IMG/VR virus record: IMGVR_UViG_3300037296_000160
Span: 1 to 53,674 of that record
Length of the DNA: 53,674 bases
Source of the DNA: a virus
Taxonomy: Duplodnaviria > Caudoviricetes
Strand: one strand, 5' to 3'
This document shows, one piece after another, positions 1 to 53,674 of this stretch. The position numbers and the translations under genes were made by a program. The notes beneath the pieces are model-generated. The model was not told the origin of the DNA, ran no database searches, and saw only the letters and a program-made list of their open reading frames with translations. How positions within the stretch are numbered: position 1 is the stretch's first letter; the number at the start of each line of letters is the position of its first letter.

Positions 1-426
1 TGGAAGGCGACCGCTACCTGTTCACCACCTATTCGCAGCTACAGGCCGTGAAGGGCAAAGAACCAGAGCGCCGCCCGCTTTTGCGCGCACTGGCAGGCAA
101 TGCCATGTTCCTGCTGGACGAAAGCCACGAGGCTGGCGGTCAGGCTGACACAGGCTGGAAAGACCCCGACGCGGTAGCCGACCGCGCGACGTTCATGCGC
201 GAAGTGCTGGCAATGGCAAAGGGGGCCGTGTTTTCGTCGGCCACCTACGCCAAGAACCCAACTGTCATGTCCCTCTACGCCAAGACGGACCTGTCACTCG
301 CCGTTGAAGATATCAGCGAACTAGGGGCCGCTATCGCGCTGGGCGGCGTCCCGCTGCAACAGGCCATCGCCAACATGCTTGTCGAAGCCGGTCAGTATGC
401 CCGCCGTGAACGCTCATTTGAGGGCG
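1..426. repeat. Terminal direct overlap, copy 1 (circularity / terminal redundancy)
   Basis: 1-426 matches 53249-53674 except at 62/53310, 170/53418, 191/53439 and 299/53547. Unit length is 53,248 bp. Confidence 0.97.
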
Positions 427-3400
427 TCTCTATGGCCCTGACGCCGCTCGATATCAACATGACGGTTGCGACGGACACCATCGCCCGCGTGGCCGATATC
501 TTTGACGCTGACATGCTTGTCATGCAGGCCGCGCGCAAAGACGCCATCGAGAACCTAAAGGCGGACGGCCACGCCGAAACGAAGGATGGAGCCGTCGGTG
601 TAGAGAGCGGCGACAGCACCAACTTTGCCGCCGTCATCCACAACGTCGTGAACCAGATGCTACTGGCGTTGAAGGTGGACGCCGTGGCCGACCGGGCAAT
701 TCAGGCTTGGAAGGACGGCGAAAAGCCGATCATGGCCGTCTACAACACCAACGGCGCGCTACTGGATGCGATGATCGAGGGCGAGGGCTTGAGCGTTGGC
801 GACAAGGTCGATCTGCCGTTCAAGGTTATCTTGCACAACTACATCGAGCGCCTGCGCCGCATCACGGTCAAAGACGGCAAGAACGGCGAGGCAATCCGCA
901 TTGACCTGACCGACGCCCAGCTTGGCAGCCGCGCCGCGACCATGCTCAAGAAGCTGCATGAGGACGTGGACAACACCGACTTTGGCAAACTGTCCGCGTC
1001 ACCGCTGGACCTGCTGCACGACAAAATGCGCGCCGCTGGCATGAAGACGGGCGAAATCACGGGCCGCAGCCGCGTCATCGAGGACGGCATCTTGACCGCC
1101 CGCGATGCGTCCAGCGCCGCAAAGAAGCGCACCATGGCCGCATACAACAAGGGCGGGGCAGGGGGCTATGACGCCCTAATCATCAACCAATCCGGCAGCA
1201 CCGGGTTTTCGCTTCACGCGACCGCCCTCAAGGGCAATGACGGCAAGCAACGCCTGATGATCGTCATGCAAGCAGACCCGAACATTGACGTGTTCATGCA
1301 GATGCTAGGCCGCATCCACCGCACCGGGCAAATCCTGTTGCCCAAGTATGAAATCGCCGTCACGCCGCTGGCCGCTGAAAAGCGGGGGTCTGCAATCTTG
1401 ATGCGCAAAATGGCATCGCTGAACGCCAACACGACCGCATCCAAGGACAGCGCCGTCACCTTGGACAACGTCACCGACTTCCTTAACGAAGTGGGCGACA
1501 AGGTCATGCGCCGGTATCTGGCCGAGAACTTCGACTTGGCCGTGCGTCTGGACCTCGATCTGGACAAAGAGAACATCGCGCAGAAGGCGACGGGCCGCAT
1601 GTCGATCCTGCCGCCCGTGGATGCTGAACGCATCTATTCGGAAATTGAAGAACTCTACGCCGCCGAAATCGACGAACTGAACCGCTTGGGCGAGAACCCC
1701 CTAGAGGCGCAAGTCTACGATTGGCAGGCAAAAGAGATATCCAGCGCCGTCATCGAGGCGGGAAAAGGATCTTCTTCGCCGTTCGACGCCGATACCGTGA
1801 TGAAATACCTGTCTGTGCGCCGCCTGACCAAACCCTACTCATGGGACGAGGTGCAGGACCGCTTGGCAGAGGCACAGGACGGCATCACCGGGGAAAGCCG
1901 CGTAGAGGCCGCAGCCGCGCACGTCGGGGAGGTAGGCACCGCCTACATGCACACCCTGCAAGACAAGGTGGACGCGCTGCGCAACACTTGGGAGAAGACG
2001 CGCGCCGAAGACGACAAGGCCGATAACACCGAAGGTTCAACCAAAACGATCAAGGCCAAGAAGGCATACGACGCAGCGGTCAAGCGGTTTGACGAGGCGC
2101 GCACCTCGATTGAAAACACCTTGTCGCGCCTGTCCGACTTTGAACCCGGCACCGCCGTTATGATTGGCACGTCGCGGGGCCATATGTATGGCGTCATCCT
2201 CGATCTGGACGCCAGCGCCATGACCAACAACCCATTGGCGTTGTCCAAGGTCGCTATCCGCATCGCCGTCGCGGACGCAGCGCGTGAGCTGCGCGTTCCA
2301 CTAAGCCGCTTCACCGGCACCGACGCACTGACCATCGAGCCAGCGCCCGCCGATATGGTGCAATTCAACTTCGACAGCGGGCAATCGAGCGCCCGCGAGG
2401 TCCGCGCCGTGGCGACCGGCAACCTTATCAACGCCTTTGCGCGCTTTGGCACGGGCCGCATTGCCTTCTACACCGACGAGAACGGGGCGACACAAACAGG
2501 CGTCGTCATGCCTGCCACGTTCGACGTGCGCGCCGAGTTGGAGCGCGAACCTGTGCGCTTCAAGACCCCCGAACAGGTCACAGCGTTCCTTAATGGGGGC
2601 GACCGCATTGTCGATACTGGCGACGGTGCCCTGACGATCAAGCGCACGGGCTACGAGAACTACGAACTGACGGCCAGCACACGGGCCAAGGTTTACTACG
2701 TCGGCAAGGCCGTGACCGATATCACCGGGCAATGGACGAAGCGCGGCAGCGCCCCGGCCAAGATCACGGTGACAAGCGCGGCAGACCTAAACAAGCTGCT
2801 GGCCGTCTACACCGACATGATCCAGCCGCACTTTGTCACGCACAGCTACAAGGGCGAGGCGCGCGAAATCACAGGCGATGCACTGCCAGATATCAAAGCG
2901 CCCGCAGGGGCGGCAGAGAAGCGCGCGCAACCCCGCAATCTGCGCAAGCGCCGCGACAACCTGCGCAGAAGCCTGTTCATGCGTCTGGCCGACACGGGCA
3001 TGGCCGACGAGGTCAGCTTGCAGCTTGCGCGCAAGATCGTCAGCCGCACCGGCACCCCGCTCGAAGGTTTCCAAAAGGGCAGCGTCATCGCCGTGGCGAT
3101 GGACAGCGCGAACCCCGAAAGCGCCCTCGATCACGAGATTGTCCACGCGATGCGCGACAGCAAGCTATGGGGCAGGGAAGGGGGGCTATTCGGCACCGCG
3201 GATTGGCGCGCATTGGTCAAACAGGTGCGCCGCCAGCCCCAACGCCTCAAGGCCATGCAAGACCTGTATCCCGATCTGGACAGCGCCGCGCAGATGGAAG
3301 AAGCCGTTGCCGAACTCTATGCCGATTATCGCGCAGGACGCGACGTAGATACGGCGCAGGGCATCATGGGCCGAGTGCAAGCGATGCTCGAAACCATAGG

Positions 3401-6400
3401 CCAGGTTCTTAGACGGGAGGGCTATCGGTCTGGCAAAGAGGTCATGGCCGCAATGGCAAATGGCACCCTAGCCGCCCGCGCCCGCGCCGATCTGACAACG
3501 CCGCCAGACGGGGGATCGACCCCGCCAGAGGGGGCAAAAGAGCGCCGCAAAAAATCGGCCGGCACGGCAACCGCCGAAAGCAAAGCGGCCAGCATCGTCA
3601 ACCGCGCCATCGACGCCAGCATGGAGTTGGCCGAGAAGGCAAAGGACGCCGCCACAAAGCAATCTGCCCGCGCGCTTCTATCGAACATGATGGATCACGG
3701 GCAGACGGGCACCTCGATCCTTGCGCTAGTGCCGGGCCGTCCGCTGTTGACGGAACTGGCGCGCAACCTGCCGTCCGCGCGCATCTACCTGCTGGCGAAA
3801 GAGGCCATGGACGCCACGCGCCAGCATTGGGCCGTGGACACCGATACCGTCGCAAAGAAGTGGCAATGGCAGGCGGTGCGCAACAAGACCGCCAATGACC
3901 AGTTTATGAGCCTGATGCACGACGCCACGCTTGCAGGGATCGACCCGGCAGAGGGGGGCATGGACCCGGCCACGCTGGAACGCTTGGTGAAAGAGGAAAC
4001 CGGGGCCGATCCGAAGGCCGACCCCGCCATCGTGCGCGCCAAGATCAAAGGCAACTTCACCGACTTTGTCGCCCGCTATCACGATCTACCCAAGCCGTTC
4101 CAAGACCTTTGGGCCGAGGTCCGCGATATGTATGGCCGTCTGGCCGACGAATGGGACAAGGCCATCATCGACAACCACGAACACGCCGTTGAGCGCGCCA
4201 TCCACAAGATGCGCGAAGAAAACGAGCGCGAGCAGGTCATCGTGGAGGCGGGCACCCTGTCCAAAAAGGACAAGGCCAAGGCCATCGAGCGCCTGCGCAA
4301 CGAAATCGCAGACGCCGAGAAGCGCGCACGGGAGAGCGGCAAGCGGCGCATGGGGGAACTGCGCGCCGCGTTCGAGAGCAACCGCACCTCAAAGCCCTAT
4401 TTCCCGCTGGCGCGCTTTGGCAATTACTACGTCACCCTCAAAGACGAGGCGGGCAAAGTCGTGTCCTTCAGCAAGTTTAAGGGCCAGAAGGAACAGGAGC
4501 GGTTTGCAGCCGAACACGAAGGCAAGTTTGAGGTCATTACCGGCGTCATGCAGCAAGACGGCAACCGTCTGGACAAGTCCGTTGACGCGGGCTTTGTGGC
4601 CGAGGTGGCAGATATTCTATCGCGCGACGGCGTGGATGATGACGTCATGGACGCGATCTGGCAGCGGTATCTGGAAACCATGCCCGATATGTCCCTGCGC
4701 AAGAGCCGCATCCACCGCAAAGGCACCGAAGGTTACACGCAAGACGCGCTGCGATCGTTCGGCAATCACATGTTCCACGGCGCGCACCAGCTTGCCCGGT
4801 TGAAGCATCAGAACGACATGCAAGACGCCCTCGATGACATGGCCGATCAGGCGAAGGCGTCCAAAGACCCCAACCGCGCCATGCACGTCGTCAATGAAAT
4901 CAGCCGCCGCCATGAGTTTACCATGTCGCCTAAAAACGCAGGCTGGACCGCGACCGCGTCTAGCTTGGCGTTTGTCTGGTATCTGGGGGCCACGCCAGCC
5001 GCAGCCATGGTCAACCTGACACAGACCACCATTATCGGCATCCCCATGATGCGCGCCCGCTACAAGAAATCCAGCACGGGCGACGTCACCCGCGAACTGG
5101 GCAGCGCATTGCGCGACTTTGGGCAGGGCAAGGGATACGCGGACAAGTCGTCCAAGCTGACCGCCAAAGAGCGCGAGGCGATGGACGCGGGCTATGATCG
5201 CGGCCTGATGGACAAGACGCAGGCCAGCGATATCGCGGGCATTGCGGAAACCGGCATCGAGTATAACCCGATCCGGTCACAGGCCATGGCAGTTATCGGC
5301 TTCATGTATCACCACGCAGAGCGCGCCAACCGGGAGGTCACATTTCTTGCGTCCTACCGCTTGGGCATCAAGGAAGGCTTGCCCCATGCCAGCGCCATCG
5401 ACCGGGCCGCAGATGCAACGTGGGATATCCATTTTGACTACCAAAACAACAGCCGTCCGCGCTTCATGCAAGACGATTTTCCCAAGGTTTTACTGACCTT
5501 TCGAGCGTTCCAAGTGAACATGATCTATCGCATGGTGCGCGACACGCACCAATCGTTGCACGGGGCCACACCGGAACTGCGCACCGAGGCGCGGCGTCAG
5601 CTTATCGGCATCACCGGGCAAATGGCGCTACATGCTGGCATCACCGGAACATGGGGCTACGGCATGGTCATGATGATCGTCGGGCTGTTCTTTAGCGCAG
5701 CCGGGGCCGACGACGAGCCAGAGCAAGCCTTGAAGAAGCTGATGGTAGGATCGACTGACCCAACCACGGCGCTGGGCCATGCGCGCCGCTTTATAGGGTC
5801 TATGGCGCTATACGGTGTTCCCGGCACCCTGACCGGCACCGCCCTGTCAGATCGCATTGGTATGCCTAACCTGTGGTTCCGTGACCCCTACAAAGACATG
5901 GAGGGCCGCGAAGCCTACACCAACTACCTGCAACAGCTTGTCGGCCCGGTGCCCGGTCTGGCGGAAAAGGGCTTTGTGGGTATGTCGCAACTGATGGACG
6001 GCAAGGTCGAGCGCGGCATCGAGAGCATGGTGCCCAAGTTTGTCCGCGACGGTATGCGGTCTGTGCGCTACCTGTCCGAAGGCGTGACCACCTACAGCAA
6101 CGAAGACCCGGTTGTAGAGCATGTATCGCCCTATCAGGCGCTTGTGCAGGCGCTGGGCCTGACCCCGGCGCAGATTGCCGAACGCTATGACACCAACAAC
6201 GCGATCAAGCGTCTGGAAGGCCGCATCGAGGACGCGCGCAGCGATACGCTGGGCACGATCCGCAAGGCGGTGCGTGACACAGGGGCACTGACACCTGACG
6301 CCGTGGACGCGCTGCACCGCTACAACGCCAAGTATCCCGAATGGATTATCGACCGGGGCACGATCAAGCGGTCACTGTCTGGCGCGCGCCGCGCATCCCA

Positions 6401-6482
6401 GAACAACACGGGCGGTATCAACATCAATGACAAGATCGCAGACCGCGTCTTGGGAAAGGTGGCCCCGACCGTCTTTGATTAA
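3..6482 (+). CDS. C-terminal part of giant DarB-like polyvalent virion protein (strawberry-notch-type SF2 helicase, HExxH zincin-like domain, PLxRFG domain); continues from 44941 across the junction
   Basis: Motifs LLDESH (Walker B), SSAT, SGSTGFSLHA...QMLGRIHRTGQ (helicase C-domain), LDHEIVH (~3130) and YFPLARFGNY (~4400). In frame with the 44941 ORF through the overlap. Confidence 0.9.
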   Translation, partial: EGDRYLFTTYSQLQAVKGKEPERRPLLRALAGNAMFLLDESHEAGGQADTGWKDPDAVADRATFMREVLAMAKGAVFSSATYAKNPTVMSLYAKTDLSLAVEDISELGAAIALGGVPLQQAIANMLVEAGQYARRERSFEGVSMALTPLDINMTVATDTIARVADIFDADMLVMQAARKDAIENLKADGHAETKDGAVGVESGDSTNFAAVIHNVVNQMLLALKVDAVADRAIQAWKDGEKPIMAVYNTNGALLDAMIEGEGLSVGDKVDLPFKVILHNYIERLRRITVKDGKNGEAIRIDLTDAQLGSRAATMLKKLHEDVDNTDFGKLSASPLDLLHDKMRAAGMKTGEITGRSRVIEDGILTARDASSAAKKRTMAAYNKGGAGGYDALIINQSGSTGFSLHATALKGNDGKQRLMIVMQADPNIDVFMQMLGRIHRTGQILLPKYEIAVTPLAAEKRGSAILMRKMASLNANTTASKDSAVTLDNVTDFLNEVGDKVMRRYLAENFDLAVRLDLDLDKENIAQKATGRMSILPPVDAERIYSEIEELYAAEIDELNRLGENPLEAQVYDWQAKEISSAVIEAGKGSSSPFDADTVMKYLSVRRLTKPYSWDEVQDRLAEAQDGITGESRVEAAAAHVGEVGTAYMHTLQDKVDALRNTWEKTRAEDDKADNTEGSTKTIKAKKAYDAAVKRFDEARTSIENTLSRLSDFEPGTAVMIGTSRGHMYGVILDLDASAMTNNPLALSKVAIRIAVADAARELRVPLSRFTGTDALTIEPAPADMVQFNFDSGQSSAREVRAVATGNLINAFARFGTGRIAFYTDENGATQTGVVMPATFDVRAELEREPVRFKTPEQVTAFLNGGDRIVDTGDGALTIKRTGYENYELTASTRAKVYYVGKAVTDITGQWTKRGSAPAKITVTSAADLNKLLAVYTDMIQPHFVTHSYKGEAREITGDALPDIKAPAGAAEKRAQPRNLRKRRDNLRRSLFMRLADTGMADEVSLQLARKIVSRTGTPLEGFQKGSVIAVAMDSANPESALDHEIVHAMRDSKLWGREGGLFGTADWRALVKQVRRQPQRLKAMQDLYPDLDSAAQMEEAVAELYADYRAGRDVDTAQGIMGRVQAMLETIGQVLRREGYRSGKEVMAAMANGTLAARARADLTTPPDGGSTPPEGAKERRKKSAGTATAESKAASIVNRAIDASMELAEKAKDAATKQSARALLSNMMDHGQTGTSILALVPGRPLLTELARNLPSARIYLLAKEAMDATRQHWAVDTDTVAKKWQWQAVRNKTANDQFMSLMHDATLAGIDPAEGGMDPATLERLVKEETGADPKADPAIVRAKIKGNFTDFVARYHDLPKPFQDLWAEVRDMYGRLADEWDKAIIDNHEHAVERAIHKMREENEREQVIVEAGTLSKKDKAKAIERLRNEIADAEKRARESGKRRMGELRAAFESNRTSKPYFPLARFGNYYVTLKDEAGKVVSFSKFKGQKEQERFAAEHEGKFEVITGVMQQDGNRLDKSVDAGFVAEVADILSRDGVDDDVMDAIWQRYLETMPDMSLRKSRIHRKGTEGYTQDALRSFGNHMFHGAHQLARLKHQNDMQDALDDMADQAKASKDPNRAMHVVNEISRRHEFTMSPKNAGWTATASSLAFVWYLGATPAAAMVNLTQTTIIGIPMMRARYKKSSTGDVTRELGSALRDFGQGKGYADKSSKLTAKEREAMDAGYDRGLMDKTQASDIAGIAETGIEYNPIRSQAMAVIGFMYHHAERANREVTFLASYRLGIKEGLPHASAIDRAADATWDIHFDYQNNSRPRFMQDDFPKVLLTFRAFQVNMIYRMVRDTHQSLHGATPELRTEARRQLIGITGQMALHAGITGTWGYGMVMMIVGLFFSAAGADDEPEQALKKLMVGSTDPTTALGHARRFIGSMALYGVPGTLTGTALSDRIGMPNLWFRDPYKDMEGREAYTNYLQQLVGPVPGLAEKGFVGMSQLMDGKVERGIESMVPKFVRDGMRSVRYLSEGVTTYSNEDPVVEHVSPYQALVQALGLTPAQIAERYDTNNAIKRLEGRIEDARSDTLGTIRKAVRDTGALTPDAVDALHRYNAKYPEWIIDRGTIKRSLSGARRASQNNTGGININDKIADRVLGKVAPTVFD

Positions 6483-6574
6483 GCGGAACTGCAAACTTCA
6501 TTAGGCGTTATTGTTTGATAATCAGCACGACTGCTGATAATGAGAGCGTAGGCCGTGAAACCGCCCGTCCGACT

Positions 6575-6630
6575 GGCCCCGCCCGACTAAGCAGACTGCT
6601 CGCTGCTGAAATCTGGCGGGGCCTTTTTCT
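6575..6630 (+). terminator. Long hairpin with U-tract between the giant gene and the lysis cassette (terminator or attenuator)
   Basis: GGCCCCGCC (6575-83) pairs with GGCGGGGCC (6615-23), with an inner AGCAG/CTGCT stem, followed by TTTTTCT. Confidence 0.65.
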
Positions 6631-6656
6631 GAACAGCCCGACGCAGGAGCGCGGCG

Positions 6657-7022
6657 ATGGACCTGAAAGCCCAATGCCCCATGTATGACCGCGTTTCTTT
6701 TTTCCTACTTTCGCTGACAGCCGCGTTGGGGCTGGGCGACAAGCCGCCAAACTACTGGTTCGCCGTGATCGGTGCGACAATCTACGTTGCCACCACGGGC
6801 GATGACCGCATTGCCGCCCGCGTCCTTAAAGCCTTGCTTTCGCTTATGTTCGGCTTTGCCTTCACGCCTTGGACCATGGAGCGCACTGGCTACGACGAGC
6901 CGTTCGTTATCGCAATCGTCATCGTGTTTTCTCTCATTCTCATTGACCTCGCAAAGCGGTTGCTGGGCGATAAGGGCGTGGTCGAAACCATTATTGGTTT
7001 TTATTTTGGGAAAAAGAAATGA
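6657..7022 (+). CDS. Putative holin
   Basis: 121 aa, several hydrophobic helices, basic C-terminus (GKKK), AGGAG Shine-Dalgarno (SD), first gene of the lysis cassette. Confidence 0.6.
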   Translation: MDLKAQCPMYDRVSFFLLSLTAALGLGDKPPNYWFAVIGATIYVATTGDDRIAARVLKALLSLMFGFAFTPWTMERTGYDEPFVIAIVIVFSLILIDLAKRLLGDKGVVETIIGFYFGKKK

Positions 7023-7558
7023 TCCACACATTGAAAGGCCACAACCACAGCATCGTGATACTCGCGCTTCTTATCCTTATGGCGCAGACGACGGAGTGGG
7101 GGCGCAGCATCTACATCACGCACGTCGCCGACCCCATCTGGATCAGAACCGAGGTCGAGATAATCCCTCAAGCAATGGGCCAGCCACCAAAGATCGAGTA
7201 TTCCAAGGAGACAGACCGGCCCGTTCGCGCCGTCTGGACAGCCATTGTGCGCGGCCACGACCACACGCGCTTGTCTACGCGCCGGGGCGATGGAAACTAC
7301 TTTACCAGCGCCGGGGAAGCGTCCCCCATTTGGTCATGGGACGCCTTCTTTGACGACGGTATCCGCAACGCGCCCCGCGTCCCCATGGAGCCGTTCATGG
7401 TGTGCGTCTGGTATCGCGCGTCTGACCTGCGCGTCGATCTAACCCGCGACACCCCCGAATACTGCTCAAGCGTCTTTGACCCCCGCGTCAACCGCCTTGT
7501 CGGCAGCACGGAAAACCCCATCAAAACTCAAGCCCTCAAAGAAGGATTGCTGCCATGA
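7019..7558 (+). CDS. Membrane-anchored hypothetical protein in the lysis cassette
   Basis: N-terminal hydrophobic segment (SIVILALLILMA), two Cys in the soluble part, ATGA coupling to both neighbours. Confidence 0.7.
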   Translation: MIHTLKGHNHSIVILALLILMAQTTEWGRSIYITHVADPIWIRTEVEIIPQAMGQPPKIEYSKETDRPVRAVWTAIVRGHDHTRLSTRRGDGNYFTSAGEASPIWSWDAFFDDGIRNAPRVPMEPFMVCVWYRASDLRVDLTRDTPEYCSSVFDPRVNRLVGSTENPIKTQALKEGLLP

Positions 7559-8574
7559 CCCTATCGCCAAACGGGCGCATTGTCGCCGCTGCGCGCGCAA
7601 CCGTCGGGATTAAGGAAATCCCCGGCATGTTGCATAACCCCAAGATCATCGAAATGGCGAAGGCCGTCGGGCATGGCTGGGTGAAGGATGACGAAACCCC
7701 GTGGTGCGCGTCCTACGTCGGCTGGGTGTTGCTGACATGCGGCATCAAAGGCACGGGCAAGCTAAACGCGCGGTCCTACCTCGATTGGGGCGAAGTCGTA
7801 GAGATTGCCGACGCCAAGCCCGGTGACGTCTGCATCCTCACGCGGGGCGATCCGAATAGCTGGACCGGCCACGTCTTCTTTGTCACCAAGATCGACAACA
7901 AGCGCATCTACGGCATTGGCGGCAACCAGAGCAACGCCGTCACCGAAGCCAGCTACTTGCGCAATAGCAAGGTTCTAGGCGTTCGCCGCGCCCCCGGTGG
8001 CTTGAAGGCTGGCCCTATCGCATCCAAGCCACTGGCCGAGTTGGGCGGCTACAACGAACGCGCATTGGTCATGCTTTATCAGTCCAAGCTGAAAGAAAAG
8101 GGCTACCCGCTGGGCGAGGTAGACGGTCTGTTTGGCAAGCTGACCCGCGACGCCGTCATGGCCTATCAGGCTGACAACGGCCTGACCGTGACCGGCGCAA
8201 TCGACGGCACGACCGCCGACCTGCTGCTGAACGGCAACAGCAAGCGCCTACTGCCTGATGACCGCGCGCAGATCACCGCCGACGAACTGGAAGCGCGTGG
8301 GTCTGACACGATCCGCGAAGCCAACGGCGGCAAAACCACGTCCATCGTCACGCTTATCGGCAGCGTCTTTAGCTACCTGTTCGCCGCCAAGGACGACATT
8401 GCCAGCGTTGTGGCGACCGCAGAGGGCACCGCCGCGAAAGCGGGCGATCTAGCCCCCTACGCCATCCCCCTGTTCCTTGGCGCGGTCGCGCTTGTCCTGC
8501 TGCTGCGCCATTTCAGCCGCATCAAGGAAGCCCGCGTAGACGACGCGCGCACCGGCAAGAACATCGGGCGCTGA
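7555..8574 (+). CDS. Endolysin: TIGR02594/NlpC-P60-like peptidase, peptidoglycan-binding domain and C-terminal TM helices
   Basis: DDETPWCASYVGW (catalytic Cys), GHVFF, GGNQSN; PG-binding motif VDGLFGKLTRDAVMAYQ..GL.VTG.ID; hydrophobic C-terminus. Confidence 0.85.
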   Translation: MTLSPNGRIVAAARATVGIKEIPGMLHNPKIIEMAKAVGHGWVKDDETPWCASYVGWVLLTCGIKGTGKLNARSYLDWGEVVEIADAKPGDVCILTRGDPNSWTGHVFFVTKIDNKRIYGIGGNQSNAVTEASYLRNSKVLGVRRAPGGLKAGPIASKPLAELGGYNERALVMLYQSKLKEKGYPLGEVDGLFGKLTRDAVMAYQADNGLTVTGAIDGTTADLLLNGNSKRLLPDDRAQITADELEARGSDTIREANGGKTTSIVTLIGSVFSYLFAAKDDIASVVATAEGTAAKAGDLAPYAIPLFLGAVALVLLLRHFSRIKEARVDDARTGKNIGR

Positions 8575-8575
8575 T

Positions 8576-8797
8576 ATGGGCGCGATTGGTTTCACGGTCT
8601 GGGCCTTTGTGAGCGGCGCTGCGGCGGCGTTCGCGTGGTTCCTTGGCCGTGGCAAGAGCGCGCGCCGCGACGAGCGCGCCAAGCTGCAAAAGAAGGACGC
8701 CGACCATGCAGGCACGATTGAACGCCGCGTTGATGCTGTTCGCAGCGATCCTGACCGGATGCAGCGCGATCACGGAAAAGCGGGCTACCGCGACTGA
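8576..8797 (+). CDS. Putative inner-membrane spanin (Rz-like)
   Basis: N-terminal TM helix and charged helical tail; follows the endolysin and overlaps a lipoprotein gene. Confidence 0.6.
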   Translation: MGAIGFTVWAFVSGAAAAFAWFLGRGKSARRDERAKLQKKDADHAGTIERRVDAVRSDPDRMQRDHGKAGYRD

Positions 8798-8945
8798 TAC
8801 CGAAACGGCCCTGTGCATTGCATGGGGCCGTTCTTTGCCGACGCGGTCACACCGCGACACCCAACAGACGCGCGACGAAATCACGGCCAGCTACGCCAAT
8901 TTTGAAGCCGCGTGTCCCGAACAAAACGAGCTGTTACCAAAATGA
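8706..8945 (+). CDS. Putative outer-membrane lipoprotein spanin (Rz1-like)
   Basis: From ATG 8706: MQARLNAALMLFAAILTG-C lipobox and two further Cys; out-of-frame overlap with the i-spanin. Confidence 0.65.
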   Translation: MQARLNAALMLFAAILTGCSAITEKRATATDTETALCIAWGRSLPTRSHRDTQQTRDEITASYANFEAACPEQNELLPK

Positions 8946-10273
8946 GCACACAATTCCCCCGCCGCCCTGATATCTGCATCTTTCATTCACCTTGTAACGA
9001 CGGATTTGCCGCCGCGTGGGCCGTCTGGTCGCGCTTTGGCGACTATCCCGAATACATGCCCATGCAGCACGGCCAACGGCCCCTGCCAGACCCGCTGGAA
9101 TACCGCGATCAACATATCCTGTTCGTAGACTTTAGCCTGCCCCTGTCAGACCTCGAAGTCATGGCAAAGGATGCGGCCAGTATCACGATCCTCGATCACC
9201 ACGCGACCGCAGCCGCCGCGCTTGTCAGCTTGCCCCCCATGGACAAAGACCTTGGCGGGATCAGCAACAACTATGATCCGAGTATCCACCCCGAATGGGC
9301 CACGAACGTGCGCGTGGGCTTTGACATGGAACATTCTGGCGCGGCGCTGGCGTGGCAGTATATCCAACCCGGCAAACCCATCCCGCGCTTGATCCACCAC
9401 GTCCAAGGCCGCGATCTATGGCTCAAGGATGACGACATGCACGATATGGTTCATGCCGTCGTGGGCCTGCGCCTATCACGCCACCAGAACCTATCTGACC
9501 AATTTGAAGCCTTTTCCCGACTTAGCCACGAAATAGAGGCCAGCCCTGACGCCATTGTGGCCGAGGCTGAAATCCTGGCCGATCAGCGGGCCATGTTTGT
9601 GGCGCAGATCGCAGAGACAGCCATCGACGTGAACATCGCAGGGCACGTCGTTCCCGTGGTCAGCGCGCCCTATGCGCTTGTATCCGACGTCTGCCATGCC
9701 TTGCTCAAGGAAGACCCCAAAGCGCCCTTTGCCGCCGCCGTGGTCCACGCCTATGGCAACACCAACATATCCATGCGGTCGGACAATGACCGGCTGGACG
9801 TGGGCTGCATCGCGGCCACCTATGGCGGGGGCGGGCATCGCAATGCGGCCGGTTTTCAAGCGCCGTGGTTCCTGTGGCCCATGCAGATCGAGAACATGGC
9901 CGCATCGCTGGAAGACAAGCCTTTGAAGCCGGTGAAGCTGTCCAATCTTGCGATACAAATTGCTGACATGGTCGAGGTAATCGACATGGTTATGGTGCGA
10001 GTGTTCCCCGAACTGACATGCCGCGCCCGCATCGACGTAGAGGACCGGCCCGCAACGCCATCGGGCTACAAGACGGCAAAGGCCACCGTGTCAATCGAGA
10101 CAAGCATCGACGGCAAACACATAGAAACCTTTACCGAGGCGTATCGCGTCGTTCGCCAAAAAGACGGCACCATCCCAAGGGATCACGTTGAGGCAATCAT
10201 ATCACTCGCCTGCAATATGGGCCACGGCCAGATATGCCCGTCAACGGGCCTGCAAGATATGGTGGACGCCTAA
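8942..10273 (+). CDS. DHH/DHHA1-family phosphoesterase with C-terminal extension
   Basis: Motifs HSPCNDGFAAAW, FVDFS, ILDHH, ISMRS and GGGGHRNAAG; ATG 8942 overlaps the upstream stop. Confidence 0.88.
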   Translation: MSTQFPRRPDICIFHSPCNDGFAAAWAVWSRFGDYPEYMPMQHGQRPLPDPLEYRDQHILFVDFSLPLSDLEVMAKDAASITILDHHATAAAALVSLPPMDKDLGGISNNYDPSIHPEWATNVRVGFDMEHSGAALAWQYIQPGKPIPRLIHHVQGRDLWLKDDDMHDMVHAVVGLRLSRHQNLSDQFEAFSRLSHEIEASPDAIVAEAEILADQRAMFVAQIAETAIDVNIAGHVVPVVSAPYALVSDVCHALLKEDPKAPFAAAVVHAYGNTNISMRSDNDRLDVGCIAATYGGGGHRNAAGFQAPWFLWPMQIENMAASLEDKPLKPVKLSNLAIQIADMVEVIDMVMVRVFPELTCRARIDVEDRPATPSGYKTAKATVSIETSIDGKHIETFTEAYRVVRQKDGTIPRDHVEAIISLACNMGHGQICPSTGLQDMVDA

Positions 10274-10620
10274 TGGCGCGGCACCAACTGCCTGACCGTC
10301 GGCCAGCCGTTACCGTGCTGGCCACATGGCAGACCGAAGGGGGAGGTCATAAAATCCACCTGACGGCAGGCTATGACCTCGAAGGCCGCTTGCGCGAAGT
10401 CTTCTATGCCGACGGCCAGAAAACCGGCGCTGGGCTGCGCGACGTCGTGCAAGATGCTTGTGTTCTGGTGTCGCTGCTTTTGCAGCATGACGTGCCGCTC
10501 GATCAGATCGCCAAGAGCATGGCAAGCGAGACGATCTATTTTAAGACGGTGCCGACAACGATCATCGGCACCATCGTTCGGGCGCTGGGCGATTTGGATA
10601 TCGTGCAGCCCCCCGCATAA
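10273..10620 (+). CDS. Stand-alone TSCPD-like domain (resembles the class II ribonucleotide reductase C-terminal domain)
   Basis: R..LPDRR...KIHLTAG....GRLREVF...K.G...LVSLLLQHDVPL pattern; TAATG coupling. Confidence 0.7.
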   Translation: MARHQLPDRRPAVTVLATWQTEGGGHKIHLTAGYDLEGRLREVFYADGQKTGAGLRDVVQDACVLVSLLLQHDVPLDQIAKSMASETIYFKTVPTTIIGTIVRALGDLDIVQPPA

Positions 10621-10635
10621 TAGGATTTATGTAAA

Positions 10636-10803
10636 CTAGCGCGAATGGTAGGTGTCAGACCGGGCCTTGAGAAAAGCCCCGGTCGCACGGCCAGCCGCAT
10701 CCCCGGCAATGTTTGGCAACAGCCAGACGGCCAGCAAGACAGCCACCGCAACAACACCCCAGAACTGTGCGCCGCGCTTGGGCGCACGATCAGGATTTTC
10801 CAT
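10636..10803 (-). CDS. Small single-TM membrane protein at the end of the partition operon
   Basis: MENPDRAPKRGAQFWGVVAVAVLLAVWLLP...; GGAGG SD (CCTCC at 10810-14); overlaps the end of the RHH gene. Confidence 0.55.
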   Translation of the reverse strand: MENPDRAPKRGAQFWGVVAVAVLLAVWLLPNIAGDAAGRATGAFLKARSDTYHSR

Positions 10804-11029
10804 ACTTGGCCTCCAACAGATCAATCGCCTCGATCAACAGCGCGCGCACGTTCTTACCCTCTAATTCCAAAGCAAGCCGCCCGTAGCGTTTGACAATATC
10901 CGAAGGCACCTTGGCCCCCAGATGCTTTGCGTGGGCGTCGTCGGCTACCGTGCGATCTTGTGACGTATTGTCGGGCATTGTGGCCGTGCTGCGTGTCGGG
11001 GCTGCGCCCAAGGCGGGTTTCTTCGCCAT
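10790..11029 (-). CDS. Small ParG-like ribbon-helix-helix centromere-binding protein (type Ib partition)
   Basis: 79 aa directly after parA; flexible N-terminus, then LGAKVPSDIVKRYGRLALE..KNVRALLIEAIDLL (strand-helix-helix pattern). Confidence 0.75.
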   Translation of the reverse strand: MAKKPALGAAPTRSTATMPDNTSQDRTVADDAHAKHLGAKVPSDIVKRYGRLALELEGKNVRALLIEAIDLLEAKYGKS

Positions 11030-11034
11030 CGTTG

Positions 11035-11685
11035 TTACTCCTGTGTGGGCTGGGCGACGCCAGCAAAGGTAAAGATTGCGTCGGCCAGCGCGCGCGCCTC
11101 GGTATCGACGCTGGCAAAGCCCGTCTCACTGGCGCAGCCGCCCCGGTTATGGGCTTGGCGCACAGACGGCATTTCACGCATGGCAGGCAATAGCATGGCG
11201 CAGCCAGTGGTGCGCAGGTAGCGTTGGGCTTCTTCCAACTCACTGCCCCCGGTGCGGGCGCGGCAGAACGCATAAGCGATCCGGTCAGCAGGCACACCCT
11301 TGTCGATCAACTCATAGGCCGCGAGAACCTGCGGGCGCAGGTCGTCCTCACTCAAGCCCGTCGGCATCACCACCGTATGCGCCGCCTTGGCGACGTCTAA
11401 GCTGCGCTTGTCCATGAACGCGGGGGTGTCGATAACCAAAAGGTCGCAAGCGCCGACGTAGGCCAGCGCAGCTTGCGGGGTGCGGCATTTCTCTACGGCG
11501 ATATCGGGGTCTAACTCTGCCGCGTCCCGCCGCTGTTTCCACTCGACCGACGTGCCCTGACCGGGATCGAGGTCGCACAAGCGGACAGACAGGCCGCGCT
11601 TGGCCCCTTCAACCGCCAGCAAGCGGGCTATGGTCGATTTTCCGACGCCGCCTTTTTGGCCGATTGTTGCGATAATCGTAGTCAT
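11035..11685 (-). CDS. parA: ParA partition ATPase (short, type Ib)
   Basis: Deviant Walker A GQKGGVGKST, DLDPGQG and LVIDTP; no N-terminal HTH. Confidence 0.93.
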   Translation of the reverse strand: MTTIIATIGQKGGVGKSTIARLLAVEGAKRGLSVRLCDLDPGQGTSVEWKQRRDAAELDPDIAVEKCRTPQAALAYVGACDLLVIDTPAFMDKRSLDVAKAAHTVVMPTGLSEDDLRPQVLAAYELIDKGVPADRIAYAFCRARTGGSELEEAQRYLRTTGCAMLLPAMREMPSVRQAHNRGGCASETGFASVDTEARALADAIFTFAGVAQPTQE

Positions 11686-11722
11686 GCGGCACCCTATGTT
11701 GGTTTGTTCCATCTAACCAATA

Positions 11723-11745
11723 GTGGTTTCGTGGTCGCGTGGTCA
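11723..11745 (-). promoter_or_regulatory. 8-bp-period ACCAC array over the putative parA promoter (candidate parS/operator)
   Basis: GTGGT at 11723, 11731 and 11739; the minus strand reads TTGACC-ACGCG-ACCACGAA-ACCAC (-35-like hexamer). Confidence 0.6.
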
Positions 11746-12591
11746 AGACAATGCTTGTGCCGTTCCCTCGATCATCTGGCTAGGATCATCCCAATGCAGC
11801 AGGTATCCGGTGACGATCCGTTTTTCGACAACAGGCTCGACCTCCACTTGAAACGGGGCCAGCGCGTTGACGTGTTTGACCGCAGGGGCAATAGCGTAGC
11901 GCCAAAGATCATTGGACGACGCCAGCTTGCCGCGCGGCACCCCCAGAACGATATCGCGCATCTTGGCGGGTTTGAACAATTCGGACCTGACGTGCCGCAT
12001 ATTGATCCGCCGCGCCGTGACCTCGAACATGCGGTAAGCATACTTGCTGGGAAGCTGGGCCATTAGGTCCACATCGAGCATCCCCCAAAAGGTGCTGCGA
12101 TACATGACGTCAAAGTAATCGCGATCATAACTATACCGCAAAAAGCCAAAGGGCACGTCGGGCGCAAGACTGTCAGCCTCGTCTGGCCTGACGCTGCCGC
12201 CATGCTTCACGCTGCCAAGTTTCTGAACAGACACGAAGCCTCCGCGCGTATCGCGGACCTGCATGACCGTCTTTTGTAATCGCTTAAGGCTTTTGAATAC
12301 CCGGTCGTTATCGCTGCGCCCGCGTCGCAAGGCACTCATGGGAATCATGAAGTCCGTTAGGCCGCGTTGCACCCTGTCCCGCTGTTCCAGCGCCCCGCGC
12401 AAAAGGCGGTTCTCAATATCGAGGTCTGCCTTCGTCAGCTTATCCAAGCCGTCGATGCTAAAGTCGATCAATTCACCGGGCTTAGCCAAGTTACCCGGCG
12501 GCGTATTCGCCAGCAGAGCGGGTATCATAGACGCCTGCCGTTCTTCACGATCCTGCTTCATCGCGCCAGAGCGAGTTTTGGGGGGGGTCAT
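11743..12591 (-). CDS. Plasmid replication initiator, Rep_3 (winged-helix) family; alternative start ATG 12561
   Basis: SLKRLQKT..., LPSKYAYRMFE..., LGVP.GK.....DL.R.AI.PAV..VN pattern typical of Rep_3 initiators; adjacent iterons. Confidence 0.82.
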   Translation of the reverse strand: MTPPKTRSGAMKQDREERQASMIPALLANTPPGNLAKPGELIDFSIDGLDKLTKADLDIENRLLRGALEQRDRVQRGLTDFMIPMSALRRGRSDNDRVFKSLKRLQKTVMQVRDTRGGFVSVQKLGSVKHGGSVRPDEADSLAPDVPFGFLRYSYDRDYFDVMYRSTFWGMLDVDLMAQLPSKYAYRMFEVTARRINMRHVRSELFKPAKMRDIVLGVPRGKLASSNDLWRYAIAPAVKHVNALAPFQVEVEPVVEKRIVTGYLLHWDDPSQMIEGTAQALS

Positions 12592-12743
12592 ATTGGGCCT
12601 GCTCGCCGTTAAATGTTACTGAGACGCTATCAGCGTGGGCAAAACCACGCAAGCGAAAGGAGAAATTAGCGAAAGCGCCAATTATTCTTGGCGCCCTTGT
12701 AGAACCAGATCAAAAAAAAGCGACTTTGCTTATTTTATCCACA

Positions 12744-12826
12744 CCCCCCCAATAACTCGCTAGAACCCCCCCAAAAACTCGCCCAAACCCCCCCAATAAC
12801 TCGCTGAACCCCCCCCAAAAACTCGC
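12744..12826. repeat. Iteron array: four 22-bp-period repeats CCCCCCCAA(T/A)AACTCGC
   Basis: AA(T/A)AACTCGC begins at 12751, 12773, 12795 and 12817; a shorter inverted copy lies at 12571-12587. Confidence 0.9.
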
Positions 12827-12900
12827 CCAGATCAGCTTTTTTTTATGTATTTTCAATAAGATAACTTTTGGGAATATAGAATATAAGAATATAAGAAACG
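12827..12900. other. AT-rich DNA-unwinding element of the plasmid-type origin
   Basis: Strongly AT-rich tract next to the iterons in an otherwise GC-rich genome. Confidence 0.7.
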
Positions 12901-13037
12901 CCAGAAGGTCACAAAAGGCGCAATGAGGCATGGATCAACGATAAGGCGAACACGCGAAGGAACGGTTCAACTTGAAATGAAACCGAAACCACGCTTAGAA
13001 CGTGTCTAATTGACGCCAGCGGCCACGGGAGTTTGCC

Positions 13038-13259
13038 TTGAGCAAGACAGATACACTGATAGCGCCAGAAGGCGCGAAGGTCAGCGCCCGCAAGGCACCG
13101 ATGCAAACTGTAATGGCGGGGGCAGCTACAGCACGGCCATCACAGCGCAAGGCCATGTTGGACGTGCTTAGAGCAGTGACGCTTAACGACGACCCGCAAA
13201 AGCGGCGAGAATTGTTGTCTGGTCTTTCAGCAAAGCTAATTCCGCATCGTCCAAACTAG
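13038..13259 (+). CDS. Small hypothetical protein
   Basis: GGGAG SD before the TTG start; 73 aa; 3' end overlaps the convergent repressor-like gene. Confidence 0.45.
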   Translation: MSKTDTLIAPEGAKVSARKAPMQTVMAGAATARPSQRKAMLDVLRAVTLNDDPQKRRELLSGLSAKLIPHRPN

Positions 13260-13617
13260 ACGCTAAGTCGAAGATTTCGATCATGTCGCCAATGACCTTA
13301 CGGTCGCCCAGCATTTCCATCCAATGCTGCAATGCGATTGCTTCATCATCGGGCATATCACTGACCGCCTGACAGACCCATCGCCGCGCTTTTGCGCCTT
13401 CCGATTGGTCCGCATCGTCAACGAGGTCGGCCACGCGCAGCCCAAGGCGATCCATCAAAGCAATGCCAAGATTGAATGAGAACCGTGACGTATCGCCGCG
13501 CAGGAAGCGATAAACAGCGTCGGGCGGGCCTTCCACCAGATCGCGTCTGTTAATTTTCTTGTCTGCCGTGCCGTCCAAAACGTGTTGGCGCAATCGGTCT
13601 GAATAATTTTCCGTCAC
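13183..13617 (-). CDS. Putative XRE/HTH repressor (CI-like, no S24 peptidase domain seen)
   Basis: INRRDLVEG..DAVYRFLRGD...FSFNLGIALMDRLGLRVADL (HTH-like); GTG 13617 with AGGAG SD; divergent from terS. Confidence 0.6.
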   Translation of the reverse strand: MTENYSDRLRQHVLDGTADKKINRRDLVEGPPDAVYRFLRGDTSRFSFNLGIALMDRLGLRVADLVDDADQSEGAKARRWVCQAVSDMPDDEAIALQHWMEMLGDRKVIGDMIEIFDLASSLDDAELALLKDQTTILAAFAGRR

Positions 13618-13635
13618 TGGAAACTCCTGTCTCAC

Positions 13636-13847
13636 AGATTTTCATATGTGCAAATAATTGGCCGTATTAAAGTCTTTAAGCGTATATACCTAACTTTAGG
13701 CGGAAATATGGCCGCATTGGTATAGGTTTTCGGCACAAACGTATAATTTAGGCGGCACTGTCAGCAGATGTGCAGATAGTTGATCCTTGCTTTTTACCAT
13801 AATTTGCAGATATGCAGATTGTCGGTAGTCGGCAGGATATTCGACAC
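13636..13847. promoter_or_regulatory. Divergent control region with paired TGCA(G/A)AT octamer repeats
   Basis: AT-rich; motif at 13649, 13763/13771 and 13805/13813; TATAAT at 13742. Confidence 0.55.
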
Positions 13848-14405
13848 ATGGCAAAATCAGCACTCACGCCGAAGCGCAAACGCTTTTGCGAGTTATACGT
13901 CCTCCACGGCAACGCCACCAAAGCGGCCATCGAGGCGGGATACTCTGAGAAAACGGCGCGATCTATCGCAGCCGAAATGAGAGCCATTCCCGAAGTACAG
14001 GCGCACATCGACCTACTCATAGCCGAACAGAGCCAACGCACCGGGATCGACGCCGACAGCGTCCTAAAAGAGATTGCCAAGATCGCCTTTGCGAACATGG
14101 GCGACTTTATGAAGTTTGACGAAGCCGGGAACCTGTCAGGTCTGTCCGTGGACGGCCTGTCAGACGACCAGCTTGCCGCGATCACCGACTTTTCAACCGA
14201 CGTTGTGATTGAGTTTCCAGACGGCAAGGACGGCGATGCGGTCTATGTCCGCAAGACCCGCCTCAAGCTGGGCAACAAGGGCACCGCCCTGCGCGATCTG
14301 GGCAACCACCTTGGCCTATTCAAGAAGGCCGAGGGCGACGACATGGCCAAGCTGTTGCGCGACCTTGTGTCTGATAAAGCCCTGCCCCCCGGTTCGTTGA
14401 ACTGA
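13848..14405 (+). CDS. terS: Terminase small subunit
   Basis: LTPKRKRFCELY...NATKAAIEAGYSEKTA motif; directly upstream of terL. Confidence 0.93.
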   Translation: MAKSALTPKRKRFCELYVLHGNATKAAIEAGYSEKTARSIAAEMRAIPEVQAHIDLLIAEQSQRTGIDADSVLKEIAKIAFANMGDFMKFDEAGNLSGLSVDGLSDDQLAAITDFSTDVVIEFPDGKDGDAVYVRKTRLKLGNKGTALRDLGNHLGLFKKAEGDDMAKLLRDLVSDKALPPGSLN

Positions 14406-16105
14406 TGGATGCGCAAAGGGCCATTGCACATACCACCCGACGCGAGACGCCAAGGGCGCGCGACTTGCGGCGCACCCGCATGGCCCCTGCCCGCGCCATG
14501 AGTAAGCACGACCACCTCCCTTGGCCCGAAAACGCCGTAGACCCCGATTTTGTGCCCACCACCGGGCAGGAATTGCTGACCTGCCTGCGCAGCAAGCGGT
14601 GGCGTCTGTATTCGGGCAGGCTTTACAAGATCATCGTCAAAGACAACGAAGACCCCGATGACGAGGGCGTCGTCCTGCCGTTCGCCCCGTGGGCCGAGCA
14701 GACGCAGTATTTCCTAGAGCCAGCCTTGCGCCGTCTGTTGCTCAAGGCCCGCCAGCTTGGCTTTACGACGGCCATCGCCATCGAAATGCTCGACCACGCG
14801 CTTTGGGAAAGCGATCAGCGGTGCGCCATTGTCGCGCAGTCCAATGAGGCGATGGAGGCTATCTTTCGGGATAAGATCATCTTCGCCTACGACAACCTGC
14901 CCCCAATCGTTCGCGCCATGGTGCCCTACATCAAGCGCACCGAACGCATGATCCAGTTTGAGAACAACTCCAACATTCGCGTTGCCCTGTCCTTCCGGTC
15001 TGGAACGCTGAACCGCCTGCACGTTTCCGAGTTTGGCAAGATCAGCGCCAAGACCCCGAAGCGCGCCAAAGAGATCGTTTCGGGATCGTTCCCCGCAGTC
15101 GTGCCGTCTGGACAGGCAACGATTGAAAGCACCGCCGAGGGCAAGGGCGGCGAGTTTCACAAGATATCAGAGAGAGCGCGCAAAAGGGCCGATGACCCGC
15201 GCCCGCTGGCCGCGAAAGAGTGGAAGTTTATGTTTTTCGCATGGTGGCAGGCAAAGACCAACGAAGTGGACCCCACGGGCGTCATCATCAGCGATGAAGA
15301 CCATGAATACTTCAACGGCCTAGAGGAAGCCTTGGGCATCCTACTGCCGAACCGCAAGCGCGCTTGGTATGTCCTGACCCGCGATGACGAACTTGGCGGC
15401 GATGCGGCGATGATGTGGGCAGAGCATCCATCCACCCCGCAAGAGTCTTGGCAGAAGGATCGCAAAGGCCACTACTACGCCAAACAGATGCTAAGTGCCC
15501 GCGCCAACAAGCACGTCGGCCTGTTTCCCCCGGTCAAAGGCGTCCCGTGCATGGGCGTCTGGGATATCGGCCACACCGACGGCACCGGCCTATTCTTGTT
15601 CCAAGAGGTTCTAGGGCACCATCGCTTTGTCGCCTACATCGAGGGCTGGGAAGAACCCTATGACTACTACACGCGGCGCATGGTGCAGACCGGCCTCGTG
15701 TTGGGCACCCAATACCTGCCGCATGACGCTGACAACCACATCATGCTCAAGGATATCACCACGACGCCGCGCACGATGCTGCAAGAACTCTTGCCAACCG
15801 TCCCGTTCGTCACGGTCCAGCGCATCCCCGAAAAGCCCCTGCAACATGCCCTCGTGCGCAAGCACTTTGAATTGATCCGCTGGCACCAGCCGGGGGAGGG
15901 CATGGAGGACGCCCTCGAACACATCGACAACTATCAGAAGTCTTGGAACACGGTCACGGCCCAATTCAACGACACCCCCCTCAAAAATGAAGCAACCGAG
16001 TGTGCCGACGCGCTGGGCATCTACGCGCAGGTCGTTGAGGCCGGTGCATTTGCGATCACCAGCCGCCGCCGCCCACGCCGCCCCAAAGGAGGCAAAACCC
16101 TATGA
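14405..16105 (+). CDS. terL: Terminase large subunit (start could be 14498)
   Basis: LKARQLGFTT (Walker A), LHVSEFG (Walker B), ESTAEG, WDIG nuclease motif and LPHDA. Confidence 0.95.
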   Translation: MDAQRAIAHTTRRETPRARDLRRTRMAPARAMSKHDHLPWPENAVDPDFVPTTGQELLTCLRSKRWRLYSGRLYKIIVKDNEDPDDEGVVLPFAPWAEQTQYFLEPALRRLLLKARQLGFTTAIAIEMLDHALWESDQRCAIVAQSNEAMEAIFRDKIIFAYDNLPPIVRAMVPYIKRTERMIQFENNSNIRVALSFRSGTLNRLHVSEFGKISAKTPKRAKEIVSGSFPAVVPSGQATIESTAEGKGGEFHKISERARKRADDPRPLAAKEWKFMFFAWWQAKTNEVDPTGVIISDEDHEYFNGLEEALGILLPNRKRAWYVLTRDDELGGDAAMMWAEHPSTPQESWQKDRKGHYYAKQMLSARANKHVGLFPPVKGVPCMGVWDIGHTDGTGLFLFQEVLGHHRFVAYIEGWEEPYDYYTRRMVQTGLVLGTQYLPHDADNHIMLKDITTTPRTMLQELLPTVPFVTVQRIPEKPLQHALVRKHFELIRWHQPGEGMEDALEHIDNYQKSWNTVTAQFNDTPLKNEATECADALGIYAQVVEAGAFAITSRRRPRRPKGGKTL

Positions 16106-16536
16106 GTTATGGAATTGATCTGGAACTGGCCCACGCCGAGTTTGACCGAGGCGACCTGCGCGTCACGATGACATGGCTGTTCGAGGGGGCCGACCGGGCC
16201 ACCCCGCAGCCCTGCATGGTCCTGTCCCGCAGCGTCGAGCGCCAAGACCGCATGAAAATGCCCGTCGTCGTCACACTGGATAACGCTTGGCGTTGGGACC
16301 CCGCGACGTGGATCGAGTTTGACACCATGGAGCGCGCGTCTGGCTTTGCCGACAGCCTTGGTTTCGCGGTGAACAAACAGACCGTCATCACCATCGCGGG
16401 CCTGATTAACGACTACCTCGATGAATTGCTCACCATGCCCGTCGCCCCGCGCGTGAAGCAGACCAAACAAGCCGAAATGACGGTCATCAACCGCAACAGT
16501 GGCGAACAAATGGAAGTGGAGGTTTTGACGCGATGA
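16102..16536 (+). CDS. Hypothetical protein between terL and portal
   Basis: AGGAGG SD, ATGA coupling on both sides, coding-like codon bias. Confidence 0.8.
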   Translation: MSYGIDLELAHAEFDRGDLRVTMTWLFEGADRATPQPCMVLSRSVERQDRMKMPVVVTLDNAWRWDPATWIEFDTMERASGFADSLGFAVNKQTVITIAGLINDYLDELLTMPVAPRVKQTKQAEMTVINRNSGEQMEVEVLTR

Positions 16537-18782
16537 CAAGCATAGCTGTTGGGGAGAAGGTGCGCGAGTTTCGCAGCCTCTTGAACGAAACCCCCGAAGA
16601 TCAGGCGCAGCCGAACAAGCACGATAAGCACCTCGATACAGAGGAAGCCAAGGCGCTGCACCGCGAAATGATGGGCAGCTTTAGCCTTGAGCTGTCCCGG
16701 CAGGCCGCATCCCGCCGCCGCCGCGCCCGCGCAGAGGACTATTACCACGGCGTCCAGTTTACCGAGGCCGAGCGCCTTGAAATCGAGGGGCGCGGCCAGA
16801 CCGCGACCACGCTCAACATCATGGGGCCGTCGATTAACTGGATGCTGGGCACCGAGCGCCGCAACCGGGCTGACGGCAAGGTTCTGCCCCGCCGCAAGGA
16901 CGGACGCACCGACGCCGACTCCAAGACGCAGCTTTTGAAATACGTCGATGATTGCCACCACGCCGAAATGAAGAAATCGGCCGCATTTGCTGATGCGATC
17001 ATCACCGGGCTTGGCTGGCTGGAAACAGGCGTCCGCGATAGCGAAGCTGGCGGCGAACCTGTGTTCGTCGGCCACCCGGCGTGGCGGCAAATGGTCCATG
17101 ACAGCTTTGCCACAGAGTTGGATATGGGCGATGCGCGCTACATGTTCCGCGCCAAGTGGACGGACGTGAACATTGCGACGGCCATGTTCCCAGACCGCGC
17201 GCCAACGATCCGCGCCGCCGCGCTGCGCGACAACGGCATGTCGGGCGACGGCGGCATTGACGGCTGGGGCGATGACGCCATGGACAGCGTCGAGCAATTC
17301 GCCCTCGATACCCACGACTTTGGCTATGAGATTGCCGAGGCAATGCGCCCGCGTGTGCGGCTTATCGAGGCATGGACCCGCCGCCCGATGATGACGCCCT
17401 GCATGATCGGCGGCATGTTCGACGGCGAGATTTTCGACCCGCACAGCCACGGGCACGTCAACGAAGTCATCATGGGCAACGCGCGCGTCAAAGAGAAGCT
17501 GCGCAACCGGATGCAGGTTCACATTATGACGTCGGGCGGGCTGTTGCGGTCCCAGAACTCGCCCTATCGCCACAACAAGTTTCCATTCACCCCCGTCTGG
17601 GGCAACCGGCGCGCGTCTGACAACATGCCTTACGGCGTGGCTGATACGATGATCGACCTGCAAGACGACATCAACAAGCGCCAGATCAAAGCCACCTACA
17701 TTCTGAACACCAACAAGGTCGTGGCCTACGAGGGCAGCGTGTCCGACGTGGACGAGTTTCTTGAGGAAGTGCCGCGCCCTGACGGCGTGATCTGGATTAA
17801 GGAAGGCAAGCAAAAGCCTGATTTTAATGCAGATAAGGAGCTTGGGACGTCGCACCTTAACTCAATGTCTATGTCGATCGACATGGTTCAGCAGCTATCG
17901 GGCATCACTGACGAAAGCATGGGGCGCACCACCAACGCCACGTCAGGCCGCGCGATCAAGGCGCGTCAGGAGCAAGGGGCCATGACCACGGCCCACTACT
18001 ACGACAACTTTAGGTATGCCCTGCAAGTCCATGGCGAGAAACAGCTTTGCGTCTGTGAACAGTTTATCGACAAGGAAAAGCAATTTCGCATCGCCACCCC
18101 GCGCGGGGGCTTTGACTTTAAGACGGTGAACGAACCGGGCAACGCCGCAACGAACATCACCGCGTTTAAGGCTGACTTTCAGATGGGCGAGGAAGATTGG
18201 AAGGCCAGCAACCGGCAGGCGTCCGCTGACAGCTTTATCCAGATCATGTCGCAGCTTGCCCCGGCCAACCCGCAAGTGCTGACCTCGATCCTCGATCTAT
18301 TGGTAGACATGCTGGACGTGCCCTACGCCGAGGAAATCGCCTCCCGCCTGCGCCTGCAATTCAACATTGAAGACCCAGACGCCGACCCCAATGACCCGTC
18401 GCCGCAAGCCGTCGAACAGCGGGCCAAGAAGGAAGCCGCCGCAGCCGCAGCAGGCGAGGCCATGGAGATGCAGAAGGCCGCACAGCAAGCCGAAACCGAC
18501 AAGGCCACCGCCAGCGCCCGCGAAGCGCGCGCCAAGGCCGCACGGTCGGAAATCGAGGCGCAAAAGGAACTGTTGTCGATGGACCGTATCGCGTTCGACA
18601 ACATCAGCGTCATGCAAGCGCAGCGCGGCACCGCCGCGACCGCCGACGCCATGATCGAGGACGCCATCGCGCGTGTGAACGCCATGGTGCAGCCGCAGAC
18701 AGGGCAACCCCCTGCCCCTGCCCCCGATATGCCGCCCCCAGAGGCAGGCATGGACCCCGCAAGCCAACTTATCCCCGCATAA
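16533..18782 (+). CDS. Portal protein (podovirus type)
   Basis: 749 aa; DYYHGVQF..., DARYMFRAKW, FPFTPVWG.R....PYG...MIDLQDDINKR, SGRAIKARQEQG; coiled-coil C-terminus. Confidence 0.92.
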   Translation: MTSIAVGEKVREFRSLLNETPEDQAQPNKHDKHLDTEEAKALHREMMGSFSLELSRQAASRRRRARAEDYYHGVQFTEAERLEIEGRGQTATTLNIMGPSINWMLGTERRNRADGKVLPRRKDGRTDADSKTQLLKYVDDCHHAEMKKSAAFADAIITGLGWLETGVRDSEAGGEPVFVGHPAWRQMVHDSFATELDMGDARYMFRAKWTDVNIATAMFPDRAPTIRAAALRDNGMSGDGGIDGWGDDAMDSVEQFALDTHDFGYEIAEAMRPRVRLIEAWTRRPMMTPCMIGGMFDGEIFDPHSHGHVNEVIMGNARVKEKLRNRMQVHIMTSGGLLRSQNSPYRHNKFPFTPVWGNRRASDNMPYGVADTMIDLQDDINKRQIKATYILNTNKVVAYEGSVSDVDEFLEEVPRPDGVIWIKEGKQKPDFNADKELGTSHLNSMSMSIDMVQQLSGITDESMGRTTNATSGRAIKARQEQGAMTTAHYYDNFRYALQVHGEKQLCVCEQFIDKEKQFRIATPRGGFDFKTVNEPGNAATNITAFKADFQMGEEDWKASNRQASADSFIQIMSQLAPANPQVLTSILDLLVDMLDVPYAEEIASRLRLQFNIEDPDADPNDPSPQAVEQRAKKEAAAAAAGEAMEMQKAAQQAETDKATASAREARAKAARSEIEAQKELLSMDRIAFDNISVMQAQRGTAATADAMIEDAIARVNAMVQPQTGQPPAPAPDMPPPEAGMDPASQLIPA

Positions 18783-18803
18783 TCAGCAAAGAGGAAACAC
18801 CCC

Positions 18804-19652
18804 ATGGCAAACCCGCAGACACACTACGACGATCCGCCCATCAACGCCGAAGATGACGCCGAAATCGTCCTGACCGACGATGACCGCCGCCAGCTTACGC
18901 CAGCGGATATCGAAGCCCTGTCCGCTGTTGTGGATGCAGAGGTCATAGACGAGCAGCCCGCACCCGCGCCTGCCCCTGTGATCGATCAGCAGCCCGCCCC
19001 GGCCCCGGCACCGGCCACGGACTATAGCGCGGATATCGCTGCGCAGGATGCAGCTATGCGCGCGCTACGCGCAAGCTGGGACGACGGCGACGTGTCGGTT
19101 GATGACTACAACCGCCAGCAGGACGAATTGCAGGCCGCGCGCGATGAACTAATCACCGCCCGCGCTTTGCAGGAGGCTAACCCTGCCCCGGCCCAGCCCG
19201 AAGACAACGGCGGCGACCGGCAGGAAGACCCCGCCTTTGCCCTCGATGCGCAGAGATATGCGACCGCCTACCCCGAACTGTTCTCTGACGCGCACTTTAC
19301 CGCGTTCAACGCACTGTTCGAGCAAAACGACGCGCGGGCATCGAGCGCCAACCTCACCACCACGCAGCTACTTGAGAAGACGCACCGCGAGTATGCCGCA
19401 CTGGCCGAGGCACAGCATCGGCCATTGCAGGTATCCCTACCGGGCACCGGAGGCGTTGGTGGCCGCAAGGACGAAGTGCCGCCCAGCATTGCCGACGTGC
19501 CCGCGTCTGGTCTGGACGCGCACCAAGACCGCTTTTCGACCTTGGCAGCCCAGATCGACACGATGGACAACCCTGACGATATCGAGGCCATCTTGGCGAA
19601 GTTGCCCCCTGACCAACGCGATGCGTTCGCGTCATTTGGCGACGACGGATGA
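18804..19652 (+). CDS. Putative scaffolding protein
   Basis: Acidic, Pro/Ala-rich, helical; follows the portal; C-terminal helix (IEAILAKLPPDQRDAF). Confidence 0.65.
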   Translation: MANPQTHYDDPPINAEDDAEIVLTDDDRRQLTPADIEALSAVVDAEVIDEQPAPAPAPVIDQQPAPAPAPATDYSADIAAQDAAMRALRASWDDGDVSVDDYNRQQDELQAARDELITARALQEANPAPAQPEDNGGDRQEDPAFALDAQRYATAYPELFSDAHFTAFNALFEQNDARASSANLTTTQLLEKTHREYAALAEAQHRPLQVSLPGTGGVGGRKDEVPPSIADVPASGLDAHQDRFSTLAAQIDTMDNPDDIEAILAKLPPDQRDAFASFGDDG

Positions 19653-20044
19653 AGGTAAAACTCACCACCTTAACCGTCACTTTGAGCCGCGCAGCCGTGT
19701 TGCAGTTGCGCGGCTGCAACCTTTGCTACCTCGATAAGCAGGACGACGGCGGCACCGTTTTTGCGGTCAATCCGCAGCCCGACGTCGTCGTCAAGCATCA
19801 CCGCAAAGACCCCAAGACGGGCCTGCCCGAAACGGAAGGTGTGATTTTGGACGGCGTCACCATCGCCATTCAGATCGGTGACGCGATCACCACCAGCCAC
19901 GGCACTGGCCTAATCCGCGTCAAGCGGGGCACGTCTGCCCGCCCGACGTTCAAAGTCAGCGCGCCAGAGCATGACCGCATTACCGTCGTGCGCCGGGGGC
20001 AACCCGTCGGTGGACGCGCCAAAGAACTGGAGAACCAGCTATGA
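19649..20044 (+). CDS. Hypothetical beta-rich protein, possibly two tandem CsrA/RsmA-like domains
   Basis: Two ~50-aa halves with CsrA-like strand patterns: LTVTLSRAAVLQL...TVFAVNPQPDVVVKHHR and IAIQIGDAI...RPTFKVSAPEHDRITVVR. The CDS is likely real; the fold call is tentative. Confidence 0.45.
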   Translation: MKVKLTTLTVTLSRAAVLQLRGCNLCYLDKQDDGGTVFAVNPQPDVVVKHHRKDPKTGLPETEGVILDGVTIAIQIGDAITTSHGTGLIRVKRGTSARPTFKVSAPEHDRITVVRRGQPVGGRAKELENQL

Positions 20045-20340
20045 CCAGATTGCGCGAGGGCGTCATCGACCTCAATTTGAACGCGCCGGGGGGCGAGTGC
20101 AGCTATACCGTCAACCGTGCCGCGCTGGCCAAGAAGAACCTGCTAATCGACAAGCGGTATACCCGCGTCGTGCGCCTCAATAGCCCAGAGGAAGTGCAGC
20201 AGGCACTAACGAACGCGCAGCACAGCAAGGTTAGCAAAGACCCTTTGACCAAAGCCGTGGCGCAAAGCCTGACCAAAGCCCTGACGCTGGCCGTCAACGC
20301 CATCCAGAGCCACCAGAAGCATCAGGCGGCGGCGAAATGA
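20041..20340 (+). CDS. Hypothetical protein
   Basis: GGAG SD; coupled to both neighbours. Confidence 0.7.
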   Translation: MTRLREGVIDLNLNAPGGECSYTVNRAALAKKNLLIDKRYTRVVRLNSPEEVQQALTNAQHSKVSKDPLTKAVAQSLTKALTLAVNAIQSHQKHQAAAK

Positions 20341-20690
20341 GCGGTGACGAGCTGACAGACATGGCCGCTGTTCTGACCAAAGAGGGCGGGCCGAAAGGGA
20401 CAAAGAAGATCCCCATGAAGTCCGACCCCGGCGATCAAGAGAACATGGTGAAGATCAATAACGTCGCGGGCGAAGAACTGCGGCAATTCATCGAGCGATA
20501 TGAGCGCCTAGAGGCCGAGAAAAAAGACATAATGGAGGGCATGAAAGAGGTCATGGCCGAAGCCAAAGGCCGTGGCTACAACGTGAAGATACTTCGCAAG
20601 ATCATCGCCCTGCGCAAGCGCGACAAGGATGACTTGGACGAAGAAGAAGCGGTTTTGGAAATGTATATGGCCGCGTTGGGCATGTCCTAG
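20337..20690 (+). CDS. gapR: GapR/DUF2312 family nucleoid-associated DNA-binding protein
   Basis: VAGEELRQFIERYERLEAEKKDI...KEVMAEAKGRGYNVKILRKIIALRK...YMAALGM. Confidence 0.9.
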   Translation: MSGDELTDMAAVLTKEGGPKGTKKIPMKSDPGDQENMVKINNVAGEELRQFIERYERLEAEKKDIMEGMKEVMAEAKGRGYNVKILRKIIALRKRDKDDLDEEEAVLEMYMAALGMS

Positions 20691-21115
20691 TGACACCCGC
20701 CGCGCGCCAGCTTGCAAAAGCCGAGAAGGATGCGCGCGCCCGCGAGAAGCAGGTTAAGCGCGATGCGCGCGCCGCCACAGCCCCGGCCAACAAGTATGGG
20801 GCCAAGCGCACGGTCGTAGACGGCATAACATTCGACAGCAAACACGAGGCCCGCGTGTGGGGGCAGCTAGGCTATGCCGAGCGGTGCGGGCTGATACGCG
20901 ACCTCAAGCGGCAGGTGCCCGTGTTCCTGATAGGGCAGCACGGCCCCCTACTGGCCCGCAACGGCAGACCTATGCGCCTGACGTTCGACTTTACCTACAT
21001 CGACGCGGAAACCGGCCACCTGATCCACGCCGACGCCAAGGGCAAGCCAACCCCTGACTACGAGGTCCGCAAGGCCGTCGTGATCGCCATGGGACTGCAC
21101 GTCCTCGAACTGTAA
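20690..21115 (+). CDS. DUF1064-family PD-(D/E)xK nuclease-like protein
   Basis: NKYGAKRTVVDGITFDSKHEA...LKRQVP...DFTY...DAKG. Confidence 0.85.
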   Translation: MTPAARQLAKAEKDARAREKQVKRDARAATAPANKYGAKRTVVDGITFDSKHEARVWGQLGYAERCGLIRDLKRQVPVFLIGQHGPLLARNGRPMRLTFDFTYIDAETGHLIHADAKGKPTPDYEVRKAVVIAMGLHVLEL

Positions 21116-21141
21116 ACAACGCCGCCCAGGTGCTTACCAAA

Positions 21142-21312
21142 ATGACCGACAAAGACCTTGATACACTGGCCGATACCATCACCGCAGCCCTATCGCGCTG
21201 CAAGACGGTCAAAGAGGTTGTGGACACCGCAAACCACTACCGGGCCGACGTGGAACACATGAAGACGGCCAGCCGCACCCGCGCCATCCATCTAAGCAAT
21301 CTGCGCAGCTAG
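21142..21312 (+). CDS. Small hypothetical protein
   Basis: MTDKDLDTLADTITAALSRCKTVKEV...; helical and protein-like. Confidence 0.5.
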   Translation: MTDKDLDTLADTITAALSRCKTVKEVVDTANHYRADVEHMKTASRTRAIHLSNLRS

Positions 21313-21339
21313 CAGATCAAGATGCTGGGTAAAGAGGCA

Positions 21340-21488
21340 CAGCCCGAACAAGCACAAATGCAGATTTAATAAGATGCTTAGAAAAAAAGATTTGCAAATA
21401 CGCTGATTGACGCTAAAACCCTGTGTGTGGTCGAAACCATTAGACCACGATGCGACGAAACGTCTGCACATAGCCACAGGAGGCAACA
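21340..21488 (+). promoter_or_regulatory. Putative promoter of the accessory/early operon
   Basis: AT-rich; TGCAGAT at 21359, TGCAAAT at 21393, TTGACG at 21407, ACCAC-type octamers at 21436-21460. Confidence 0.5.
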
Positions 21489-21782
21489 GTGACCGAGCAG
21501 CAAGTCCCTTCAATGTTCGTAGCCAAGCGCACCATCCAACTGGACGGACGCAAGCTATACGACGTCGCCCTAGTGTTCGTGATCGACAAGGTCATGCCGT
21601 CAGGGATCACGCTTTGCCACCCGTCCACCACCTACATGACCCGCGTAAGCCCGGTTGAGCGCATCGCCCACAACATCACCGGGACAGTCAAGTTTCGCCC
21701 CGACGCGGACGGACGCCTGCGCCAGATCGAGCGCCGCAAGATCGACCCGAACGGCTGGGCACAAGTCAAAACCACAACCTAA
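21489..21782 (+). CDS. Hypothetical protein
   Basis: AGGAGG SD before the GTG start. Confidence 0.75.
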   Translation: MTEQQVPSMFVAKRTIQLDGRKLYDVALVFVIDKVMPSGITLCHPSTTYMTRVSPVERIAHNITGTVKFRPDADGRLRQIERRKIDPNGWAQVKTTT

Positions 21783-21833
21783 TCACCACAGGCGACCGCA
21801 CAGGTCTGCCGACACGCCACAGGAGGCACCCCC

Positions 21834-22196
21834 ATGACAATCGCTTTCACATTCAACGACACCGACCGCCCTGACCTTGGCGCTTGCAGCCCCTTTGGCG
21901 TCATCGAGACGGTTTCGCACTTTGCATCCACCCGGCACATCATGGCCGACCAGATAACCTTTGTGGCGTCTGAAACAGGCTGCGGCTACCACCTGATGCC
22001 CGACGCGCTGGCTATGGTCGATGAACGCCTGCGCGGCCTGCGTGGCTACGAGGCCAACTCGCCATGGTTCGATACAGGTCTGGGCCAAGCGATTATTGTC
22101 GTCACCTTCCAAAGCATGTTCAGCGCCCAAGCGATCAAGGAAGCCTTTGCGCGCCTGATCTGGCTCGATGAAGCAACAGCGGAGTGGGCGGCATGA
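21834..22196 (+). CDS. Hypothetical protein (weak resemblance to DUF7007-type mobile-element proteins)
   Basis: AGGAGG SD; SPFG...ITFVASETGCGYHL. Confidence 0.7.
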   Translation: MTIAFTFNDTDRPDLGACSPFGVIETVSHFASTRHIMADQITFVASETGCGYHLMPDALAMVDERLRGLRGYEANSPWFDTGLGQAIIVVTFQSMFSAQAIKEAFARLIWLDEATAEWAA

Positions 22197-22417
22197 GCGG
22201 CAACCTTCGCAAAACCATCGAGCGCGCAGCCATCGAGCGCGACTACGGCAGCGCCGTCGCCCAGACCAAAGACGCGCTGGGCGTGGTCAAAGAAACGCGC
22301 GCCGTATTGGTCCTGCATCACATGGATCAAGAAGATTGGTTCCGCCTGCCGGTCCCACTGCGCCGCCGCCTGCTGGGCGACTACGCCGCAACAGAAATCC
22401 GCTACCAACTAGACTAG
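22193..22417 (+). CDS. Hypothetical protein
   Basis: ATGA overlap with the upstream gene; GGAG SD. Confidence 0.7.
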   Translation: MSGNLRKTIERAAIERDYGSAVAQTKDALGVVKETRAVLVLHHMDQEDWFRLPVPLRRRLLGDYAATEIRYQLD

Positions 22418-22426
22418 GAAAACCAC

Positions 22427-22942
22427 ATGACCGTGAAACCACCCCTCAAGTTTCTACAATGCGCGCTGGGCTTTCAACACGCCACGGAAGGCATGACCGT
22501 AGCGGACGCACACCGCGTTCGTATCGGCCTGCTGGACCATATGGCAAGCACCACGGGCGCAGTCTTATCCCCTATGCGCGTGGCCGTGCCAAAGGACGTG
22601 CAAAGCCTGCCTGCGTCCATGACGTTCGCCTCTAACGTCGCAGATGACGTAGACACATGGCTTGTGCCAATGCCTGCATGGGCGACGGCGCGCGACAAGT
22701 TTGACGAAATCATGCGCCTTTCCCCGGCTGACATGCCCCCAAACAGCGACCACCTGTCCCTATTGCTCGATACCGTCCTGTTCCGCCTGCGTGAGCCGTC
22801 ACGGGCGGCAACATGGGAGGCGATAGGGGTGCCAGCACCGCGAGGCCGCGCCATGCTGGGTGCCCGCTCTGACAGTGTGACGTGGCCGACCTTCTTCACC
22901 CTGCGCGTCTACGCCTTTGGCGACGAAATGGAGACACGGTAA
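22427..22942 (+). CDS. Hypothetical protein, possible C-terminal HTH-like region
   Basis: AGGA SD; operon-packed. Confidence 0.7.
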   Translation: MTVKPPLKFLQCALGFQHATEGMTVADAHRVRIGLLDHMASTTGAVLSPMRVAVPKDVQSLPASMTFASNVADDVDTWLVPMPAWATARDKFDEIMRLSPADMPPNSDHLSLLLDTVLFRLREPSRAATWEAIGVPAPRGRAMLGARSDSVTWPTFFTLRVYAFGDEMETR

Positions 22943-23421
22943 TGGCGAACTGGAAAACAATGACCACCGCCAAATCCCTGCCCCTGCACCCCAAGCGGGA
23001 GCGGGAGATAACCGAGTGGGCCAAGCGGCACGGATATGACGACGAGGCCATCGCGGCGACCATCGAGGCGCATAAGAACGTGATGACCTACATGAACAAC
23101 ACCTACGTTGCCACGGTCCTCAAGGCCGAGGTCTGGGGGGAGGGCTGGCCCGAAATGGCCCAACTGTCCATTCGCCGCATAGACCGCAAGGTCATCCACG
23201 ATTGGCGCGCGCTGCAACAGATCAAGTCCGATATCTTTGGGGCCAACGCCGAGGGCGTAGAACTCTACCCCGCCGCCGACCGCGTCGTAGATACCGCGAA
23301 CAGCTACCATATCTTTGTGCCCCTCGATCCTAGCATCCATTTCCCCTTTGGCTGGCGCACTGGCCTGCGCGCGGACGATGCGGCACAGAACGAGCGCCCC
23401 GGCGCAGGGGGTGAACTATGA
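22942..23421 (+). CDS. DUF7694-like phage protein
   Basis: LSIRR.D....HDWRALQQIK.DIFG...EGVELYP...RVVDTANSYHIF pattern; TAATG coupling. Confidence 0.7.
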   Translation: MANWKTMTTAKSLPLHPKREREITEWAKRHGYDDEAIAATIEAHKNVMTYMNNTYVATVLKAEVWGEGWPEMAQLSIRRIDRKVIHDWRALQQIKSDIFGANAEGVELYPAADRVVDTANSYHIFVPLDPSIHFPFGWRTGLRADDAAQNERPGAGGEL

Positions 23422-23714
23422 CCACCATTGCCCTGATCGCCATAGCGGCCCTTGCCTTCGCGCTGGGCGTGATGTGGGAGCGTGACCGCCCGCGCCGCCG
23501 CGCCTTGGCCCGGTTCCGCAACAATGCACCGCTGCGCCGCGCCATGCAGACAGAGGCGTCCCAATGGAACGGACGCCAGCTTGAGCAAATCAAAGCGATG
23601 AACCGTTGCGCAGCGGGCAACTTGCCCCCGCTTGAGGTCCACTACACCCGGTTTCCGCCGAACTGGCACGAGACAATCGGCCAGCACGGCACCAACGAGC
23701 AGACACAAGGATAA
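23418..23714 (+). CDS. Hypothetical protein with N-terminal TM helix
   Basis: MTTIALIAIAALAFALGVMW followed by a basic stretch. Confidence 0.65.
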   Translation: MTTIALIAIAALAFALGVMWERDRPRRRALARFRNNAPLRRAMQTEASQWNGRQLEQIKAMNRCAAGNLPPLEVHYTRFPPNWHETIGQHGTNEQTQG

Positions 23715-23719
23715 AACCA

Positions 23720-24496
23720 ATGAACGACGAAACCACGAAACCAGTAACCGCATTGCCGCCCGCAGACTTCAACGCCATGGCGCTGGAAGCACTGACAGCC
23801 GCGTGTGACCCGGCCCGCGTCCAAGAGATTGTGGCGAAGAAGATCACCGAGACGGTGGATCGCGCCATTGAGGACGCCACGCGCAGCTACTCGCCCTTTG
23901 GTCAGGCACTAGAGGGGAAGCTGAAAGACGCGCTGTCCATCCAGAACCTCAATCTGCCAAGCTACAACACGATCATCTGTTCCATGGTGCAGAAGGCCGT
24001 AGAGGCCAACGTGTCCGAATTGATAGCGGGCCGCTTGAAGACAGACCTCGATGCTATGCTGGCCGTCGCGCCCAAGACGATCAAGCTGTCAGAGATTGTG
24101 ACCTCGATGCGATCTGAACACGAGGGGAATGACTACGGCCCGGTCGTGACCTGCCACGTTGACCAAGACGGCGGCGATGATGACTTCTGGGGGCGGAACT
24201 GGACGATCTGGCTTGATGACCGCGAACACTACGATTGGGCCAGCCGCAAGGATGCGTCGGTAAGGATCGCCGTGCGCCACGGTATCCGCAAAAACATGGC
24301 CGAAGCTGGGCACCCCGAACACGTCGGCACCATCAGCGCGGTCTATGAAAACGGCGGTGTGCTGGCAGATATCAAGAAGGGCTTCACCAGCCGCAAGAAC
24401 TACGGCTTGGCCAATACCCTGCTGGGCTACTACGCCGCTGAAACCGTTATCGTGGTCGATGAAGACGACGTTGTAACCAGCGTGGGGGATTACTGA
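23720..24496 (+). CDS. Hypothetical phage protein
   Basis: 258 aa, AAGGA SD, coding-like bias. Confidence 0.8.
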   Translation: MNDETTKPVTALPPADFNAMALEALTAACDPARVQEIVAKKITETVDRAIEDATRSYSPFGQALEGKLKDALSIQNLNLPSYNTIICSMVQKAVEANVSELIAGRLKTDLDAMLAVAPKTIKLSEIVTSMRSEHEGNDYGPVVTCHVDQDGGDDDFWGRNWTIWLDDREHYDWASRKDASVRIAVRHGIRKNMAEAGHPEHVGTISAVYENGGVLADIKKGFTSRKNYGLANTLLGYYAAETVIVVDEDDVVTSVGDY

Positions 24497-24822
24497 TGCC
24501 CGCCGCGATCAAGATGAACAGCATGGTCAAAGCTGTAGACCTTGCCACAGGCAAAGAGAGCGAGAGCGTTGTAAGCTGGGGGGTGTTGCCGCCCGCGCCA
24601 GACCGGTGCCAAACCTGCGCCGTGGACCACACGCCAGACCAGCCGCATGACGCGGGTTCGCTTTTCTACCAATTCACGTTCGGCAATGAGCATGGCCGCG
24701 CCCCGACGTGGACCGACGCCATGGCGCATTGCACCGCCGCTGTGCGCGACGAGTGGACCGACAACCTGCGCGCCATGGGCGTGGATATCCCAAAGATGGA
24801 GGGAAACGACGATGCAAGCTGA
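24496..24822 (+). CDS. Hypothetical protein with a putative metal-binding CxxC/H motif
   Basis: CQTCAVDH...PH...YQF....GR.PTW.DAMAHC. Confidence 0.7.
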   Translation: MPAAIKMNSMVKAVDLATGKESESVVSWGVLPPAPDRCQTCAVDHTPDQPHDAGSLFYQFTFGNEHGRAPTWTDAMAHCTAAVRDEWTDNLRAMGVDIPKMEGNDDAS

Positions 24823-25957
24823 CCCGATAGCCCAAGCCACGATAACCACCAAGGACGCGCGCCGCATTGCCGCCGCCATGGGGGGTGTCATCGAGCGCCG
24901 CAACACGATCCCGGTGCTGGGGTGTCTGCGCTTCAAGATCGCCAAGGGCGGTATCAGCGTTACCGGTACAGACCTCGATATACGGATGACCCTGCACATA
25001 GAGGCCGAGACGTCGGGCGAAGCTGTGATCCTGATAGACGCCGCCCGGTTTGCTGGCTTTGCTGGCGCTGGGCTGGGCGACATAGTGCTAAAGGTCATCC
25101 CCCCGGCCAAGGGGTCACAATCGCAGATGAACGTCATCGAGTTATCGAGCGGCGATATCACCCTGCAACTGCTGGACCGCCTGCCACCAGAGGACTTTCC
25201 GACGTTCAACCAGCACTTGAAGGGCGCAAAGGCTTTCCCGGCCACGCAAAGCGACCTGCTGCGCGTCTTCAAGTTGGCAAGCCACTGCATCAGCACCGAG
25301 GAAACCCGCTACTATCTGAACGGCATATACCTGTCCGAGAAGCCAGACGGCACCACCCTGCGCGGCGTGGCGACCGACGGGCACCGCTTGGCCTGCATCG
25401 ACACAGGCGTAGAGACGCAAGGCGGGATGGATAAGACCGAGGGCAAGGGGGCGATCCTGCCCCGCAAGACGGTAGACCTGCTGAAAAGCCTGATGACCGA
25501 GGGGGCCAACGATCCTGTCAACATGCGGCTAACCAACACCCACTGCGCGTTTGTCTGGGAAGGTGTCGAGATAGATACCAAGATGATCGACGGCACCTAC
25601 CCAGACTATACCCGCGTGATCCCCAAGGGGGATGAAACAGGCCGCGTCCAGCTATCCACGGACACGGTGCGCCGGGTTATGAGCATTGGCCGCGCGCTGG
25701 GCGGGGGCACGTCCGTCGCCTGCGCCCTCGATCTGGACGCCAACACCATGACCATCACAGGGATGGAAGGGGAGAAGGTGGCCGCGCCTATGAGCGCAAC
25801 AGGCAAGGGCCGCATAGGCTTCAACTTGAAGTATCTGGCCCAACTGGCGCGCGCCGTCCCGAACATAACGATGCAGGTCATCGAGGCCAACGGTCCCGCG
25901 CGTTGCTTTGGTGACGATCCGCTTGCCATGTTCGTCCTGATGCCGATGCGGGTTTAA
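24812..25957 (+). CDS. dnaN: DNA polymerase III beta sliding-clamp homologue
   Basis: IERRNTIPVL, GTDLDI, ISTEETRYYLNG, VATDGHRLA, ILPRKTV, IDGTYPDY.RVIP, IGFN.KYL, VLMPMRV. Confidence 0.93.
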   Translation: MQADPIAQATITTKDARRIAAAMGGVIERRNTIPVLGCLRFKIAKGGISVTGTDLDIRMTLHIEAETSGEAVILIDAARFAGFAGAGLGDIVLKVIPPAKGSQSQMNVIELSSGDITLQLLDRLPPEDFPTFNQHLKGAKAFPATQSDLLRVFKLASHCISTEETRYYLNGIYLSEKPDGTTLRGVATDGHRLACIDTGVETQGGMDKTEGKGAILPRKTVDLLKSLMTEGANDPVNMRLTNTHCAFVWEGVEIDTKMIDGTYPDYTRVIPKGDETGRVQLSTDTVRRVMSIGRALGGGTSVACALDLDANTMTITGMEGEKVAAPMSATGKGRIGFNLKYLAQLARAVPNITMQVIEANGPARCFGDDPLAMFVLMPMRV

Positions 25958-25959
25958 CG

Positions 25960-26373
25960 ATGACCCGTGCGCGTGTGACGGCCACAAGACCAGCCGACGA
26001 GAACAACCAAGTGCTGACCGTTGTAGGGGGAGGCGGTGGCTATCGCCGCACACCCTGCCCCGGTTGCCCGTGGCGCACAGAGAACGACGGCGATTTTCCG
26101 GCCGAGGCGTTCAGACATAGCGCAGGGACCGCCTACGACATGGCGCAATCGACCTTTGGTTGCCACGAGAGCGGGGCAGAGAAGCCAGCAACGTGCGCCG
26201 GGTTCCTGCTGCGCGGTGCCGCCCACAACTTCAAGGTTCGCACGGGTGCCCGCATAGAGGGGCTATACAACGACGTTCACGCCGACGGCGCGGACCTGCA
26301 CGACAGTTACAGAGCAATGGCAGAGGCAAACGGCGTCGATCCAGATGACCCCGTTCTTGCCCCCTGCCGGTAA
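25960..26373 (+). CDS. DUF6283-like Cys-rich protein
   Basis: PCPGCPWR...FPAEAF...TFGCHES...CAGFL. Confidence 0.75.
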   Translation: MTRARVTATRPADENNQVLTVVGGGGGYRRTPCPGCPWRTENDGDFPAEAFRHSAGTAYDMAQSTFGCHESGAEKPATCAGFLLRGAAHNFKVRTGARIEGLYNDVHADGADLHDSYRAMAEANGVDPDDPVLAPCR

Positions 26374-26384
26374 GGAGAAGCCGC

Positions 26385-26594
26385 ATGAGCGACAAACCAA
26401 TGCCAGAGGCGGACTACATCGCAGCCTTCACCGCTGAAATGGTCCGCGTAGGGGGGGAGACGTTCGCAGATGGATCGTCAATCCGCGAGTATGCCCAAGA
26501 GGTAGCGCCCACCTACTACCGTGACCCTATGACCAGAGAGGACGGACCAGAAGCCGCCGTAGAGGCTGACATGGACTGTTGGGAGGGAGCATAA
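26385..26594 (+). CDS. Small acidic hypothetical protein
   Basis: AAGGAG SD; ends PEAAVEADMDCW. Confidence 0.75.
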   Translation: MSDKPMPEADYIAAFTAEMVRVGGETFADGSSIREYAQEVAPTYYRDPMTREDGPEAAVEADMDCWEGA

Positions 26595-26836
26595 TGCTAG
26601 ACACGACAGACAACCGGGCGCTGGGCACTATGGAGTCGCAGCAAACCGTAGACCGCGTGACCGTTGAAACGATAGCAGGCAGTAACGAGGTGTCAGTCTA
26701 CCAAGAACACGCTGCTGGCGGTGTCCAGCCGCCGGGGGAGGTGACGCTGTTTGGTATGAGAGACTTGCGCGCGCTGCACTTCCTGACAGGCGAGTTGATC
26801 CGAGACGCCGAGAACGTAGCGAGGGCGCATCCATGA
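26594..26836 (+). CDS. Hypothetical protein
   Basis: GGAG SD; TAATG coupling. Confidence 0.65.
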   Translation: MLDTTDNRALGTMESQQTVDRVTVETIAGSNEVSVYQEHAAGGVQPPGEVTLFGMRDLRALHFLTGELIRDAENVARAHP

Positions 26837-27129
26837 GCGATCTAGTCGAGACGAGTGAGGACATTGCAGTCAAGCTGCGCCTATGGGACGCCACCAAGCG
26901 CGAACTGTTTAGGTTTGCTGACCGATATGCCAAGGCCGCGATACCGGGCAAGAAGCTGTCACCAGAGCAAGAGGACGTCCTGTTTGCCGTAGGGCAGAAG
27001 AAATACCCGCTGTCCCTTGTGGTAGCCATAGCGGACAACATGGGGCTGGATGGGACGCTACCTGCAAACGTAGAGGAAAAGCTGACCATGTATCGCCACA
27101 AGCTGCGCCTGTTCGTGCCGGGGCGGTAA
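26833..27129 (+). CDS. Hypothetical protein
   Basis: ATGA coupling; last gene before the terminator. Confidence 0.7.
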   Translation: MSDLVETSEDIAVKLRLWDATKRELFRFADRYAKAAIPGKKLSPEQEDVLFAVGQKKYPLSLVVAIADNMGLDGTLPANVEEKLTMYRHKLRLFVPGR

Positions 27130-27151
27130 GCCACCCCCTAGCGCACCAAAC

Positions 27152-27191
27152 AAAAAGCCCGCCCCGTGATCCACAGGGCGGGCTTAACTTT
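27152..27191. terminator. Probable bidirectional intrinsic terminator
   Basis: AAGCCCGCCC/GGGCGGGCTT stem with an A-tract on the left and a T-rich tail on the right, between convergent genes. Confidence 0.75.
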
Positions 27192-27286
27192 GTCTGGCGC
27201 GCTGGGCGGGCCTTTACGATGCTAGGTTTACGTCGCACAAAACGTTGCCATTTATCGTCAAGCAGTTTCAGCATCCTTGTCGGTCC

Positions 27287-27493
27287 TTAAAATGATTGCA
27301 TATACCAAGTGTCGCCGGGTTCGGCGCAACAGTGAATGTCTGTGTGTTTTTCTGGGTCGTATCCGCCGTCTACTTTGTAGAGCAGGCCGTGCTTGATAGC
27401 GATTTCTTGCAGGTCGCCAGCGTCAATGTCATGGCCTTCCGGCCACTCACTAAGCAAATCCTTGGCGAAGGCTTCAAAGTCTGGCTTTTGCAT
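27287..27493 (-). CDS. Small hypothetical protein
   Basis: 68 aa, AAGGA SD; divergent from the resolvase. Confidence 0.7.
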   Translation of the reverse strand: MQKPDFEAFAKDLLSEWPEGHDIDAGDLQEIAIKHGLLYKVDGGYDPEKHTDIHCCAEPGDTWYMQSF

Positions 27494-27534
27494 GTCTGCG
27501 GTCCTTGTGTGAGTGTTCGCTTCTGATGCCCACC

Positions 27535-27620
27535 TTACACAATCTTGCAGTTGTGTAAATACATAATCGCATACGGTTACTGTATGACTTATCTTGACAC
27601 CATAGGTGCGCCGTGCGTAA
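27535..27620. promoter_or_regulatory. Putative res site / resolvase promoter
   Basis: Inverted repeats TTACACAA-N8-TTGTGTAA (27535-58) and CATAC..GTATG (27570-86); TTGACA at 27594. Confidence 0.5.
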
Positions 27621-27628
27621 TGTTCGGC

Positions 27629-28381
27629 ATGATGAATTTACCCGATTTCAGCGGCAACCTTTACGGCTATGCGCGCGTGTCCACCGAGGACCAGAACCTA
27701 AACCTTCAGCTTGACGCCTTACGGGCGGCAGGCATCCCGGATAGCCGCATCTTCACAGAGAAGGTGTCTGGCACGTCTAAGAAGCGGCCCAAGCTGGAAC
27801 TCGTGCGCAAGATCATGCGCGAGGGTGATGCGCTGTGCGTCTGGCGTCTGGACCGCGTAGGGCGGTCTGTGGTGGCCGTGGTAGAGTTTGTCGAAGGTCT
27901 TAGCGCTGACGGCATCTTGTTCCGGTGCCTGACTGAACCAATCGACACTACCACACCGACCGGAAAGCTGATGCTGCACATGATGGCGGCGCTGGCAGAG
28001 TTCGAGCGCAACATGATCGCTCAGCGGACGCGGGCCGGAATGGACGCGGCACGGTCGCGGGGCGTCAAGATGGGGCCGAAACACCGCATCTTGGATTGTC
28101 CCAAGCGGCTGGCGCGCTTCATTGAGTTGTGGGCCGATGGGCGTATCCCGTCCGGCGACATGAGCGCAAATGATGTGTGGGCCGATCTGAATACAGTGCC
28201 GTCCAAGCTGCCAGAGATGAAGGCACAAAGCAGCTATAGCAACTGGAAGGCACGTCTATTCGCGGGGTTTGAAGCATCGCTAGATCAGGCGATTAGCAAG
28301 GGCGACGACAAGGCCGCGAAGGTAAAGCCGCTGTTCCTGCAATGGCGCAAAGGTATCCTAGAGCAGAAAGGCAAAAGCTAA
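27629..28381 (+). CDS. Small serine recombinase (resolvase/invertase family)
   Basis: YGYARVSTEDQ, RPKL, GD.L.VWRLDR.GRS, IDTTTPTGKLM..MMAALAEFER; too short for a large serine integrase. Confidence 0.93.
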   Translation: MMNLPDFSGNLYGYARVSTEDQNLNLQLDALRAAGIPDSRIFTEKVSGTSKKRPKLELVRKIMREGDALCVWRLDRVGRSVVAVVEFVEGLSADGILFRCLTEPIDTTTPTGKLMLHMMAALAEFERNMIAQRTRAGMDAARSRGVKMGPKHRILDCPKRLARFIELWADGRIPSGDMSANDVWADLNTVPSKLPEMKAQSSYSNWKARLFAGFEASLDQAISKGDDKAAKVKPLFLQWRKGILEQKGKS

Positions 28382-29202
28382 TGCGTGGATATACCCTGCC
28401 AGCCGGAAACGTGCAGATTAGCTTTAGCGGCGGGCGCACGTCTGCATACATGCTGCACCAGATACTTGCGGTAAACGGCGACCTGCCAGAACGAGTGCAA
28501 GTCGTGTTTTCAAACACCGGGCGCGAAATGGACGGGACGCTTGATTTTGTGCAAGAGTGCGCCGAACGCTGGAATATTCGTGTGGTATGGGTTGAGGATG
28601 CCAAACGGGGCGGTGACGCTCTTTTTGACGTGGTGTCGCACAATTCGGCCAGCCGTTTCGGTGAACCTTTCAAGCGGCTAATAGAGCGCAAGAAAGCCTG
28701 CCCAGATCAGTCTAAGCGGTTCTGCACAGAGCATCTAAAGATCCTGCCCGCTCGGCGTTATCTTATATCGTTGGGCTGGAAGGAGTGGACGAACGCAGTA
28801 GGCATCCGTGCCGATGAACCGCACCGTCTGAAACCATCCCCCGACAAGCGGGTTAGGAAGTGGTATCCGCTGGAAGATGTAGACAAGCCTGCGGTGATGC
28901 GGTTTTGGGCCGCGCAACCTTTCGATCTGCGCATTGAGCCAGGTTATGGGAATTGCGATGGCTGTTTTATGAAGTCAGAGGCGCAGCTTGCGGCGCTATG
29001 CCGTGACTACCCTGATCGGGCTGAATGGTGGGAAGATATGGAGCGCAAGGCGTCTGCTTTGACCGCGAGTGCTGGCGGCGCGCGGTTCCGTGATCAATTC
29101 ACGCGGGCGCAACTGCGCGACACTGTAGATAGGCAGGGCGATTTCCTTTTTTCCACCGAAGAAGGCTGGTGCCAAAAGAACCACGGCGAATGCACCGGAT
29201 GA
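28381..29202 (+). CDS. PAPS-reductase-family / adenine-nucleotide alpha-hydrolase (PP-loop, Cys-rich)
   Basis: ISFSGGRTSAYM, FSNTGRE, RFCT..LK, GIRADE, GNCDGCF. Confidence 0.85.
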   Translation: MRGYTLPAGNVQISFSGGRTSAYMLHQILAVNGDLPERVQVVFSNTGREMDGTLDFVQECAERWNIRVVWVEDAKRGGDALFDVVSHNSASRFGEPFKRLIERKKACPDQSKRFCTEHLKILPARRYLISLGWKEWTNAVGIRADEPHRLKPSPDKRVRKWYPLEDVDKPAVMRFWAAQPFDLRIEPGYGNCDGCFMKSEAQLAALCRDYPDRAEWWEDMERKASALTASAGGARFRDQFTRAQLRDTVDRQGDFLFSTEEGWCQKNHGECTG

Positions 29203-29242
29203 AACCGAACAACCCACGAAGGAGCACCCAATACCGCCTGAC

Positions 29243-29272
29243 AGGCCCGTAGCGCGCCGCTGCGGGCCTTTC
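29243..29272 (+). terminator. Hairpin terminator after the resolvase-PAPS unit
   Basis: AGGCCCGTAGCG...CGCTGCGGGCCT-TTCG. Confidence 0.55.
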
Positions 29273-29353
29273 GCCTGTCTAAGCACCCGCTGGGGGCCGA
29301 CCTTGTAAAAACCTGACATTTACGCGCCTACGCACGAGGCAGGTCAAACCCTG

Positions 29354-29502
29354 TTGATCGAGGGCGTGGGCTTGTGGTATCAACCACGTCAACGGCAGAG
29401 CGCAGGAGCGCCGCCGACCGCGCAGGAGCGCGACACACACCCCCCATTCGACTGCGGTGTAGGATGCACCCGGTTCATTCCTTTAATGAACGAGGTATCC
29501 CT
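29354..29502 (+). promoter_or_regulatory. Capsid-operon promoter and structured leader with three AGGA-loop hairpins
   Basis: TTGATC (29354) and TGGTATCAA; GCGC-AGGA-GCGC (29400-11), CGCGC-AGGA-GCGCG (29419-32), GGTGT-AGGAT-GCACC (29456-70); GTTCATT/AATGAAC hairpin before the GAGGT SD. Confidence 0.7.
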
Positions 29503-30612
29503 ATGTCTTCCACCCAACTGGCTTTTGGCGACCCGAAGGCCGCTGTTCGTTGGTCCGCTAACCTTGCGCTGGACGTGAACCACGCTGGCTTCTGGTCCAC
29601 CCGCTTTGTCGGCAAAGGCTCGCAATTCGCTATCGAGGAAAAGACCGAACTCGAAGGCGAAGCTGGCGACACGATCCACTTCGACCTGCTGGTCAACCTG
29701 ACCGAAGAACCCACCTTTGGCGACGCCGAGGTTGCGGGCACTGCCGAGAGCATGAAGCACCGTTCTGACCGCATCCACATCGACCAGATGCGCCACCCGG
29801 TGTCTGCGCCCGGTCGTATGGGCCGCAAGCGTAGCGTCCACAACTTCCGCAAAGACGCGAAGATGCTGCTCAAGGACTACTGGGCCAAGTGGAAGGACGA
29901 AGTCACGTTCATCTACATGTCTGGCAACCGGGGCATCAACGAAGACTTCATCATGCGTCAGGGCTGGGAAGGCTTTGCCGAGAACAAGCTGCGCGCGCCT
30001 GACCGTGCCCACCTGATGTATGGCGGCGATGCGACGTCCAAGGCGTCCCTGACCGCTGACGACAAGATGGGCCGCAATGTCATCGAACTGGCGGAAACCA
30101 AGTGCCGCATGATGCGCGCCACGGATCGCAGCGTTGCCAACATGCAGCCGCTGAACATCGACGGGGGCAAGCACTACGTTTGCGTCATGTCGCCGTTCCA
30201 AGAGCATGACATGCGCCAAGACGTCGGCCCGTCGGGCTGGCTGACCGTTCAGCGTGACGCAGCCGCCGCAGAGGGCAAGAACAACGCCATCTTCAAGGGC
30301 GGTCTGGGCATGGTGAAGAACGTCGTTCTGCACAGCCACGAGAACGTCGTCCGCATGGATGACTACGGCGTCACTGGCGACGTCAGCGCCGCCCGCGCCC
30401 TGTTCCTTGGCGCACAGGCCGGTGTCTGCGCACACGGCACCAAGGATAGCCGCAAGTATCTGTGGCACGAGGAAGAAGTCGATAAGGGCAACAAGCCCGA
30501 AATCACGGCGGGCACGATCTGGGGCATCAACAAGTCCCAATTCAACGGCAAGGACTTTGGCTGCATCAGCATCGACACCGCCTGTTCCGACCCGAACAGC
30601 ACCGCAGCCTAA
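29503..30612 (+). CDS. Major capsid protein, N4-gp56/DUF4043 family
   Basis: FGDPKA..RWS..L, ELE.EAGDTI.FDL, IDQ.RH.V, GGDATSK, IFKGGLGM..NVVLH, ARALFLGAQA, DFG.ISIDT. Confidence 0.92.
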   Translation: MSSTQLAFGDPKAAVRWSANLALDVNHAGFWSTRFVGKGSQFAIEEKTELEGEAGDTIHFDLLVNLTEEPTFGDAEVAGTAESMKHRSDRIHIDQMRHPVSAPGRMGRKRSVHNFRKDAKMLLKDYWAKWKDEVTFIYMSGNRGINEDFIMRQGWEGFAENKLRAPDRAHLMYGGDATSKASLTADDKMGRNVIELAETKCRMMRATDRSVANMQPLNIDGGKHYVCVMSPFQEHDMRQDVGPSGWLTVQRDAAAAEGKNNAIFKGGLGMVKNVVLHSHENVVRMDDYGVTGDVSAARALFLGAQAGVCAHGTKDSRKYLWHEEEVDKGNKPEITAGTIWGINKSQFNGKDFGCISIDTACSDPNSTAA

Positions 30613-30680
30613 CGCGCACCGTGCCCGCCGCATCCAGTGGCGGGCACTTGTCCTGAACGTCTGACCCAAGAGGCAAACAC

Positions 30681-31136
30681 ATGCTTATCAAATCCCCCAT
30701 CGAGCAAGGCCGTCAGTATTCGACCTCGCCCCATGCCAAGAGCCAAGAGACGGTGCAGCTTGTCACCATCGACCTGTCCAAAGGCGTCACCGCAGCCAGC
30801 GACCTATTGGCCGTCGGCAAGGTGCCCGCCAACTGCCGCCCGACCAGCATCGAGGTTATCGGTGGCGGTCTGCCAGCAACCAGCACTGGCACCGTGGGCT
30901 GGCTGACAGGCGCGGCGCTGGCCGACGACGATGACACCCGCACACTGCCCGGCGAGAACACGATCCAAGCAGGTCTGGTTATCGACGGCACCAAAAGCGC
31001 AGCGGCATCCACGGCCAACTGCCTCAAAATGGCACCCGTCGGCTACGACCGCACCATTGGCATCAAGCTGTCCGCGAACGTGCCCGCTGGCACCGCGTTC
31101 CTGACGCTGCTGATGCGCTACGCATCCCTGCAATAA
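30681..31136 (+). CDS. Putative capsid decoration / virion-associated protein
   Basis: Small beta-rich protein directly after the capsid gene; GAGG SD. Confidence 0.65.
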   Translation: MLIKSPIEQGRQYSTSPHAKSQETVQLVTIDLSKGVTAASDLLAVGKVPANCRPTSIEVIGGGLPATSTGTVGWLTGAALADDDDTRTLPGENTIQAGLVIDGTKSAAASTANCLKMAPVGYDRTIGIKLSANVPAGTAFLTLLMRYASLQ

Positions 31137-31147
31137 GCCCGCCTGCC

Positions 31148-31180
31148 CCGGCCCCTGCGTGACGGGGGCCGGTTTGTTTT
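31148..31180 (+). terminator. Intrinsic terminator after the capsid genes
   Basis: CCGGCCCC...GGGGCCGG-TTTGTTTT. Confidence 0.75.
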
Positions 31181-31204
31181 AATCGGGAAGCATAGGAGCA
31201 ACCC

Positions 31205-31876
31205 ATGAAAATCGAATGCACGATCAAGCGCAAAGGCGGCACCCAAATCCCAATGGGCAACCTACGGTATCACTTCAAGCCCGCTGGCTTGAATGTCAGT
31301 GGCCCGCACGTCGCAACCGTCAACGATGACAAGCACATTGGCATGTTTCTGGCCGCGCCCGAAGCATACCGCCACTACGCGGGCGACGGCGATGCAGAAC
31401 AGCCAGAGAAGCTGAACCAGACAGTCATGGAAACCGCGACCAAAGCGCCCGAATTGAACGGCGCTGTTGAACTGTCAAAGGCTATCGGCATCCACGGCGC
31501 CCTGACCCCTGAACAGATTGGCGAAATCCTGGGCGATGCAGCCGCAGGCCGCGCACACAAGCTGACCCAGCCCGTGAAGCGCGCGGACCCTGTCAAGCAG
31601 ACGTCCGACGAACCGCCTGCCGCACAGATCGTCAAGCCAGAGAACGACACCAACACGCAGGTTCCGTTGAACAAGGAACTGGCGAAGCTGGCCGTCACAC
31701 AGACGGTGGACAACGCCAAGGCAAAGAACACCGAGGCCACCACCGACGCGCACACCAAAGACGCGCTGGAAGGCATGACCGACGAGAAGCTGGCCGAACT
31801 CTACGAGGAAAAAGAGGGCCGCAAGCCCCCCTCGAACATCAAGCGCGAGACGATGATCGACGCACTGGCCGAGTAA
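31205..31876 (+). CDS. Hypothetical protein with a C-terminal HeH/LEM-like helical motif
   Basis: AGGAG SD; LEGMTDEKLAELYEEKEGRKPPSNIKRETMIDAL. Confidence 0.75.
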   Translation: MKIECTIKRKGGTQIPMGNLRYHFKPAGLNVSGPHVATVNDDKHIGMFLAAPEAYRHYAGDGDAEQPEKLNQTVMETATKAPELNGAVELSKAIGIHGALTPEQIGEILGDAAAGRAHKLTQPVKRADPVKQTSDEPPAAQIVKPENDTNTQVPLNKELAKLAVTQTVDNAKAKNTEATTDAHTKDALEGMTDEKLAELYEEKEGRKPPSNIKRETMIDALAE

Positions 31877-31931
31877 GACCGACGGCGGGCCACGACAGGC
31901 CCGCCGCTCACACCTATAGGGAGCCACGCGC

Positions 31932-32630
31932 ATGGCCGTTACTGCCAGAGAAGTATTGAACCGCGTCGTGATCGACCTGCATGATACAGACCACGTCCGT
32001 TGGCCCCTGTATAATCTGAACCTCTACATATCCGACGGCCTGACACAGATCGCGTCTGCCAAGCCCACTGCGTTCAGCAAGACCGTCACCCTCGATCTAG
32101 CTGAAGGCGTAGAGCAAACCCTGCCCGATGACGTCGCCTCGATCCTGCGTGTTATCGCCAACAAGTCGGCAGCGGGCATCATGGGCCGCGCCGTCACCCC
32201 CATCGAGCGGCATCAGCTCGACCTGTTCTGGCCACACTGGCAAGACCCCCGCTACATGCCCTACAGCGCCGAGGTGCAGCACGTCAGCTATGACCCTGCC
32301 AGCCCGCGCACCTTCCTTGTGTTCCCCGGCAATACCGGAACCGGCAAGATCACGGCAACCGTCGCGTCTGGCGTTGTGACCGTGACCAAGGACGTAGGCA
32401 CCGAAGGCACGAAGACCGACCATTACACGATGGAACTAGGCATAGACGACGCCTACCGATCCACGTTGGTCAACTACGTCCTGTATCGCGCCTTCACCCC
32501 CGATCAGGACACACCGCAGGCCGCACAGCGCGCCAACGCATACCTGCAACTGTTCACCGCAGACCTTGGGCAGCGCGCCCAGAATGAAGCGACACAGACG
32601 CCCGACAGCATCACACAACCGGGAGCCTGA
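31932..32630 (+). CDS. Head-tail adaptor protein (DUF6682-like)
   Basis: L.D..HVRW...L..YISDG...I...KP.A, F.VFP, LVNYVLYRAF..D; position after the capsid genes. Confidence 0.7.
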   Translation: MAVTAREVLNRVVIDLHDTDHVRWPLYNLNLYISDGLTQIASAKPTAFSKTVTLDLAEGVEQTLPDDVASILRVIANKSAAGIMGRAVTPIERHQLDLFWPHWQDPRYMPYSAEVQHVSYDPASPRTFLVFPGNTGTGKITATVASGVVTVTKDVGTEGTKTDHYTMELGIDDAYRSTLVNYVLYRAFTPDQDTPQAAQRANAYLQLFTADLGQRAQNEATQTPDSITQPGA

Positions 32631-32633
32631 CCG

Positions 32634-32738
32634 ATGAAAACCAACGGACCAACCGCCAAGCCATGCACATGCGGATACCCAAAGAAGACGTCGGGCAAGT
32701 GCTGGACCTGTGGCGCAGATAAAACTCACAATTCGTAA
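32634..32738 (+). CDS. 34-aa four-cysteine micro-protein (not in the ORF track)
   Basis: MKTNGPTAKPCTCGYPKKTSGKCWTCGADKTHNS; GGGAG SD; fills the gap between two structural genes. Confidence 0.5.
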   Translation: MKTNGPTAKPCTCGYPKKTSGKCWTCGADKTHNS

Positions 32739-32750
32739 GGGAGCCTGACC

Positions 32751-33437
32751 ATGGCTGAACAACTGCGCCCGCTTGGCGACTTCCTGCAACTTGTCCGCAT
32801 GGAAGCGCCGGGGGCCGCTGACGTGCTGGCTATCCAAGCCCTGCGCCTGTCAGCCGCCGACTATTGCAAGAAAACCCGTTGCTGGCGTCACGCTATCACC
32901 GTGCAGATGGACGCGGACGGCGATGACCCTGTTGTCGTGCCCGATCACACCAGCCTCTACCAGATCGAGAGCGCGCTATGGGGCGATGACCGCGACCCTA
33001 TCACACCGATCGCTTACACCGACGTCATGGACGATTGGCAACTGACCGAGGCGGGCAACTACAAGCCCGACTTTATCACGATGACCAGCACCAACACCGT
33101 CACCGTCCTGCCCAAGATCGCGGGCACCTTGCACCTATCCGTGTTCCTGACCCCTATCGTGGGGCCGTCTGACTTGCTGGGACCGTCGGCAGGCGGCGTC
33201 CCTGCCCCGTATGACGATATCAACCGCGTCCCAAACTTCCTGTTCACGGATCACGCCGAGACAATCGCAAGCGGTGCCCTGTATCGCCTACTGCGCATCC
33301 CCAACATGCCGTTCACCAATCCCGAAATGGCAGCGGCGCACTTCACCATGTTCAATGAAGCCGCCGACCGCGCGTCCAACGTGTCGATCACAGGCAAACA
33401 GCGCGCCCGTAAGCGCGCCCGTCCGATCTGGTATTGA
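32751..33437 (+). CDS. Second adaptor / tail-associated virion protein
   Basis: A..LAIQALR.SA.DYC.KT.CWR and IASGAL.RL..IP..PFTNP..A patterns; position in the structural operon. Confidence 0.65.
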   Translation: MAEQLRPLGDFLQLVRMEAPGAADVLAIQALRLSAADYCKKTRCWRHAITVQMDADGDDPVVVPDHTSLYQIESALWGDDRDPITPIAYTDVMDDWQLTEAGNYKPDFITMTSTNTVTVLPKIAGTLHLSVFLTPIVGPSDLLGPSAGGVPAPYDDINRVPNFLFTDHAETIASGALYRLLRIPNMPFTNPEMAAAHFTMFNEAADRASNVSITGKQRARKRARPIWY

Positions 33438-33438
33438 T

Positions 33439-35034
33439 ATGACAATCAGCATCCCAAAGTTTACCGGAGCCATCCCGCGCCTCGATGACCGACGCCTGCC
33501 ACCGACAGCAGCGGCCCTTGCGCAGCATACCAAGCTGGAAGACGGCACCCTGCGCGCCTACCGGGGCGAGAACGTCGTCCACAGCTTTGGCGTCCCGCAC
33601 GATACCTTTGTAAAGCTGAACGGCACTTGGGAAGGCTTCACTGGCGTCGTTAGCGTTGTTCCCGGCCCGGTTGCCAAGGATCGTATCTACATCGCAGGCG
33701 GCGAACTGGCCCCGCGTGTGCGCCAAGACGGCAATACCGACTTCCTTGGGGTGCCAGCCCCTACGGTCCCGCTGCACATCGAGCGCCTTGGGCAAGCCCC
33801 GGCAGAGACGCCAGCACCGGAAGCCATCACCTACAGCGTTACCTTTGTGACCGAGCGAAACGAGGAAAGCGCGCCCGGTCCGGTCCCGTCCGTGTTCCAA
33901 TACGGTCTGCCGTCCACGTCGTTCCGCCTGACCAACTTCCCTGTGCCCCCGGCAGATCGCGGCATCAACCGCTACCGCCTCTACCGCACCCAGACCGACA
34001 GCCTTGGCGTCACCAGCCTGTTCTTTGTCAAAGACCTGCCAATCACAACGGTCAGCTACACCCACGACGCCGAAACAGACCCAATCAACGAGGAAATCAC
34101 TTCAACCGCCTACGACCCGCCGCCCGATGACCTTGAAGGGTTATGCGCCATGCAGAACGGCATCATCGCGGGATGGGCAGGAAAAGACCTGCTATTTTGC
34201 GAACCCTACAAGCCACACGCATGGCCCGAAGCCTACAGGCTCAAGACAGACTACAAGATCGTCGGTCTGGCCTCGTTTGGCACCATGCTGGCCGTCCTGA
34301 CTGTAGGCACCCCCTACCGCGTCCAAGGCACACAGCCCGACCGGATGCAGATGGAGCAGATTGAGCAGATTGCACCGTGCCTATCAACGGCGGGCATTGT
34401 CGATATGGGATATGCCGCCGTCTACCCATCCACTGCGGGCCTTATGCAAATCACGAGCAGCGGCGCGCAGATCATCAGCGAAGGGCTGTTCGACCGCGAG
34501 GATTGGAACGATCTAAACCCCGAAACCATGCGGGCCGCGCAGTTTGAAGGCGGCTACCTCTATACCCACACTGACGCTGACGGCGTCTGGCACACCGGCC
34601 TGTTCAACCTATCCCAGCAAAGCCCCCAGCACGTCACCCTCGATGTAGAGGTTCGCAGTTTGTGGCACCGGATCGAAAGCGGACGCACGTTCGGACTGTC
34701 ACCAGAAAGCACTGTGCTGCAATTCAACACCCGGTCAAAGGCGCACCGCCCCTACGTCTGGCGTTCGTCCGTGTTCACAGCGCCCGCAGCCGTCAACTAT
34801 GCGGCCTTTATGATCGACAGCGAACCGGAGAAGGGCAAGCCAGAGGGCTTAACCACCGTCCGCGTGTATGCCGACGGCGCGCTAATCCACACCAAAGACG
34901 CCGAAAATAAGACCCCCTACCGCCTGCCGTCCGGTTTTCGCGCGAAGGAGTGGCAAATCGAACTGGAAGGTGTCGAGCGCGTCGCCCGGTTCCGCATGAC
35001 GACGTCCGTTGCTGAATTGTTGGAGACACCATGA
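33439..35034 (+). CDS. Tail nozzle/stabilisation protein (beta-propeller-like)
   Basis: F.G.IPRL..R.LP...A..A, YDPPP..L.GL..M.NG, FCEPY.PHAWP, WRS..F, YRLPSGF. Confidence 0.7.
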   Translation: MTISIPKFTGAIPRLDDRRLPPTAAALAQHTKLEDGTLRAYRGENVVHSFGVPHDTFVKLNGTWEGFTGVVSVVPGPVAKDRIYIAGGELAPRVRQDGNTDFLGVPAPTVPLHIERLGQAPAETPAPEAITYSVTFVTERNEESAPGPVPSVFQYGLPSTSFRLTNFPVPPADRGINRYRLYRTQTDSLGVTSLFFVKDLPITTVSYTHDAETDPINEEITSTAYDPPPDDLEGLCAMQNGIIAGWAGKDLLFCEPYKPHAWPEAYRLKTDYKIVGLASFGTMLAVLTVGTPYRVQGTQPDRMQMEQIEQIAPCLSTAGIVDMGYAAVYPSTAGLMQITSSGAQIISEGLFDREDWNDLNPETMRAAQFEGGYLYTHTDADGVWHTGLFNLSQQSPQHVTLDVEVRSLWHRIESGRTFGLSPESTVLQFNTRSKAHRPYVWRSSVFTAPAAVNYAAFMIDSEPEKGKPEGLTTVRVYADGALIHTKDAENKTPYRLPSGFRAKEWQIELEGVERVARFRMTTSVAELLETP

Positions 35035-38000
35035 ACCTGACTGCCGGCACTCTTGAGCGCCTTGAAGAACTAGCCGGTATCCGCAAGGGCGACCGCGCCG
35101 TTCGGTATTCTGACCTCGAACTTGCAAAGACGACATTACGCAAGGCGACGCAATCGGTTGTGAACGGTGCGCTTGAGCAAATCGACCAACCGCCTGCGAC
35201 TATCCCCGGCGAAGGCGATTTTGATACATGGTGGCAGGCCATTGAAGATGGTCTAATTCGCATCGCGCAAGCGGAGGATGACTTAGCCGCAGCCATCGCC
35301 GCTATCAACAGCGTAAACGAAACTGTAGACGCAGCTACGATCACACTTAATGAGCGCATCGAAACCGCCAGCGACCGAATTGACAGCACGAACCAGCAGG
35401 TCAGCCAAGCGCATGACGATATCGCAGCCGAAGCCGACCGCATCCAAGGCATCATCGACAACTTAACGGCCAATTACATCACCGGAGTTGTGGTCGAGGA
35501 GCGCATCGAAACATCAATCAGCGCCTATAATGACGTCATCGACAGTGAAGGCGGGATCGTTCAGCAGGTCCGCGCTAACCTTGCGCAAAACTACTACACC
35601 GCAGTCAGCACAGACGAGGCCATCGCAGCGGCATCCCTAGAACTGTCCAGTCGCATTGGCGACGTAGAGGCCGACCTGTCTCAAAACTACCTGACCTATA
35701 CGGGGACAACGCAGGCCATCGCAGCCGCGTCCCTAACATTGGGCGGCCGCATTGGCGACGTAGAGGCGGACCTCACCAATAACTACTATACCGCTACTGA
35801 AACAGATAGCGCCCTCGCTGTTTCTAGAACTGAACTGCGGTCAGAAATCAGTGACGCAGACGATAATGCTATCGGATTGAGTGAAGACCCTGCCTTTGAT
35901 CGCGGAGGCGAAACTCTGACCGACGCAAGCACCGGAGGCGCAGTATTTCGCGCAATGGTAGAAGTGGCTGGTGCCCGTGAGTTTACCCCTACCACCGACG
36001 ACGAGGTCGGGGGGCAGGACTTTCTGGCTACTGGATACCGAACAGCCCGCACACGTCGCCGCTGGGCCATTGATCGCGCCCGCCGATACAAAATTACGTT
36101 TCGCGTCAAGCTGAACGCCGAAGCCGTCACTGGTAGAGTGTATCTAGGTGTGACCACCTACACCGCTGACGGAAATCCAGCCCCGGCATATCCCGACTAC
36201 AGCCCTGACAACCACGTCAACCAGAACCATTACTTTGCGCATGGCGGCAGTGCGAACAGTTTCCCGGCTGATACTTGGGTTGAAAAGTCAGGCGAGTTTG
36301 ATGGTTCGCAAATCCGCCCAGACGCCGCTTTTATGCGACTAGTGATATTTGCCAACCATGCAGGAGACGAAACGCAGATCACGCGATTATCGTTAGCGCG
36401 CCTTGAGGATATTACCGAAGTCAGCACAGTTTCGGCTAACCTTGCCAATAACTACTACACTTTCACGGACACGGAACAGGCCATTGCAGCCGCGTCCCTG
36501 ACGCTTGGGAGCCGCATTGGTGATGTAGAGGCAGACCTATCCCAGAACTACCTGACGTCCGCTGAAACCGGGCAAGCCATTGCCGCAGCCGATCAAGTGT
36601 TGCGAAGCGACCTCGATGACGTCACCGCAGACCTTGCTACCAACTACCTGACGTCCGCAGAGACGGGCGAAGCCATTGCCAGCAGCAGCACAGACCTGCG
36701 CGCTACATTGCTGGGACAGAACCTTATTGTGGCCGACGGCGCGACCGGACCCGGCACTTGGACCAACACGCCAGCATCGACAGAACGGCCACCCTATGCG
36801 AACCCGTCAGACCTGTCCTTGCGCTGGAACAGCGTGTGCAAAGAAAATGGCATAACCTATCCCGGTAACGTGCTGGGGAAGAAGTTTCGCCTGCGCGGAT
36901 GGTTCTGGGCCACCGTGCCGTTCACCGTCACCCTGCGGGGCACCCGGTCAGATAACAACGCGACGAACCAACTGCTAAACCCAAACCAGCCAGAGACGCC
37001 CGCGACCGACGGCTGGGAGTTTCTAACGATTGAAGTGGACGATATATCGTGGCCGTCCATCAACTACCTGTTGCAGATTATAACCAGCAGCGGGCCGGTA
37101 TACGCGCACAAGCCCACGTTCACCGAGACAGGCACCTTTGCACAGGTCGAAACACAGATCGAGCAGCAGGCGTTCACGATCAGTGACCAGAATGGCGCCC
37201 TTGCCGTCCTGCGCAATGAGATTGAGGCGGAATACACCGGAGCCATTGGTGAAGGTGCAGCCATCTTTGCCGTGCAGCTTGTCGAACCCGGCGACTTGGA
37301 CGGGGCAGCAGCTACGTCTTACCCTGTAACCAAGATCACACCCGGCCCATATGGTCAGGCCAGCGCCCTACGCATCGAAAACACAGGCGGCGGCGGCACC
37401 CCGCCCTATCTGCGCATCCCTGCCCGCGTTCAAACCTTACTGGCAGGACAAGACCTGCGCATTGACATGCTTGTTCGCCCCCAGAGCGGGACAAATATGC
37501 AAGCTATCGTCATGCGCCGTGAAGAAAACTCTGGCGCAGCAAACCTATCGGGCATCACGTCGGGCACTGGCTGGCAATGGGTGACTATCAGGACGGCGGA
37601 TGAAACCGAGGGCGACACGCCCCCTAGTATCAGAGTAAGGCCCGCGTCGGGCACCATGGATATCGCTCAGGTTCTTGTGCGACACGCGGCGACCGCAGAT
37701 GAGGTGCCCGAAATAGGCACCCTATCTGGCAACGTCAGCGATATCCTGGCACTCGACCTTGATAGCTACAGCGGCACTGCCTTGGCGCAGCTAATGACGC
37801 AGCTCGCAGTGGACGCCAACGGCACGTCCGCCACGATAACGCAGCAAGGCACCGCCATTGCGGACATCGAAGGAAATGTAAACGCGCTTTACAAGATCGA
37901 GGTTAAGGCAGGCACTAGCGGCGCGATCCTACAACTGTTGGCCGCGAACGGTCAGCCATCCGTCGCACAGCTTGACGCCGATTTTATCTACCTCAAGGGC

Positions 38001-39197
38001 AAGGTGAACGTTGAAAGCCTAAGTGTGGGCATGGGCGGCAACCTGCTAACCAACACCGACTTCCGCCAAAAACTGCGAGGCTGGGCGCGCGCGTCAGGAG
38101 ATAGCAGTGTAGATGCGCAGACCGAATTAGTGCTGATGGAAGAAGGCGGGTATGCGGCAGGCGTGACAGATCGCGCTTTGGGGCTGCGCCAAGCGTCTAA
38201 CCATAGCGCCGGTTATGCCCGCATCTTTTCACAGCACGAAAGCGTCACCGGTGGCAGAGACTATGCCCACGTCGGCGTCACACCGAACGCATGGTATGAG
38301 TTTTCAGCACAGTTGAGAACGCGCCAATGCGACGGCGACATGTATATCAGATGGATGGACACGGACGGCAACTACCTGTCAACGTCAGCCATACAATCGT
38401 TCACACAAGACGGCACCAATATCTACAACCCCGCCGAGTGGACCCGCACCCGCGTAATGGACCAAGCGCCATCCAATGCAGCATATGCAAACATGGTTGT
38501 GCGCAAGTATGGCTCAAACGGCACGAACGGTAGCGACCTGTTCATGTTCCGCCCGCAGTTTTGCCAGACGACGGCGTTTTCAACCGAGGTAGCACCCTAC
38601 AAGGGCGGCATCACAACGATCATCGACCAAGACGGCCTGTATTCCAATGCCGTCGTCGCCCGACACGTCGCGGCAGACCAGATCAACGCCAACCACATGA
38701 CTATTAACTCAATCGACGGGAAACGGGGACACATTGTCGCTTTATCCGTCGATACGCTGCAAGTCGCGGGCCGCGCAATCACGGCCCCCGACCTTGTTCG
38801 GTCAATCGGCATGGCGTTTGGAGGCTCATTCAACCTTAACCAACGCACGATCACGTCGATTACCATAGGTCGCACCGCAGGCTACGGGACGAAGATCGAG
38901 TTTGCCATGGACTGTAACGACCTTTCCGTCAACGGAGGGCGGAACATTCTATCGCTGACCCTGTGGCGCGGTAATACGAAAATTGAGGAAACCTATTACC
39001 CGCTTACGCACGACACGTCAGCGTATGACTTTTTTACGGGCAACATCGGCATAGCCCGCATTGATGAAGATACGAGCGGCGGCAACACCACCTACACGGT
39101 CAAGGGCCAGATCATCGTGGCAAACGGTGGCACCTATTCGTTCCAGAACCTCACGCCCAACAACGTGTCCCTCTACACAATTCAGTTTAAGAGATAG
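35031..39197 (+). CDS. Tail fibre / receptor-binding protein with coiled-coil repeats and carbohydrate-binding-like domains
   Basis: 1388 aa; 32-aa repeats (NYYT...AIAAASL.L..RIGDVEADL); GNLLTNTDF...GW module. Confidence 0.75.
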   Translation: MNLTAGTLERLEELAGIRKGDRAVRYSDLELAKTTLRKATQSVVNGALEQIDQPPATIPGEGDFDTWWQAIEDGLIRIAQAEDDLAAAIAAINSVNETVDAATITLNERIETASDRIDSTNQQVSQAHDDIAAEADRIQGIIDNLTANYITGVVVEERIETSISAYNDVIDSEGGIVQQVRANLAQNYYTAVSTDEAIAAASLELSSRIGDVEADLSQNYLTYTGTTQAIAAASLTLGGRIGDVEADLTNNYYTATETDSALAVSRTELRSEISDADDNAIGLSEDPAFDRGGETLTDASTGGAVFRAMVEVAGAREFTPTTDDEVGGQDFLATGYRTARTRRRWAIDRARRYKITFRVKLNAEAVTGRVYLGVTTYTADGNPAPAYPDYSPDNHVNQNHYFAHGGSANSFPADTWVEKSGEFDGSQIRPDAAFMRLVIFANHAGDETQITRLSLARLEDITEVSTVSANLANNYYTFTDTEQAIAAASLTLGSRIGDVEADLSQNYLTSAETGQAIAAADQVLRSDLDDVTADLATNYLTSAETGEAIASSSTDLRATLLGQNLIVADGATGPGTWTNTPASTERPPYANPSDLSLRWNSVCKENGITYPGNVLGKKFRLRGWFWATVPFTVTLRGTRSDNNATNQLLNPNQPETPATDGWEFLTIEVDDISWPSINYLLQIITSSGPVYAHKPTFTETGTFAQVETQIEQQAFTISDQNGALAVLRNEIEAEYTGAIGEGAAIFAVQLVEPGDLDGAAATSYPVTKITPGPYGQASALRIENTGGGGTPPYLRIPARVQTLLAGQDLRIDMLVRPQSGTNMQAIVMRREENSGAANLSGITSGTGWQWVTIRTADETEGDTPPSIRVRPASGTMDIAQVLVRHAATADEVPEIGTLSGNVSDILALDLDSYSGTALAQLMTQLAVDANGTSATITQQGTAIADIEGNVNALYKIEVKAGTSGAILQLLAANGQPSVAQLDADFIYLKGKVNVESLSVGMGGNLLTNTDFRQKLRGWARASGDSSVDAQTELVLMEEGGYAAGVTDRALGLRQASNHSAGYARIFSQHESVTGGRDYAHVGVTPNAWYEFSAQLRTRQCDGDMYIRWMDTDGNYLSTSAIQSFTQDGTNIYNPAEWTRTRVMDQAPSNAAYANMVVRKYGSNGTNGSDLFMFRPQFCQTTAFSTEVAPYKGGITTIIDQDGLYSNAVVARHVAADQINANHMTINSIDGKRGHIVALSVDTLQVAGRAITAPDLVRSIGMAFGGSFNLNQRTITSITIGRTAGYGTKIEFAMDCNDLSVNGGRNILSLTLWRGNTKIEETYYPLTHDTSAYDFFTGNIGIARIDEDTSGGNTTYTVKGQIIVANGGTYSFQNLTPNNVSLYTIQFKR

Positions 39198-39206
39198 GAG
39201 TGCCCC

Positions 39207-39611
39207 ATGGACGACGTGCGCTATGCAAAGATCGACAGCGGATCAGGCCGCATCGTAGCAATCCAGACGAACACTTTGCTGGCCCCTGACGAGGAAGGTG
39301 CCTTTTTGTTTGTTGATATGGTCGATCTGGTGGATGCAGGCGAGAGCCTTGACGACTATTACTATGACGGCGCAGGGATCATGCCCCGACCTGATAAGCC
39401 AGTCATCCCCGCCGACGGCATTGCCCCGCTTGTCATCGACCTATCGTTTAATGACAGCGCCGCCTTGATCGAGGTCACTAATCAGGACGGCGACACGCTG
39501 ACCGTGGACGACACAAGCCTGACCCTGACAACGGCAGGCATATACTGGCTGCGGATCACGCAGCCGTTCCCCCACCACACCCTGCTTGCAAAGGTCCGCG
39601 TCAATGGCTGA
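39207..39611 (+). CDS. Tail-fibre-associated hypothetical protein
   Basis: AGGAG SD; follows the fibre gene. Confidence 0.7.
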   Translation: MDDVRYAKIDSGSGRIVAIQTNTLLAPDEEGAFLFVDMVDLVDAGESLDDYYYDGAGIMPRPDKPVIPADGIAPLVIDLSFNDSAALIEVTNQDGDTLTVDDTSLTLTTAGIYWLRITQPFPHHTLLAKVRVNG

Positions 39612-40017
39612 TTTTGGGCGAAACCTCGATGCACTCAAGCGCGAACTTGATGACGCTATCAACGCAGAGCGCGACCGGCGCATCAGGGCCGGGTTTTACT
39701 ACGGTCAAAGCCTGTTCGATTGGGATGACGCCACCAAGGCCCGCGTGACAGGTGCAGCGGCACTGGCGGGCTTTGCAATCGCCAAGGGGGCACAAGAGGG
39801 CGACTATTACTGGGCGCGGCCAGATCAGCCATTTGTCTGGGTGTTGCAGGACAACACCTACCTGTTCCTAGATGCGCAGGGCATGTTCGCCGTGTCCCAA
39901 ACAGCCGCATCCCACGAGAGCGACCACGTCTTTGCCGGGATCAGCCTCAAGGTCATGGACCCGCCGCCAGCAGATATCACCGACGACGCATATTGGCCCA
40001 CGGTTGCCCCGGTATGA
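39604..40017 (+). CDS. DUF4376-like tail-fibre-associated protein
   Basis: INAERDRRI..GF.Y....FD.D, W...DN...LDA..M, DITDD.YWP. Confidence 0.7.
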   Translation: MADFGRNLDALKRELDDAINAERDRRIRAGFYYGQSLFDWDDATKARVTGAAALAGFAIAKGAQEGDYYWARPDQPFVWVLQDNTYLFLDAQGMFAVSQTAASHESDHVFAGISLKVMDPPPADITDDAYWPTVAPV

Positions 40018-40301
40018 ACGGCGTCGGCCCCTACTGGTTCCCCGCGTGGCTGCGCGCGTGGCTGACCCGGCAATTCAACCGCGTGTTCGATGAAGCGTCA
40101 CCCGTGCGCCACGACGAAAGCTATGCGCGCGGATACCCTGCGCGCGACGTGTGCGACCGGGGCATGTTGGCCGCGATGCTGCGCGACACCTCCCGTATGA
40201 CGTCCACCGGGCGAATGTTTGCCGCTACCGTGGTTTCGTGGTTATTCTGGGGCTTCAACCGGCTGTTTGGTTGGGTCAGCTACAACAGGGGCAACCGATG
40301 A
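40014..40301 (+). CDS. Small hypothetical protein (HD..Y motif, DUF1353/PLA2-like)
   Basis: NGVGP...HDESY..G...R..CDR; ATGA coupling. Confidence 0.6.
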   Translation: MNGVGPYWFPAWLRAWLTRQFNRVFDEASPVRHDESYARGYPARDVCDRGMLAAMLRDTSRMTSTGRMFAATVVSWLFWGFNRLFGWVSYNRGNR

Positions 40302-40732
40302 TCCTTTCCCGCGACAACCAAGCGCACATGCTCGAATGGGCTGCGATTGAAAAGGGCGATGCGTGGTGGCCCGACGCGACCGCGTTTGGAATATACCACG
40401 AAACCACAAAGCCACATAACCTTGTGGCCGTGATCGTGCTGGAGAAGATTGGGCGGCACACCGCTGACAGTCACATCAAAAGCAACGGCAAGCGGCATTG
40501 GGCCAGCAGGCGCATCATCAAGGGGCTTTACACCATCGCGTTCGACGCAATGGGCCTTAACCGCCTTGAAGCGCGGATTGGGGCCACGAACGCCGACAGC
40601 CTGCGTCTATGCGGCAAGCTGGGCTACAAGGTCGAAGGTTTATTAAAGGATGGTCACGGACCCGGCAAAGATGCTATTCTTTGTGCTGTCACGCGCAAAG
40701 ATTGCCGCTGGTTCGACTTACCCGCAGGCTAA
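40298..40732 (+). CDS. GNAT-family acetyltransferase-like morphogenesis protein
   Basis: AF..MGL.RL...I...N..SL.L..KLGY..EG.L; sits just before the ejection genes, as in podoviruses. Confidence 0.8.
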   Translation: MILSRDNQAHMLEWAAIEKGDAWWPDATAFGIYHETTKPHNLVAVIVLEKIGRHTADSHIKSNGKRHWASRRIIKGLYTIAFDAMGLNRLEARIGATNADSLRLCGKLGYKVEGLLKDGHGPGKDAILCAVTRKDCRWFDLPAG

Positions 40733-40751
40733 TCAGTAAAGGACGCATGAC

Positions 40752-41735
40752 ATGGCAAAGGGCGGTTCCGCACCCAAGGCAGACCCCAACATTGGCAAAG
40801 CCGCACTGATGCAGGCGGAGTTGGGAAACGACTACCTCGCATACATGCAAGATCAGTCCGCCGTCACGAACGGATGGGCGACCGAAGATCGTGCCTATGC
40901 GCAGGACACCTACCGACCTCTTGAACGCGAACTGGTGGCCGATGCGAAGGACTATGCCAGCCCCGCGCGGCAGGATCAGCGCGCCGCCGCAGCCGTTGCC
41001 AGCGTAGGACGCCAAGCGACCGCCGCAAACGAGGCCGAGGCGCGCAGTCTGGCCGCGTCTGGCGTCAAGCCGGGGTCTGGTCGCAGCCTTGCCAGCAGCC
41101 AGCGCGGATCGCTTGCCACGGCACTGGCGAAAGCATCAGCAGACACCACGTCCCGCCGCGCCGTCGAAGCCGAGGGCTATGCGCGCAAGAGTGACGCCGT
41201 GAACATGGGCAAGGGCTACGCCGTCAACCCGGCAACCTCGATGGGCATGACAACGCAGGCCATGGCGTCCGGTTTCCAAGGGGCAATGGGCGGTCAGCAG
41301 GGCATGGCGCAGACTTTGCAGGGCGTCCAAGACGAAAAGTGGAACGCCTACAACGCGCGCCAGCAGCAATCGTCCAACATCATGCAGGGGGCCGGGATGC
41401 TGGCCGGTGCGTTCCTGTCCACCAAGACGGTCAAGACACCCAAGGGGCCAGCGTCTAAGCGGTCCCTCAAGGCCGTGCGCGACATGGATATTGATAAGTG
41501 GACCTACGACAAAGGCAAAGGCGACGAGGGCACCCACGTCGGCCCCTACGCCGAAGACTTCAAGAAGCACACCGGGCTTGGCGACGGCAAACAGATCAAC
41601 GTCATTGACGCCGTCGGCACCTCGCTTGGCGCAACAAAGGAGCTGGCGTCCAAAGTCGATAAGCTGGCTGCAAACGTCGCCAAGCTGACCAAGGGCCGCA
41701 GCCTGCCCCGTCCCGCCGCGAGAGCAGCGGCATGA
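40752..41735 (+). CDS. Internal virion/ejection (pilot) protein with C-terminal S74-like chaperone domain
   Basis: MAKGGSAPKADPNIG, Gly/Ala/Gln-rich; S...K...W.Y......HVGPYAEDF...INVID.VG. Confidence 0.7.
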   Translation: MAKGGSAPKADPNIGKAALMQAELGNDYLAYMQDQSAVTNGWATEDRAYAQDTYRPLERELVADAKDYASPARQDQRAAAAVASVGRQATAANEAEARSLAASGVKPGSGRSLASSQRGSLATALAKASADTTSRRAVEAEGYARKSDAVNMGKGYAVNPATSMGMTTQAMASGFQGAMGGQQGMAQTLQGVQDEKWNAYNARQQQSSNIMQGAGMLAGAFLSTKTVKTPKGPASKRSLKAVRDMDIDKWTYDKGKGDEGTHVGPYAEDFKKHTGLGDGKQINVIDAVGTSLGATKELASKVDKLAANVAKLTKGRSLPRPAARAAA

Positions 41736-42859
41736 GCGGGGGATTAAGCGCCATTGCGGGCCTTGTCGCAGGCAACAACATGCGAAACGAGCCGTCGTTT
41801 CTTGATCGCAAGGGCCGGTCACTGCGCAACGCCATCGACACGCGCCTTATGCCAGACACCGCAGAGGCGCAGCAGACCTTGCGCGCACCCGCCATCACGC
41901 AGCCAGTTGATCCCGCGCAGGCGCAGCAGACCATGCCCGCGCCCGCTATCACGCAGCCAGTTGATCCCGCGCAAGCGCAGCAGAACGCCACAGCCGCGCG
42001 GCCCCTGTTGTTTCAGCTAAACGACAGGTTTGAAGGCGGCGGGCAATATGACACCCTGTTTGGGCATAGCCAGCGCGACAAGTTTTCAAACGTAGACGTG
42101 TCGAGCATGACAATCGGCCAGCTAAAGCAGTTTTCCGATCCCAACGGCGAATACGGCCAGTGGGTCAAAGGGGAACTTGGCCGCATTGGGCAAAAGCCGC
42201 GCGTTGCAACCCCCATGGGCGGGCACCAGATCGTTGGCACGACGCTGCGCAATGCGGCCACAGACATGGGCCTGTCCGACGACACCGTGTTTAACGTCGC
42301 CACGCAGGACGCCATCGCCATGCACTTGGCCCGCAACCGCATCAATTCCGCAGGCACCATGGAAGGCAAGCGCGCGGCATTGCGGGCCGAGTGGGAAGGA
42401 TACGCCAAGGCATCCGATGCGGAACTGGACGCCGCTATCATGGAAATCGAGGGTCTGCCCGCCAACGCATCCTTTGCAGGGCCAAGCGGCAGCCAAGCGC
42501 GCGGCACCCCGCCGTTTTTCCCTACGGGCGCGACCGAAGGGCCAGCCGCGCAGCAGCAGGTCGAACAGATCGCACAGGTGCAGCCAACCGAGGCAAGCCA
42601 GATGCAGTCGTCCGAAGCGACCGCCCCGGTATCGAGTGGCGGCGCTGGTGGATCACCGGGCGGCGAAGGCAGCAAGCGCGGGCGCAGCCTGCCAAGCCCG
42701 ACCCAGAGCGCACAAGCGGCCCCGGCACAGATCGAGGCACCGCAGGGCGCACCACAGTCCACCATGCAGGGCAGCGCACCCGCGCCCCGTGACGTCGCAG
42801 GCGAACGCCGCGAACAAGCTGCATGGCTGGGCCAATTCTTCGCAACAAAAGGAGCCTGA
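41732..42859 (+). CDS. Internal virion protein with lysozyme-like domain
   Basis: EGGG.YD.LFG...MTIGQL...TPMG.HQIV..TL.......GL....FN..TQD; tandem 19-aa repeat near the N-terminus. Confidence 0.75.
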   Translation: MSGGLSAIAGLVAGNNMRNEPSFLDRKGRSLRNAIDTRLMPDTAEAQQTLRAPAITQPVDPAQAQQTMPAPAITQPVDPAQAQQNATAARPLLFQLNDRFEGGGQYDTLFGHSQRDKFSNVDVSSMTIGQLKQFSDPNGEYGQWVKGELGRIGQKPRVATPMGGHQIVGTTLRNAATDMGLSDDTVFNVATQDAIAMHLARNRINSAGTMEGKRAALRAEWEGYAKASDAELDAAIMEIEGLPANASFAGPSGSQARGTPPFFPTGATEGPAAQQQVEQIAQVQPTEASQMQSSEATAPVSSGGAGGSPGGEGSKRGRSLPSPTQSAQAAPAQIEAPQGAPQSTMQGSAPAPRDVAGERREQAAWLGQFFATKGA

Positions 42860-42860
42860 C

Positions 42861-44834
42861 ATGGGCGTAGATTTTCTAGGCGGCGTCGAAGGCTTTTTCC
42901 AAGGCCGCGAAATCCGCAACAAGTGGCAGGATCGCAAGCTGAACCGCAAGCTGGCCGAAAACCAAGAGACGCGGACGCAGGAAAGCCACGGGCTAAACAT
43001 GACCGTCACCCGCGACGGCAACACCCGCGCGAACGAAGCGCACGGGGTCAACCTGACCGTTGCGACGGACGGCAACAGCCGCGCCAACGCAACCCACGGG
43101 CTGAACATGCGGACGGGCACGTCGGCAGAGGATCAGCGCGAGATTGATCGTGCCCGCACCAACCGCGCCAACAGCCGCGCCGACGCCGTGGCCGATGAAG
43201 AACGCGCATTGCTGGCCGAGACTTTCCCAGACCAAGGCGCAGCGCCCACAGCAGCCCCCACAGCGCCAGCAATGCCCGCCGCCGCACCGCAGGCACCCAC
43301 AACCGTTGCAGCGCCCCCAGCGGCCCGCACACCGCGCAGCTTGCCCCAACCGGGCACGGAAGCCCCCGCAACACCCCTGCCCGCCGTCGCCAGCCCGCAG
43401 CAGGTCCAAGCCACACCTTCAGCCACAATCAGCACCAAGACGTCCCGCGCCGATATTGCCGTTGGCGCAGGCGCACCGTCTGCCATGGTGCAATCCGCCA
43501 AGCTGGCCGACGACGGCGAAGCGCAGATTGCGGCAGGCGTGGACGGCGCAGGCGTTCCCCTGACACCCGAAGCCATGGCAGAACTGCAAGTGCAGATTGA
43601 CGAGGTAGACGCCACGTTGGCCGAGAACGTGCCCGCCTATAACCCGGCACCGCGCGAAGCGCCCGCAGCCCCCGCCCCTGCCCCGCGCCAGTTGCCAACC
43701 CCCGCCGAACTGTTGCCGCCGAGCGCAGACGCCCGGTCCATCCCGCAGGCAGCAGCCGACACCGTGGCACCCGTCCCGGTCAAGTCTGGCATGGCACCGA
43801 TTGAAACACTCACCCCGCAAGGTCAGCCGCTATCGCCGCAGGATCAGGAGATACGCGCAGCGCAGCAGGCCGCAATCCCGGCCAGCGCAGACCCCCGTTC
43901 TATCCCCGGCCAAGCCCTGACCACCGTGACCGAGGGCCAAGCCCCCGTGCAGCCAGCCGCGCCGACAGGTGACGCCGCCCCGGCCATCGCCGCGCAGCCG
44001 ACCGGCGCACCCGTCAGCGGGGCACTGACCCCTACCTTGCAAGCGCCAGCCGCACCGGGCACCACCCCCGCCGTGGACACCCTGCCCGTTGCAGAGCAGC
44101 CCAAAGCACCCGGCACCGCAGCGCCTATGTCGCCTGCCCAAAAAACGGCCGCAAAGCGTGACTTGCAGGGCTATGTCACCGGGGAAGCCGCCGACCGCCT
44201 CAAGCAATTTTACATGCGCAACGGTATGCCCGAAAAGGCGCAGGCGTATGAGGCGTTCTTTGAGCAGGAACAGACCAAAGACGCCGTCGAAAGCTGGTCT
44301 GATGCAGTCTTGGCCGCGCAGCTTGGCGACGACGCCGCCTTTGAGGAAAACATCGCCAAGGTCTACAACCGCAACTACGCCGACGGCTATGAGATCATCA
44401 ACGACGGCAAGGCGTTTATCCGCGACGACGCTGGCAACATCGTTGGGGCCGAGGTCGAGTTTCGCAATCTGGAAACCGGAGAGACGTTCACCCGCACCTT
44501 TGAGGGATCGACCGACCTCTACAGCCAAGCCATCAACGCATTGGCCCCGGCAGCTATCTTTGAATATCAGTGGGCCGAGTTTGAAGGCGCAAAGCAGCGC
44601 ACCCAAGCGTTGCAGCAGGCCGCGCAGGATATGCAGATCGCCAAGGATCAGCCCGACCCTACCGCCTTTACAGACCGCGTCCTCAAGATCGCGGGCGAGT
44701 TGGCCGACATGGACCTGACCCCGGCATCACCGGACGTCTACATCGAGCGCGCCATGGGAATGATCGCAGCCGAACAGGCCGCAGCAGGTGCCCAAGGCGC
44801 TGGCGCTGGCGTCCCGCGCTGGACCGGACAGTAA
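42861..44834 (+). CDS. Internal virion/ejection protein (true start ATG 42861)
   Basis: AAGGAG SD; MGVDFLGGVEGFFQG, 18-aa HG.N....DGN.RAN.. repeats, long Pro/Ala linker. Confidence 0.75.
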   Translation: MGVDFLGGVEGFFQGREIRNKWQDRKLNRKLAENQETRTQESHGLNMTVTRDGNTRANEAHGVNLTVATDGNSRANATHGLNMRTGTSAEDQREIDRARTNRANSRADAVADEERALLAETFPDQGAAPTAAPTAPAMPAAAPQAPTTVAAPPAARTPRSLPQPGTEAPATPLPAVASPQQVQATPSATISTKTSRADIAVGAGAPSAMVQSAKLADDGEAQIAAGVDGAGVPLTPEAMAELQVQIDEVDATLAENVPAYNPAPREAPAAPAPAPRQLPTPAELLPPSADARSIPQAAADTVAPVPVKSGMAPIETLTPQGQPLSPQDQEIRAAQQAAIPASADPRSIPGQALTTVTEGQAPVQPAAPTGDAAPAIAAQPTGAPVSGALTPTLQAPAAPGTTPAVDTLPVAEQPKAPGTAAPMSPAQKTAAKRDLQGYVTGEAADRLKQFYMRNGMPEKAQAYEAFFEQEQTKDAVESWSDAVLAAQLGDDAAFEENIAKVYNRNYADGYEIINDGKAFIRDDAGNIVGAEVEFRNLETGETFTRTFEGSTDLYSQAINALAPAAIFEYQWAEFEGAKQRTQALQQAAQDMQIAKDQPDPTAFTDRVLKIAGELADMDLTPASPDVYIERAMGMIAAEQAAAGAQGAGAGVPRWTGQ

Positions 44835-44940
44835 GGCGCTTTTCAGGCGGTGCGCCGCCTGATACCCTAGCCCCATCATAACACAGACCTACAGCGCAGG
44901 ACGTGCTGGCGTCTCACCTTGCCCCAAGGAGAGTGCCGTC

Positions 44941-47900
44941 ATGGCCATTAAACCGCGTTCGTTGTCCAACGTGTTCAGCCAAAGCCCCATGCAAGAGGCT
45001 TTGACCACTAAACCGAAAACCCAAAAGACCACGTCGCCCCTCAAGGGATTTGAGGGCATGGCAAAGCAAACGGGCGTCCCGGTCAACATCCTCATGGCCG
45101 AGGCAGAGCGCGCAGGCACCGATGACCCCCGCATGATCGCCACCCGCGCCGCAGCGTGGCAATCGCGCCTGACGTCTGGCGCACAAGTGCCCGATATCGC
45201 CGCCGAACTGGTGCCCGAAGACACGACCACGTTCCTTAACCGCGCCATCGAGATTGACCGCGCCACCTATGGCAGCGAAATCGAGGTTCCCGACGCGGCC
45301 CCGGCCACCCCGGCAAAGGGTGAAGCTGGCGGCATCGAGAACACGGCGCGCACCGTTGGCGGGGCGATGACACGTTTTGGTGCAAGCACCCTCAAGGGCA
45401 TCGGGATTGCAACCGACACCGTGGCCGACGTTGCCACCCTTGGGCAATCGCGCCGCGACATTGACCAGTTTCGTCGCGATGCGGGCTTGCGGGACAAAGA
45501 CGCACCGGGGCCGCAGCGCGGCGACTTCTTCACCGACGCCATGGATATCGCAGCCGAACCCCTGCGCGATGCAGCCGACGGCATCGAGGCGGGCCGCAGC
45601 AGCGATCTAAACGAGGCCATTGCAGCAACGTCGCTAGAGGGCGAACTGTTCGACCCGCGCACTTGGGAAGTATCCGAGGACGCCACCTTGCGCGGTTTCG
45701 CGCACAAAGGTCTGGCCGTTCTGGGCGACCTGCTACCCATCGTTGGTGCCGCCGTTGTCACCCGCAGCCCCGCCGTTGGCGGTGTGCTGGGCGGTCTGTC
45801 CGCTGGCGGTGCCGCTGGACAGGATGCGCGCGACCGCGTGTATGCCGCAGCAGAGGAACGCGACGAAAGCGGCGTGTCCGCGCTTGAGAAAAGCGACAAG
45901 TTTCAAGAACTGGTAGAGCGCGGCCTATCCACGGATGAAGCCACCGAACAGCTTGCAGTCAATGCCGAGCGTTGGGCCGGACAGGTTGCAGGCGTCATTG
46001 GCGGCGCAGGCGGCGTCGCCACCACTAAGATCATGGCCCCCCTTGAAGGCAAGGCGCTGACAAACAGCGTTGCAGGCCGCGTCGGTCTGGCAGCGGTAGA
46101 AGAAGGCGGGCAGGAAGTCGCGGAAGGCGTGGGGCAGCGCATGGCGACCAACGCCGCGACCGGCCTTGAAGACAACGTCATGGACGGCACCCTAGAGGAG
46201 TTTGCGCTTGGCGGCGTGGCTGGCGGTGCCCTTGGCGGCGCATCGACTGCCTTTGACCGGGCCACCCCGCCCGCAGAGCCTACGCCCCCTGCCCTGCCCG
46301 CGCCCGATCTGGTGACGCCGCCCCCGTCCGCATACGGGCCAGACGGCAACCTGCTACCCGAAAACACCGCACCCCCTGCGCGCCCCAAAGGCCGCTTGGA
46401 GGCGATGATGGACGCGACCATGCCGCCTATGGCCATGCCCGCGCCGACCCTGCCTACACCCGCTGAAACACCCGCCCCAGCCGCAAACCCTGCCCCCCAG
46501 GATTTAATGGACGACGGCGCAGTGCTTGAAGACCTGCCGCCCCGCGACTTTGTGGGCGAACGGCAGGCGGCACAGGCGCGCTTGGCCCAACTGGACGCCA
46601 ACGACCGCCGCAATGGCGCGACCACCGAGAGCCTTGAGGCCCGCAACAAGGTCCGCGCCGAACTGGCAGAACTGCCGGTTGATACTGTGCCCATGGGCAC
46701 CTTTGACGCAGGCACCGACCCAGACAGCGGCAAAATCATCACCGCGACCGTGGCCGACGCAGGACCATTTGACTACGAAACCACATACCCATCCCCTGAT
46801 ATCGACCTCTACACCGCAGCCGCGCGCGCGGGCATGATCCTGCCCACCACGCCGCAGGAAACGGCCATGTTCGTTGAACGGGGCTTGGGAGCGTTGACGG
46901 ATGCTGTTTTGGATCAGCGCGCCGCAAAGGCCGGAAGCCCAAAGGCAAAGCGGGCGCAAAAAGCGATTGACGGCATCGTGGCAGACCTTGCTGCGATCTA
47001 TAAGCCCGAAGACGTGGCCGACATGCAGGCCGCAGTCACAGGCTACGCCGACAGCATCGAGGCCAGCGCACAGCCCGCCCCGGCAGACGTCCCGGCCACA
47101 GACGCACCGGCAGAGACACCCGCCCCGTCCGAGGCTGACCTGCGCGCACAGATCGCCGCCGCGACCAATGCCGCGCTGGATGAAGCTGACGCCGCCGAGG
47201 ACGCCGCCAAGCCGTCCAAGCCAATGCCCGCGACCGCTATGCCGCCATCGAGCGTGACGAACAGCGTCAAGATGCTGGCCGACGCTAACTTTTTCCCCAA
47301 GGATGGATCGCCCAACACCTATGAGCGCACCGTGGGCGGCAAAGGCCAGCGTATCGAGCGCGTCAAAGACGGCTGGCGTCTGATGGAGGACGGCAAGGTC
47401 ATCGCCAAAGCCAAGGGCGAAGACGGCATCCTGTCCCTGTCCAACTTCCTGCAAGAGCCAGATGCGGCTATGCCGCCGACCGCCATGCCGCCCGCAACCC
47501 TGCCAGCGGCCAAGCCAGACGCCAAACCTGCGCCTATGCCCGCAACGTCCATGCCGCCGCCCACCGTGCAGCCAGACGCCAAGCCCAAGGAAGATATCAA
47601 CGACCTTATGGCCGACGCGCGCAAACGCCGCGCGGATCGCACTGCGCAGGTGGCGGACCTGTCCAAGACAGATGACCCCGTCCGCATGACGAACAAGGCG
47701 GGCGATTTGGCCGTTCTGGTATCCCCCGCAGCCGACCGCCCCGGCAAATGGCGCGCAACCTACATGGGCGCGGACAAGAAGCCGTCGGGCCATGTTGACG
47801 CGGAGACGAAAGCCGAAGCCCTTGAGCGCGCCTTTGAGGACGGGTTTACCGTGGCCGACCAATCGACCACTAAACCACAAGACGACGCGACCACGGACAA

Positions 47901-50900
47901 GGCAGCAATGCCCGCAACCGCCATGCCGCCCCCGACCGTCAACGCACCCGACCCGAACCCCACCGACGGCCAGAAGGAAGCAGGCAACTACCGCAAGAAG
48001 CACGTCCGCTGGAATGGGCTGGATATCAGCATCGAAACCGCCAAGGGCCAAGAGCGCACCGGCACCGGGCCAGACGGCACACGCTGGGCCGTGACCATGC
48101 CCGCCGACTATGGCGACATCAAAGGCACCACAGGCGCAGACGGCGACCCGCTCGATATCTACATGGGCGAACTGGAAGGCAGCGACACCGTTGTCATCGT
48201 CAACCAAGTGGACGAGCGCACAGGCGCGTTTGACGAACACAAGATCATCGTGGGCACGGGCAGCACCGCCGCCGCGCTGCGCATGTATGAGGAAGGTTTC
48301 AGCGACGGCAAAGGCAAGAGCCGTATCGGATCGTATAGCACGACGTCGCAGGCAGGCTTGAAGGCGTGGATTGAAACCGCCGACCACACCAAGCCCACCG
48401 AACCCGTCAAAGCAAAACCAAAAGCCGACGAAACCGCGAAACCACAAGACGACGCGACCACGGACGACGCGGACGCGGACGGCAGCGATGACACCGCCGC
48501 ACCCAAGGGCGACAAGATTGAAGACTTTGGCGAGAAGATTGGCGGCGCGCGCAAGGACAAGGCGCGGCGCATGGCCGAAGACCTCGCCACTGATATCGAC
48601 GCGGCCAGCATGACCATGACCGAGGCGTTCCCCGTGCCCGACTATGAGGCACTTGCAGCCAGCGGTGTCCCGCACAACAGCCTTGCCATGATCGCAGCCC
48701 TGCGCGCCGCAATCCCGCGCAAGACCCGGCGCAACCGCCGTGGCTGGGCCACAGACGTAGAGGCATCGCGCAAGATCGTCGCGGCCATCGTCGCAGGCGA
48801 GTTGGAAGGCGATACCGTATCTGCGCAAGCCAACGCACAGGTCAGCAACAGCGGGGGATGGAGCGGGCTTGGCGAAGGCACCATTGAAGCCTTTCAGAAA
48901 CTACCGACCTCGATGCTGCACGAAGCGTCTACGCTGGCCGTGGTGCGCGCGACCTTTGGCCGGTCTGACGACGGCAAGACCAACACCATCGTCAGCTACA
49001 CCGTTGGGCCATTGAGCAAATGGAGCGGTTTGCGCGTCACCACCACGGACGACGCTGCAAAGGAGCTGATGCGCCTTGTCGCGCGCGCCCGCGATGACCG
49101 GGCCAGCAAGGCAGGCACCGGGGGCCGCAAGCCGGTCAAGCTGGGCGTCTACAAGCGCACAAGCGACGAGACGTGGTTTGTTGGTTTCAAGGTTTCGGAC
49201 GTCCTGCCGCTATCGCCTAACTTTGAAAGCGCCGCCGCAGCGCGCACCTACATGAACGACAACACCGAGGCGCTGCAAAAGGCCGCTGATGACCTGCGCG
49301 ACGGGCCGCGAGAGCGCACCGACCGCAACCGCAAGCGCAAGGGGCCAGCACACCGGGAGGGCGACGTTACCCCCGAAATGTTCACGGATGCTTTCGGTTT
49401 CCGTGGTGTAGAGTTTGGCAACTGGAACAACGCCAAGGACCGCCAGAACAGCCTAAACGACGCCTACGACGCATTGACCGACCTTGCGGGCTTGCTGGAC
49501 CTGCCAACCAAAGCCATGTCGCTGGACGGCACCCTTGGCCTTGCGTTCGGCGCGCGCGGCACCGGGGGCAAGAACCCCGCCGCAGCCCACTATGAGCCTG
49601 ACAAGATCGTCATCAACCTGACTAAGCGGTCTGGCGCAGGATCGCTGGCCCACGAATGGTTTCATGCAATAGACCACCACCTTGCGCGCATCGACGCCGC
49701 AGAAGGTGGATCGTCCGCAGCCCTGACCGGGGCGACGGCGCGCAATCGCAGCGAATACATGTCTGACCGTCGGTCATCGGGCGCTGGGCGCACCAAGGAC
49801 GCAGCCGAGGCGTTCAACGCCCTGCGCAAAGCCCTGACCGCCGATCACCCGTGGTTCAAGCGCAGCAAGGAAGCCGACAAGGGCCGCTCAAAGCCCTACT
49901 TTGCGACCACCATCGAACTGGCTGCGCGTTCGTTTGAGAAATACGTCATCGACCGCCTGACAACCCGCGACATGGTCAACGACTACCTTGCCAACATCGA
50001 CGGCATGAGCGGCGCATATCCATCCACCCGCGAAATGGCGAACACGGATATCCGCACCGCATGGGATGCTGCGCTGGCGTCGATCACCACCACCTTGGAC
50101 GCAGGCACCGACAACGTGCCGACCTTGCCCAATGCAGACACAAGCCGCCTGTATGAAGGGCCAGAGGCGGGCGAAATCTGGGAAAGCCCCGAAGGCCGCA
50201 AGAAGATCGAGAGCCGCGACGGCGATACCTTCTACATCAATTCGCCCGACGGCAGCACCGAAGTCATGTCAGGGGCCGAGGTAGACGAACAGATTGCCGC
50301 CGACCGGGCGGCGTTGGAAGCCGCCACGCAGGCAAAGAAGGAAGCGCGCACCGAGGCGTATCAGGATCAAACCGCCCGCAACACGGAATGGGAGGATCGC
50401 GCCCGCACCGAGATTGCCAAGTTTGAGGCCGACGCCAAGCGCAAACCCGGCGCAGTGCAATCCAAGCTGTTCGGCAAGACCTACAACTTCCGCGACTATG
50501 GTATGCTGTCACGCGGCGGCATGATGATCGCGCGACTAGATGAAGGCTGGCGCGTCAGCGAGGGCGGCGACCGCCGATTGTCCCGCAACCTGCGCGGACC
50601 CAAAGGCGAAGTCTACAGCGCGGACACATGGACCAAGGGCGGTCTGGATTTTGCCGAATGGTATGGCAATATCCTCGATGCGCGCGCCAAGTCCAAGGTA
50701 GCACCGGCAAAGCCCAAGGCGAAGGCAAAGACCGAGGACGAACTGCGCGCCGAAATCAACGCCGCCACGGTCGCGGCGCTGGATGAAGCCGACGCCGCAG
50801 AAGGGCAGGGGACCGACACCACAAAACCACAAGACCAACAGGCCACGGGACCACGCACGGCAGGTCAAGCCGCAGCGAGCGCGGCAGGCAACCTTGGCAC

Positions 50901-53674
50901 CGCAGCCGATGAAGCCATGACCGCGCTGCGTAAGCTGTTTGGCGATCCTAACACGCTGAACATGGGGCCAGCGTTTTCGCGGGACACATACCGCAACGCC
51001 AAGCCGCACTTTGACGCCGTCGTCCGGTCCTTGGGCGCAGCTAAGACCGATCTGGCAGACCTCGCCCGCGCGCTGGTCCGGTTTCTGTCCAAGCAAGACA
51101 TGGACAAGGACGCCCGCCGCGCGATGCAGCCCTACCTCGAAGAATACTTGTTTGAGGTGCAGTCCAAGGCACACGACCCGTTCAACCCACAGGAGGAAGC
51201 CGCCGATGCAGCCAGCACAGACGACACGCCGAAAGGTGACGCGCCTGATACTGAAACCCAAGAGCCGAGTGAAGTGCCGGTATCGCCGGAACAGCCCGTG
51301 GAACCACCGGTTGCCGATGGAGGGATGCAGCCCGTCACAGACGCCGCGCTTGCCCGTTTCCGTGAGGGCGATGGATTTGCAAACATCGTGCAAGCCCGCA
51401 AGCTGGCAGGCGAAACGCTGGACCGCCCGATCACCGAGGCCGATTACAAGGCCGTCGAAGAAGCTATCGAGGAAGCTATCGTTGTCCGCGCCCGCGAACT
51501 AATCGCAGAAGGCCGCGACCCACAGGCGACATATCAGTCCCTTGTGGACCTCTACGCCATGCAGCCCCTATTGGCGCAGCGCACGTCCAACAGCATGGAA
51601 CTGCAAGCCTACTCAACCCCGGCACCGCTGGCCTATCTGGCGTCCCAGCTTGCAGGCGTGACAAACGAAAACACCGTATTGGAGCCGACCGCAGGCATGG
51701 GGATGCTGACCATTGGCGCAGATGCGTCCAAGGTCATCGCCAACGAACTGGACCCAGAGCGCGCGGCCACGATTAGCCGCACCACACCGGGGGCGACTGT
51801 CACCGCACTGGACGCCACAAAGGCCACGTTTGCGCCCGCTGACGTCGTCATCGCTAACCCGCCGTTTGGCGGCGTGTTCGTGGACGGCAAGCGCCAGCAA
51901 TGGCCCATGGGGCAAACCAAGACGCGCGAAGTGGATCACGCGATTGCGTGGCGCGCGCTGGACGCCATGCCCGACAACGGCACCGCCGTCTTGATCCTTG
52001 GCGGGGTCAAGAAGCAACTGACAGGCGATGACCGCGTCAAAGCCTACCGCAGCGCCGCCAAGGGCAGCTTCTACGCCAACCTCTACGACGCCTATAACGT
52101 GGTGGATCACTTCACCGTGGACGGCGATCTATACAAGCGGCAGGGCGCAGGCTGGCCCGTGGACGTCATCGTTATCCGTGGCCGGGGCAAATCGCTGAAC
52201 CCCTTGCCACAGAAGGAAGCACCCCCCATCTTGAACACATGGGGCGAATTAGAAGGAAAATTGGACCTTGCTGATAGTTTGGGCACCGCCGAAGTCACCG
52301 CCGACCGCACTGGTAGCGGTCAACCTACCGGAAACGGGGGAGCGCAAGCTGACCCTGCTGGCGTTCGAGGGTCTAATGCTGACCAAAATGGCGGAGTTGA
52401 TACAACACGCCGACCCAGCGGAACTGACACGGATGCAGGAACTAGAACCGGCAATCCGTCTGCCGAACAGCAAAGACCCGCTAACGCTGGCGACGTCGAT
52501 ACTGGATCAGACGGACGAACGGGACGCGCTGGGGCTGAACCCGACAGCGTTCCCGGTAACGCTGACCAAAGCGGATCACAGCGAGGAAATGGAAGCAGCG
52601 ATGCAGGAGCAAACGCTGGACGACCTGCTGACAGCACTCGGAGCGTAGCCAAGCGCGCGGCCAACACAGAGGCCGAAAGCGCGTTCCAAGTCCAATACGA
52701 ACCCCGCTCGAAAGCCACCTTTGCCGTGGGCACCCTTGTCCCGGTCAAGATGCAAGACGCCATGAAAAAGGCGCTAGACAGCATCGAGAAGCGCAACGGC
52801 GACATTGACGCCTTTGTCGCCAAGTCGCTGGACTATGACCTTGATGCGATGCTGGGCACCGATACCAAGCCCGGTTACTTTTCTGCCGAACAGGTCGATG
52901 CGCTGGCTATGGCCATCGACAACGTGGGGCAGGGCAAGGGCTTCATCATTGGCGACCAGACCGGCGTGGGCAAAGGCCGCTTTGTTGCCGCCATGCTGCG
53001 CTTTGCAGAGAAGCAGGGCATCACACCTATCTTTGTGACCAAAGACCCCGGCTTGTTTGGCGACATGGTCCGCGACCTGCGCGACATTGGCGAAGACCAA
53101 GCATCGAGCGGCATTTTCCCGACCAACACCACCCTGCGCGGCAGCGGCGCACTGCCCCTGTCTGACAACGCAGGCGACACGCTGGAAAGCCGCAAGCCCG
53201 CAGAGCATAAGAAGGCCGTAGCCGAAATGCTGGCAAGCGGTCAGCTTGTGGAAGGCGACCGCTACCTGTTCACCACCTATTCGCAGCTACAGGCCGTGAA
53301 GGGCAAAGAGCCAGAGCGCCGCCCGCTTTTGCGCGCACTGGCAGGCAATGCCATGTTCCTGCTGGACGAAAGCCACGAGGCTGGCGGTCAGGCTGACACA
53401 GGCTGGAAAGACCCCGAAGCGGTAGCCGACCGCGCGACCTTCATGCGCGAAGTGCTGGCAATGGCAAAGGGGGCCGTGTTTTCGTCGGCCACCTACGCCA
53501 AGAACCCAACTGTCATGTCCCTCTACGCCAAGACGGACCTGTCACTAGCCGTTGAAGATATCAGCGAACTAGGGGCCGCTATCGCGCTGGGCGGCGTCCC
53601 GCTGCAACAGGCCATCGCCAACATGCTTGTCGAAGCCGGTCAGTATGCCCGCCGTGAACGCTCATTTGAGGGCG
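44941..53674 (+). CDS. N-terminal part of the ~4,929-aa DarB-like polyvalent protein (Gly-rich ejection region, inorganic-pyrophosphatase-like domain, LPD5/LPD1-like HExxH region, N6-adenine MTase, SF2 helicase N-domain)
   Basis: AAGGAG SD and ATG 44941. The track has no terminated ORF in this frame, consistent with a frame running off the window. Motifs: PT.GQKEAGNY...DGDPLD...FDEHK (~47950-48390); IEDFGEKIGGARKD; FGFRGVEFGNW...AHEWFH (49651); VLEPTAG.G and NPPF (51856); GDQTGVGKGR (52951). Confidence 0.9.
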   Translation, partial: MAIKPRSLSNVFSQSPMQEALTTKPKTQKTTSPLKGFEGMAKQTGVPVNILMAEAERAGTDDPRMIATRAAAWQSRLTSGAQVPDIAAELVPEDTTTFLNRAIEIDRATYGSEIEVPDAAPATPAKGEAGGIENTARTVGGAMTRFGASTLKGIGIATDTVADVATLGQSRRDIDQFRRDAGLRDKDAPGPQRGDFFTDAMDIAAEPLRDAADGIEAGRSSDLNEAIAATSLEGELFDPRTWEVSEDATLRGFAHKGLAVLGDLLPIVGAAVVTRSPAVGGVLGGLSAGGAAGQDARDRVYAAAEERDESGVSALEKSDKFQELVERGLSTDEATEQLAVNAERWAGQVAGVIGGAGGVATTKIMAPLEGKALTNSVAGRVGLAAVEEGGQEVAEGVGQRMATNAATGLEDNVMDGTLEEFALGGVAGGALGGASTAFDRATPPAEPTPPALPAPDLVTPPPSAYGPDGNLLPENTAPPARPKGRLEAMMDATMPPMAMPAPTLPTPAETPAPAANPAPQDLMDDGAVLEDLPPRDFVGERQAAQARLAQLDANDRRNGATTESLEARNKVRAELAELPVDTVPMGTFDAGTDPDSGKIITATVADAGPFDYETTYPSPDIDLYTAAARAGMILPTTPQETAMFVERGLGALTDAVLDQRAAKAGSPKAKRAQKAIDGIVADLAAIYKPEDVADMQAAVTGYADSIEASAQPAPADVPATDAPAETPAPSEADLRAQIAAATNAALDEADAAEDAAKPSKPMPATAMPPSSVTNSVKMLADANFFPKDGSPNTYERTVGGKGQRIERVKDGWRLMEDGKVIAKAKGEDGILSLSNFLQEPDAAMPPTAMPPATLPAAKPDAKPAPMPATSMPPPTVQPDAKPKEDINDLMADARKRRADRTAQVADLSKTDDPVRMTNKAGDLAVLVSPAADRPGKWRATYMGADKKPSGHVDAETKAEALERAFEDGFTVADQSTTKPQDDATTDKAAMPATAMPPPTVNAPDPNPTDGQKEAGNYRKKHVRWNGLDISIETAKGQERTGTGPDGTRWAVTMPADYGDIKGTTGADGDPLDIYMGELEGSDTVVIVNQVDERTGAFDEHKIIVGTGSTAAALRMYEEGFSDGKGKSRIGSYSTTSQAGLKAWIETADHTKPTEPVKAKPKADETAKPQDDATTDDADADGSDDTAAPKGDKIEDFGEKIGGARKDKARRMAEDLATDIDAASMTMTEAFPVPDYEALAASGVPHNSLAMIAALRAAIPRKTRRNRRGWATDVEASRKIVAAIVAGELEGDTVSAQANAQVSNSGGWSGLGEGTIEAFQKLPTSMLHEASTLAVVRATFGRSDDGKTNTIVSYTVGPLSKWSGLRVTTTDDAAKELMRLVARARDDRASKAGTGGRKPVKLGVYKRTSDETWFVGFKVSDVLPLSPNFESAAAARTYMNDNTEALQKAADDLRDGPRERTDRNRKRKGPAHREGDVTPEMFTDAFGFRGVEFGNWNNAKDRQNSLNDAYDALTDLAGLLDLPTKAMSLDGTLGLAFGARGTGGKNPAAAHYEPDKIVINLTKRSGAGSLAHEWFHAIDHHLARIDAAEGGSSAALTGATARNRSEYMSDRRSSGAGRTKDAAEAFNALRKALTADHPWFKRSKEADKGRSKPYFATTIELAARSFEKYVIDRLTTRDMVNDYLANIDGMSGAYPSTREMANTDIRTAWDAALASITTTLDAGTDNVPTLPNADTSRLYEGPEAGEIWESPEGRKKIESRDGDTFYINSPDGSTEVMSGAEVDEQIAADRAALEAATQAKKEARTEAYQDQTARNTEWEDRARTEIAKFEADAKRKPGAVQSKLFGKTYNFRDYGMLSRGGMMIARLDEGWRVSEGGDRRLSRNLRGPKGEVYSADTWTKGGLDFAEWYGNILDARAKSKVAPAKPKAKAKTEDELRAEINAATVAALDEADAAEGQGTDTTKPQDQQATGPRTAGQAAASAAGNLGTAADEAMTALRKLFGDPNTLNMGPAFSRDTYRNAKPHFDAVVRSLGAAKTDLADLARALVRFLSKQDMDKDARRAMQPYLEEYLFEVQSKAHDPFNPQEEAADAASTDDTPKGDAPDTETQEPSEVPVSPEQPVEPPVADGGMQPVTDAALARFREGDGFANIVQARKLAGETLDRPITEADYKAVEEAIEEAIVVRARELIAEGRDPQATYQSLVDLYAMQPLLAQRTSNSMELQAYSTPAPLAYLASQLAGVTNENTVLEPTAGMGMLTIGADASKVIANELDPERAATISRTTPGATVTALDATKATFAPADVVIANPPFGGVFVDGKRQQWPMGQTKTREVDHAIAWRALDAMPDNGTAVLILGGVKKQLTGDDRVKAYRSAAKGSFYANLYDAYNVVDHFTVDGDLYKRQGAGWPVDVIVIRGRGKSLNPLPQKEAPPILNTWGELEGKLDLADSLGTAEVTADRTGSGQPTGNGGAQADPAGVRGSNADQNGGVDTTRRPSGTDTDAGTRTGNPSAEQQRPANAGDVDTGSDGRTGRAGAEPDSVPGNADQSGSQRGNGSSDAGANAGRPADSTRSVAKRAANTEAESAFQVQYEPRSKATFAVGTLVPVKMQDAMKKALDSIEKRNGDIDAFVAKSLDYDLDAMLGTDTKPGYFSAEQVDALAMAIDNVGQGKGFIIGDQTGVGKGRFVAAMLRFAEKQGITPIFVTKDPGLFGDMVRDLRDIGEDQASSGIFPTNTTLRGSGALPLSDNAGDTLESRKPAEHKKAVAEMLASGQLVEGDRYLFTTYSQLQAVKGKEPERRPLLRALAGNAMFLLDESHEAGGQADTGWKDPEAVADRATFMREVLAMAKGAVFSSATYAKNPTVMSLYAKTDLSLAVEDISELGAAIALGGVPLQQAIANMLVEAGQYARRERSFEG
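52268..52648 (+). CDS. Putative nested gene (+1 frame) inside the linker of the giant ORF
   Basis: 126-aa globular-looking acidic protein; AGAAGGA SD ~10 nt before TTG; the host frame becomes G/S/D/A/R low-complexity over this interval. Confidence 0.6.
   Translation: MLIVWAPPKSPPTALVAVNLPETGERKLTLLAFEGLMLTKMAELIQHADPAELTRMQELEPAIRLPNSKDPLTLATSILDQTDERDALGLNPTAFPVTLTKADHSEEMEAAMQEQTLDDLLTALGA
53249..53674. repeat. Terminal direct overlap, copy 2
   Basis: Matches 1-426 with 4 substitutions. Confidence 0.97.

Follow-up and report, generated by a model that had tools for sequence, protein, structure and literature searches.

How is a phage maintained in its host when its genome carries a replication and partition module of plasmid type and no integrase? 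We addressed this question with the IMG/VR virus record IMGVR_UViG_3300037296_000160 (Duplodnaviria, Caudoviricetes), whose full length of 53,674 nucleotides is referred to here as the window. The record comes from a salt-lake metagenome assembly, and no host, lysogen or virion was observed. The plasmid-type module together with the lack of an integrase indicates that the phage probably lives as a plasmid in its host, and we estimate a probability of roughly 70% that the window is the complete genome of a temperate, non-integrating, Bcep22-like short-tailed phage, probably kept as a low-copy circular plasmid. This phage-plasmid reading is well supported, but it is unproven because the sequence is metagenomic. 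The preliminary description of the locus had likewise proposed an extrachromosomal short-tailed prophage, which is now supported by the plasmid affinity of the initiator, the replacement of the module present in Bcep22, and the closure of the genome unit.

The record represents a closed unit of 53,248 bp. Its last 426 bp (53249-53674) are an imperfect second copy of window positions 1-426, with 4 mismatches, and constitute an assembly overlap that closes the circle. The junction is bridged by an independently assembled contig of 43,128 bp from the same run, with a uniform depth of 53, which has the same 4 repeat letters and continues past window position 1. The source database lists the entry as linear and 94% complete (CheckV) only because the 426-bp end repeat has four mismatches. 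The assembly thus closes on itself, and host flanks are absent from the closed unit. Scans for tRNAs and Rfam families were empty, and a megablast search with positions 10500-14500 gave no match in the phage and plasmid collections.

The virion, packaging and lysis genes, all on the plus strand, form a complete set. Packaging is represented by the small (13812-14405) and large (14405-16105) terminase subunits, followed by a portal protein of the Bcep22-like type (16533-18782; phrog_156, E = 3.7e-142), which is 44-46% identical to the portals of Erwinia phages Pavtok and PEp14, Bcep22, and Pseudomonas phage Itty13. The major capsid protein (29374-30612; phrog_334, E = 4.9e-104) shows 50-54% identity to its relatives, and related records assign its homologues to the N4-gp56 family. 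The virion module (30681-44834) encodes structural proteins, a GNAT acetyltransferase and further virion proteins, including an internal virion protein (33211-35034) and a tail fibre of 1388 aa (35031-39197). A giant polyvalent virion protein of 4929 aa is encoded by a gene running across the record ends: the N-terminal 8308 nt (44941-53248) contain InPase, LPD5, LPD1 and the start of a helicase domain of the Strawberry-notch type, which sits inside this virion protein, and the C-terminal part (1-6482) contains the helicase C-terminal domain and LPD39. A candidate holin (6657-7022) and an endolysin with CHAP and peptidoglycan-binding domains (7555-8574) make up the lysis genes. By homology, these genes point to a short-tailed particle.

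The preliminary description had also claimed iterons and an AT-rich element, and both were borne out. The initiator, ParA, the small partner and this origin all fall within 10636-12900, with the genes on the minus strand. Four direct iterons with the core ACCCCCCCAAWAACTCGC lie at 12743-12826 on the plus strand at an exact 22-bp spacing, and a single inverted iteron (12571-12588) lies over the first rep codons, 10 bp upstream of the second ATG, where it is a candidate operator for Rep autorepression. The 5 iteron matches (12746-12826 and 12571-12585) compare with 0.26 expected, and 5 were reached in none of 100 shuffles. The first iteron is abutted by an exact DnaA box, TTATCCACA (12735-12743, plus strand), the sole exact match in the window; boxes with one mismatch were not enriched (8 versus 5 expected). 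An A-tract/GATC element at 12709-12721 precedes the DnaA box. Iteron 4 is followed by an AT-rich stretch (12832-12900; 21.7% GC) that has a T-tract and short tandem AT-rich repeats and includes the 60 bp with the lowest GC content in the entire unit; it is a candidate DNA-unwinding element. CtrA-type TTAA-N7-TTAA sites were not found, and a promoter and terminator scan of 10400-14000 yielded no more than chance. The iterons, DnaA box and AT-rich stretch agree with the published Rep_3 ("RepB-type") replicons of Paracoccus plasmids, in which one partial iteron in inverted orientation also lies at the start codon of rep (PMC3832669). A metagenome contig (L084) has the same iteron sequence in the same place, over the start of a Rep gene whose product is 64% identical to that of the window.

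The initiator gene lies at 11743-12591 on the minus strand and encodes a Rep_3-family protein of 282 aa with two winged-helix domains (272 aa from an alternative start at 12561). On its own, the protein matches only Pfam Rep3_C, and barely so (22.9 bits, cut-off 21.1). In an alignment of the window Rep with 49 homologues, Rep3_C was found in 49 and Rep3_N in 43 of the 50 sequences, and the profile of this alignment matched RepE and pi in the PDB with E values of about 5e-5. A single-sequence AlphaFold model was unusable (pLDDT 34.6) and was remade with the alignment, giving a pLDDT of 90.2 and a pTM of 0.86. The resulting model matched RepE54 (Foldseek E = 1.7e-9; TM 0.75-0.81 by target) and pi (E = 5.6e-6), and thus presents the WH1 + WH2 initiator fold. 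The Rep_3 initiator named in the preliminary description is confirmed.

The affinity of this Rep is with plasmids. The family matched 162 plasmid records, mostly from Rhodobacterales and Sphingomonadales, and none of 50,697 phage records; no plasmid Rep exceeded 37% identity to that of the window. Among 80 genomic loci with Rep relatives, 43 also had a ParA relative and 24 a resolvase relative, and none had a phage structural gene within 10 kb. The plasmid and phage counts argue against the alternative that the phage is virulent or pseudolysogenic and uses Rep_3 and the iterons purely as a lytic origin, like lambda O, with ParA serving another use such as positioning replicating DNA. We regard this alternative as unlikely, and further evidence on it comes from the partition genes and the regulator.

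In the Rep tree, the window protein and three metagenome proteins branch together on a long stem, apart from the remaining 71 rows, nearly all of which are from alphaproteobacterial contigs. Because this clade is outside all sampled lineages, host assignment from the Rep tree failed. The window Rep is not assignable to any described compatibility group, and its lineage, seen only in metagenomes, is new here. A 57%-identical Rep (P0003) is carried on a 26.5-kb contig. Searches of viral contigs for related loci with Rep alone or capsid alone found nothing, and neither did a search of viral contigs with the close-Rep alignment; in metagenome contigs, this alignment recovered only one contig, of 1049 bp.

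Downstream of rep, a small ParA/Soj-type partition ATPase with the deviant Walker A motif KGGVGKS is encoded at 11035-11712 on the minus strand. The likely start is 11685 (216 aa), and the length is 216-225 aa depending on the start; the family match begins at residue 11-14, and there is no N-terminal DNA-binding domain. The protein matches CbiA, ParA and MipZ in Pfam as well as phrog_164 and NF041546. The best matches are from Rhodobacterales plasmids (Pacificitalea, 48.5%; Paracoccus, 44.9%), and the protein is also about 45% identical to those of the Rhodobacter capsulatus phages RcSaxon, RcCronus and RcRhea. The host suggested by sequence relatedness is a member of the Alphaproteobacteria, probably of the Rhodobacterales.

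The next gene (10790-11029, minus strand) encodes a 79-aa candidate centromere-binding partner of ParA, which appears ParG-like with a ribbon-helix-helix at its C-terminus. The preliminary description had paired ParA with a ribbon-helix-helix partner; the ParA part of this claim held, but the identity of the partner is weakly supported, with a Pfam Antitox_RHH score of 16.8 bits that is below the 27.2 cut-off and with ParG-family and ribbon-helix-helix clusters as nearest Atlas neighbors (0.93), which we treat as a lead only. The partner had no sequence match in the PDB. In plasmid pDY25-F, a ParA gene 48.5% identical to that of the window is followed by an 89-aa open reading frame with a similar C-terminal ending, although the blastp match between the two small proteins (34% over 71 aa, E = 2.2) is not significant. 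A predicted complex of two ParA and two 79-aa chains scored 0.19 against a mark of 0.34 and weighs neither way. A k-mer and repeat search for a centromere in 10400-10830 and 12590-13200 detected only the iterons and weak two-copy repeats. The rep-par operon is closed by a 55-aa open reading frame (10636-10803, minus strand) that has a GGAGG ribosome-binding site, encodes a single predicted hydrophobic helix and shares 14 nt with the stop end of the 79-aa gene; a longer 83-aa frame at 10536-10787 had no family match. This arrangement counts further against a purely lytic origin, since an operon of rep with a partition ATPase and a small partner, plus a resolvase, provides functions of stable inheritance and not of a burst. 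Moreover, the nearest phage ParA genes adjoin Rep genes in Rhodobacter phages that resemble phage-plasmids.

The resolvase reported in the preliminary description was recovered at 27545-28381 on the plus strand (PF00239, E = 9e-44). This small serine recombinase of 278 aa, a candidate multimer resolvase, has its resolvase/invertase catalytic domain at residues 40-174 and is the only recombinase in the genome. As such it could instead be the integrase of an integrating temperate phage in which Rep and ParA are passengers or act only after excision; among NCBIfam families, its catalytic domain is most similar to the excision recombinase XisF, and the Bcep22-like phage JC1 integrates into rimO with a serine recombinase (PMC9144972). 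However, the protein has the size and domain make-up of a resolvase or invertase, has neither the Recombinase nor the zinc-ribbon domain found in large serine integrases, and is up to 52% identical to resolvases that adjoin Rep relatives on plasmid-like contigs. Together with an assembly that self-closes without host DNA, this makes integration by this enzyme quite improbable. Six-frame scans of the window, in which control genomes were positive, detected none of PF00589, PF07508 (the large-serine Recombinase domain, absent in all six frames), PF03796, PF00476, PF00136, PF09250 and PF13155, that is, no tyrosine integrase, large serine recombinase, PolA, PolB, DnaB or primase. The absence of integrase, polymerase, primase and replicative helicase noted earlier from the open reading frames was thus upheld.

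The phage does encode its own DNA polymerase III beta sliding clamp (DnaN; 24647-25957, plus strand). Both this gene and the Strawberry-notch-type helicase domain had been overlooked in the preliminary description. Separately, the independent contig ended at about 27.66 kb, in the resolvase gene, and at about 37.78 kb, in the tail fibre gene, which raised the idea of an invertible segment; self-BLAST showed no long inverted repeats, and the idea was rejected.

The association of phage and plasmid genes could in principle reflect a plasmid fragment misjoined into a phage contig. Rep, ParA, the resolvase and DnaN were absent from all phage relatives examined, namely from the loci of 80 IMG/VR portal relatives, up to a distance of 10 kb from the portal, and from 4 Rhodobacterales contigs, and the GC content, 60.8% over the genome, drops to 0.52 over 12-14 kb. 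However, the independent 43,128-bp contig spans window positions 1-20000 unbroken at its uniform depth, with phage genes on both sides of the replicon module. In a second sample (X2), short contigs of about 95% identity were found on both flanks of the module (10355-10799 and 13953-14512); the cover in this sample is fragmentary (2-7x), at which level its gap over the rep region (11340-12673) is uninformative. The dip in GC corresponds to the origin and regulatory region. A chimera is therefore very hard to credit. Because the combination of phage and replicon is a singleton, it offers no evolutionary persistence that would argue for the use of the module in lysogeny.

Between the origin and the packaging genes, a candidate XRE/cI-type helix-turn-helix regulator of 150 aa (13183-13635, minus strand) is encoded divergently from the packaging and late genes. 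It had no match in Pfam, PHROG or NCBIfam, and its nearest Atlas clusters are HTH_3/XRE (0.92-0.93), again a lead only; this XRE-like protein is a candidate lysogeny repressor. Its location at the classical repressor position argues against a virulent phage with a purely lytic Rep_3 origin, although no repressor scored above a curated family threshold. The virulent alternative also draws on the high, uniform depth of this metagenome record, on the unstable lysogens ascribed to several Bcep22-like phages (PMC5492332), and on the fact that no other origin or initiator is recognizable in the window. Since no other origin is recognizable, the rep origin must serve lytic growth in any case.

Under the phage-plasmid reading, Rep monomers would bind the four 22-bp-phased iterons, and host DnaA the adjoining box, to open the AT-rich stretch. 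As the genome lacks genes for a helicase, a primase and a polymerase, replication would have to draw on the DnaB, primase and Pol III of the host, with the beta-clamp coming from the phage. Binding of Rep to the inverted iteron over its own start could repress the rep-parA-79aa-55aa operon, and copy number may be limited by iteron handcuffing, by analogy to F, R6K and pPS10. The small ParA and the 79-aa protein would act as a type Ib partition pair, and plasmid multimers would be resolved by the small serine resolvase. The XRE-like protein, encoded beside the origin and divergently from terS, may repress the late genes. Upon induction, the same origin, the only one recognizable, would have to support lytic replication, after which the terminase would package the DNA into a podovirus particle; a single origin for both plasmid and lytic replication is an assumption of this scheme. 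A more far-reaching version, which we consider doubtful, is that the window is the first-seen member of a lineage of halophilic alphaproteobacterial podoviruses without dedicated replication or integration functions, in which one captured Rep_3 origin, aided by the beta-clamp, serves low-copy lysogeny as a plasmid as well as amplification in the lytic cycle. In that case, the lysis-lysogeny switch would target copy-number control by relieving handcuffing or the autorepression of Rep, a dedicated lytic origin would not exist, and the Rep clade of four metagenome sequences would be specific to phage-plasmids.

Phage-plasmids are increasingly viewed as a bridge between the phage and plasmid gene pools. 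The preliminary description had placed the well-studied ones among gammaproteobacterial myo- and siphoviruses, a view that is out of date given the reported POI1126, Roseobacter and podoviral cases (PMC5492332, PMC10090143, PMC4148982, PMC7969092). Pfeifer et al. list a few podoviral phage-plasmids, and Table S4 of that study, with 780 phage-plasmids and their predicted families, could include further podoviral or alphaproteobacterial cases (PMC7969092). The suggestion of a poorly described group stands insofar as such phages are sparsely described, but the group is already known from the POI1126 precedent (PMC5492332). As similar phage-plasmids are already known, the window is a new example and not a new kind. 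The compact candidate replicon of about 2.3 kb could possibly serve as a vector backbone for Rhodobacterales.

The closest virion relatives are Bcep22, BcepIL02, DC1, JC1, Erwinia phage PEp14 and their kin (Lessievirus), with identities to the window of 44-46% for the portal, 43% for the large terminase and about 54% for the capsid. The window also has in common with these phages the giant polyvalent virion protein and accessory genes for a PAPS reductase and a GNAT protein (PMC9144972). The position that the replicon and partition genes occupy in the window is taken in Bcep22 by a large serine integrase, cI, RecET and a lambda-type (O) initiator with a DnaC loader, and in related Rhodobacterales prophages by DUF1376/YdaU and RecT. 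No large serine integrase, cI or lambdoid replication module like those of Bcep22 and JC1 was found in the window (the proteins of the Bcep22 module were compared only with IMG/VR loci), and none of the phages named above has a Rep_3 gene. Lacking this type of early module, the window therefore shares the virion module and not the whole genome type. Between portal and capsid, the window has about 10 kb of DNA-metabolism genes, whereas Bcep22 has three small genes.

The replicon itself resembles those of Rep_3 plasmids of Paracoccus and other Rhodobacterales and of the RepE (F), pi (R6K) and RepA (pPS10) class, which share the two-winged-helix initiator. Upstream of rep, the Rep_3 replicons of Paracoccus and other Rhodobacterales have 3-5 iterons, each about 19 bp long and recurring at intervals of 21-22 bp, as in the window (PMC3832669). 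Rep_3 replicons also have a DnaA box and an AT-rich region, but the replicon of the window sits in a phage genome. In RcCronus (Cronusvirus), a RepA gene adjoins the gene of a ParA with 44% identity to that of the window, and blastp of the window Rep against this RepA gave nothing significant. The RcCronus record lists a minor tail gene as well as a DNA transfer gene resembling T5 A1, and we take it to be a long-tailed phage.

Roseobacter phage-plasmids include the 42-kb element of Tritonibacter mobilis A3R06 and Phaeobacter gallaeciensis pGal_G40. Both resemble the window, whose own host order and plasmid state are probable, in being phages of Rhodobacterales that carry genes for plasmid replication and partition and do not integrate into the chromosome (PMC10090143, PMC4148982). 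The T. mobilis element is reported to have been imaged as a siphovirus, whereas the short tail of the window is predicted from its genes; pGal_G40 is described as having a repABC replicon, whereas the window has Rep_3.

Few phage-plasmids with short tails are known, and those described to date from alphaproteobacteria have replicons of the repABC type. For the Bcep22-like Ochrobactrum intermedium podovirus POI1126, extrachromosomal replication as a plasmid was shown in 2017 from restriction patterns of plasmid DNA (PMC5492332). A 59-kb circular plasmid of Brucella (Ochrobactrum) pseudintermedia, pOps-OCH-23_4 (NZ_CP137607.1), combines the same virion module with repA/repB, and its portal, capsid and large terminase are 43%, 50% and 34% identical to those of the window. 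POI1126-like elements and the window are all Bcep22-like, with a giant gene of roughly 14.5-14.9 kb and an alphaproteobacterial host that is presumed for the window; in the plasmid record of O. intermedium LMG 3301, the giant gene is split by a 389-bp terminal repeat, the same artefact as in the window. However, protein identities between the two are only 20-53%, and the host order is probably different. The POI1126-like elements have repA/repB (repABC-type) and a tyrosine recombinase. The window has a Rep_3 iteron replicon instead, together with the small ParA and the 79-aa protein, a small serine resolvase and a phage-encoded beta-clamp. The Rep_3 iteron replicon is thus what is new, in a place where POI1126 and the Roseobacter phage-plasmids use repABC. 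The same Bcep22-like virion chassis is joined here to a different plasmid backbone, made up of an iteron origin of the Rep_3 type, a small ParA and a resolvase, which fits the idea of one phage type repeatedly swapping its maintenance module among integrase, repABC and Rep_3.

A phage-plasmid is the best explanation of the window, with a probability of roughly 70% as judged from homology and genome closure only. The window is the whole of a record that is classed as viral and consists of a single 53,674-bp contig; its terminal 426 bp (53249-53674) duplicate the first 426 bp (1-426) except at four positions (62, 170, 191, and 299). This leaves a true unit of 53,248 bp. When run X1, the salt-lake metagenome that is the probable source of the record, was assembled independently, it yielded a 43,128-bp contig at a depth of 53, of which positions 15471-35470 correspond to window positions 1-20000. 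The two differed at exactly those four repeat positions, where the contig had the letters of the end copy, indicating that it runs from the end copy directly into the window start. The genome is therefore self-closing, in circular or concatemeric form. It is entered in the source database as linear with an estimated completeness of 94%, presumably because the repeat is imperfect. The end-copy letters also indicate that the sample, or the assembly, contains two variants side by side. The 43-kb contig stops near window positions ~27658 (inside the resolvase gene) and ~37779 (inside the tail fiber gene); no inverted repeats joining these two sites were found, and strain variation is one possibility for the breaks. 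Short contigs from X2, a runoff metagenome, were roughly 95% identical to the window and covered 25 of the 30 bins of positions 1-20000, so a close relative of the phage is present elsewhere.

The replicon module reads from right to left, and its first gene encodes Rep (11743-12591, minus strand), which the preliminary description had called a Rep_3 initiator. This assignment was upheld. Rep alone barely passed the Pfam Rep3_C cutoff (22.9 bits; cutoff, 21.1), and in an alignment of Rep with 49 homologues, Rep3_C was found in 49 of the 50 sequences and Rep3_N in 43. The profile of this alignment matched RepE of F and pi of R6K, and an alignment-based AlphaFold model (pLDDT, 90.2; pTM, 0.86) superposed on iteron-DNA-bound RepE54 (E = 1.7e-9) and on pi. 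Family, profile, and superposition together argue that Rep is a two-winged-helix iteron initiator, as modeled. The protein is rare. Apart from Rep itself, only two relatives (63% identity and, encoded on a 26.5-kb contig, 57%) came up when 5.8 billion proteins were searched by word index, and an exhaustive HMMER search gave 266 proteins at E ≤ 1e-3, only one of them at E ≤ 1e-30.

The region upstream of rep is, as predicted from its sequence, an origin of textbook layout, and the iterons and AT-rich element reported previously were both recovered. An inverted iteron (12571-12588) covers the first rep codons and is followed by an A-tract with GATC (12709-12721), a DnaA box (12735-12743) that is the sole exact match in the window, four iterons with exact 22-bp spacing (12743-12826), and a 69-bp AT-rich stretch of 21.7% GC (12832-12900) containing the lowest-GC 60-bp window of the genome. 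Five iteron matches were observed, including the inverted copy, versus 0.26 expected. A 64%-identical Rep, found on one metagenome contig, likewise has this iteron over its start codon. This layout is the one published for Paracoccus Rep_3 ("RepB-type") plasmids, which are described as having three to five iterons of ~19 bp with 2- to 3-bp spacers, one inverted partial iteron adjoining the start codon of rep, and, in some of them, a TTATCCACA box (PMC3832669).

ParA (11035-11712, minus strand) lies 30 bp past Rep, with a likely start at 11685, immediately ahead of the Walker A motif (KGGVGKS). The preliminary description had proposed a ParA with a ribbon-helix-helix partner; the first half of this proposal stood, as the protein is a small ParA/Soj ATPase, and the 79-amino-acid protein encoded next (10790-11029, minus strand) is only weakly identified from its sequence as a ParG-like ribbon-helix-helix protein. 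A centromere was sought at 10400-10830 and 12590-13200 and not found. The rep-par operon ends with a 55-amino-acid hydrophobic open reading frame (10636-10803, minus strand) that has a strong ribosome-binding site (GGAGG) and a single hydrophobic helix. It had no family match and could encode a small membrane protein, e.g., an exclusion or toxin-like peptide. Directly adjoining the module at 8912-10620 are genes for a 453-amino-acid DHH/DHHA1 phosphoesterase and an overlapping TSCPD-domain protein, neither of which occurs in the 80 relatives examined in IMG/VR. The resolvase noted elsewhere in the genome was confirmed as a small serine resolvase (27545-28381). Six-frame scans with working controls likewise bore out the reported lack of integrase and replisome genes: tyrosine integrase, the large-serine Recombinase domain, DnaB, PolA, PolB, Prim-Pol, and Toprim primase were all missing. 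Two features had been overlooked, namely, a phage-encoded beta sliding clamp (DnaN; 24647-25957) and a Strawberry-notch-type helicase domain (AAA_34 plus Helicase_C_4) in the giant virion protein.

The remainder of the window consists of phage genes. These encode packaging and head proteins (TerS, TerL, portal, and capsid), structural and internal virion proteins, a 1,388-amino-acid tail fiber, a GNAT acetyltransferase, a candidate holin, and a CHAP endolysin, with a DHH phosphoesterase, a TSCPD protein, a DUF1064 nuclease, and a PAPS-reductase-like protein as accessory functions. Tail tube, sheath, and tape-measure families had no matches in any scan of the window. The polyvalent virion protein of 4,929 amino acids (44941-53248 plus 1-6482), whose gene is cut in two by the arbitrary start of the record, contains InPase (inorganic pyrophosphatase), LPD5, LPD1, helicase, and LPD39 domains; in related records, its homologues bear the annotation "PLxRFG domain protein" or "N-6 DNA methylase." The interval between portal and capsid (18804-29202) holds ~10 kb of DNA metabolism and accessory genes (DUF1064 nuclease, DUF7694, DnaN clamp, DUF6283, resolvase, and PAPS-reductase-like gene), whereas it spans ~1.5 to 3.6 kb in Bcep22 and the Rhodobacterales relatives. 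The tail fiber gene has internal imperfect repeats at 35574-36686 (~75 to 123 bp, 75 to 87% identical). Between the origin and terS, a 150-amino-acid protein transcribed away from terS (13183-13635) is a candidate repressor, its likeness to XRE-type regulators coming only from language-model features. In the low-GC region between this gene and terS, paired GCAGAT motifs (GCAGATGTGCAGATA and GCAGATATGCAGATT; 13755-13825) occupy the terS start and the sequence immediately before it. The motif 7-mer has 3 copies there and 14 in the genome, and the pair is a possible operator or pac-related site.

Rep matched 162 plasmid records at identities of up to 37% (47 from Pseudosulfitobacter, 34 from Paracoccus, 21 from Sphingobium, and others), with no match in 50,697 phage records. 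Rep relatives were encoded by 89 stretches in 185,579 species genomes. The 80 of these that were kept are for the most part small contigs, from Rhodobacterales and other Alphaproteobacteria; a relative of the window ParA was present in 43 and one of the resolvase in 24, and no phage structural gene lay within 10 kb in any of them. In a Rep phylogeny of 75 rows, prepared after 13 of the 80 loci had been dropped because their matches were shorter than 200 amino acids or contained a stop, the window Rep and three metagenome proteins formed a separate clade outside the other 71 rows (support, 100/100; stem, 1.48). The phylogeny suggested earlier as a check therefore places Rep in no described compatibility group and links it to no host. 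The best ParA matches were on Rhodobacterales plasmids (Pacificitalea, 48.5%; Paracoccus, 44.9%), and the best among phages were Rhodobacter capsulatus RcSaxon, RcCronus, and RcRhea (~45%). The Rep and ParA matches and the GC content of 60.8% point to a host that is probably alphaproteobacterial, with Rhodobacterales likely. In RcCronus (NC_042049.1, 24.7 to 27.4 kb), genes for RepA, a small open reading frame, and a 44%-identical ParA lie side by side. By its gene content, this isolated phage looks like a phage-plasmid too. Its RepA is unrelated to the window Rep.

Among 401 Rhodobacterales genomes sampled, 7 had a portal relative (40 to 44% identity). Four of the seven portal-bearing contigs were examined; all four shared the virion module, and none carried a Rep or ParA relative. 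One of the four, the whole contig G270:C23 (53,300 bp), is near the window unit in size and has DUF1376/YdaU, RecT, and a methyltransferase (MT-A70 methylase) in the module's stead, together with a PAPS reductase; no end repeat was found in it. A Roseicitreum megaplasmid harbors a prophage of similar type, in which YdaU and RecT are likewise present. In IMG/VR, 339 stretches encoded portal relatives, and the best 80 of these 339 were kept, all with 40 to 46% identity. Within 10 kb of the portal, the window Rep (tblastn and Rep_3 HMM), ParA, resolvase, and DnaN were each found in 0 of these best 80 loci, many of which are fragments, so that the zeros mean "not found" rather than "absent." DUF1376 was present in 10 of the 80.

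The portal is 44 to 46% identical to those of Bcep22-like phages, namely, Erwinia Pavtok and PEp14, Bcep22, Pseudomonas Itty13, and Ralstonia phages, and this group is described as podoviruses (PMC5492332 and PMC9144972). Where the window has its Rep/ParA module, Bcep22 carries genes for a large serine integrase, cI, RecET, and an initiator accompanied by a DnaC loader. That other Bcep22-like phages integrate is shown by JC1 (PMC9144972). The preliminary description had raised the possibility of a poorly described group; phage-plasmids of this kind are known, if sparsely described. POI1126, a Bcep22-like podovirus of Ochrobactrum intermedium with a 60-kb genome and a 14.5-kb giant gene, was shown to replicate as an extrachromosomal element, and in the record of a near-identical plasmid, the giant gene is interrupted by a terminal repeat of 389 bp (Jäckel et al. 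2017; PMC5492332). A circular 59-kb Brucella pseudintermedia plasmid in PLSDB has the window's virion module and carries repA/repB and a tyrosine recombinase. In roseobacters, a T. mobilis phage-plasmid was imaged as a siphovirus, and pGal_G40 has a repABC operon (PMC10090143 and PMC4148982). Pfeifer et al. describe Podoviridae as few among phage-plasmids, naming the F116 community and crAssphage (PMC7969092). No Bcep22-like phage bearing a Rep_3 iteron replicon was described in the literature searched, supplementary tables aside. Compared with these systems, the window is distinguished by a Rep_3 replicon of a metagenome-only lineage, a candidate type Ib-like partition pair, and a beta clamp of its own.

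Follow-up and report, generated by a model that had tools for sequence, protein, structure and literature searches.

The 53,674-nt window analyzed here carries ACCAC-type units at 8-bp spacing in 13 places, about 44 units across 53 kb, and sequence comparison indicates that these arrays most likely act as binding sites for the small ribbon-helix-helix (RHH) partition protein of the element itself. The unusual point is that nine of the 13 arrays are wholly intragenic, with codons tuned to the motif. We infer that one RHH adaptor binds all of the arrays, and that its sites are split between operators, namely the short arrays at the heads of genes, and extra partition sites, namely the long arrays in a giant gene. 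We regard this joint reading as probable.

The whole window is a circular Bcep22-like podophage genome of ~53.2 kb, whose ends overlap by 426 bp and of which 95% is coding. The phage probably lives as a plasmid. Its plasmid module encodes a short ParA, a probable RHH protein of 79 aa and a Rep3 initiator, the last accompanied by 22-bp iterons. The Rep3-like replication initiator (11743..12591, minus strand) matches Rep3_C with an E value of 1e-4, above the cut-off. The origin region (12570..12826) contains four 22-bp iterons at 12739-12826, an inverted iteron over the rep start at 12570-12588 and a DnaA-box-like 9-mer at 12734-12742. These iterons form a separate 22-bp repeat with no ACCAC phasing and were rejected as the identity of the arrays. 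Searches of phage and plasmid collections by megablast and blastn found no close relative of the whole element, nor did ParA and portal, each used as a single query against viral contigs, find close relatives. A metagenome scan for such relatives gave one weak partial match, and a ParA search in 401 genomes of one Rhodobacterales family gave two matches, both 48% identical. The nearest ParA (P0003) is 66% identical; for it and for a homologue of the giant protein (P0153) the longest contig on record is 26,507 nt in each case, so the two may share a contig.

Each unit spans 8 bp, with the core ACCAC after a purine, the commonest being GAAACCAC. The best array in the window, matching at 15 of 15 positions, is the parA-proximal array on the minus strand (11716..11743), which consists of three perfect direct ACCAC units (11723/31/39) and an inverted ACCAA at 11716. 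It starts on the final nucleotide of the rep stop codon and stops 4 nt short of the first ATG of parA. A three-unit array of mixed orientation (6978..6998) overlaps the final codons of a holin-like gene, with the following start codon (7019) 21 nt away, and is identical to the inner part of the parA array at 15 of 16 nt. On the plus strand, an intergenic array (21427..21465) opens with an inverted perfect unit, continues with ACCAT, ACCAC and two degenerate units, and lies 24 nt upstream of a GTG start at 21489 in the single sizeable gap between early-region genes. Other plus-strand arrays run across the ATG at 22427 (22422..22442; two perfect units, 16 bp from each other, that flank ACCGT) and across the ATG at 23720 (23716..23744; four units, encoding M-N-D-E-T-T-K-P). 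Two perfect units on the minus strand (40230..40242) lie opposite to the gene at 39993-40301, and the acyltransferase gene (40298-40732) carries a plus-strand array (40395..40428) of ACCAC, ACCAC and GCCAC (40395/403/411) with an inverted GCCAC at 40424. Overall, 4 of the 13 arrays fall within 40 nt of a gene start where 1.3 are expected, a modest association (P 0.03).

Five or six of the wholly intragenic arrays belong to the giant gene, which encodes a polyvalent protein of 4,929 aa; its 5' part (44941..53674, plus strand) continues at window positions 3-6482 across the end overlap. Near its 5' end is a weak array (45004..45032, plus) whose two perfect units lie at a distance of 24 bp, the intervening ones being poor. 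Also on the plus strand follow three units around residue 610 (46764..46784), five units in the linker that precedes the InPase domain (47858..47894), six units, five of them good, in the linker after that domain (48417..48461) and five units in a linker around residue 1960 (50818..50854). Three units on the minus strand (49173..49193) lie opposite the gene within its LPD5 domain. The arrays at 47858 and 48417 share a 27-nt duplicate and hence are not independent.

A sequence-only reading of this DNA had listed ten of these sites, and all ten are present where it placed them. The arrays at 11723/31/39, 40230/38, 47858-94 and 50818-54 are strong and have the units that it described, and elsewhere the details required adjustment. 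The array given as 40395/403/411/419, also strong, keeps its first three units, but the fourth (40419) matches at only three of five positions; likewise one of the six units proposed in the strong array at 48417-61 is poor. The other four sites are weaker. Within 21436-60 the units at 21436 and 21444 are good and the rest are not, with an inverted perfect unit at 21427. Good units occur at 23716-23740 rather than throughout 23724-47, the unit at 23747 being one base out of register, while the array assigned to 46772-92 exists but really occupies 46764-46784. At 45004-32 two units are perfect and those between them are poor. The arrays at 22422/22438, 49173-49193 (minus strand) and 6978-6998 (mixed orientation) were absent from the list. 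The description of the giant-gene arrays as residing in low-complexity linkers is accurate for 47858, 48417 and 50818 but not for 49173-93, given its position inside the LPD5 domain.

The 8-bp period was assessed by counting windows of three units with at least 13 of 15 matches at periods from 5 to 15. Period 8 yields 14 windows in 8 clusters, in contrast to none or one at each other period, period 7 giving no array. Synonymous-codon shuffling (300 shuffles) yields a mean of 2.8 windows and a maximum of 7, and codon permutation (300 shuffles) a mean of 1.15 and a maximum of 4. The excess of 8-bp spacing over codon-preserving shuffles, on which the sequence-only reading depended, was thereby confirmed, with none of the 300 shuffles of either type reaching the observed count. 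When every 5-mer was screened at periods 5-12, the combination of ACCAC and period 8 came joint top with 8 places; the remaining high scorers have periods of 6, 9 or 12, in phase with codons, or are shifted readings of the ACCAC unit.

Sampling of synonymous codons with the peptide held fixed demonstrates that codon choice favors the motif in six arrays, with P values of 0.0001 at 48417 and at 50818, 0.003 at 49173, 0.005 at 46764, 0.0065 at 47858 and 0.012 at 23716; the pair of units at 40230 gives P 0.04. The arrays at 22438 (P 0.09), 45004 (P 0.10) and 40395 (P 0.22) are individually non-significant. The arrays run out of codon phase, synonymous codon choice favors them, and their units agree with those of the parA-proximal array. 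Those at 40230 and 49173 lie on the non-coding strand, that at 6978 is of mixed orientation and that at 21427 is intergenic, so these cannot be peptide motifs. Other identities were also discarded: terminase pac repeats, with no array in or near terS (13812-14405); an RNA-level signal, array orientations being mixed; and the repeats at 13642-13822 beside a putative repressor gene, which differ from the arrays in sequence.

The partition genes next to the best array encode a short Walker-type ParA (11035..11712, minus strand; 225 aa from the first ATG, or 216 aa from 11685 in the database gene call) and, starting 5 nt after parA, a probable ParG-like RHH protein of 79 aa (10790..11029, minus strand), the presumed array reader. 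The ParA P-loop reads KGGVGKS, a deviant Walker A, and the protein has no N-terminal DNA-binding domain. It aligns with positions 1-201 of 203 of the NCBIfam ParA_partition model (E 3.5e-22), its 79 bits falling below the 180-bit equivalog cut-off, and it matches the Pfam families CbiA, AAA_31, MipZ and ParA above their cut-offs. As far as its sequence can tell, ParA has the features by which type Ib is recognized, being short, with a deviant Walker A and without an N-terminal DNA-binding domain. Short tandem repeats beside the par operon, a further type Ib feature, are present as the 11716-11743 array.

The 79-aa protein itself scores 16.8 bits against Pfam Antitox_RHH, below the 27.2-bit cut-off, and finds no match to ParG (Pfam PF09274) at E <= 0.01. 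Profile alignment to a set of ParG-positive partner proteins from related loci gives 97.3% probability and an E value of 2e-11 over 77 columns. Its monomer model (mean pLDDT 63) is disordered from residue 1 to 35 and extended from 36 to 42, with helices at 43-55 and 61-76. A profile search against the sequences of solved structures returned nothing relevant, and Foldseek with the monomer model returned nothing at E <= 0.001. VIA-align against ~48,000 chains gave a best Z of 2.9, an uninformative result given that the query was a monomer model of a 45-residue half-domain.

Comparison with 150 non-redundant loci that carry related ParA genes, scored as phased where at least three phased 5-mers lie upstream of parA, places these arrays in a wider setting. 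Phased repeats occur upstream of parA in 63 of the 150 loci, with a sole best period of 8 in 38, of 11 in 12 and of another length in 4. On this comparison of sequences, the ParA family to which this element belongs is characterized by 8-bp phased arrays ahead of parA. In 35 of 48 loci the motif of that lineage is found again beyond the parA promoter, 12 of them having it in at least three such places. These recurrences total 83 places, compared with 4.25 when the motifs are sought at other periods; this other-period control is more trustworthy than a swap of foreign motifs, whose counts are inflated by the many lineage motifs that represent shifted readings of related units. The motif differs between lineages along with the par cassette, while the 8-bp phasing is constant.

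A small RHH-like protein is encoded after parA in most of the loci. Among 40 partner proteins scanned, 18 match an RHH-type Pfam family and four pass the cut-off, three of them for ParG (L015, L061 and L081). Unit similarity tracks both ParA identity and RHH identity, and the RHH protein is therefore not singled out as the reader. Crude gene calls place 55 of 79 extra arrays in relatives in intergenic DNA, against 14.8 expected, and in two loci (L039 and L060) the extra arrays stop a few bases short of start codons. Since nine of the 13 arrays are coding in this element and those of the relatives are mostly intergenic, the analogy loses force precisely where the arrays are unusual. The earlier proposal that the arrays are parS sites for the 79-aa protein thus divides in two: the link to the RHH protein gains support from the 8-bp arrays of the family, the recurring motifs and the ParG-type profile match, but its centromere part fits less well, the location of the relatives' extra arrays pointing to operators. 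A scan of viral contigs for three perfect units returned at least 120 loci; these matches are regarded as chance because none of those listed encodes a relative of ParA or of the RHH protein. The family-wide pattern points to dispersed ParG-type arrays as a common feature of mobile elements, and our literature search found no paper describing such dispersed arrays in phage-plasmids.

If the protein behaves as ParG and Omega do, each 8-bp unit would take one RHH dimer, and adjacent dimers would bind cooperatively along two to six units, direct or inverted. The array abutting parA would serve both in repression of the par operon and as a partition site, and the other dozen arrays would load the same RHH protein elsewhere on the circle. 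The short gene-head arrays (21427, 22422, 23716 and 6978) are most likely operators tying phage genes to the plasmid state, and the long arrays of five to six units in the giant gene are most likely extra sites of the partition complex, whose location in coding DNA is due to the 95% coding content of the genome.

Much of the same evidence could be accommodated if the RHH protein were a global repressor and the dispersed arrays were operators with no role in partition, the parA-proximal array being the sole centromere, if there is one. The intergenic excess in the relatives, the arrays of L039 and L060 that end just before start codons, the four window arrays close to gene starts and the position of the 21427 array in its intergenic gap are all as such an account would predict, and Omega controls several promoters through the same repeats (PMC9499535). 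What it leaves unexplained is that the longest arrays, of five to six units, lie deep in the giant gene, kilobases from any annotated start. A consensus promoter scan found no match at those arrays, at parA or at 21427, and a single match, within noise, overlapping the 22422 array; with fewer matches in total than in shuffles, the scan is uninformative. Published work also argues for a partition role, in that four or more contiguous repeats are needed for Omega to activate ParA (PMC9499535) and the operator boxes of TP228 double as its centromere (PMC3130281). We therefore consider a purely regulatory role rather unlikely.

Protein-level selection must also be weighed, in that the giant-gene arrays, and perhaps two N-terminal ones, could be by-products of a linker or processing peptide, T-T-K-P-Q-D, leaving the parA array as the only real DNA site. 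The giant protein contains three copies of T-T-K-P and two other proteins one copy each, and G-D-T-T-K-P at the end of the InPase domain is conserved in 22 of 119 homologues of the giant protein, so a protein-level constraint may have seeded or helped the giant-gene arrays. Moreover, synonymous shuffles retain their mean of 2.8 windows, one of which is the unshuffled promoter array, and two of the arrays are duplicates of each other. Yet any array of at least three units encodes T-T-x-P in one frame, and the peptide thus follows from the DNA. Within these peptides the codons are tuned to the motif, with AAA-CCA-CAA in the arrays versus AAG-CCC at the homologous conserved position (48383-48400); the arrays at 6978, 21427, 40230, 49173 and 11716 encode unrelated peptides or none; and ACCAC arrays of this kind are lacking at periods 6, 9 and 12. 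A peptide origin is accordingly improbable. A further idea, less likely than not but worth stating, gives both levels a part: the partition and operator code would lie in coding DNA, with interdomain T-T-K-P-Q-D linkers of the giant protein, which would be injected, doubling as the longest RHH arrays, an intragenic main centromere and plasmid inheritance coupled by one small protein to the silencing of phage genes, and the conserved G-D-T-T-K-P at the domain boundary may be the seed for recruited DNA sites. Very unlikely, finally, is a reader other than the RHH protein, either a host factor or a small protein of the element. Two small unannotated ORFs without assigned function do follow the RHH gene within the same operon (for example 10536-10787 and 10270-10488), but the change of motif with the par cassette at constant 8-bp phasing fits a reader encoded by the cassette rather than by the host, units of 8 bp in either orientation are what ParG uses, and the iterons and the repressor-adjacent repeats differ in sequence from the arrays.

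Phage-plasmids require both plasmid-like inheritance and prophage-like silencing. If one 79-aa protein reads a dozen arrays across the genome, the two would be linked, as with Omega on Inc18 plasmids. Sites squeezed into reading frames would further suggest that a 95%-coding genome can hold a dense DNA-level code over its protein code. The arrays also offer a simple experimental handle, as targets for EMSA and ChIP and as sites for recoding.

Several known systems resemble this arrangement in part. N15 is a plasmid-prophage with several sop centromere sites scattered in the phage genome, but its partition is of type Ia, with a large helix-turn-helix SopB and single palindromic sites. The scattered sites are thus alike, whereas RHH repeat arrays here take the place of SopB palindromes, and the analogy runs across different partition proteins. 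The Delta-Omega system of pSM19035 (Inc18) likewise uses short non-palindromic repeats in several dispersed arrays with an RHH ParB: Omega binds six such arrays, which overlap promoters and act as parS sites and as operators of several promoters, and array length matters (PMC9499535). Its unit, in contrast, is a 7-bp heptad rather than 8 bp, the period at which no array occurs here; its sites are all at promoters, whereas only 4 of 13 here are near gene starts and most are in coding sequence; and pSM19035 is a Firmicute plasmid rather than a phage. The type Ib ParF-ParG system of TP228, with its OF operator and parH centromere, pairs a short Walker ParA with a small downstream RHH protein whose N-terminal tail is disordered. 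The gene order is the same here, and the 79-aa protein is modelled with a disordered N-terminus, although on its own it does not reach the Pfam model of ParG. In TP228, units of 8-bp period, direct and inverted, lie immediately upstream of the par operon as in this element and are built of 4-bp boxes and 4-bp spacers, each box taking one ParG dimer in either orientation and serving as operator and centromere alike (PMC3130281). TP228 has the core ACTC with AT-rich spacers and 20 boxes in one block, whereas the element described here has ACCAC with G/A-rich spacers and its ~44 units distributed over 13 places in 53 kb, mostly intragenic.

The window holds 13 arrays of ACCAC-type units spaced 8 bp apart, each named here by a coordinate. 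All of the sites claimed in the sequence-only reading are present, with varying quality, and three arrays lie beyond its list (22422-22442; 49173-49193, minus strand; and 6978-6998). Three-unit runs in which 13 or more of the 15 core positions match number 14 at period 8; the other periods between 5 and 15 give 0 or 1 apiece, an internal control that settles the question of chance. When all 5-mers were screened at periods 5 to 12, ACCAC at period 8 shared first rank (8 places), and the other high scorers either had a period in phase with codons (6, 9 or 12) or were the ACCAC unit read in a shifted register. Across 44 units, the five core positions carry A in 41, C in 44, C in 40, A in 43 and C in 33; a purine precedes the core in 42, and A stands two bases before it in 28.

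The excess of 8-bp spacing over codon-preserving shuffles, on which the earlier claim of DNA-level selection turned, is likewise borne out. Shuffling 48 genes 300 times by synonymous codons gave a mean of 2.8 scoring windows (maximum 7), and 300 codon permutations gave 1.15 (maximum 4), one window each time being the non-coding parA array, which was left unshuffled. The observed figure is 14 windows in 8 clusters, matched by none of the 300 shuffles of either kind.

The parA array (11716) is the sole perfect one. It comprises three direct units and one inverted, starts on the final base of rep's stop codon and stops 4 bases short of parA's first ATG; the 6978 array shares 15 of 16 bases with its inner part. 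Coding sequence makes up 95% of the genome, and nine of the 13 arrays lie wholly inside genes; three cross gene boundaries and one (21427) is fully intergenic, 24 nt upstream of the next start codon. An annotated start is no more than 40 nt away from four of the 13, where 1.3 would be expected (P 0.03). The product of the giant gene is a 'polyvalent' protein whose domains are InPase, LPD5, LPD1, Sbno-like helicase and LPD39. Six arrays occupy the first 6 kb of this gene, three of them in linkers (including two on either side of the InPase domain) and one on the opposite strand within the LPD5 domain. Arrays 47858 and 48417 have a 27-nt duplicate in common. At least four good contiguous units are found only in the parA array, 23716 and the long giant-gene arrays.

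Inside genes, array codons were compared with codons sampled from the same gene's usage while the encoded peptide was held fixed, a post hoc test whose unbiased counterpart is the genome-wide shuffle. The native codons fit the motif better than sampled ones at 48417 and 50818 (P 0.0001 for both), 49193 (0.003), 46764 (0.005), 47858 (0.0065) and 23724 (0.012); 45004 (P 0.10), 22438 (0.09) and 40395 (0.22) are individually non-significant by this sampling. Any three-unit array must encode T-T-x-P in one frame, so the DNA itself explains why T-T-K-P recurs in three proteins. Among 119 further homologues of the giant protein, 27 contain the same tetrapeptide once; in 22 of those 27 (22/119) it closes the InPase domain, with W..G-D-T-T-K-P as its context. 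This family therefore has a protein-level motif spelled with the same letters, and part of the giant-gene array signal may be protein-driven. At the homologous position (residues ~1150-1160, 48383-48400) this phage has A-D-H-T-K-P with codons AAG CCC, while its linker T-T-K-P-Q-D copies are written AAA CCA CAA, as 8-bp phasing demands. We read this pattern as probable selection at the DNA level, for which a tolerated linker peptide was either the substrate or the seed.

The homologues with W..G-D-T-T-K-P were noted among P0134-P0238, and the sequence, drifted in this phage, may be a domain-boundary or processing motif. A linker segment of ~25 residues, L-R-A-x-I-x-A-A-T-x-A-A-L-D-E-A-D-A-A-E, is present twice in the giant protein (residues ~745-790 and 1935-1960; window ~47170-47310 and 50740-50820), the second copy immediately preceding the 50818 array. 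The giant-gene linkers appear to be duplicated modules.

The element that carries the arrays is a circle of ~53,248 bp, because its ends (1-426 and 53249-53674) overlap by 426 bp, 422 of them identical with 4 mismatches, and the giant ORF, open at both ends, continues in phase over the overlap to give a 4,929-aa product spanning the junction. The source, in contrast, classes this virus record as linear. Its P22-type portal has Bcep22-like podophages as best relatives at ~45% identity (Erwinia Pavtok and PEp14, Burkholderia Bcep22, and Ralstonia and Pseudomonas phages). The genome also encodes the small and large subunits of the terminase, a capsid protein, an SU10-type adaptor, internal virion and tail fibre proteins, a holin and a CHAP endolysin. 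Further phage genes lie at 24647-25957, 20337-20690, 8912-10273 and 27545-28381, with products including a DNA polymerase III beta-clamp homologue, a GapR-like DNA-binding protein, a DHH phosphoesterase and a 278-aa serine recombinase, which could be a plasmid-state multimer resolvase rather than an integrase.

Alongside these genes is a plasmid module on the minus strand, consisting of a Rep3-like initiator (11743-12591), a short ParA (11035-11712) and a 79-aa protein (10790-11029). Upstream of rep, 12570-12900 is a classical iteron origin with four C-run-rich 22-bp iterons, a DnaA-box-like 9-mer (12734-12742) and an A/T-rich stretch (12835-12900); an inverted iteron over the rep start, in the same interval, likely serves autoregulation. 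The Bcep22-like phage JC1, whose integration site was characterised, is judged in a passage of its description likely not to form a phagemid (PMC9144972), and the plasmid module is therefore unusual in this phage type. A 150-aa ORF without a family match (13183-13635, minus strand, within 13183-13830) adjoins a low-GC gap containing a 17-nt repeat three times (13642, 13764, 13806) and a 21-nt inverted pair. Judged from this layout, the ORF and repeats, the latter between the ORF and the terminase genes, could be a repressor with its operators.

Which of these proteins reads the arrays can be approached by comparison. Rep was ruled out, its iterons being a different 22-bp repeat, and the repeats beside the putative repressor gene also differ in sequence from the arrays. 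We compared 160 loci encoding ParA relatives of 27-48% identity, 80 of them from viral contigs and 80 from genomes; in most, a small ORF with a proline-/arginine-rich tail and an RHH-like C-terminus directly follows parA. Phased repeats, here three or more exact 5-mers that keep register in the 220 nt upstream of parA, occur in 63 of 150 non-redundant loci, where the sole best period is 8 in 38, 11 in 12 and another value in 4, with 9 ties. The repeated word varies by lineage, and the locus's own word recurs in 8-bp arrays away from the parA promoter at 35 of 48 loci, in at least three places at 12; L030, L039, L040 and L060 are the clearest cases. These extra places total 83 in 596 kb, versus 4.25 when those words are sought at periods 6, 7, 9 and 10; counted likewise, the window has 7 versus 0.25. 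From these locus counts, an 8-bp array at parA is a family trait, and dispersal of cognate arrays is common. The relatives' extra arrays are mainly intergenic (55 of 79 versus 14.8 expected, by crude gene calls), and those of L039 and L060 stop a few bases upstream of start codons. Unit similarity between loci increases with identity of the small protein and also of ParA, a trend consistent with a cassette-encoded reader without singling out the RHH protein. Taken together, these comparisons favour the par cassette as the source of the array reader.

Many related cassettes (L090-L095, L111, L123, L127, L128, L133, L159) have a second cognate 8-bp array ~0.9 kb past the parA start, just past the RHH gene, so that arrays bracket the par operon; the window, unlike these, has no such array just past its RHH gene. 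The 11-bp repeats of the minority of loci (12 of 63; noted at L014, L103, L140-L142, L146, L076-L080 and L152) suggest a second binding geometry inside the ParA family.

The 79-aa protein matches Pfam Antitox_RHH below the cut-off, and has no match in PHROG, NCBIfam or the sequences of solved structures. Its AlphaFold monomer (mean pLDDT 63) has 35 disordered residues followed by a short extended segment and two helices, which is the RHH order of elements; structure searches with this model were uninformative. A profile of the protein with ten partner proteins matches a profile built from 16 other partners, including the three above the Pfam ParG cut-off, at 97.3% probability (E 2e-11, 77 columns). 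Because this match is the best evidence, we call the protein ParG-like, without placing it in Pfam ParG.

In TP228, as described in PMC3130281, one dimer binds each 4-bp box, boxes lie 4 bp apart in either orientation, and both the operator and parH serve as centromeres. pSM19035 has six dispersed arrays, which overlap its copS, delta and omega promoters, and full ParA activation needs at least four contiguous repeats, according to PMC9499535. By analogy, one RHH dimer would occupy each box, as in TP228, and every array would become covered with the protein. Autoregulation and nucleation of the partition complex would then fall to the parA array, and operator function to the short arrays at gene heads. 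The long giant-gene arrays, with their four or more good contiguous units, would be the best candidates for extra centromeres.

The proposed system resembles TP228 ParG/parH in unit geometry and pSM19035 Omega in dispersal. Its adaptor alone does not reach the ParG model, and it is not an Omega-type heptad system, since the window contains zero arrays at period 7. Going by their listing alone, the top-ranked full-text papers on ribbon-helix-helix partition and operators lack the term 'phage-plasmid'. New here are the GC-rich unit and the host element, Bcep22-like and of alphaproteobacterial type; the foremost novelty is that most arrays sit within reading frames, with codon tuning visible.

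Follow-up and report, generated by a model that had tools for sequence, protein, structure and literature searches.

The 53,674-nucleotide stretch of viral DNA analysed here, referred to below as the window, contains a frame of 131 codons for which a sequence-only reading had proposed an unusual role, namely that of a fused pseudo-dimer of the CsrA/RsmA type supplying the phage with its own translational control. The question raised by this locus is what this gene, here called ORF131, encodes, and whether its product may act on the messages of the phage that carries it. ORF131 is likely a diverged single-chain CsrA-like protein, an identity that is drawn from three independent lines of evidence, consisting of its slot position, the alignment of its halves with a CsrA-like profile, and the structural neighbourhood that its model shares with a tandem-CsrA model. 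The regulatory part of the proposal is weaker, and the chance that ORF131 regulates late genes through GGA-containing RNA is placed somewhat short of even. The verdict is held back because Pfam CsrA is not matched, because the fold fits FHA domains as well, and because RNA binding and translational control are matters of inference. The genes concerned are as follows:

16533-18782, + strand: P22-type portal gene, the anchor of the conserved module (PF16510, E 1.8e-147)
18804-19652, + strand: gp52-like gene, 282 aa, directly 5' of ORF131 and translationally coupled to it by an ATGA overlap
19649-20044, + strand: ORF131, of 131 aa and a stop codon, candidate for a CsrA-like protein with two repeats in a single chain
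20041-20340, + strand: ORF99, directly 3' of ORF131 and coupled to it, in an order kept in contig L095
29503-30612, + strand: gene for the major capsid protein, proposed as the target of regulation

The window is a Bcep22-like podophage, and ORF131 is a real gene of it. Its portal protein is 44% identical to that of Bcep22, its major capsid protein is 56% identical to the Bcep22 major head protein (E 2e-143), and the product of the 282-aa gp52-like frame is 26% identical to Bcep22 gp52 (E 2e-8) and also matches phrog_8246 (E 9.5e-16). ORF131 extends from the ATG at 19649, which overlaps the stop codon of the upstream frame as ATGA, to the stop at 20042-20044, which overlaps the start of ORF99 in the same manner. 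The encoded protein, with the C-terminal end ...FKVSAPEHDRITVVRRGQ..., is basic, with 19 Lys and Arg residues against 13 Asp and Glu residues as counted from the sequence, and the earlier description of a beta-rich frame of 131 aa at these coordinates is borne out by an all-beta prediction with 11 strands. ORF99 matches neither Pfam nor PHROGs. Neither the surroundings of ORF131 nor the capsid leader yielded a called sigma-70 consensus promoter or a terminator.

Relatives of ORF131 are exceedingly scarce. Among 1.84e9 representatives, a sole homologue was found (P0005, 39% identity, E 2e-12), and L095, an independent metagenome contig, presents the C-terminus of a gp52-like protein, the ORF131 homologue with its ATGA overlap, an ORF99-like gene and a GapR-like gene in this order. 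No relatives were detected in 50,697 phage records searched by tblastn or in the viral and genome scans, a word-based protein search returned ORF131 itself as the sole match, and a PDB sequence search with the two-sequence ORF131 profile returned none. Megablast of 10 kb gave no match, nor did the scanning of viral contigs with the window's own portal or capsid peptides.

The position of the gene constitutes the first line of evidence. The gene order in Bcep22 and Pavtok is portal, gp52-type, (gp53), CsrA-like and capsid, and in all relatives whose slot was examined, the position after the gp52-like gene is taken by a CsrA-like gene of 57-75 aa; it is in this slot that ORF131 sits, directly after the gp52-like gene and between the portal and capsid genes. 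A search with the CsrA-like profile yielded 66 viral loci, in 55 of which the CsrA-like ORF adjoins a Bcep22-type portal and/or capsid gene. When loci were instead collected with the capsid protein, 80 were found in genomes, with a CsrA-like ORF no more than 400 nt upstream of the capsid gene in 65 and farther upstream in 5 more, and at a further locus, L117, a sub-threshold CsrA-like ORF stands in the slot. Genomes with a split module, in which the capsid gene lies far from the portal gene as it does in the window, are of particular relevance; the portal was found in four of the five that were searched, and all four of these prophages carry a CsrA-like gene of 64-75 aa directly after the gp52-like gene. 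Wherever the slot was examined, the head module regularly includes the CsrA-like gene, at 55 viral and 75 genome loci; the latter count is made up of 70 capsid loci out of 80, L117 with its sub-threshold ORF, and the four split-module prophages. The statement in the sequence-only reading that CsrA-like ORFs occur near the capsid gene of Bcep22-like podoviruses is correct according to the Bcep22 and Pavtok records and the accessible part of PMC9144972. The annotation of such genes in Bcep22-like phages goes back years, and they are called moron genes; the accessible parts of PMC9144972 and PMC7366521 yielded neither a function nor a functional test of a phage CsrA-like protein.

The second line of evidence concerns the sequence of the two halves, which are delimited on the predicted model as follows:

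19649-19831, + strand: ORF131 N-terminal repeat, residues 1-61, with model strands at 5-11, 16-20, 23-30, 36-42 and 48-51
19832-20041, + strand: ORF131 C-terminal repeat, residues 62-131, with model strands at 65-67, 70-74, 79-82, 87-90, 100-106 and 112-115 and a disordered tail at 121-131

Against a profile built from 129 phage CsrA-like sequences, hhalign aligned both halves over the full domain and in register, the C-terminal half over 59 columns (P 0.0023, with a probability of only 12.7%) and the N-terminal half over 54 columns (P 0.014, with a probability of only 3.1%), and the real score was attained by 1 of 395 column shuffles for the former and 2 of 395 for the latter. In the opposite direction, an HMM of the ORF131 family gave the 129 CsrA-like domains a mean of 1.96 bits vs -0.29 bits for their reversed copies, with best scores of 10.3 and 5.4 bits, respectively, a comparison for which the Wilcoxon P is inflated because the 129 sequences are mutually related. 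The signal of the N-terminal repeat in this approach is weak, with a real mean of -0.32 bits vs -1.36 bits reversed, and under the A1 HMM, positions 67-122 of ORF131 align with whole prophage CsrA-like proteins at best scores of 10.2-11.6 bits.

Other profiles gave less. A 55-sequence CsrA-like HMM does not part the halves of the ORF131 family from shuffles, the real score being attained by fractions of 0.26 and 0.56 of the shuffles for the N-terminal halves and 0.045 and 0.095 for the C-terminal halves, and a first small CsrA-like profile of 9 sequences produced a 9-residue match only. The CsrA family PF02599 was matched neither by the whole of ORF131 (E <= 1), nor by either half (E <= 10), nor by the six-frame translation of the window (E <= 10), in a search that Bcep22 gp54 passes with 32.2 bits against a curated cut-off of 27; Pfam and PHROGs as a whole gave ORF131 no match, and BLASTP against Bcep22 gp54, Pavtok gp9 and Bcep22 gp53 gave nothing significant. 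In view of these non-significant BLASTP comparisons, the possibility that ORF131 joins a gp53-like part to CsrA is unsupported. The claim that two halves of the frame each follow the CsrA strand pattern can be upheld at modest significance, on the strength of the hhalign alignments of both halves and the shuffles, although the halves show no significant likeness to each other; the comparison of each half with a profile, as that claim invites, is modestly favourable for the 129-sequence phage profile but not for Pfam CsrA. According to the literature on E. coli, CsrA contacts RNA through a conserved Arg at the last strand and a hydrophobic/basic first strand. The residues R52 in the N-terminal repeat and R115 in the C-terminal repeat are invariant in both members of the ORF131 family, which comprises two sequences only, and they are located at, or two residues off, the conserved Arg column of the profile.

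The third line of evidence is the predicted fold. The AF2 model of ORF131 is a compact beta-sandwich of 11 strands, arranged as five plus six, with no helix (pLDDT 80.2, pTM 0.73); it was obtained from an input alignment of two sequences, with two of the five models near pLDDT 30, and the ESM Atlas model has a pTM of 0.74. A natural tandem CsrA protein of 114 aa was also folded as a control. Among the best 50 BFVD matches of ORF131, 17 are common to this control, including 10 of the 12 control matches at E <= 1e-3, and the second rank is held by a 114-aa 'Carbon storage regulator' (TM 0.53/0.60); among the best 50 PDB matches, 22 are common to the control. Foldseek returned nothing for ORF131 at E <= 1e-3 in PDB or BFVD, its PDB rows consisting of SPOP MATH and other weak rows only. 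No CsrA chain occurs among the best 50 PDB matches of ORF131, with 1vpz present in the library and found by the control, and its Atlas neighbours do not include the CsrA clusters of 88-105 aa obtained with the control. A search for longer CsrA proteins yielded single-domain proteins with tails and no tandems.

The same structural comparisons give rise to one of the alternatives, according to which the slot passed from the CsrA-like gene to an unrelated one, ORF131, whose product, an FHA-like or generic beta-sandwich, acts by contacting other proteins, e.g. during host take-over or assembly, so that the similarity to the CsrA profile would reflect chance and common beta-strand patterning. FHA titles account for 19 of the 50 best PDB rows at Z 5-8, headed by the EssC/YukB-type structures 5fwh and 1wv3 with Z 8.0 (rmsd 3.4, 92 aligned) and Z 7.5 (rmsd 3.2, 91 aligned), Z values that the tool itself states to be at background level, and FHA clusters are found among the Atlas neighbours at TM 0.55 and 0.52. 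FHA domains have 11 strands, the number predicted in the model, and the failure to match Pfam CsrA points in the same direction. However, ORF131 does not match PF00498 either, and with a profile of 19 FHA domains taken from genomes, hhalign gives P 0.16 over 39 columns and out of register, compared with the far lower values obtained with the CsrA-like profile. Phosphothreonine binding by FHA domains involves the loop residues Gly-Arg, Ser-x-x-His and Asn; these canonical residues are not evident in ORF131 by eye, and no Ser-x-x-His is visible in the loop following the third or fourth strand, as far as can be judged without a reliable alignment. The likeness to FHA domains appears to be partly a property of that sandwich, since the tandem-CsrA control also matches EssC FHA (Z 6.3-6.5), and the FHA-like explanation would have to leave it to chance that ORF131 stands precisely in the CsrA slot. 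On predicted models, the fold evidence cannot part a CsrA-type from an FHA-type sandwich, as solved FHA domains are equally close; AlphaFold and Foldseek, proposed earlier as a check, delivered a beta-sandwich sharing neighbours with tandem CsrA but no CsrA chain in the PDB best 50. Displacement by an FHA-like protein is considered unlikely.

The interpretation of ORF131 as a regulator depends on the RNA that it may bind. The ligand of CsrA is GGA in hairpin loops, and the candidate elements in the window are the following:

29400-29411 and 29420-29431, + strand: putative binding sites in the leader of the capsid gene, formed by two exact GCGC-AGGA-GCGC hairpins that lie 20 nt apart
29459-29505, + strand: third AGGA element (GTAGGATGCACC), with AGGA at 29461 and predicted pairing with the stretch between the Shine-Dalgarno sequence and the ATG
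44894-44906, + strand: GCGCAGGACGTGC, a motif of the family type located 47 nt upstream of a giant ORF's ATG (44941)

The hairpin sequence GCGCAGGAGCGC is present in two exact copies, at 29400 and 29420, and nowhere else in the window. The capsid Shine-Dalgarno sequence GAGG is located at 29492 and the capsid ATG at 29503; the pairing of the third element with this region derives from single-sequence folds, and MAFFT sets the element in register with the family motif, although it was missed by covariance model R1. The motif at 44894 is one match vs 0.08 expected, with a weak R1 match of 12.6 bits (E 0.27). As a class, AGGA-loop hairpins number 8 in the window vs 4.7 +/- 2.7 in shuffles, which amounts to no enrichment. 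The support that the sequence-only reading drew from AGGA hairpins in late leaders is narrower than that reading supposed; it extends to the capsid leader and a single motif ahead of the giant gene, and no excess is seen across the window.

The relatives possess a conserved, covarying leader with a GCGCA-N-GA motif at the capsid start. At 30 of their 80 loci, ATGA or AAGA stands in place of AGGA in this motif, which is at odds with a strict need for GGA across the family. The co-occurrence of gene and hairpins anticipated in related phages is seen as a conserved leader motif at the capsid start, but not in its AGGA form throughout. The window's own capsid leader went unrecognised by the covariance model built for the family leader, and no Rfam family was found there. 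RNAalifold on MAFFT alignments gave an invariant hairpin of 3-4 bp only, the long-range helix requiring a model-guided alignment.

The variability of the motif is among the observations that favour another alternative, in which ORF131 derives from a CsrA-like gene and has kept the sandwich but lost RNA regulation, functioning as a head-assembly or virion-associated protein or with some other partner, and the AGGA hairpins serve, for example, transcript stability or a host factor. Several further features are in keeping with this, including the co-translation of ORF131 with the portal and gp52-like genes, the detection of one peptide of the CsrA-like protein of phage JC1 in purified virions (PMC9144972, accessible part), and an extreme sequence divergence that leaves only one invariant Arg per repeat near the last strand. 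The basic character of ORF131 resembles, however, that of nucleic-acid binders, the capsid leader of the same phage contains exact AGGA-loop hairpins in duplicate, and the PHROGs search gave no likeness to known head proteins; loss of regulation is judged just as improbable as displacement by an FHA-like protein. That ORF131 is a chance open frame, as might be suspected from the many overlapping spurious ORFs in this GC-rich window, is effectively refuted by the 39% identical homologue (E 2e-12) in the same order in contig L095 and by confident compact folds from two predictors (AF2 pLDDT 80; Atlas pTM 0.74).

The preferred explanation of ORF131 as a CsrA-like regulator, which as a whole remains tentative and marginally below even, would run as follows. 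ORF131 would be a strongly diverged descendant, or a replacement, of the small CsrA-like gene after the gp52-like gene. In CsrA, the first strand of one unit is arranged with the last strand of the other; on the predicted model, the single chain of ORF131 would fold as an intramolecular pseudo-dimer with two putative, non-identical RNA-binding edges, each combining one repeat's first strand with the last strand of the other repeat. These edges may bind GGA-containing sites in late mRNA leaders, for which the two GCGC-AGGA-GCGC hairpins and the AGGA/start-region helix before the capsid gene would be the best candidates. Binding would then tune the translation of the capsid protein relative to that of the portal and gp52-like proteins, both co-translated with ORF131, and either repression or activation could be the outcome.

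A broader and more doubtful extension is that Bcep22-like phages run a dedicated riboregulatory circuit, in which the CsrA-like protein of the head module controls the mRNA of the capsid protein, and perhaps that of a giant virion protein, via the conserved 5' leader, with GCGCA-N-GA acting as a protein-binding hairpin or as start-region pairing; in the lineage of the window, the regulator would have become an asymmetric single-chain pseudo-dimer and the leader would have gained two additional perfect AGGA hairpins 20 nt apart. If this circuit is true, protein valency and RNA site number evolved together, phages offer a compact CsrA system of their own that is directed at one defined target, an asymmetric two-site binder could help dissect how CsrA bridges two RNA sites, and annotation by Pfam only misses a conserved regulator. 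What the analysis adds to existing annotation is the fixation of the CsrA-like gene in the head module at every locus whose slot was examined, its link to a covarying leader on the capsid mRNA, and the likely replacement, in one lineage, of the homodimer by a barely recognisable single chain.

ORF131 may be compared with several known systems. The FHA domains, including the EssC/YukB-type N-terminal domains (PDB 5fwh, 1wv3), are the best solved-structure matches of its model and are all-beta sandwiches of similar size, but their genomic context does not fit. The bacterial CsrA/RsmA/RsmE homodimer (e.g. PDB 1vpz), with its interlocked five-strand units, has the architecture proposed for ORF131, whereas ORF131 is a single chain without detectable direct sequence similarity to it. 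In the accessible part of PMC2954204, CsrA is described as two interlocked units of five strands each that build a single beta-sandwich, and the YqeH GTPase's C-terminal domain (PDB 3ec1) as one chain with two repeats whose sandwich is very similar to the CsrA dimer. The YqeH domain, likened to ORF131 by description, is a precedent for a one-chain CsrA-like sandwich, although its repeats are compact and lie side by side, being related to CsrA by segment swapping, and are embedded within a large GTPase.

Natural single-chain, two-repeat CsrA proteins are represented by an ORF at 3869-4213 of L077 (114 aa), BFVD entry A0A6J5RUQ1 and ESM Atlas clusters of 88-105 aa. They combine two repeats, one chain and one sandwich, and among named viral proteins they are the nearest in structure to the ORF131 model. 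Unlike ORF131, they are recognisable by sequence, through a Pfam-type HMM for L077 and PF02599 for the Atlas clusters. The first repeat of the L077 protein lacks the last strand and a C-terminal helix is kept, in contrast to the predicted five plus six strands and no helix of ORF131, and its gene lies beside repressor and integrase genes rather than in a head module. The CsrA-like proteins of Bcep22-like phages are single-domain proteins of 57-75 aa, presumably acting as homodimers, whereas ORF131 has 131 aa and two unlike repeats; among them, Bcep22 gp54, Pavtok gp9 and JC1 gp47 (PF02599) occupy the same slot after the gp52-type gene as ORF131 and are likewise all-beta and basic.

By its sequence, the phage of the window is a Bcep22-like podophage, and the 53.7-kb IMG/VR record is estimated to be 94% complete. 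The portal protein is of the P22 type (PF16510, E 1.8e-147) and 44% identical to the Bcep22 portal, while the capsid protein shares 56% identity with the Bcep22 major head protein. The 131-aa open reading frame ORF131 was found where the sequence-only reading had placed it, with ATG, stop and length all matching, and it is separated from the capsid gene by 9.4 kb of DNA carrying replication-type genes, a serine recombinase and a PAPS reductase. The features of this part of the head module are the following.

19649-20044, + strand: ORF131, ATG at 19649, stop at 20042-20044, 131 residues, bearing the C-terminal stretch quoted in the sequence-only reading
20041-29202: head-module insert of about 9.4 kb
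inside 20041-29202: GapR-like gene (PF10073, E 2.9e-32)
inside 20041-29202: DUF1064 resolvase-like gene
24647-25957: putative beta-clamp-like ORF, read from its translation
27545-28381: putative serine recombinase, likewise
28342-29202: putative PAPS-reductase-like gene, likewise

A GC-rich stem-loop at 29240-29272, after the PAPS-reductase-like gene, matches Thr_leader weakly, well under the gathering threshold (14.4 bits, E 4.2), and is probably a terminator-like hairpin between that gene and the capsid leader.

The ATG of ORF131 overlaps the stop of an upstream 282-aa ORF, a gp52 homologue (26% identity, E 2e-8), its own stop overlaps the start codon of the following ORF, and no promoter or terminator consensus is called from the portal gene to 21300, so that co-translation of ORF131 with its neighbours is probable. 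A HMMER scan of 1.84 billion representatives returned five proteins at E <= 1e-3, the query included, among which the 116-aa protein P0005 is the sole true homologue (39% identity, E 2e-12); three long repeat proteins were taken as spurious. On the JGI metagenome contig that encodes it (L095), a gp52-like C-terminus is followed by P0005 with an ATGA overlap, a gene resembling ORF99 (the window gene at 20041-20340, directly downstream of ORF131) and the start of a GapR-like gene. Because the gene order matches, ORF131 is a real gene that a second, distant phage has conserved. Viral contigs, genomes and a word-indexed protein set yielded no additional relatives.

The position of ORF131 is informative. 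The annotated order in Bcep22 is portal, gp52, gp53, a 64-aa 'CsrA-like regulator' and the major head protein, and that in Pavtok is portal, gp8, a 63-aa 'CsrA-like regulator' and capsid, so that the sequence-only reading was right about CsrA-like ORFs near the capsid gene of Bcep22-like podoviruses. Among 66 viral loci collected by a profile of phage CsrA-like proteins, the CsrA-like ORF adjoins a Bcep22-type portal and/or capsid gene in 55; the distance from its stop to the capsid ATG is usually 74-191 nt, with longer gaps in three loci (630, 2002 and 3691 nt). With the capsid protein as bait, bacterial genomes and MAGs, many alphaproteobacterial, yielded 80 loci; a CsrA-like ORF precedes the capsid gene by at most 400 nt in 65, lies farther upstream in five, and is absent from the retrieved DNA in ten. 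Of these ten, L117 carries a CsrA-like ORF below threshold in the slot, one is too short, and the remaining eight, in which at least 3 kb of DNA shows no portal, share with the window a split head module. The portal was sought elsewhere in five split-module genomes and found in four, all four of which carry a 64-75 aa CsrA-like gene directly after the gp52-like gene (HMM E 6e-7 to 7e-12). With or without an adjacent capsid gene, the slot after gp52 is therefore the one for the CsrA-like gene, and it is exactly the one that ORF131 occupies; the 80 genome loci contain no ORF131-type protein. Portal and capsid gene are about 33 kb apart and on opposite strands in three alphaproteobacterial prophages, an arrangement that could reflect an inversion or a different integration point.

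Standard annotation is silent on ORF131: Pfam gives no informative match (best row DUF5659, E 0.07), the best PHROGs match reaches only E 0.14, neither the N-half (residues 1-61) nor the C-half (residues 62-131) matches Pfam CsrA at E <= 10, and PF02599 finds nothing at E <= 10 in any of the six frames across the window. The PF02599 search scores Bcep22 gp54 at 32.2 bits and Pavtok gp9 at 19.5 bits (cut-off 27). BLASTP of ORF131 against gp54 and gp9 yields no match, a 9-sequence profile aligns only IQIGDAITT with VKIGDATIT, and the two halves show no significant resemblance to each other.

The proposal that each half follows the CsrA strand pattern finds support in profile-profile comparison with hhalign and its shuffles, but not in the Pfam CsrA model or in a 55-sequence CsrA-like HMM, which does not separate the halves from shuffles (fractions reaching the real score 0.26 and 0.56 for N-halves, 0.045 and 0.095 for C-halves). 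Against a wider template of 129 CsrA-like domains, prophage ones included, hhalign gives P 0.0023 over 59 columns for the C-half and P 0.014 over 54 columns for the N-half, both alignments covering the whole domain in identical register. After column shuffling, the real score is reached by 1/395 (C-half) and 2/395 (N-half), reversed halves score at shuffle level, and Fisher's method combines both halves to about 4e-4, a value for a single, pre-stated template. Conversely, the ORF131-family HMM scores the 129 domains at a mean of 1.96 bits vs -0.29 reversed (best 10.3 vs 5.4), paired-test P values being inflated by relatedness, and its alignments cover positions 67-122 and span entire CsrA-like proteins.

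AlphaFold2 with a 2-sequence alignment gave a mean pLDDT of 80.2 and pTM of 0.73 for ORF131 (three of five models at least 70, two about 30), with eleven predicted strands and a disordered tail at 121-131; the ESM Atlas has its own model (pTM 0.74). Foldseek against solved structures found nothing at E <= 1e-3, and an uncultured phage's 114-aa 'Carbon storage regulator' ranks second in BFVD (TM 0.53 query / 0.60 target, E 6e-3). For comparison, a natural 114-aa tandem CsrA (L077 3869-4213), the sole two-domain ORF among the 67 CsrA-like-domain ORFs of the 66 viral loci, was folded as a control (pLDDT 82, nine strands and a helix). Its best BFVD match is this same 'Carbon storage regulator' (E 4e-9, 36% identity), and 12 BFVD matches reach E <= 1e-3; by hand count, ORF131's best 50 include 10 of these 12 and 17 of the control's best 50. 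In the PDB, 22 of the best 50 matches are common to both, among them class II fusion-protein domains, the periplasmic domains of CcsBA and CcmF, and EssC FHA (Z 6.3-6.5). By these common neighbours, the ORF131 model falls within the same structural neighbourhood as a genuine tandem CsrA, and part of its FHA likeness belongs to the tandem-CsrA sandwich as such. The modelled strand and loop lengths of both halves also fit the control's five-strand pattern; the third strand of the C-half carries an extra bulge, which coincides with an hhalign gap. Counting against the CsrA reading, the control finds CsrA chains (1vpz Z 6.9, 5dmb Z 5.9, 4kji Z 5.0), but none is among ORF131's best 50 PDB matches, and its Atlas neighbours include FHA clusters but not the control's 88-105 aa CsrA clusters. 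An unrelated FHA-like sandwich that seized the slot would account for the exhaustive VIA scan of solved structures, in which EssC-type FHA domains lead (Z 8.0 and 7.5, where a best Z of 7-8 is the tool-stated background) and 19 of the best 50 matches have FHA in the title, about ten more being, we assume, FHA-containing proteins; with 19 FHA domains from genomes as template, however, the hhalign alignment covers 39 columns out of register at P 0.16, and we consider this origin unlikely.

The capsid gene is preceded by the following elements.

29400-29411 and 29420-29431: two exact GCGC-AGGA-GCGC hairpins ahead of the capsid ATG at 29503
from 29459: third AGGA, in GTAGGATGCACC, whose predicted pairing partner is the stretch immediately ahead of the capsid ATG
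29492: Shine-Dalgarno GAGG ahead of the capsid ATG

AGGA hairpins in late leaders had been put forward as independent support; this support is narrower than proposed, since the two exact copies in the capsid leader are the only ones in the window and AGGA-loop hairpins overall are not enriched there. GCGCAGGA occurs 10 times in the window vs 4.7 +/- 2.3 expected. The capsid leaders of relatives follow a -10-like box and open with GCGCA-N-GA(N)GUGC, an almost unchanging element situated about 50 nt ahead of the capsid ATG (L013-L067 and L096-L175; window counterpart 29400-29505). Its 3' part is complementary to the Shine-Dalgarno-to-AUG bases, with compensatory changes visible, and the motif can alternatively form a small hairpin or pair with those bases; the helix has at least 6, 7 and 8 bp in 21, 17 and 12 of 29 leaders. 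R1, a covariance model derived from 10 viral leaders, was run on the 80 independent genome loci and matched 40 times at E <= 1, with about 35 of the matches ending at the capsid ATG. In the model-fitted alignment of these 40 matches, which leans towards the model, 89.7% of cells pair vs 74.9 +/- 1.1 in shuffles (0/500 reach the observed value) and 14/15 pairs change on both sides; for slid controls the figure is 26-53%. Rfam has no family at this leader. As judged from these alignments, the 5' leader of capsid mRNA is conserved and covarying in Bcep22-like phages and prophages. R1 misses the window's own capsid leader even with filters off at E <= 10, and the likeness of that leader to the family leader rests on MAFFT and single-sequence folds. 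At the middle base of the motif, 36 of the 80 loci have G, 19 T and 11 A, while 14 lack the motif, and a CsrA-like gene is present in all but a few of the loci; a strict GGA requirement therefore misdescribes the family.

A family-type motif, GCGCAGGACGTGC, also occurs once in the window (0.08 expected), ahead of a giant ORF.

44894-44906: GCGCAGGACGTGC, 47 nt before the ATG at 44941
44941-53673: giant ORF, open at the window 3' end, 2911 aa
3-6482: giant ORF, open at the window 5' end, 2159 aa

A predicted fold pairs GCGCAGGACGTGC with the start-codon region no better than shuffles (z -0.8). The two open ORFs suggest that the record is circularly permuted and that a single gene of about 5000 aa spans its ends; the gene product presumably resembles the giant virion protein known from Bcep22-like phages.

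ORF131 is most economically explained as a local, highly diverged head-module CsrA-like gene with two repeats in one chain, a reading that we regard as probable. To this extent the single-chain CsrA interpretation is supported in part; the role as an RNA regulator is one we infer from the CsrA family name, the basic charge (19 K+R vs 13 D+E) and the duplicated hairpins. The whole statement, that a diverged single-chain CsrA-like protein still acts as RNA-binding regulator of AGGA-bearing late leaders, is tentative and falls just short of an even call. A CsrA-derived protein with another role would retain the slot and the fold, and is doubtful. That ORF131 is not a gene is effectively excluded by P0005 and the matching gene order on its contig.

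Phage csrA genes are listed for 30 phages in PMC7366521, which describes them as without earlier report, and PMC9144972 calls the JC1 csrA gene a moron and records one peptide of its product in virions. A CsrA-type gene pair about 200 nt apart, one canonical and one of Bcep22 type, is seen on an IMG/VR contig (L071, 3336-3584 and 3787-3999). A full-text literature search returned no description of a natural one-chain CsrA, although an earlier mention, as also of the capsid-leader motif, may have escaped it. Natural one-chain, two-repeat CsrA proteins do exist: the 114-aa ORF at L077:3869-4213, with two CsrA domains, adjoins repressor and integrase genes on its IMG/VR contig; BFVD A0A6J5RUQ1, a 114-aa phage 'Carbon storage regulator', is 36% identical to it; and the ESM Atlas holds one-chain clusters of 88-105 aa with 96, 56, 72 and 89 members, three of the four carrying a CsrA name or PF02599. 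The CsrA dimer is described in PMC2954204 as an interlocked single-domain sandwich, and the same text presents YqeH's C-terminal domain as a one-chain, two-repeat relative.

Follow-up and report, generated by a model that had tools for sequence, protein, structure and literature searches.

Introduction

Among the mRNA leaders regulated by CsrA/RsmA are those of the E. coli genes glgC and cstA, of B. subtilis hag and of Pseudomonas hcnA; canonical CsrA requires GGA, and the CsrA consensus obtained by SELEX is RUACARGGAUGU. A second class of related RNAs comprises the sponge sRNAs CsrB, CsrC and RsmX/Y/Z, with their repeated AGGA-loop hairpins. In a third class the leader sequesters its ribosome-binding site, which either a protein or the use of another transcript makes available, examples being ymdA of E. 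coli, which is activated by CsrA, and the early transcripts of T4 e, soc and I-TevI. Finally, in B. subtilis CsrA, FliW and flagellin (Hag) form a homeostatic system.

The virus studied here shares its capsid family with the Bcep22-like phages (Lessievirus and relatives), and in one of these, BcepIL02, a CsrA-like regulator, gp49 (PF02599, E 9.5e-8), is annotated directly before the major head gene. In passages of papers on phage csrA, it has been termed a "moron" gene of unknown role, and one peptide of a phage CsrA was found in JC1 virions (PMC9144972, PMC10269572); csrA has been listed in 30 phages, and Burkholderia hosts are described as having no chromosomal csrA (PMC7366521); knock-down of a phage csrA led to smaller plaques, its authors considering the role to have been previously untested (PMC11879866). 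Within those passages, no mention of a leader element was found in PMC9144972, PMC10269572 or PMC11879866.

Results

The analysed window spans an entire virus record from IMG/VR (53,674 bp, with an estimated completeness of 94%) and represents a podophage of the Bcep22/Lessievirus-related group, in which no tRNA was found. Its major capsid protein belongs to the N4-gp56 / PF13252 family (Pfam E 8.4e-49) and has 1089 homologues at E<=1e-20. In an alignment search this capsid showed 51-56% amino acid identity to the capsids of 80 viral loci, while the closest capsids by sequence search reached 72, 70 and 63%; matches of the window at the DNA level, in 69 phage records, were confined to the capsid coding sequence. 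Neither the in-frame ATG at 29464 nor the frame that is open from 29374 marks the capsid start, because all homologues align from 29503, the ATG at which every one of them begins. In this Bcep22-like podophage, the stretch preceding that codon probably forms the 5' leader of the mRNA for the major capsid protein, and the features of the region are the following.

29240..29279, + strand: nested, terminator-like inverted repeat (GACAGGC...GCCTGTC) upstream of the capsid promoter, from a repeat search
29354..29383, + strand: putative promoter read from the sequence, with TTGATC (29354-59), an 18-nt spacer and the extended -10 TGTG-G-TATCAA (29373-83)
29400..29411, + strand: motif copy 1, GCGC-AGGA-GCGC, predicted free tetraloop hairpin near the mRNA 5' end (sequence, repeats, folding)
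29419..29432, + strand: motif copy 2, CGCGC-AGGA-GCGCG, exact repeat of the 12-mer, predicted free hairpin (sequence, repeats, folding)
29456..29470, + strand: motif copy 3, GGUGU-AGGAU-GCACC, predicted start-masking arm, 47 nt before the ATG (folding)
29473..29491, + strand: hairpin 4, GUUCAUU-CCUUU-AAUGAAC, 7 bp, predicted to be enclosed by the masking helix (P 0.82-1.0; repeat search)
29492..29505, + strand: translation initiation region, with the SD GAGGU (29492-96), the spacer AUCCCU and AUG (29503-05) (sequence and folding)
29503..30612, + strand: major capsid protein gene

No T-run follows the terminator-like repeat at 29240..29279. A preliminary description of this DNA had reported three AGGA-loop motifs (29400-11, 29419-32 and 29456-70) downstream of a sigma70-like promoter, together with a fourth hairpin followed by the SD GAGGT ahead of the ATG at 29503, and all of these motifs were found as described, with the hairpin at 29473-29491 and the SD at 29492-29496. 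A consensus scan called no sigma-70 site; the extended -10 (29373-29383) is conserved in L100, a closer relative considered below, and transcription would be expected to start near 29390. The spacings between the AGGA motifs are 20 and 37 nt, and the 12-mer GCGCAGGAGCGC shared by the first two copies has exactly 2 occurrences in the 53,674-nt window, at 29400 and 29420, 20 nt apart.

Judged from the window sequence alone, this cluster of motifs is mildly unusual. The + strand of the window holds 38 GGA-loop hairpins, and solely in the capsid leader do 3 of them fall within 80 nt, a clustering that was reached in 38/200 Markov simulations, whose sequences hold more GGA-loop hairpins overall (62.9, sd 7.9, vs 38 in the window). 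The whole leader showed no unusually stable folding, with a z of -1.28 and 17/200 shuffles folding at least as well. Both results are in line with a chance origin, in which a GC-rich sequence would have locally duplicated an SD-like AGGA that has no function, and because the window alone is mildly unusual, the weight of the observation rests on conservation. There, all three copies turn out to be kept in L100 despite diverged spacers, and the element is found in 62/66 relatives, so we consider a chance origin highly improbable.

In the predicted ensemble of the window leader, the three copies behave differently. The hairpin of copy 1 has a pair probability of 0.97-0.98 (isolated dG -6.3) and that of copy 2 one of 0.34-0.37 in a 142-nt context (isolated dG -9.0); neither copy has complementarity to the capsid start region, and both present AGGA in their loops (P 0.98 and 0.37), whereas copy 3 does not (P 0.00). 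The preliminary description had taken this third hairpin for another displayed loop, a view which the folding contradicts: its local hairpin has P 0.00 in the ensemble, the conformers that contain it being 3.2 kcal/mol worse, and its GGAU (29462-65) pairs with AUCC (29497-29500) before the AUG with P 0.82-0.90, while its ACC (29468-70) pairs with the GGU of the SD with P 0.36-0.52. With its GGAU bound to AUCC and its ACC to GGU at the start, copy 3 is, in these predictions, a start-masking arm. The masked segment is GGUAUCC (29494-29500), with unpaired probabilities of 0.28, 0.00 and 0.04 for the SD bases G-G-U, and the extended arms of hairpin 4 (29468-79 and 29485-96) also reach into the SD. 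The masking helix of the window is short, with 4+3 bp and a bulge, and its element-start duplex (-10.4) ranks 6 of 35.

For the comparison with related phages, a leader was taken to be the 130 nt that precede a capsid start. The final set comprised 67 non-redundant leaders of sufficient length and excluded L060, with a start off the locus, and L036, with too little upstream sequence. An element match was defined as at least 9 of 11 fixed positions, and the motif scan was gapped to catch the 12-nt form. A single copy of GCGCA-NGA-(N)-GUGC was identified in 62/66 non-redundant relatives, 33-58 nt before the ATG, with 57 of the 62 matching at 10 or 11 positions, and the remaining 4 relatives carry variant CAUGGA hairpins. 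Among the leaders scanned, extra copies of the element are seen in the window alone (L100, compared separately, keeps all three). Copy 1 of the window matches the single element of relatives such as L040 (GAGCGCAGGAGCTGCC), both by its sequence and by where it lies behind the -10, and the distance from copy 3 to the ATG falls within the range of the relatives.

The 5' arm GCGC and the A-N-G-A that follows are nearly invariant in phages of alpha-, beta- and gamma-proteobacteria, and the loop triplet of the 62 elements is GGA in 26, UGA in 25 and AGA in 11. The earlier suggestion that an AGGA loop is kept while the stems vary does not agree with this pattern, the loop of the relatives being N-G-A. 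The conservation of the loops in relatives, on which that reading had been staked, thus held by half, N-G-A being kept and GGA not being conserved. A MAFFT alignment (A2) misaligned the 3' ends and was used solely for the columns of the local hairpin, where 88.3% of the cells are paired and 4 cells show a double change, including the U-A of the window. Inspection by eye placed a promoter-like motif before the element in relatives, at a short and near-constant distance; it takes the form TTGCAA-17-GATAAT in some clades and that of an extended -10, (A/T)TGTGGTAT or ATATGGTAT, in others (also by eye). The TGTG-G-TATCAA of the window belongs to the extended -10 type.

Rfam produced 0 matches at gathering score over the whole window, and at E<=10 over 29250-29560 it returned no Csr/Rsm sRNA and two unrelated chance-level matches (E 8-9). 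No description of the leader element was found in the main texts of the openly accessible papers searched, and a conserved start-masking leader element of this type is apparently new to the literature.

One closer relative, L100, was compared with the window in detail, its capsid being 78% identical in amino acids over 232 residues; no clade relatives of the window were found in genome contigs. L100 keeps copy 1 at 11/12 positions (one stem pair lost) and copy 2 at 12/12, a conservation read from two sequences, the window and L100. In copy 3 a U.G is changed to C-G, and the start region GAGGTATCCC is identical to that of the window. The promoter-like motif of L100 is TTGCCC-18-TGTG-G-TATGAA. 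The spacers between the copies differ between the two phages, with 22 nt between copies 1 and 2 in L100 vs 20 nt in the window, the sequence of hairpin 4 is not kept, a weaker GG..CC stem being present there, and the genes upstream of the L100 leader are different from those of the window and lie on the opposite strand.

The pairing predicted for copy 3 has counterparts throughout the group. The loop and 3' arm of the element are complementary to 8-10 nt between the SD and the AUG, with the AUG included in the UGA class, and contiguous element-start runs of 6-13 bp occur in most relatives' leaders. Element and start vary as matched pairs, such as GGATGTGC/GCACATCC, AGATGTGCT/GGCACATCT, CATGAGTGC/GCACTCATG, GGACGCG/CGCGTCC, GGAGCTGCCT/GGGCAGCTCC and GGAGTGTG/CACACTCC. 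A duplex test that cut the leaders at -23 (cognate -21.36 vs -17.14) was discarded as confounded by local hairpins across the cut, and an element-centred test was used in its place. In the latter, over 35 element classes, the cognate duplexes had a mean of -12.72 kcal/mol vs -9.16 (sd 0.44) with swapped start regions, and shuffled start regions gave a mean of -6.29; the observed mean was reached in 0/20000 permutations, a test that ignores relatedness. In a table of pairs, 31/46 unique leaders had a run of at least 6 bp through G7-A8. Its position 6 is occupied by G-C 13 times, U-A 11 times and A-U once, and position 9 by U-A in 10 cases, C-G in 10, G-C in 2 and U.G in 2, with 0 mispairs; positions 6, 9, 10 and 11 each present 2-3 Watson-Crick types. 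Along a tree of the capsids, no fewer than 6 changes of the loop base are seen, but the well-supported independent contrasts number 1-2 (4-5 on all branches), too few for a tree-aware sign test to reach significance. These data indicate that the pairing of the element with the start is conserved via compensatory change.

Ensemble folding by partition function, from the element to +30 in 63 leaders, gave at least 5 expected element-start base pairs in 55/63 (median 10.9), a local hairpin above P 0.5 in 0/63 and a median unpaired probability of 0.22 over -14..+3. The other 8 leaders pair otherwise, through the 5' flank of the element and a second helix, and clades differ in the sub-segments of the element or its flanks that they pair (L010, L020, L024). 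The masked form is predicted to be thermodynamically favoured in the full leader in 55/63 cases and in the window, and since the long-range helix is dominant over the small hairpin in these models, the capsid start would be masked by default.

Similar patterns might arise at the level of DNA if the motif were an operator for a DNA-binding regulator, lying just downstream of the promoter, and the start-codon complement, like a further one that a single clade has upstream of the promoter, were an inverted site. The motif is located roughly between +10 and +45 relative to the promoter, which suits this reading, as does a stem sequence that is conserved and not covarying, and copies evolving in concert would mimic covariation. 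Moreover, the same 12-mer is found 4-5 times per genome in alpha-group phages, on both strands, vs 0-1 times for a reversed control, and an inverted element copy flanks the promoter in 15/62 leaders. However, the partner stays at the AUG (-10..-1) even as its distance from the element varies, the motif is not a palindrome, and the spacing of copies 1 and 2 changes between the window and L100. The variation among clades in the paired sub-segments also fits RNA pairing rather than a fixed protein site. Within the element-start pairing, G.U is tolerated over A.C, but by just 19 vs 11, which therefore leaves some room for selection on the DNA. On these grounds we regard operator sites as an improbable explanation.

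The masking could also be the whole function of the leader. On this account the structures, acting purely in cis, would set mRNA stability and a capsid translation that is fixed at a low level or depends on temperature or ribosomes, hairpin 1 stabilising the 5' end and the masking helix slowing initiation like a brake, with no trans factor and with another job for the neighbouring CsrA of the relatives. Indeed, folding predicts the masking helix with no factor present, the extended form of hairpin 1 would leave ~2 unpaired 5' nt if the transcript begins near 29391, non-GGA loops are common, and the architecture is kept in the window, which seems to be CsrA-less. Yet pairing leaves the near-invariance of the 5' arm GCGC and of A-N-G-A across distant hosts unexplained, the two extra exact copies in the window clade pair with nothing at the start, and a permanently masked start would be odd for the most abundant virion protein. 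A purely cis-acting leader is thus rather unlikely in our view. A trans-acting factor is probable because the 5' arm and A-N-G-A are conserved though unneeded for the start pairing, and because there are two extra free copies.

Candidates for such a factor were sought among the neighbouring genes. An HMM iterated from the BcepIL02 protein detected a CsrA-like ORF upstream of the capsid gene in 60/80 loci, in most of the 60 directly before the leader; it mostly ends 65-155 nt before the capsid ATG (450-900 nt in five non-redundant cases), and the usual gene order in relatives is portal, an acidic protein of ~300 aa, CsrA, leader and capsid. Of the phages without an adjacent copy, 5/5 tested encode one at another genomic position (E 5e-10 to 2e-12). 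A profile of 39 phage CsrA-like proteins (A3) aligned with solved CsrA/RsmE over the whole length and gap-free (E 6e-14), a basic residue falling opposite the Arg of ..VHR... Since a conserved leader element has a CsrA gene nearby, a link between the two is a reasonable hypothesis, and control of the capsid leader by CsrA is plausible within the phage family.

The leaders resemble CsrA/RsmA targets in having GGA in short 5'-leader hairpins, multiple sites spaced by tens of nt, and a CsrA gene in relatives, and the GGA-class element CAGGAUGU of BcepIL02 resembles the SELEX consensus given above. They depart from these targets in that the first G of GGA varies (U 25, A 11 of 62), the element pairs with the start, and the window has no detectable CsrA gene: six-frame searches of the window gave no PF02599 at E<=1 and no match to profile A3 at E<=10. 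By eye, moreover, the loop class varies within subfamilies of the CsrA-like proteins, 36/62 elements being without GGA. A second site close to the SD was also considered. GGA lies within -26..-4 in 49/67 leaders, which is also what an SD looks like, and CA-N-GA lies there in 29/67 leaders vs 7.8 when shuffled; the latter site was rejected as confounded with the SD, and the SD of the window (GAGGU) contains no GGA. The architecture of a CsrA-binding RNA, which the preliminary description had regarded as established, is supported as far as the conserved element and the CsrA gene of relatives go, but not by the GGA count (26/62), the paired copy 3 or the CsrA-less window. Non-GGA loops and a window without CsrA argue against canonical CsrA recognition as a full explanation.

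The same description had assigned a CsrA-like protein to an ORF of the window, which has the following coordinates.

19649..20044, + strand: P0001, 131 aa, predicted 11-strand beta sandwich (sequence searches, models)

The gene order of the window is portal (16533-18782), the phrog_8246 acidic protein (18804-19652) and this ORF, which consequently occupies the CsrA slot of the relatives, after the scaffold-like phrog_8246 gene; ~9.4 kb of replication- or recombination-like genes separate it from the capsid leader. In sequence searches at E<=10 Pfam gave no PF02599 for the ORF and DUF5659 alone, at 0.07; BLASTP against BcepIL02 gp49 had an E of 0.58 and the phage-CsrA HMM one of 0.45, and no similarity to BcepIL02 gp48 was seen. 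The phmmer match to the CsrA-like ORF of L075 had an E of 4.4e-4 among 4858 ORFs, and hhalign against CsrA profiles was weak (probability 21.5% and 28.5%), the alignment of A4 with A3 having E 6e-4 and probability 28.5% across the CsrA core. A word-index homology search with P0001 retrieved P0001 itself alone, and a HMMER scan retrieved one real homologue, P0124; three other HMMER matches were discounted as repeat proteins (Sushi, PKD).

The structural models point elsewhere. AlphaFold, from 2 sequences, modelled P0001 as one 11-strand sandwich (pLDDT 80.2), whose best VIA-align matches were FHA domains with Z of 8.0 to 5, values that can reflect common arrangements, in a search by chain that could miss a CsrA half. 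The neighbours of the Atlas model include FHA clusters (TM 0.52-0.55), with no CsrA cluster listed, and Foldseek of the model against the PDB gave nothing at E<=0.001. A tandem single-chain CsrA dimer was rejected, there being no alignment between the N-half and the C-half and a probability of 0.15% for the N-half vs A3. Overall, the product looks FHA-like and not CsrA, and homology to CsrA is quite doubtful; with no Pfam or six-frame signal, weak hhalign values and two independent FHA-like models, the assignment as a CsrA-like protein is not supported.

These results bear directly on the proposal that the leader serves either as an array of CsrA targets or as a sponge of the CsrB/RsmZ kind, which would titrate the product of ORF 19649-20044 and so time the late genes. 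Such a proposal can draw on the three AGGA motifs, which could form stems and are spaced by 20 and 37 nt, on an ORF in the CsrA slot of the relatives and on its weak similarities (phmmer E 4.4e-4, hhalign probability 28.5%), and the repeated AGGA-loop hairpins are a feature shared with CsrB/CsrC/RsmX/Y/Z. Against it, there is no CsrA signal in the ORF or in six frames, the BLASTP value with gp49 (E 0.58) and the FHA-like models do not agree with a CsrA protein, the third AGGA is engaged in pairing, relatives do not conserve GGA, and Rfam has no Csr/Rsm sRNA match here. The stretch is moreover an mRNA leader and not a separate sRNA: it differs from the sponges in having three hairpins, one of them occupied by pairing, in running into the capsid coding sequence and in having no terminator of its own. 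With three sites in an mRNA leader and no Rfam match, titration of a phage CsrA-like protein finds no support, and we give this proposal a low probability. As a whole, the interpretation put forward in the preliminary description is partly right at family level, but its specifics are wrong for the window.

Discussion

The explanation that best accounts for these observations, and which we consider probable, is a start-masking leader element whose hairpin form is read by a trans-acting factor. The window leader carries three copies of an element that its relatives have once, and the default state would be a capsid start closed by the long-range element-start helix, in the window through copy 3, whose GGAU..ACC would mask GGU-AUCC around hairpin 4. 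The factor would probably read the element in its hairpin form and thereby shift the balance between the masked and the open state, and the best candidate would be the CsrA-family protein encoded just upstream in relatives. Copies 1 and 2 may then be extra landing sites for the factor, a 5' stabiliser, or both. As the closed state is the default, the sign of the regulation would lean to opening, that is, to activation. In the window, the factor could be host CsrA/RsmA, an unrecognised phage protein, or none.

This proposed mechanism is close to that of the leaders that sequester the ribosome-binding site, with which it has in common an upstream segment that pairs SD-AUG, a closed default and a competing local hairpin; unlike in those leaders, the masking segment is a sequence-conserved motif that is found across the phage group and is tied to the capsid gene. 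A parallel may also be drawn with CsrA-FliW-Hag, where again a CsrA gene would be coupled to an abundant self-assembling structural protein with sites in the leader of that protein's gene, but no FliW-like partner was identified here and the parallel is an analogy only.

A more specific version of the start-masking mechanism can be formulated, which we consider possible though on the unlikely side. In it, the CsrA-family protein of Bcep22-like and related podophages would be a dedicated regulator of capsid translation that reads the A-N-G-A hairpin and opens the masked start (or, with a second site at the SD, closes it), coupling the capsid to the portal-scaffold operon to which the CsrA gene belongs, as a phage equivalent of CsrA-FliW-flagellin homeostasis; the window clade would have lost its own CsrA, tripled the element as canonical AGGA and come to borrow host CsrA/RsmA or the FHA-like protein in the CsrA slot.

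Phage-encoded CsrA homologues are widespread, and the capsid leader element offers a concrete and testable target for them, which in most relatives neighbours the CsrA gene. A true link to CsrA would explain the presence of a host-type global regulator inside the head-morphogenesis module, and capsid assembly would gain a checkpoint at the post-transcriptional level. Irrespective of CsrA, the element is a conserved RNA of predicted structure with no Rfam match that is common to phages of alpha-, beta- and gamma-proteobacteria.

Genomic surroundings of the capsid gene

The portal/scaffold module and the capsid gene of the window are separated by about 9.4 kb of small same-strand genes (20041-29202), compared with only a few hundred bases in its relatives. 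This block encodes Holliday-junction-resolvase-like and processivity-factor-like proteins, as identified with PHROGs, and also holds genes for a serine recombinase and a PAPS-reductase-like protein. The terminator-like region 5' of the capsid promoter contains a directly repeated sequence at 29257-29298, whose two copies, CCGCTGCGGGCC and CCGCTGGGGGCC, are spaced 30 nt from each other.

In the position after the scaffold-like gene, where relatives encode a CsrA-family protein, the window encodes a 131-aa protein (19649-20044) predicted to adopt an FHA-like 11-strand beta sandwich, according to a structural model (pLDDT 80.2) whose top match was an FHA domain of EssC (Z 8.0). A single homologue of this protein was found among 1.8 billion representatives. 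Additionally, the left end of the window (48-6482) contains an ORF of 2144 aa; phage PTXU04, as described in an excerpt of PMC11879866, carries a 2,198-aa "polyvalent protein" together with a csrA homologue.

Start of the capsid gene

The capsid reading frame is open from 29374 onward and includes an in-frame ATG (29464-29466) in the loop of motif 3, the third AGGA motif of the leader, but we rejected both as capsid starts because all homologues begin at 29503.

Copies of the leader 12-mer elsewhere

The 12-mer GCGCATGAGTGC occurs 4-5 times in each alpha-group phage genome, on both strands, versus 0-1 occurrences of the reversed control.

Entries with the 12-mer
G001, G002 and G003: records behind capsid loci L015, L011 and L013
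L090: 961-972

The ATG of one ORF, with an N-terminus that appeared integrase-like by eye, overlaps a GCGCATGAGTGC copy. Two one-mismatch copies were found in the window, of which that at 49634 falls within coding-looking sequence, and that at 6641-6652 (ACGCAGGAGCGC) lies 3' of a terminator-like site and places its AGGAG 7 nt upstream of the ATG at 6658, so that ACGCAGGAGCGC forms a hairpin containing a possible SD.

An inverted copy of the element beyond the promoter

The clade that has no CsrA gene next to the capsid gene carries, beyond the TTGCAA-17-TATTTA promoter, a perfect reverse complement (10-14 nt) of the leader element GCGCA-NGA-(N)-GUGC, which is predicted to mask the capsid start. 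This inverted copy was present in 15 of the 62 leaders and in none of the 62 control stretches.

Capsid loci with the reverse-complement copy, which at each locus precedes the element by about 74-85 nt
L002, L005, L007-L009
L011-L013, L015, L016
L025, L034, L045, L051, L068

The inverted copy covaries with the element (TCA/TGA, TCC/GGA, TCT/AGA). It could free the capsid start, in read-through transcripts only, or else could act as an inverted repeat at the DNA level.
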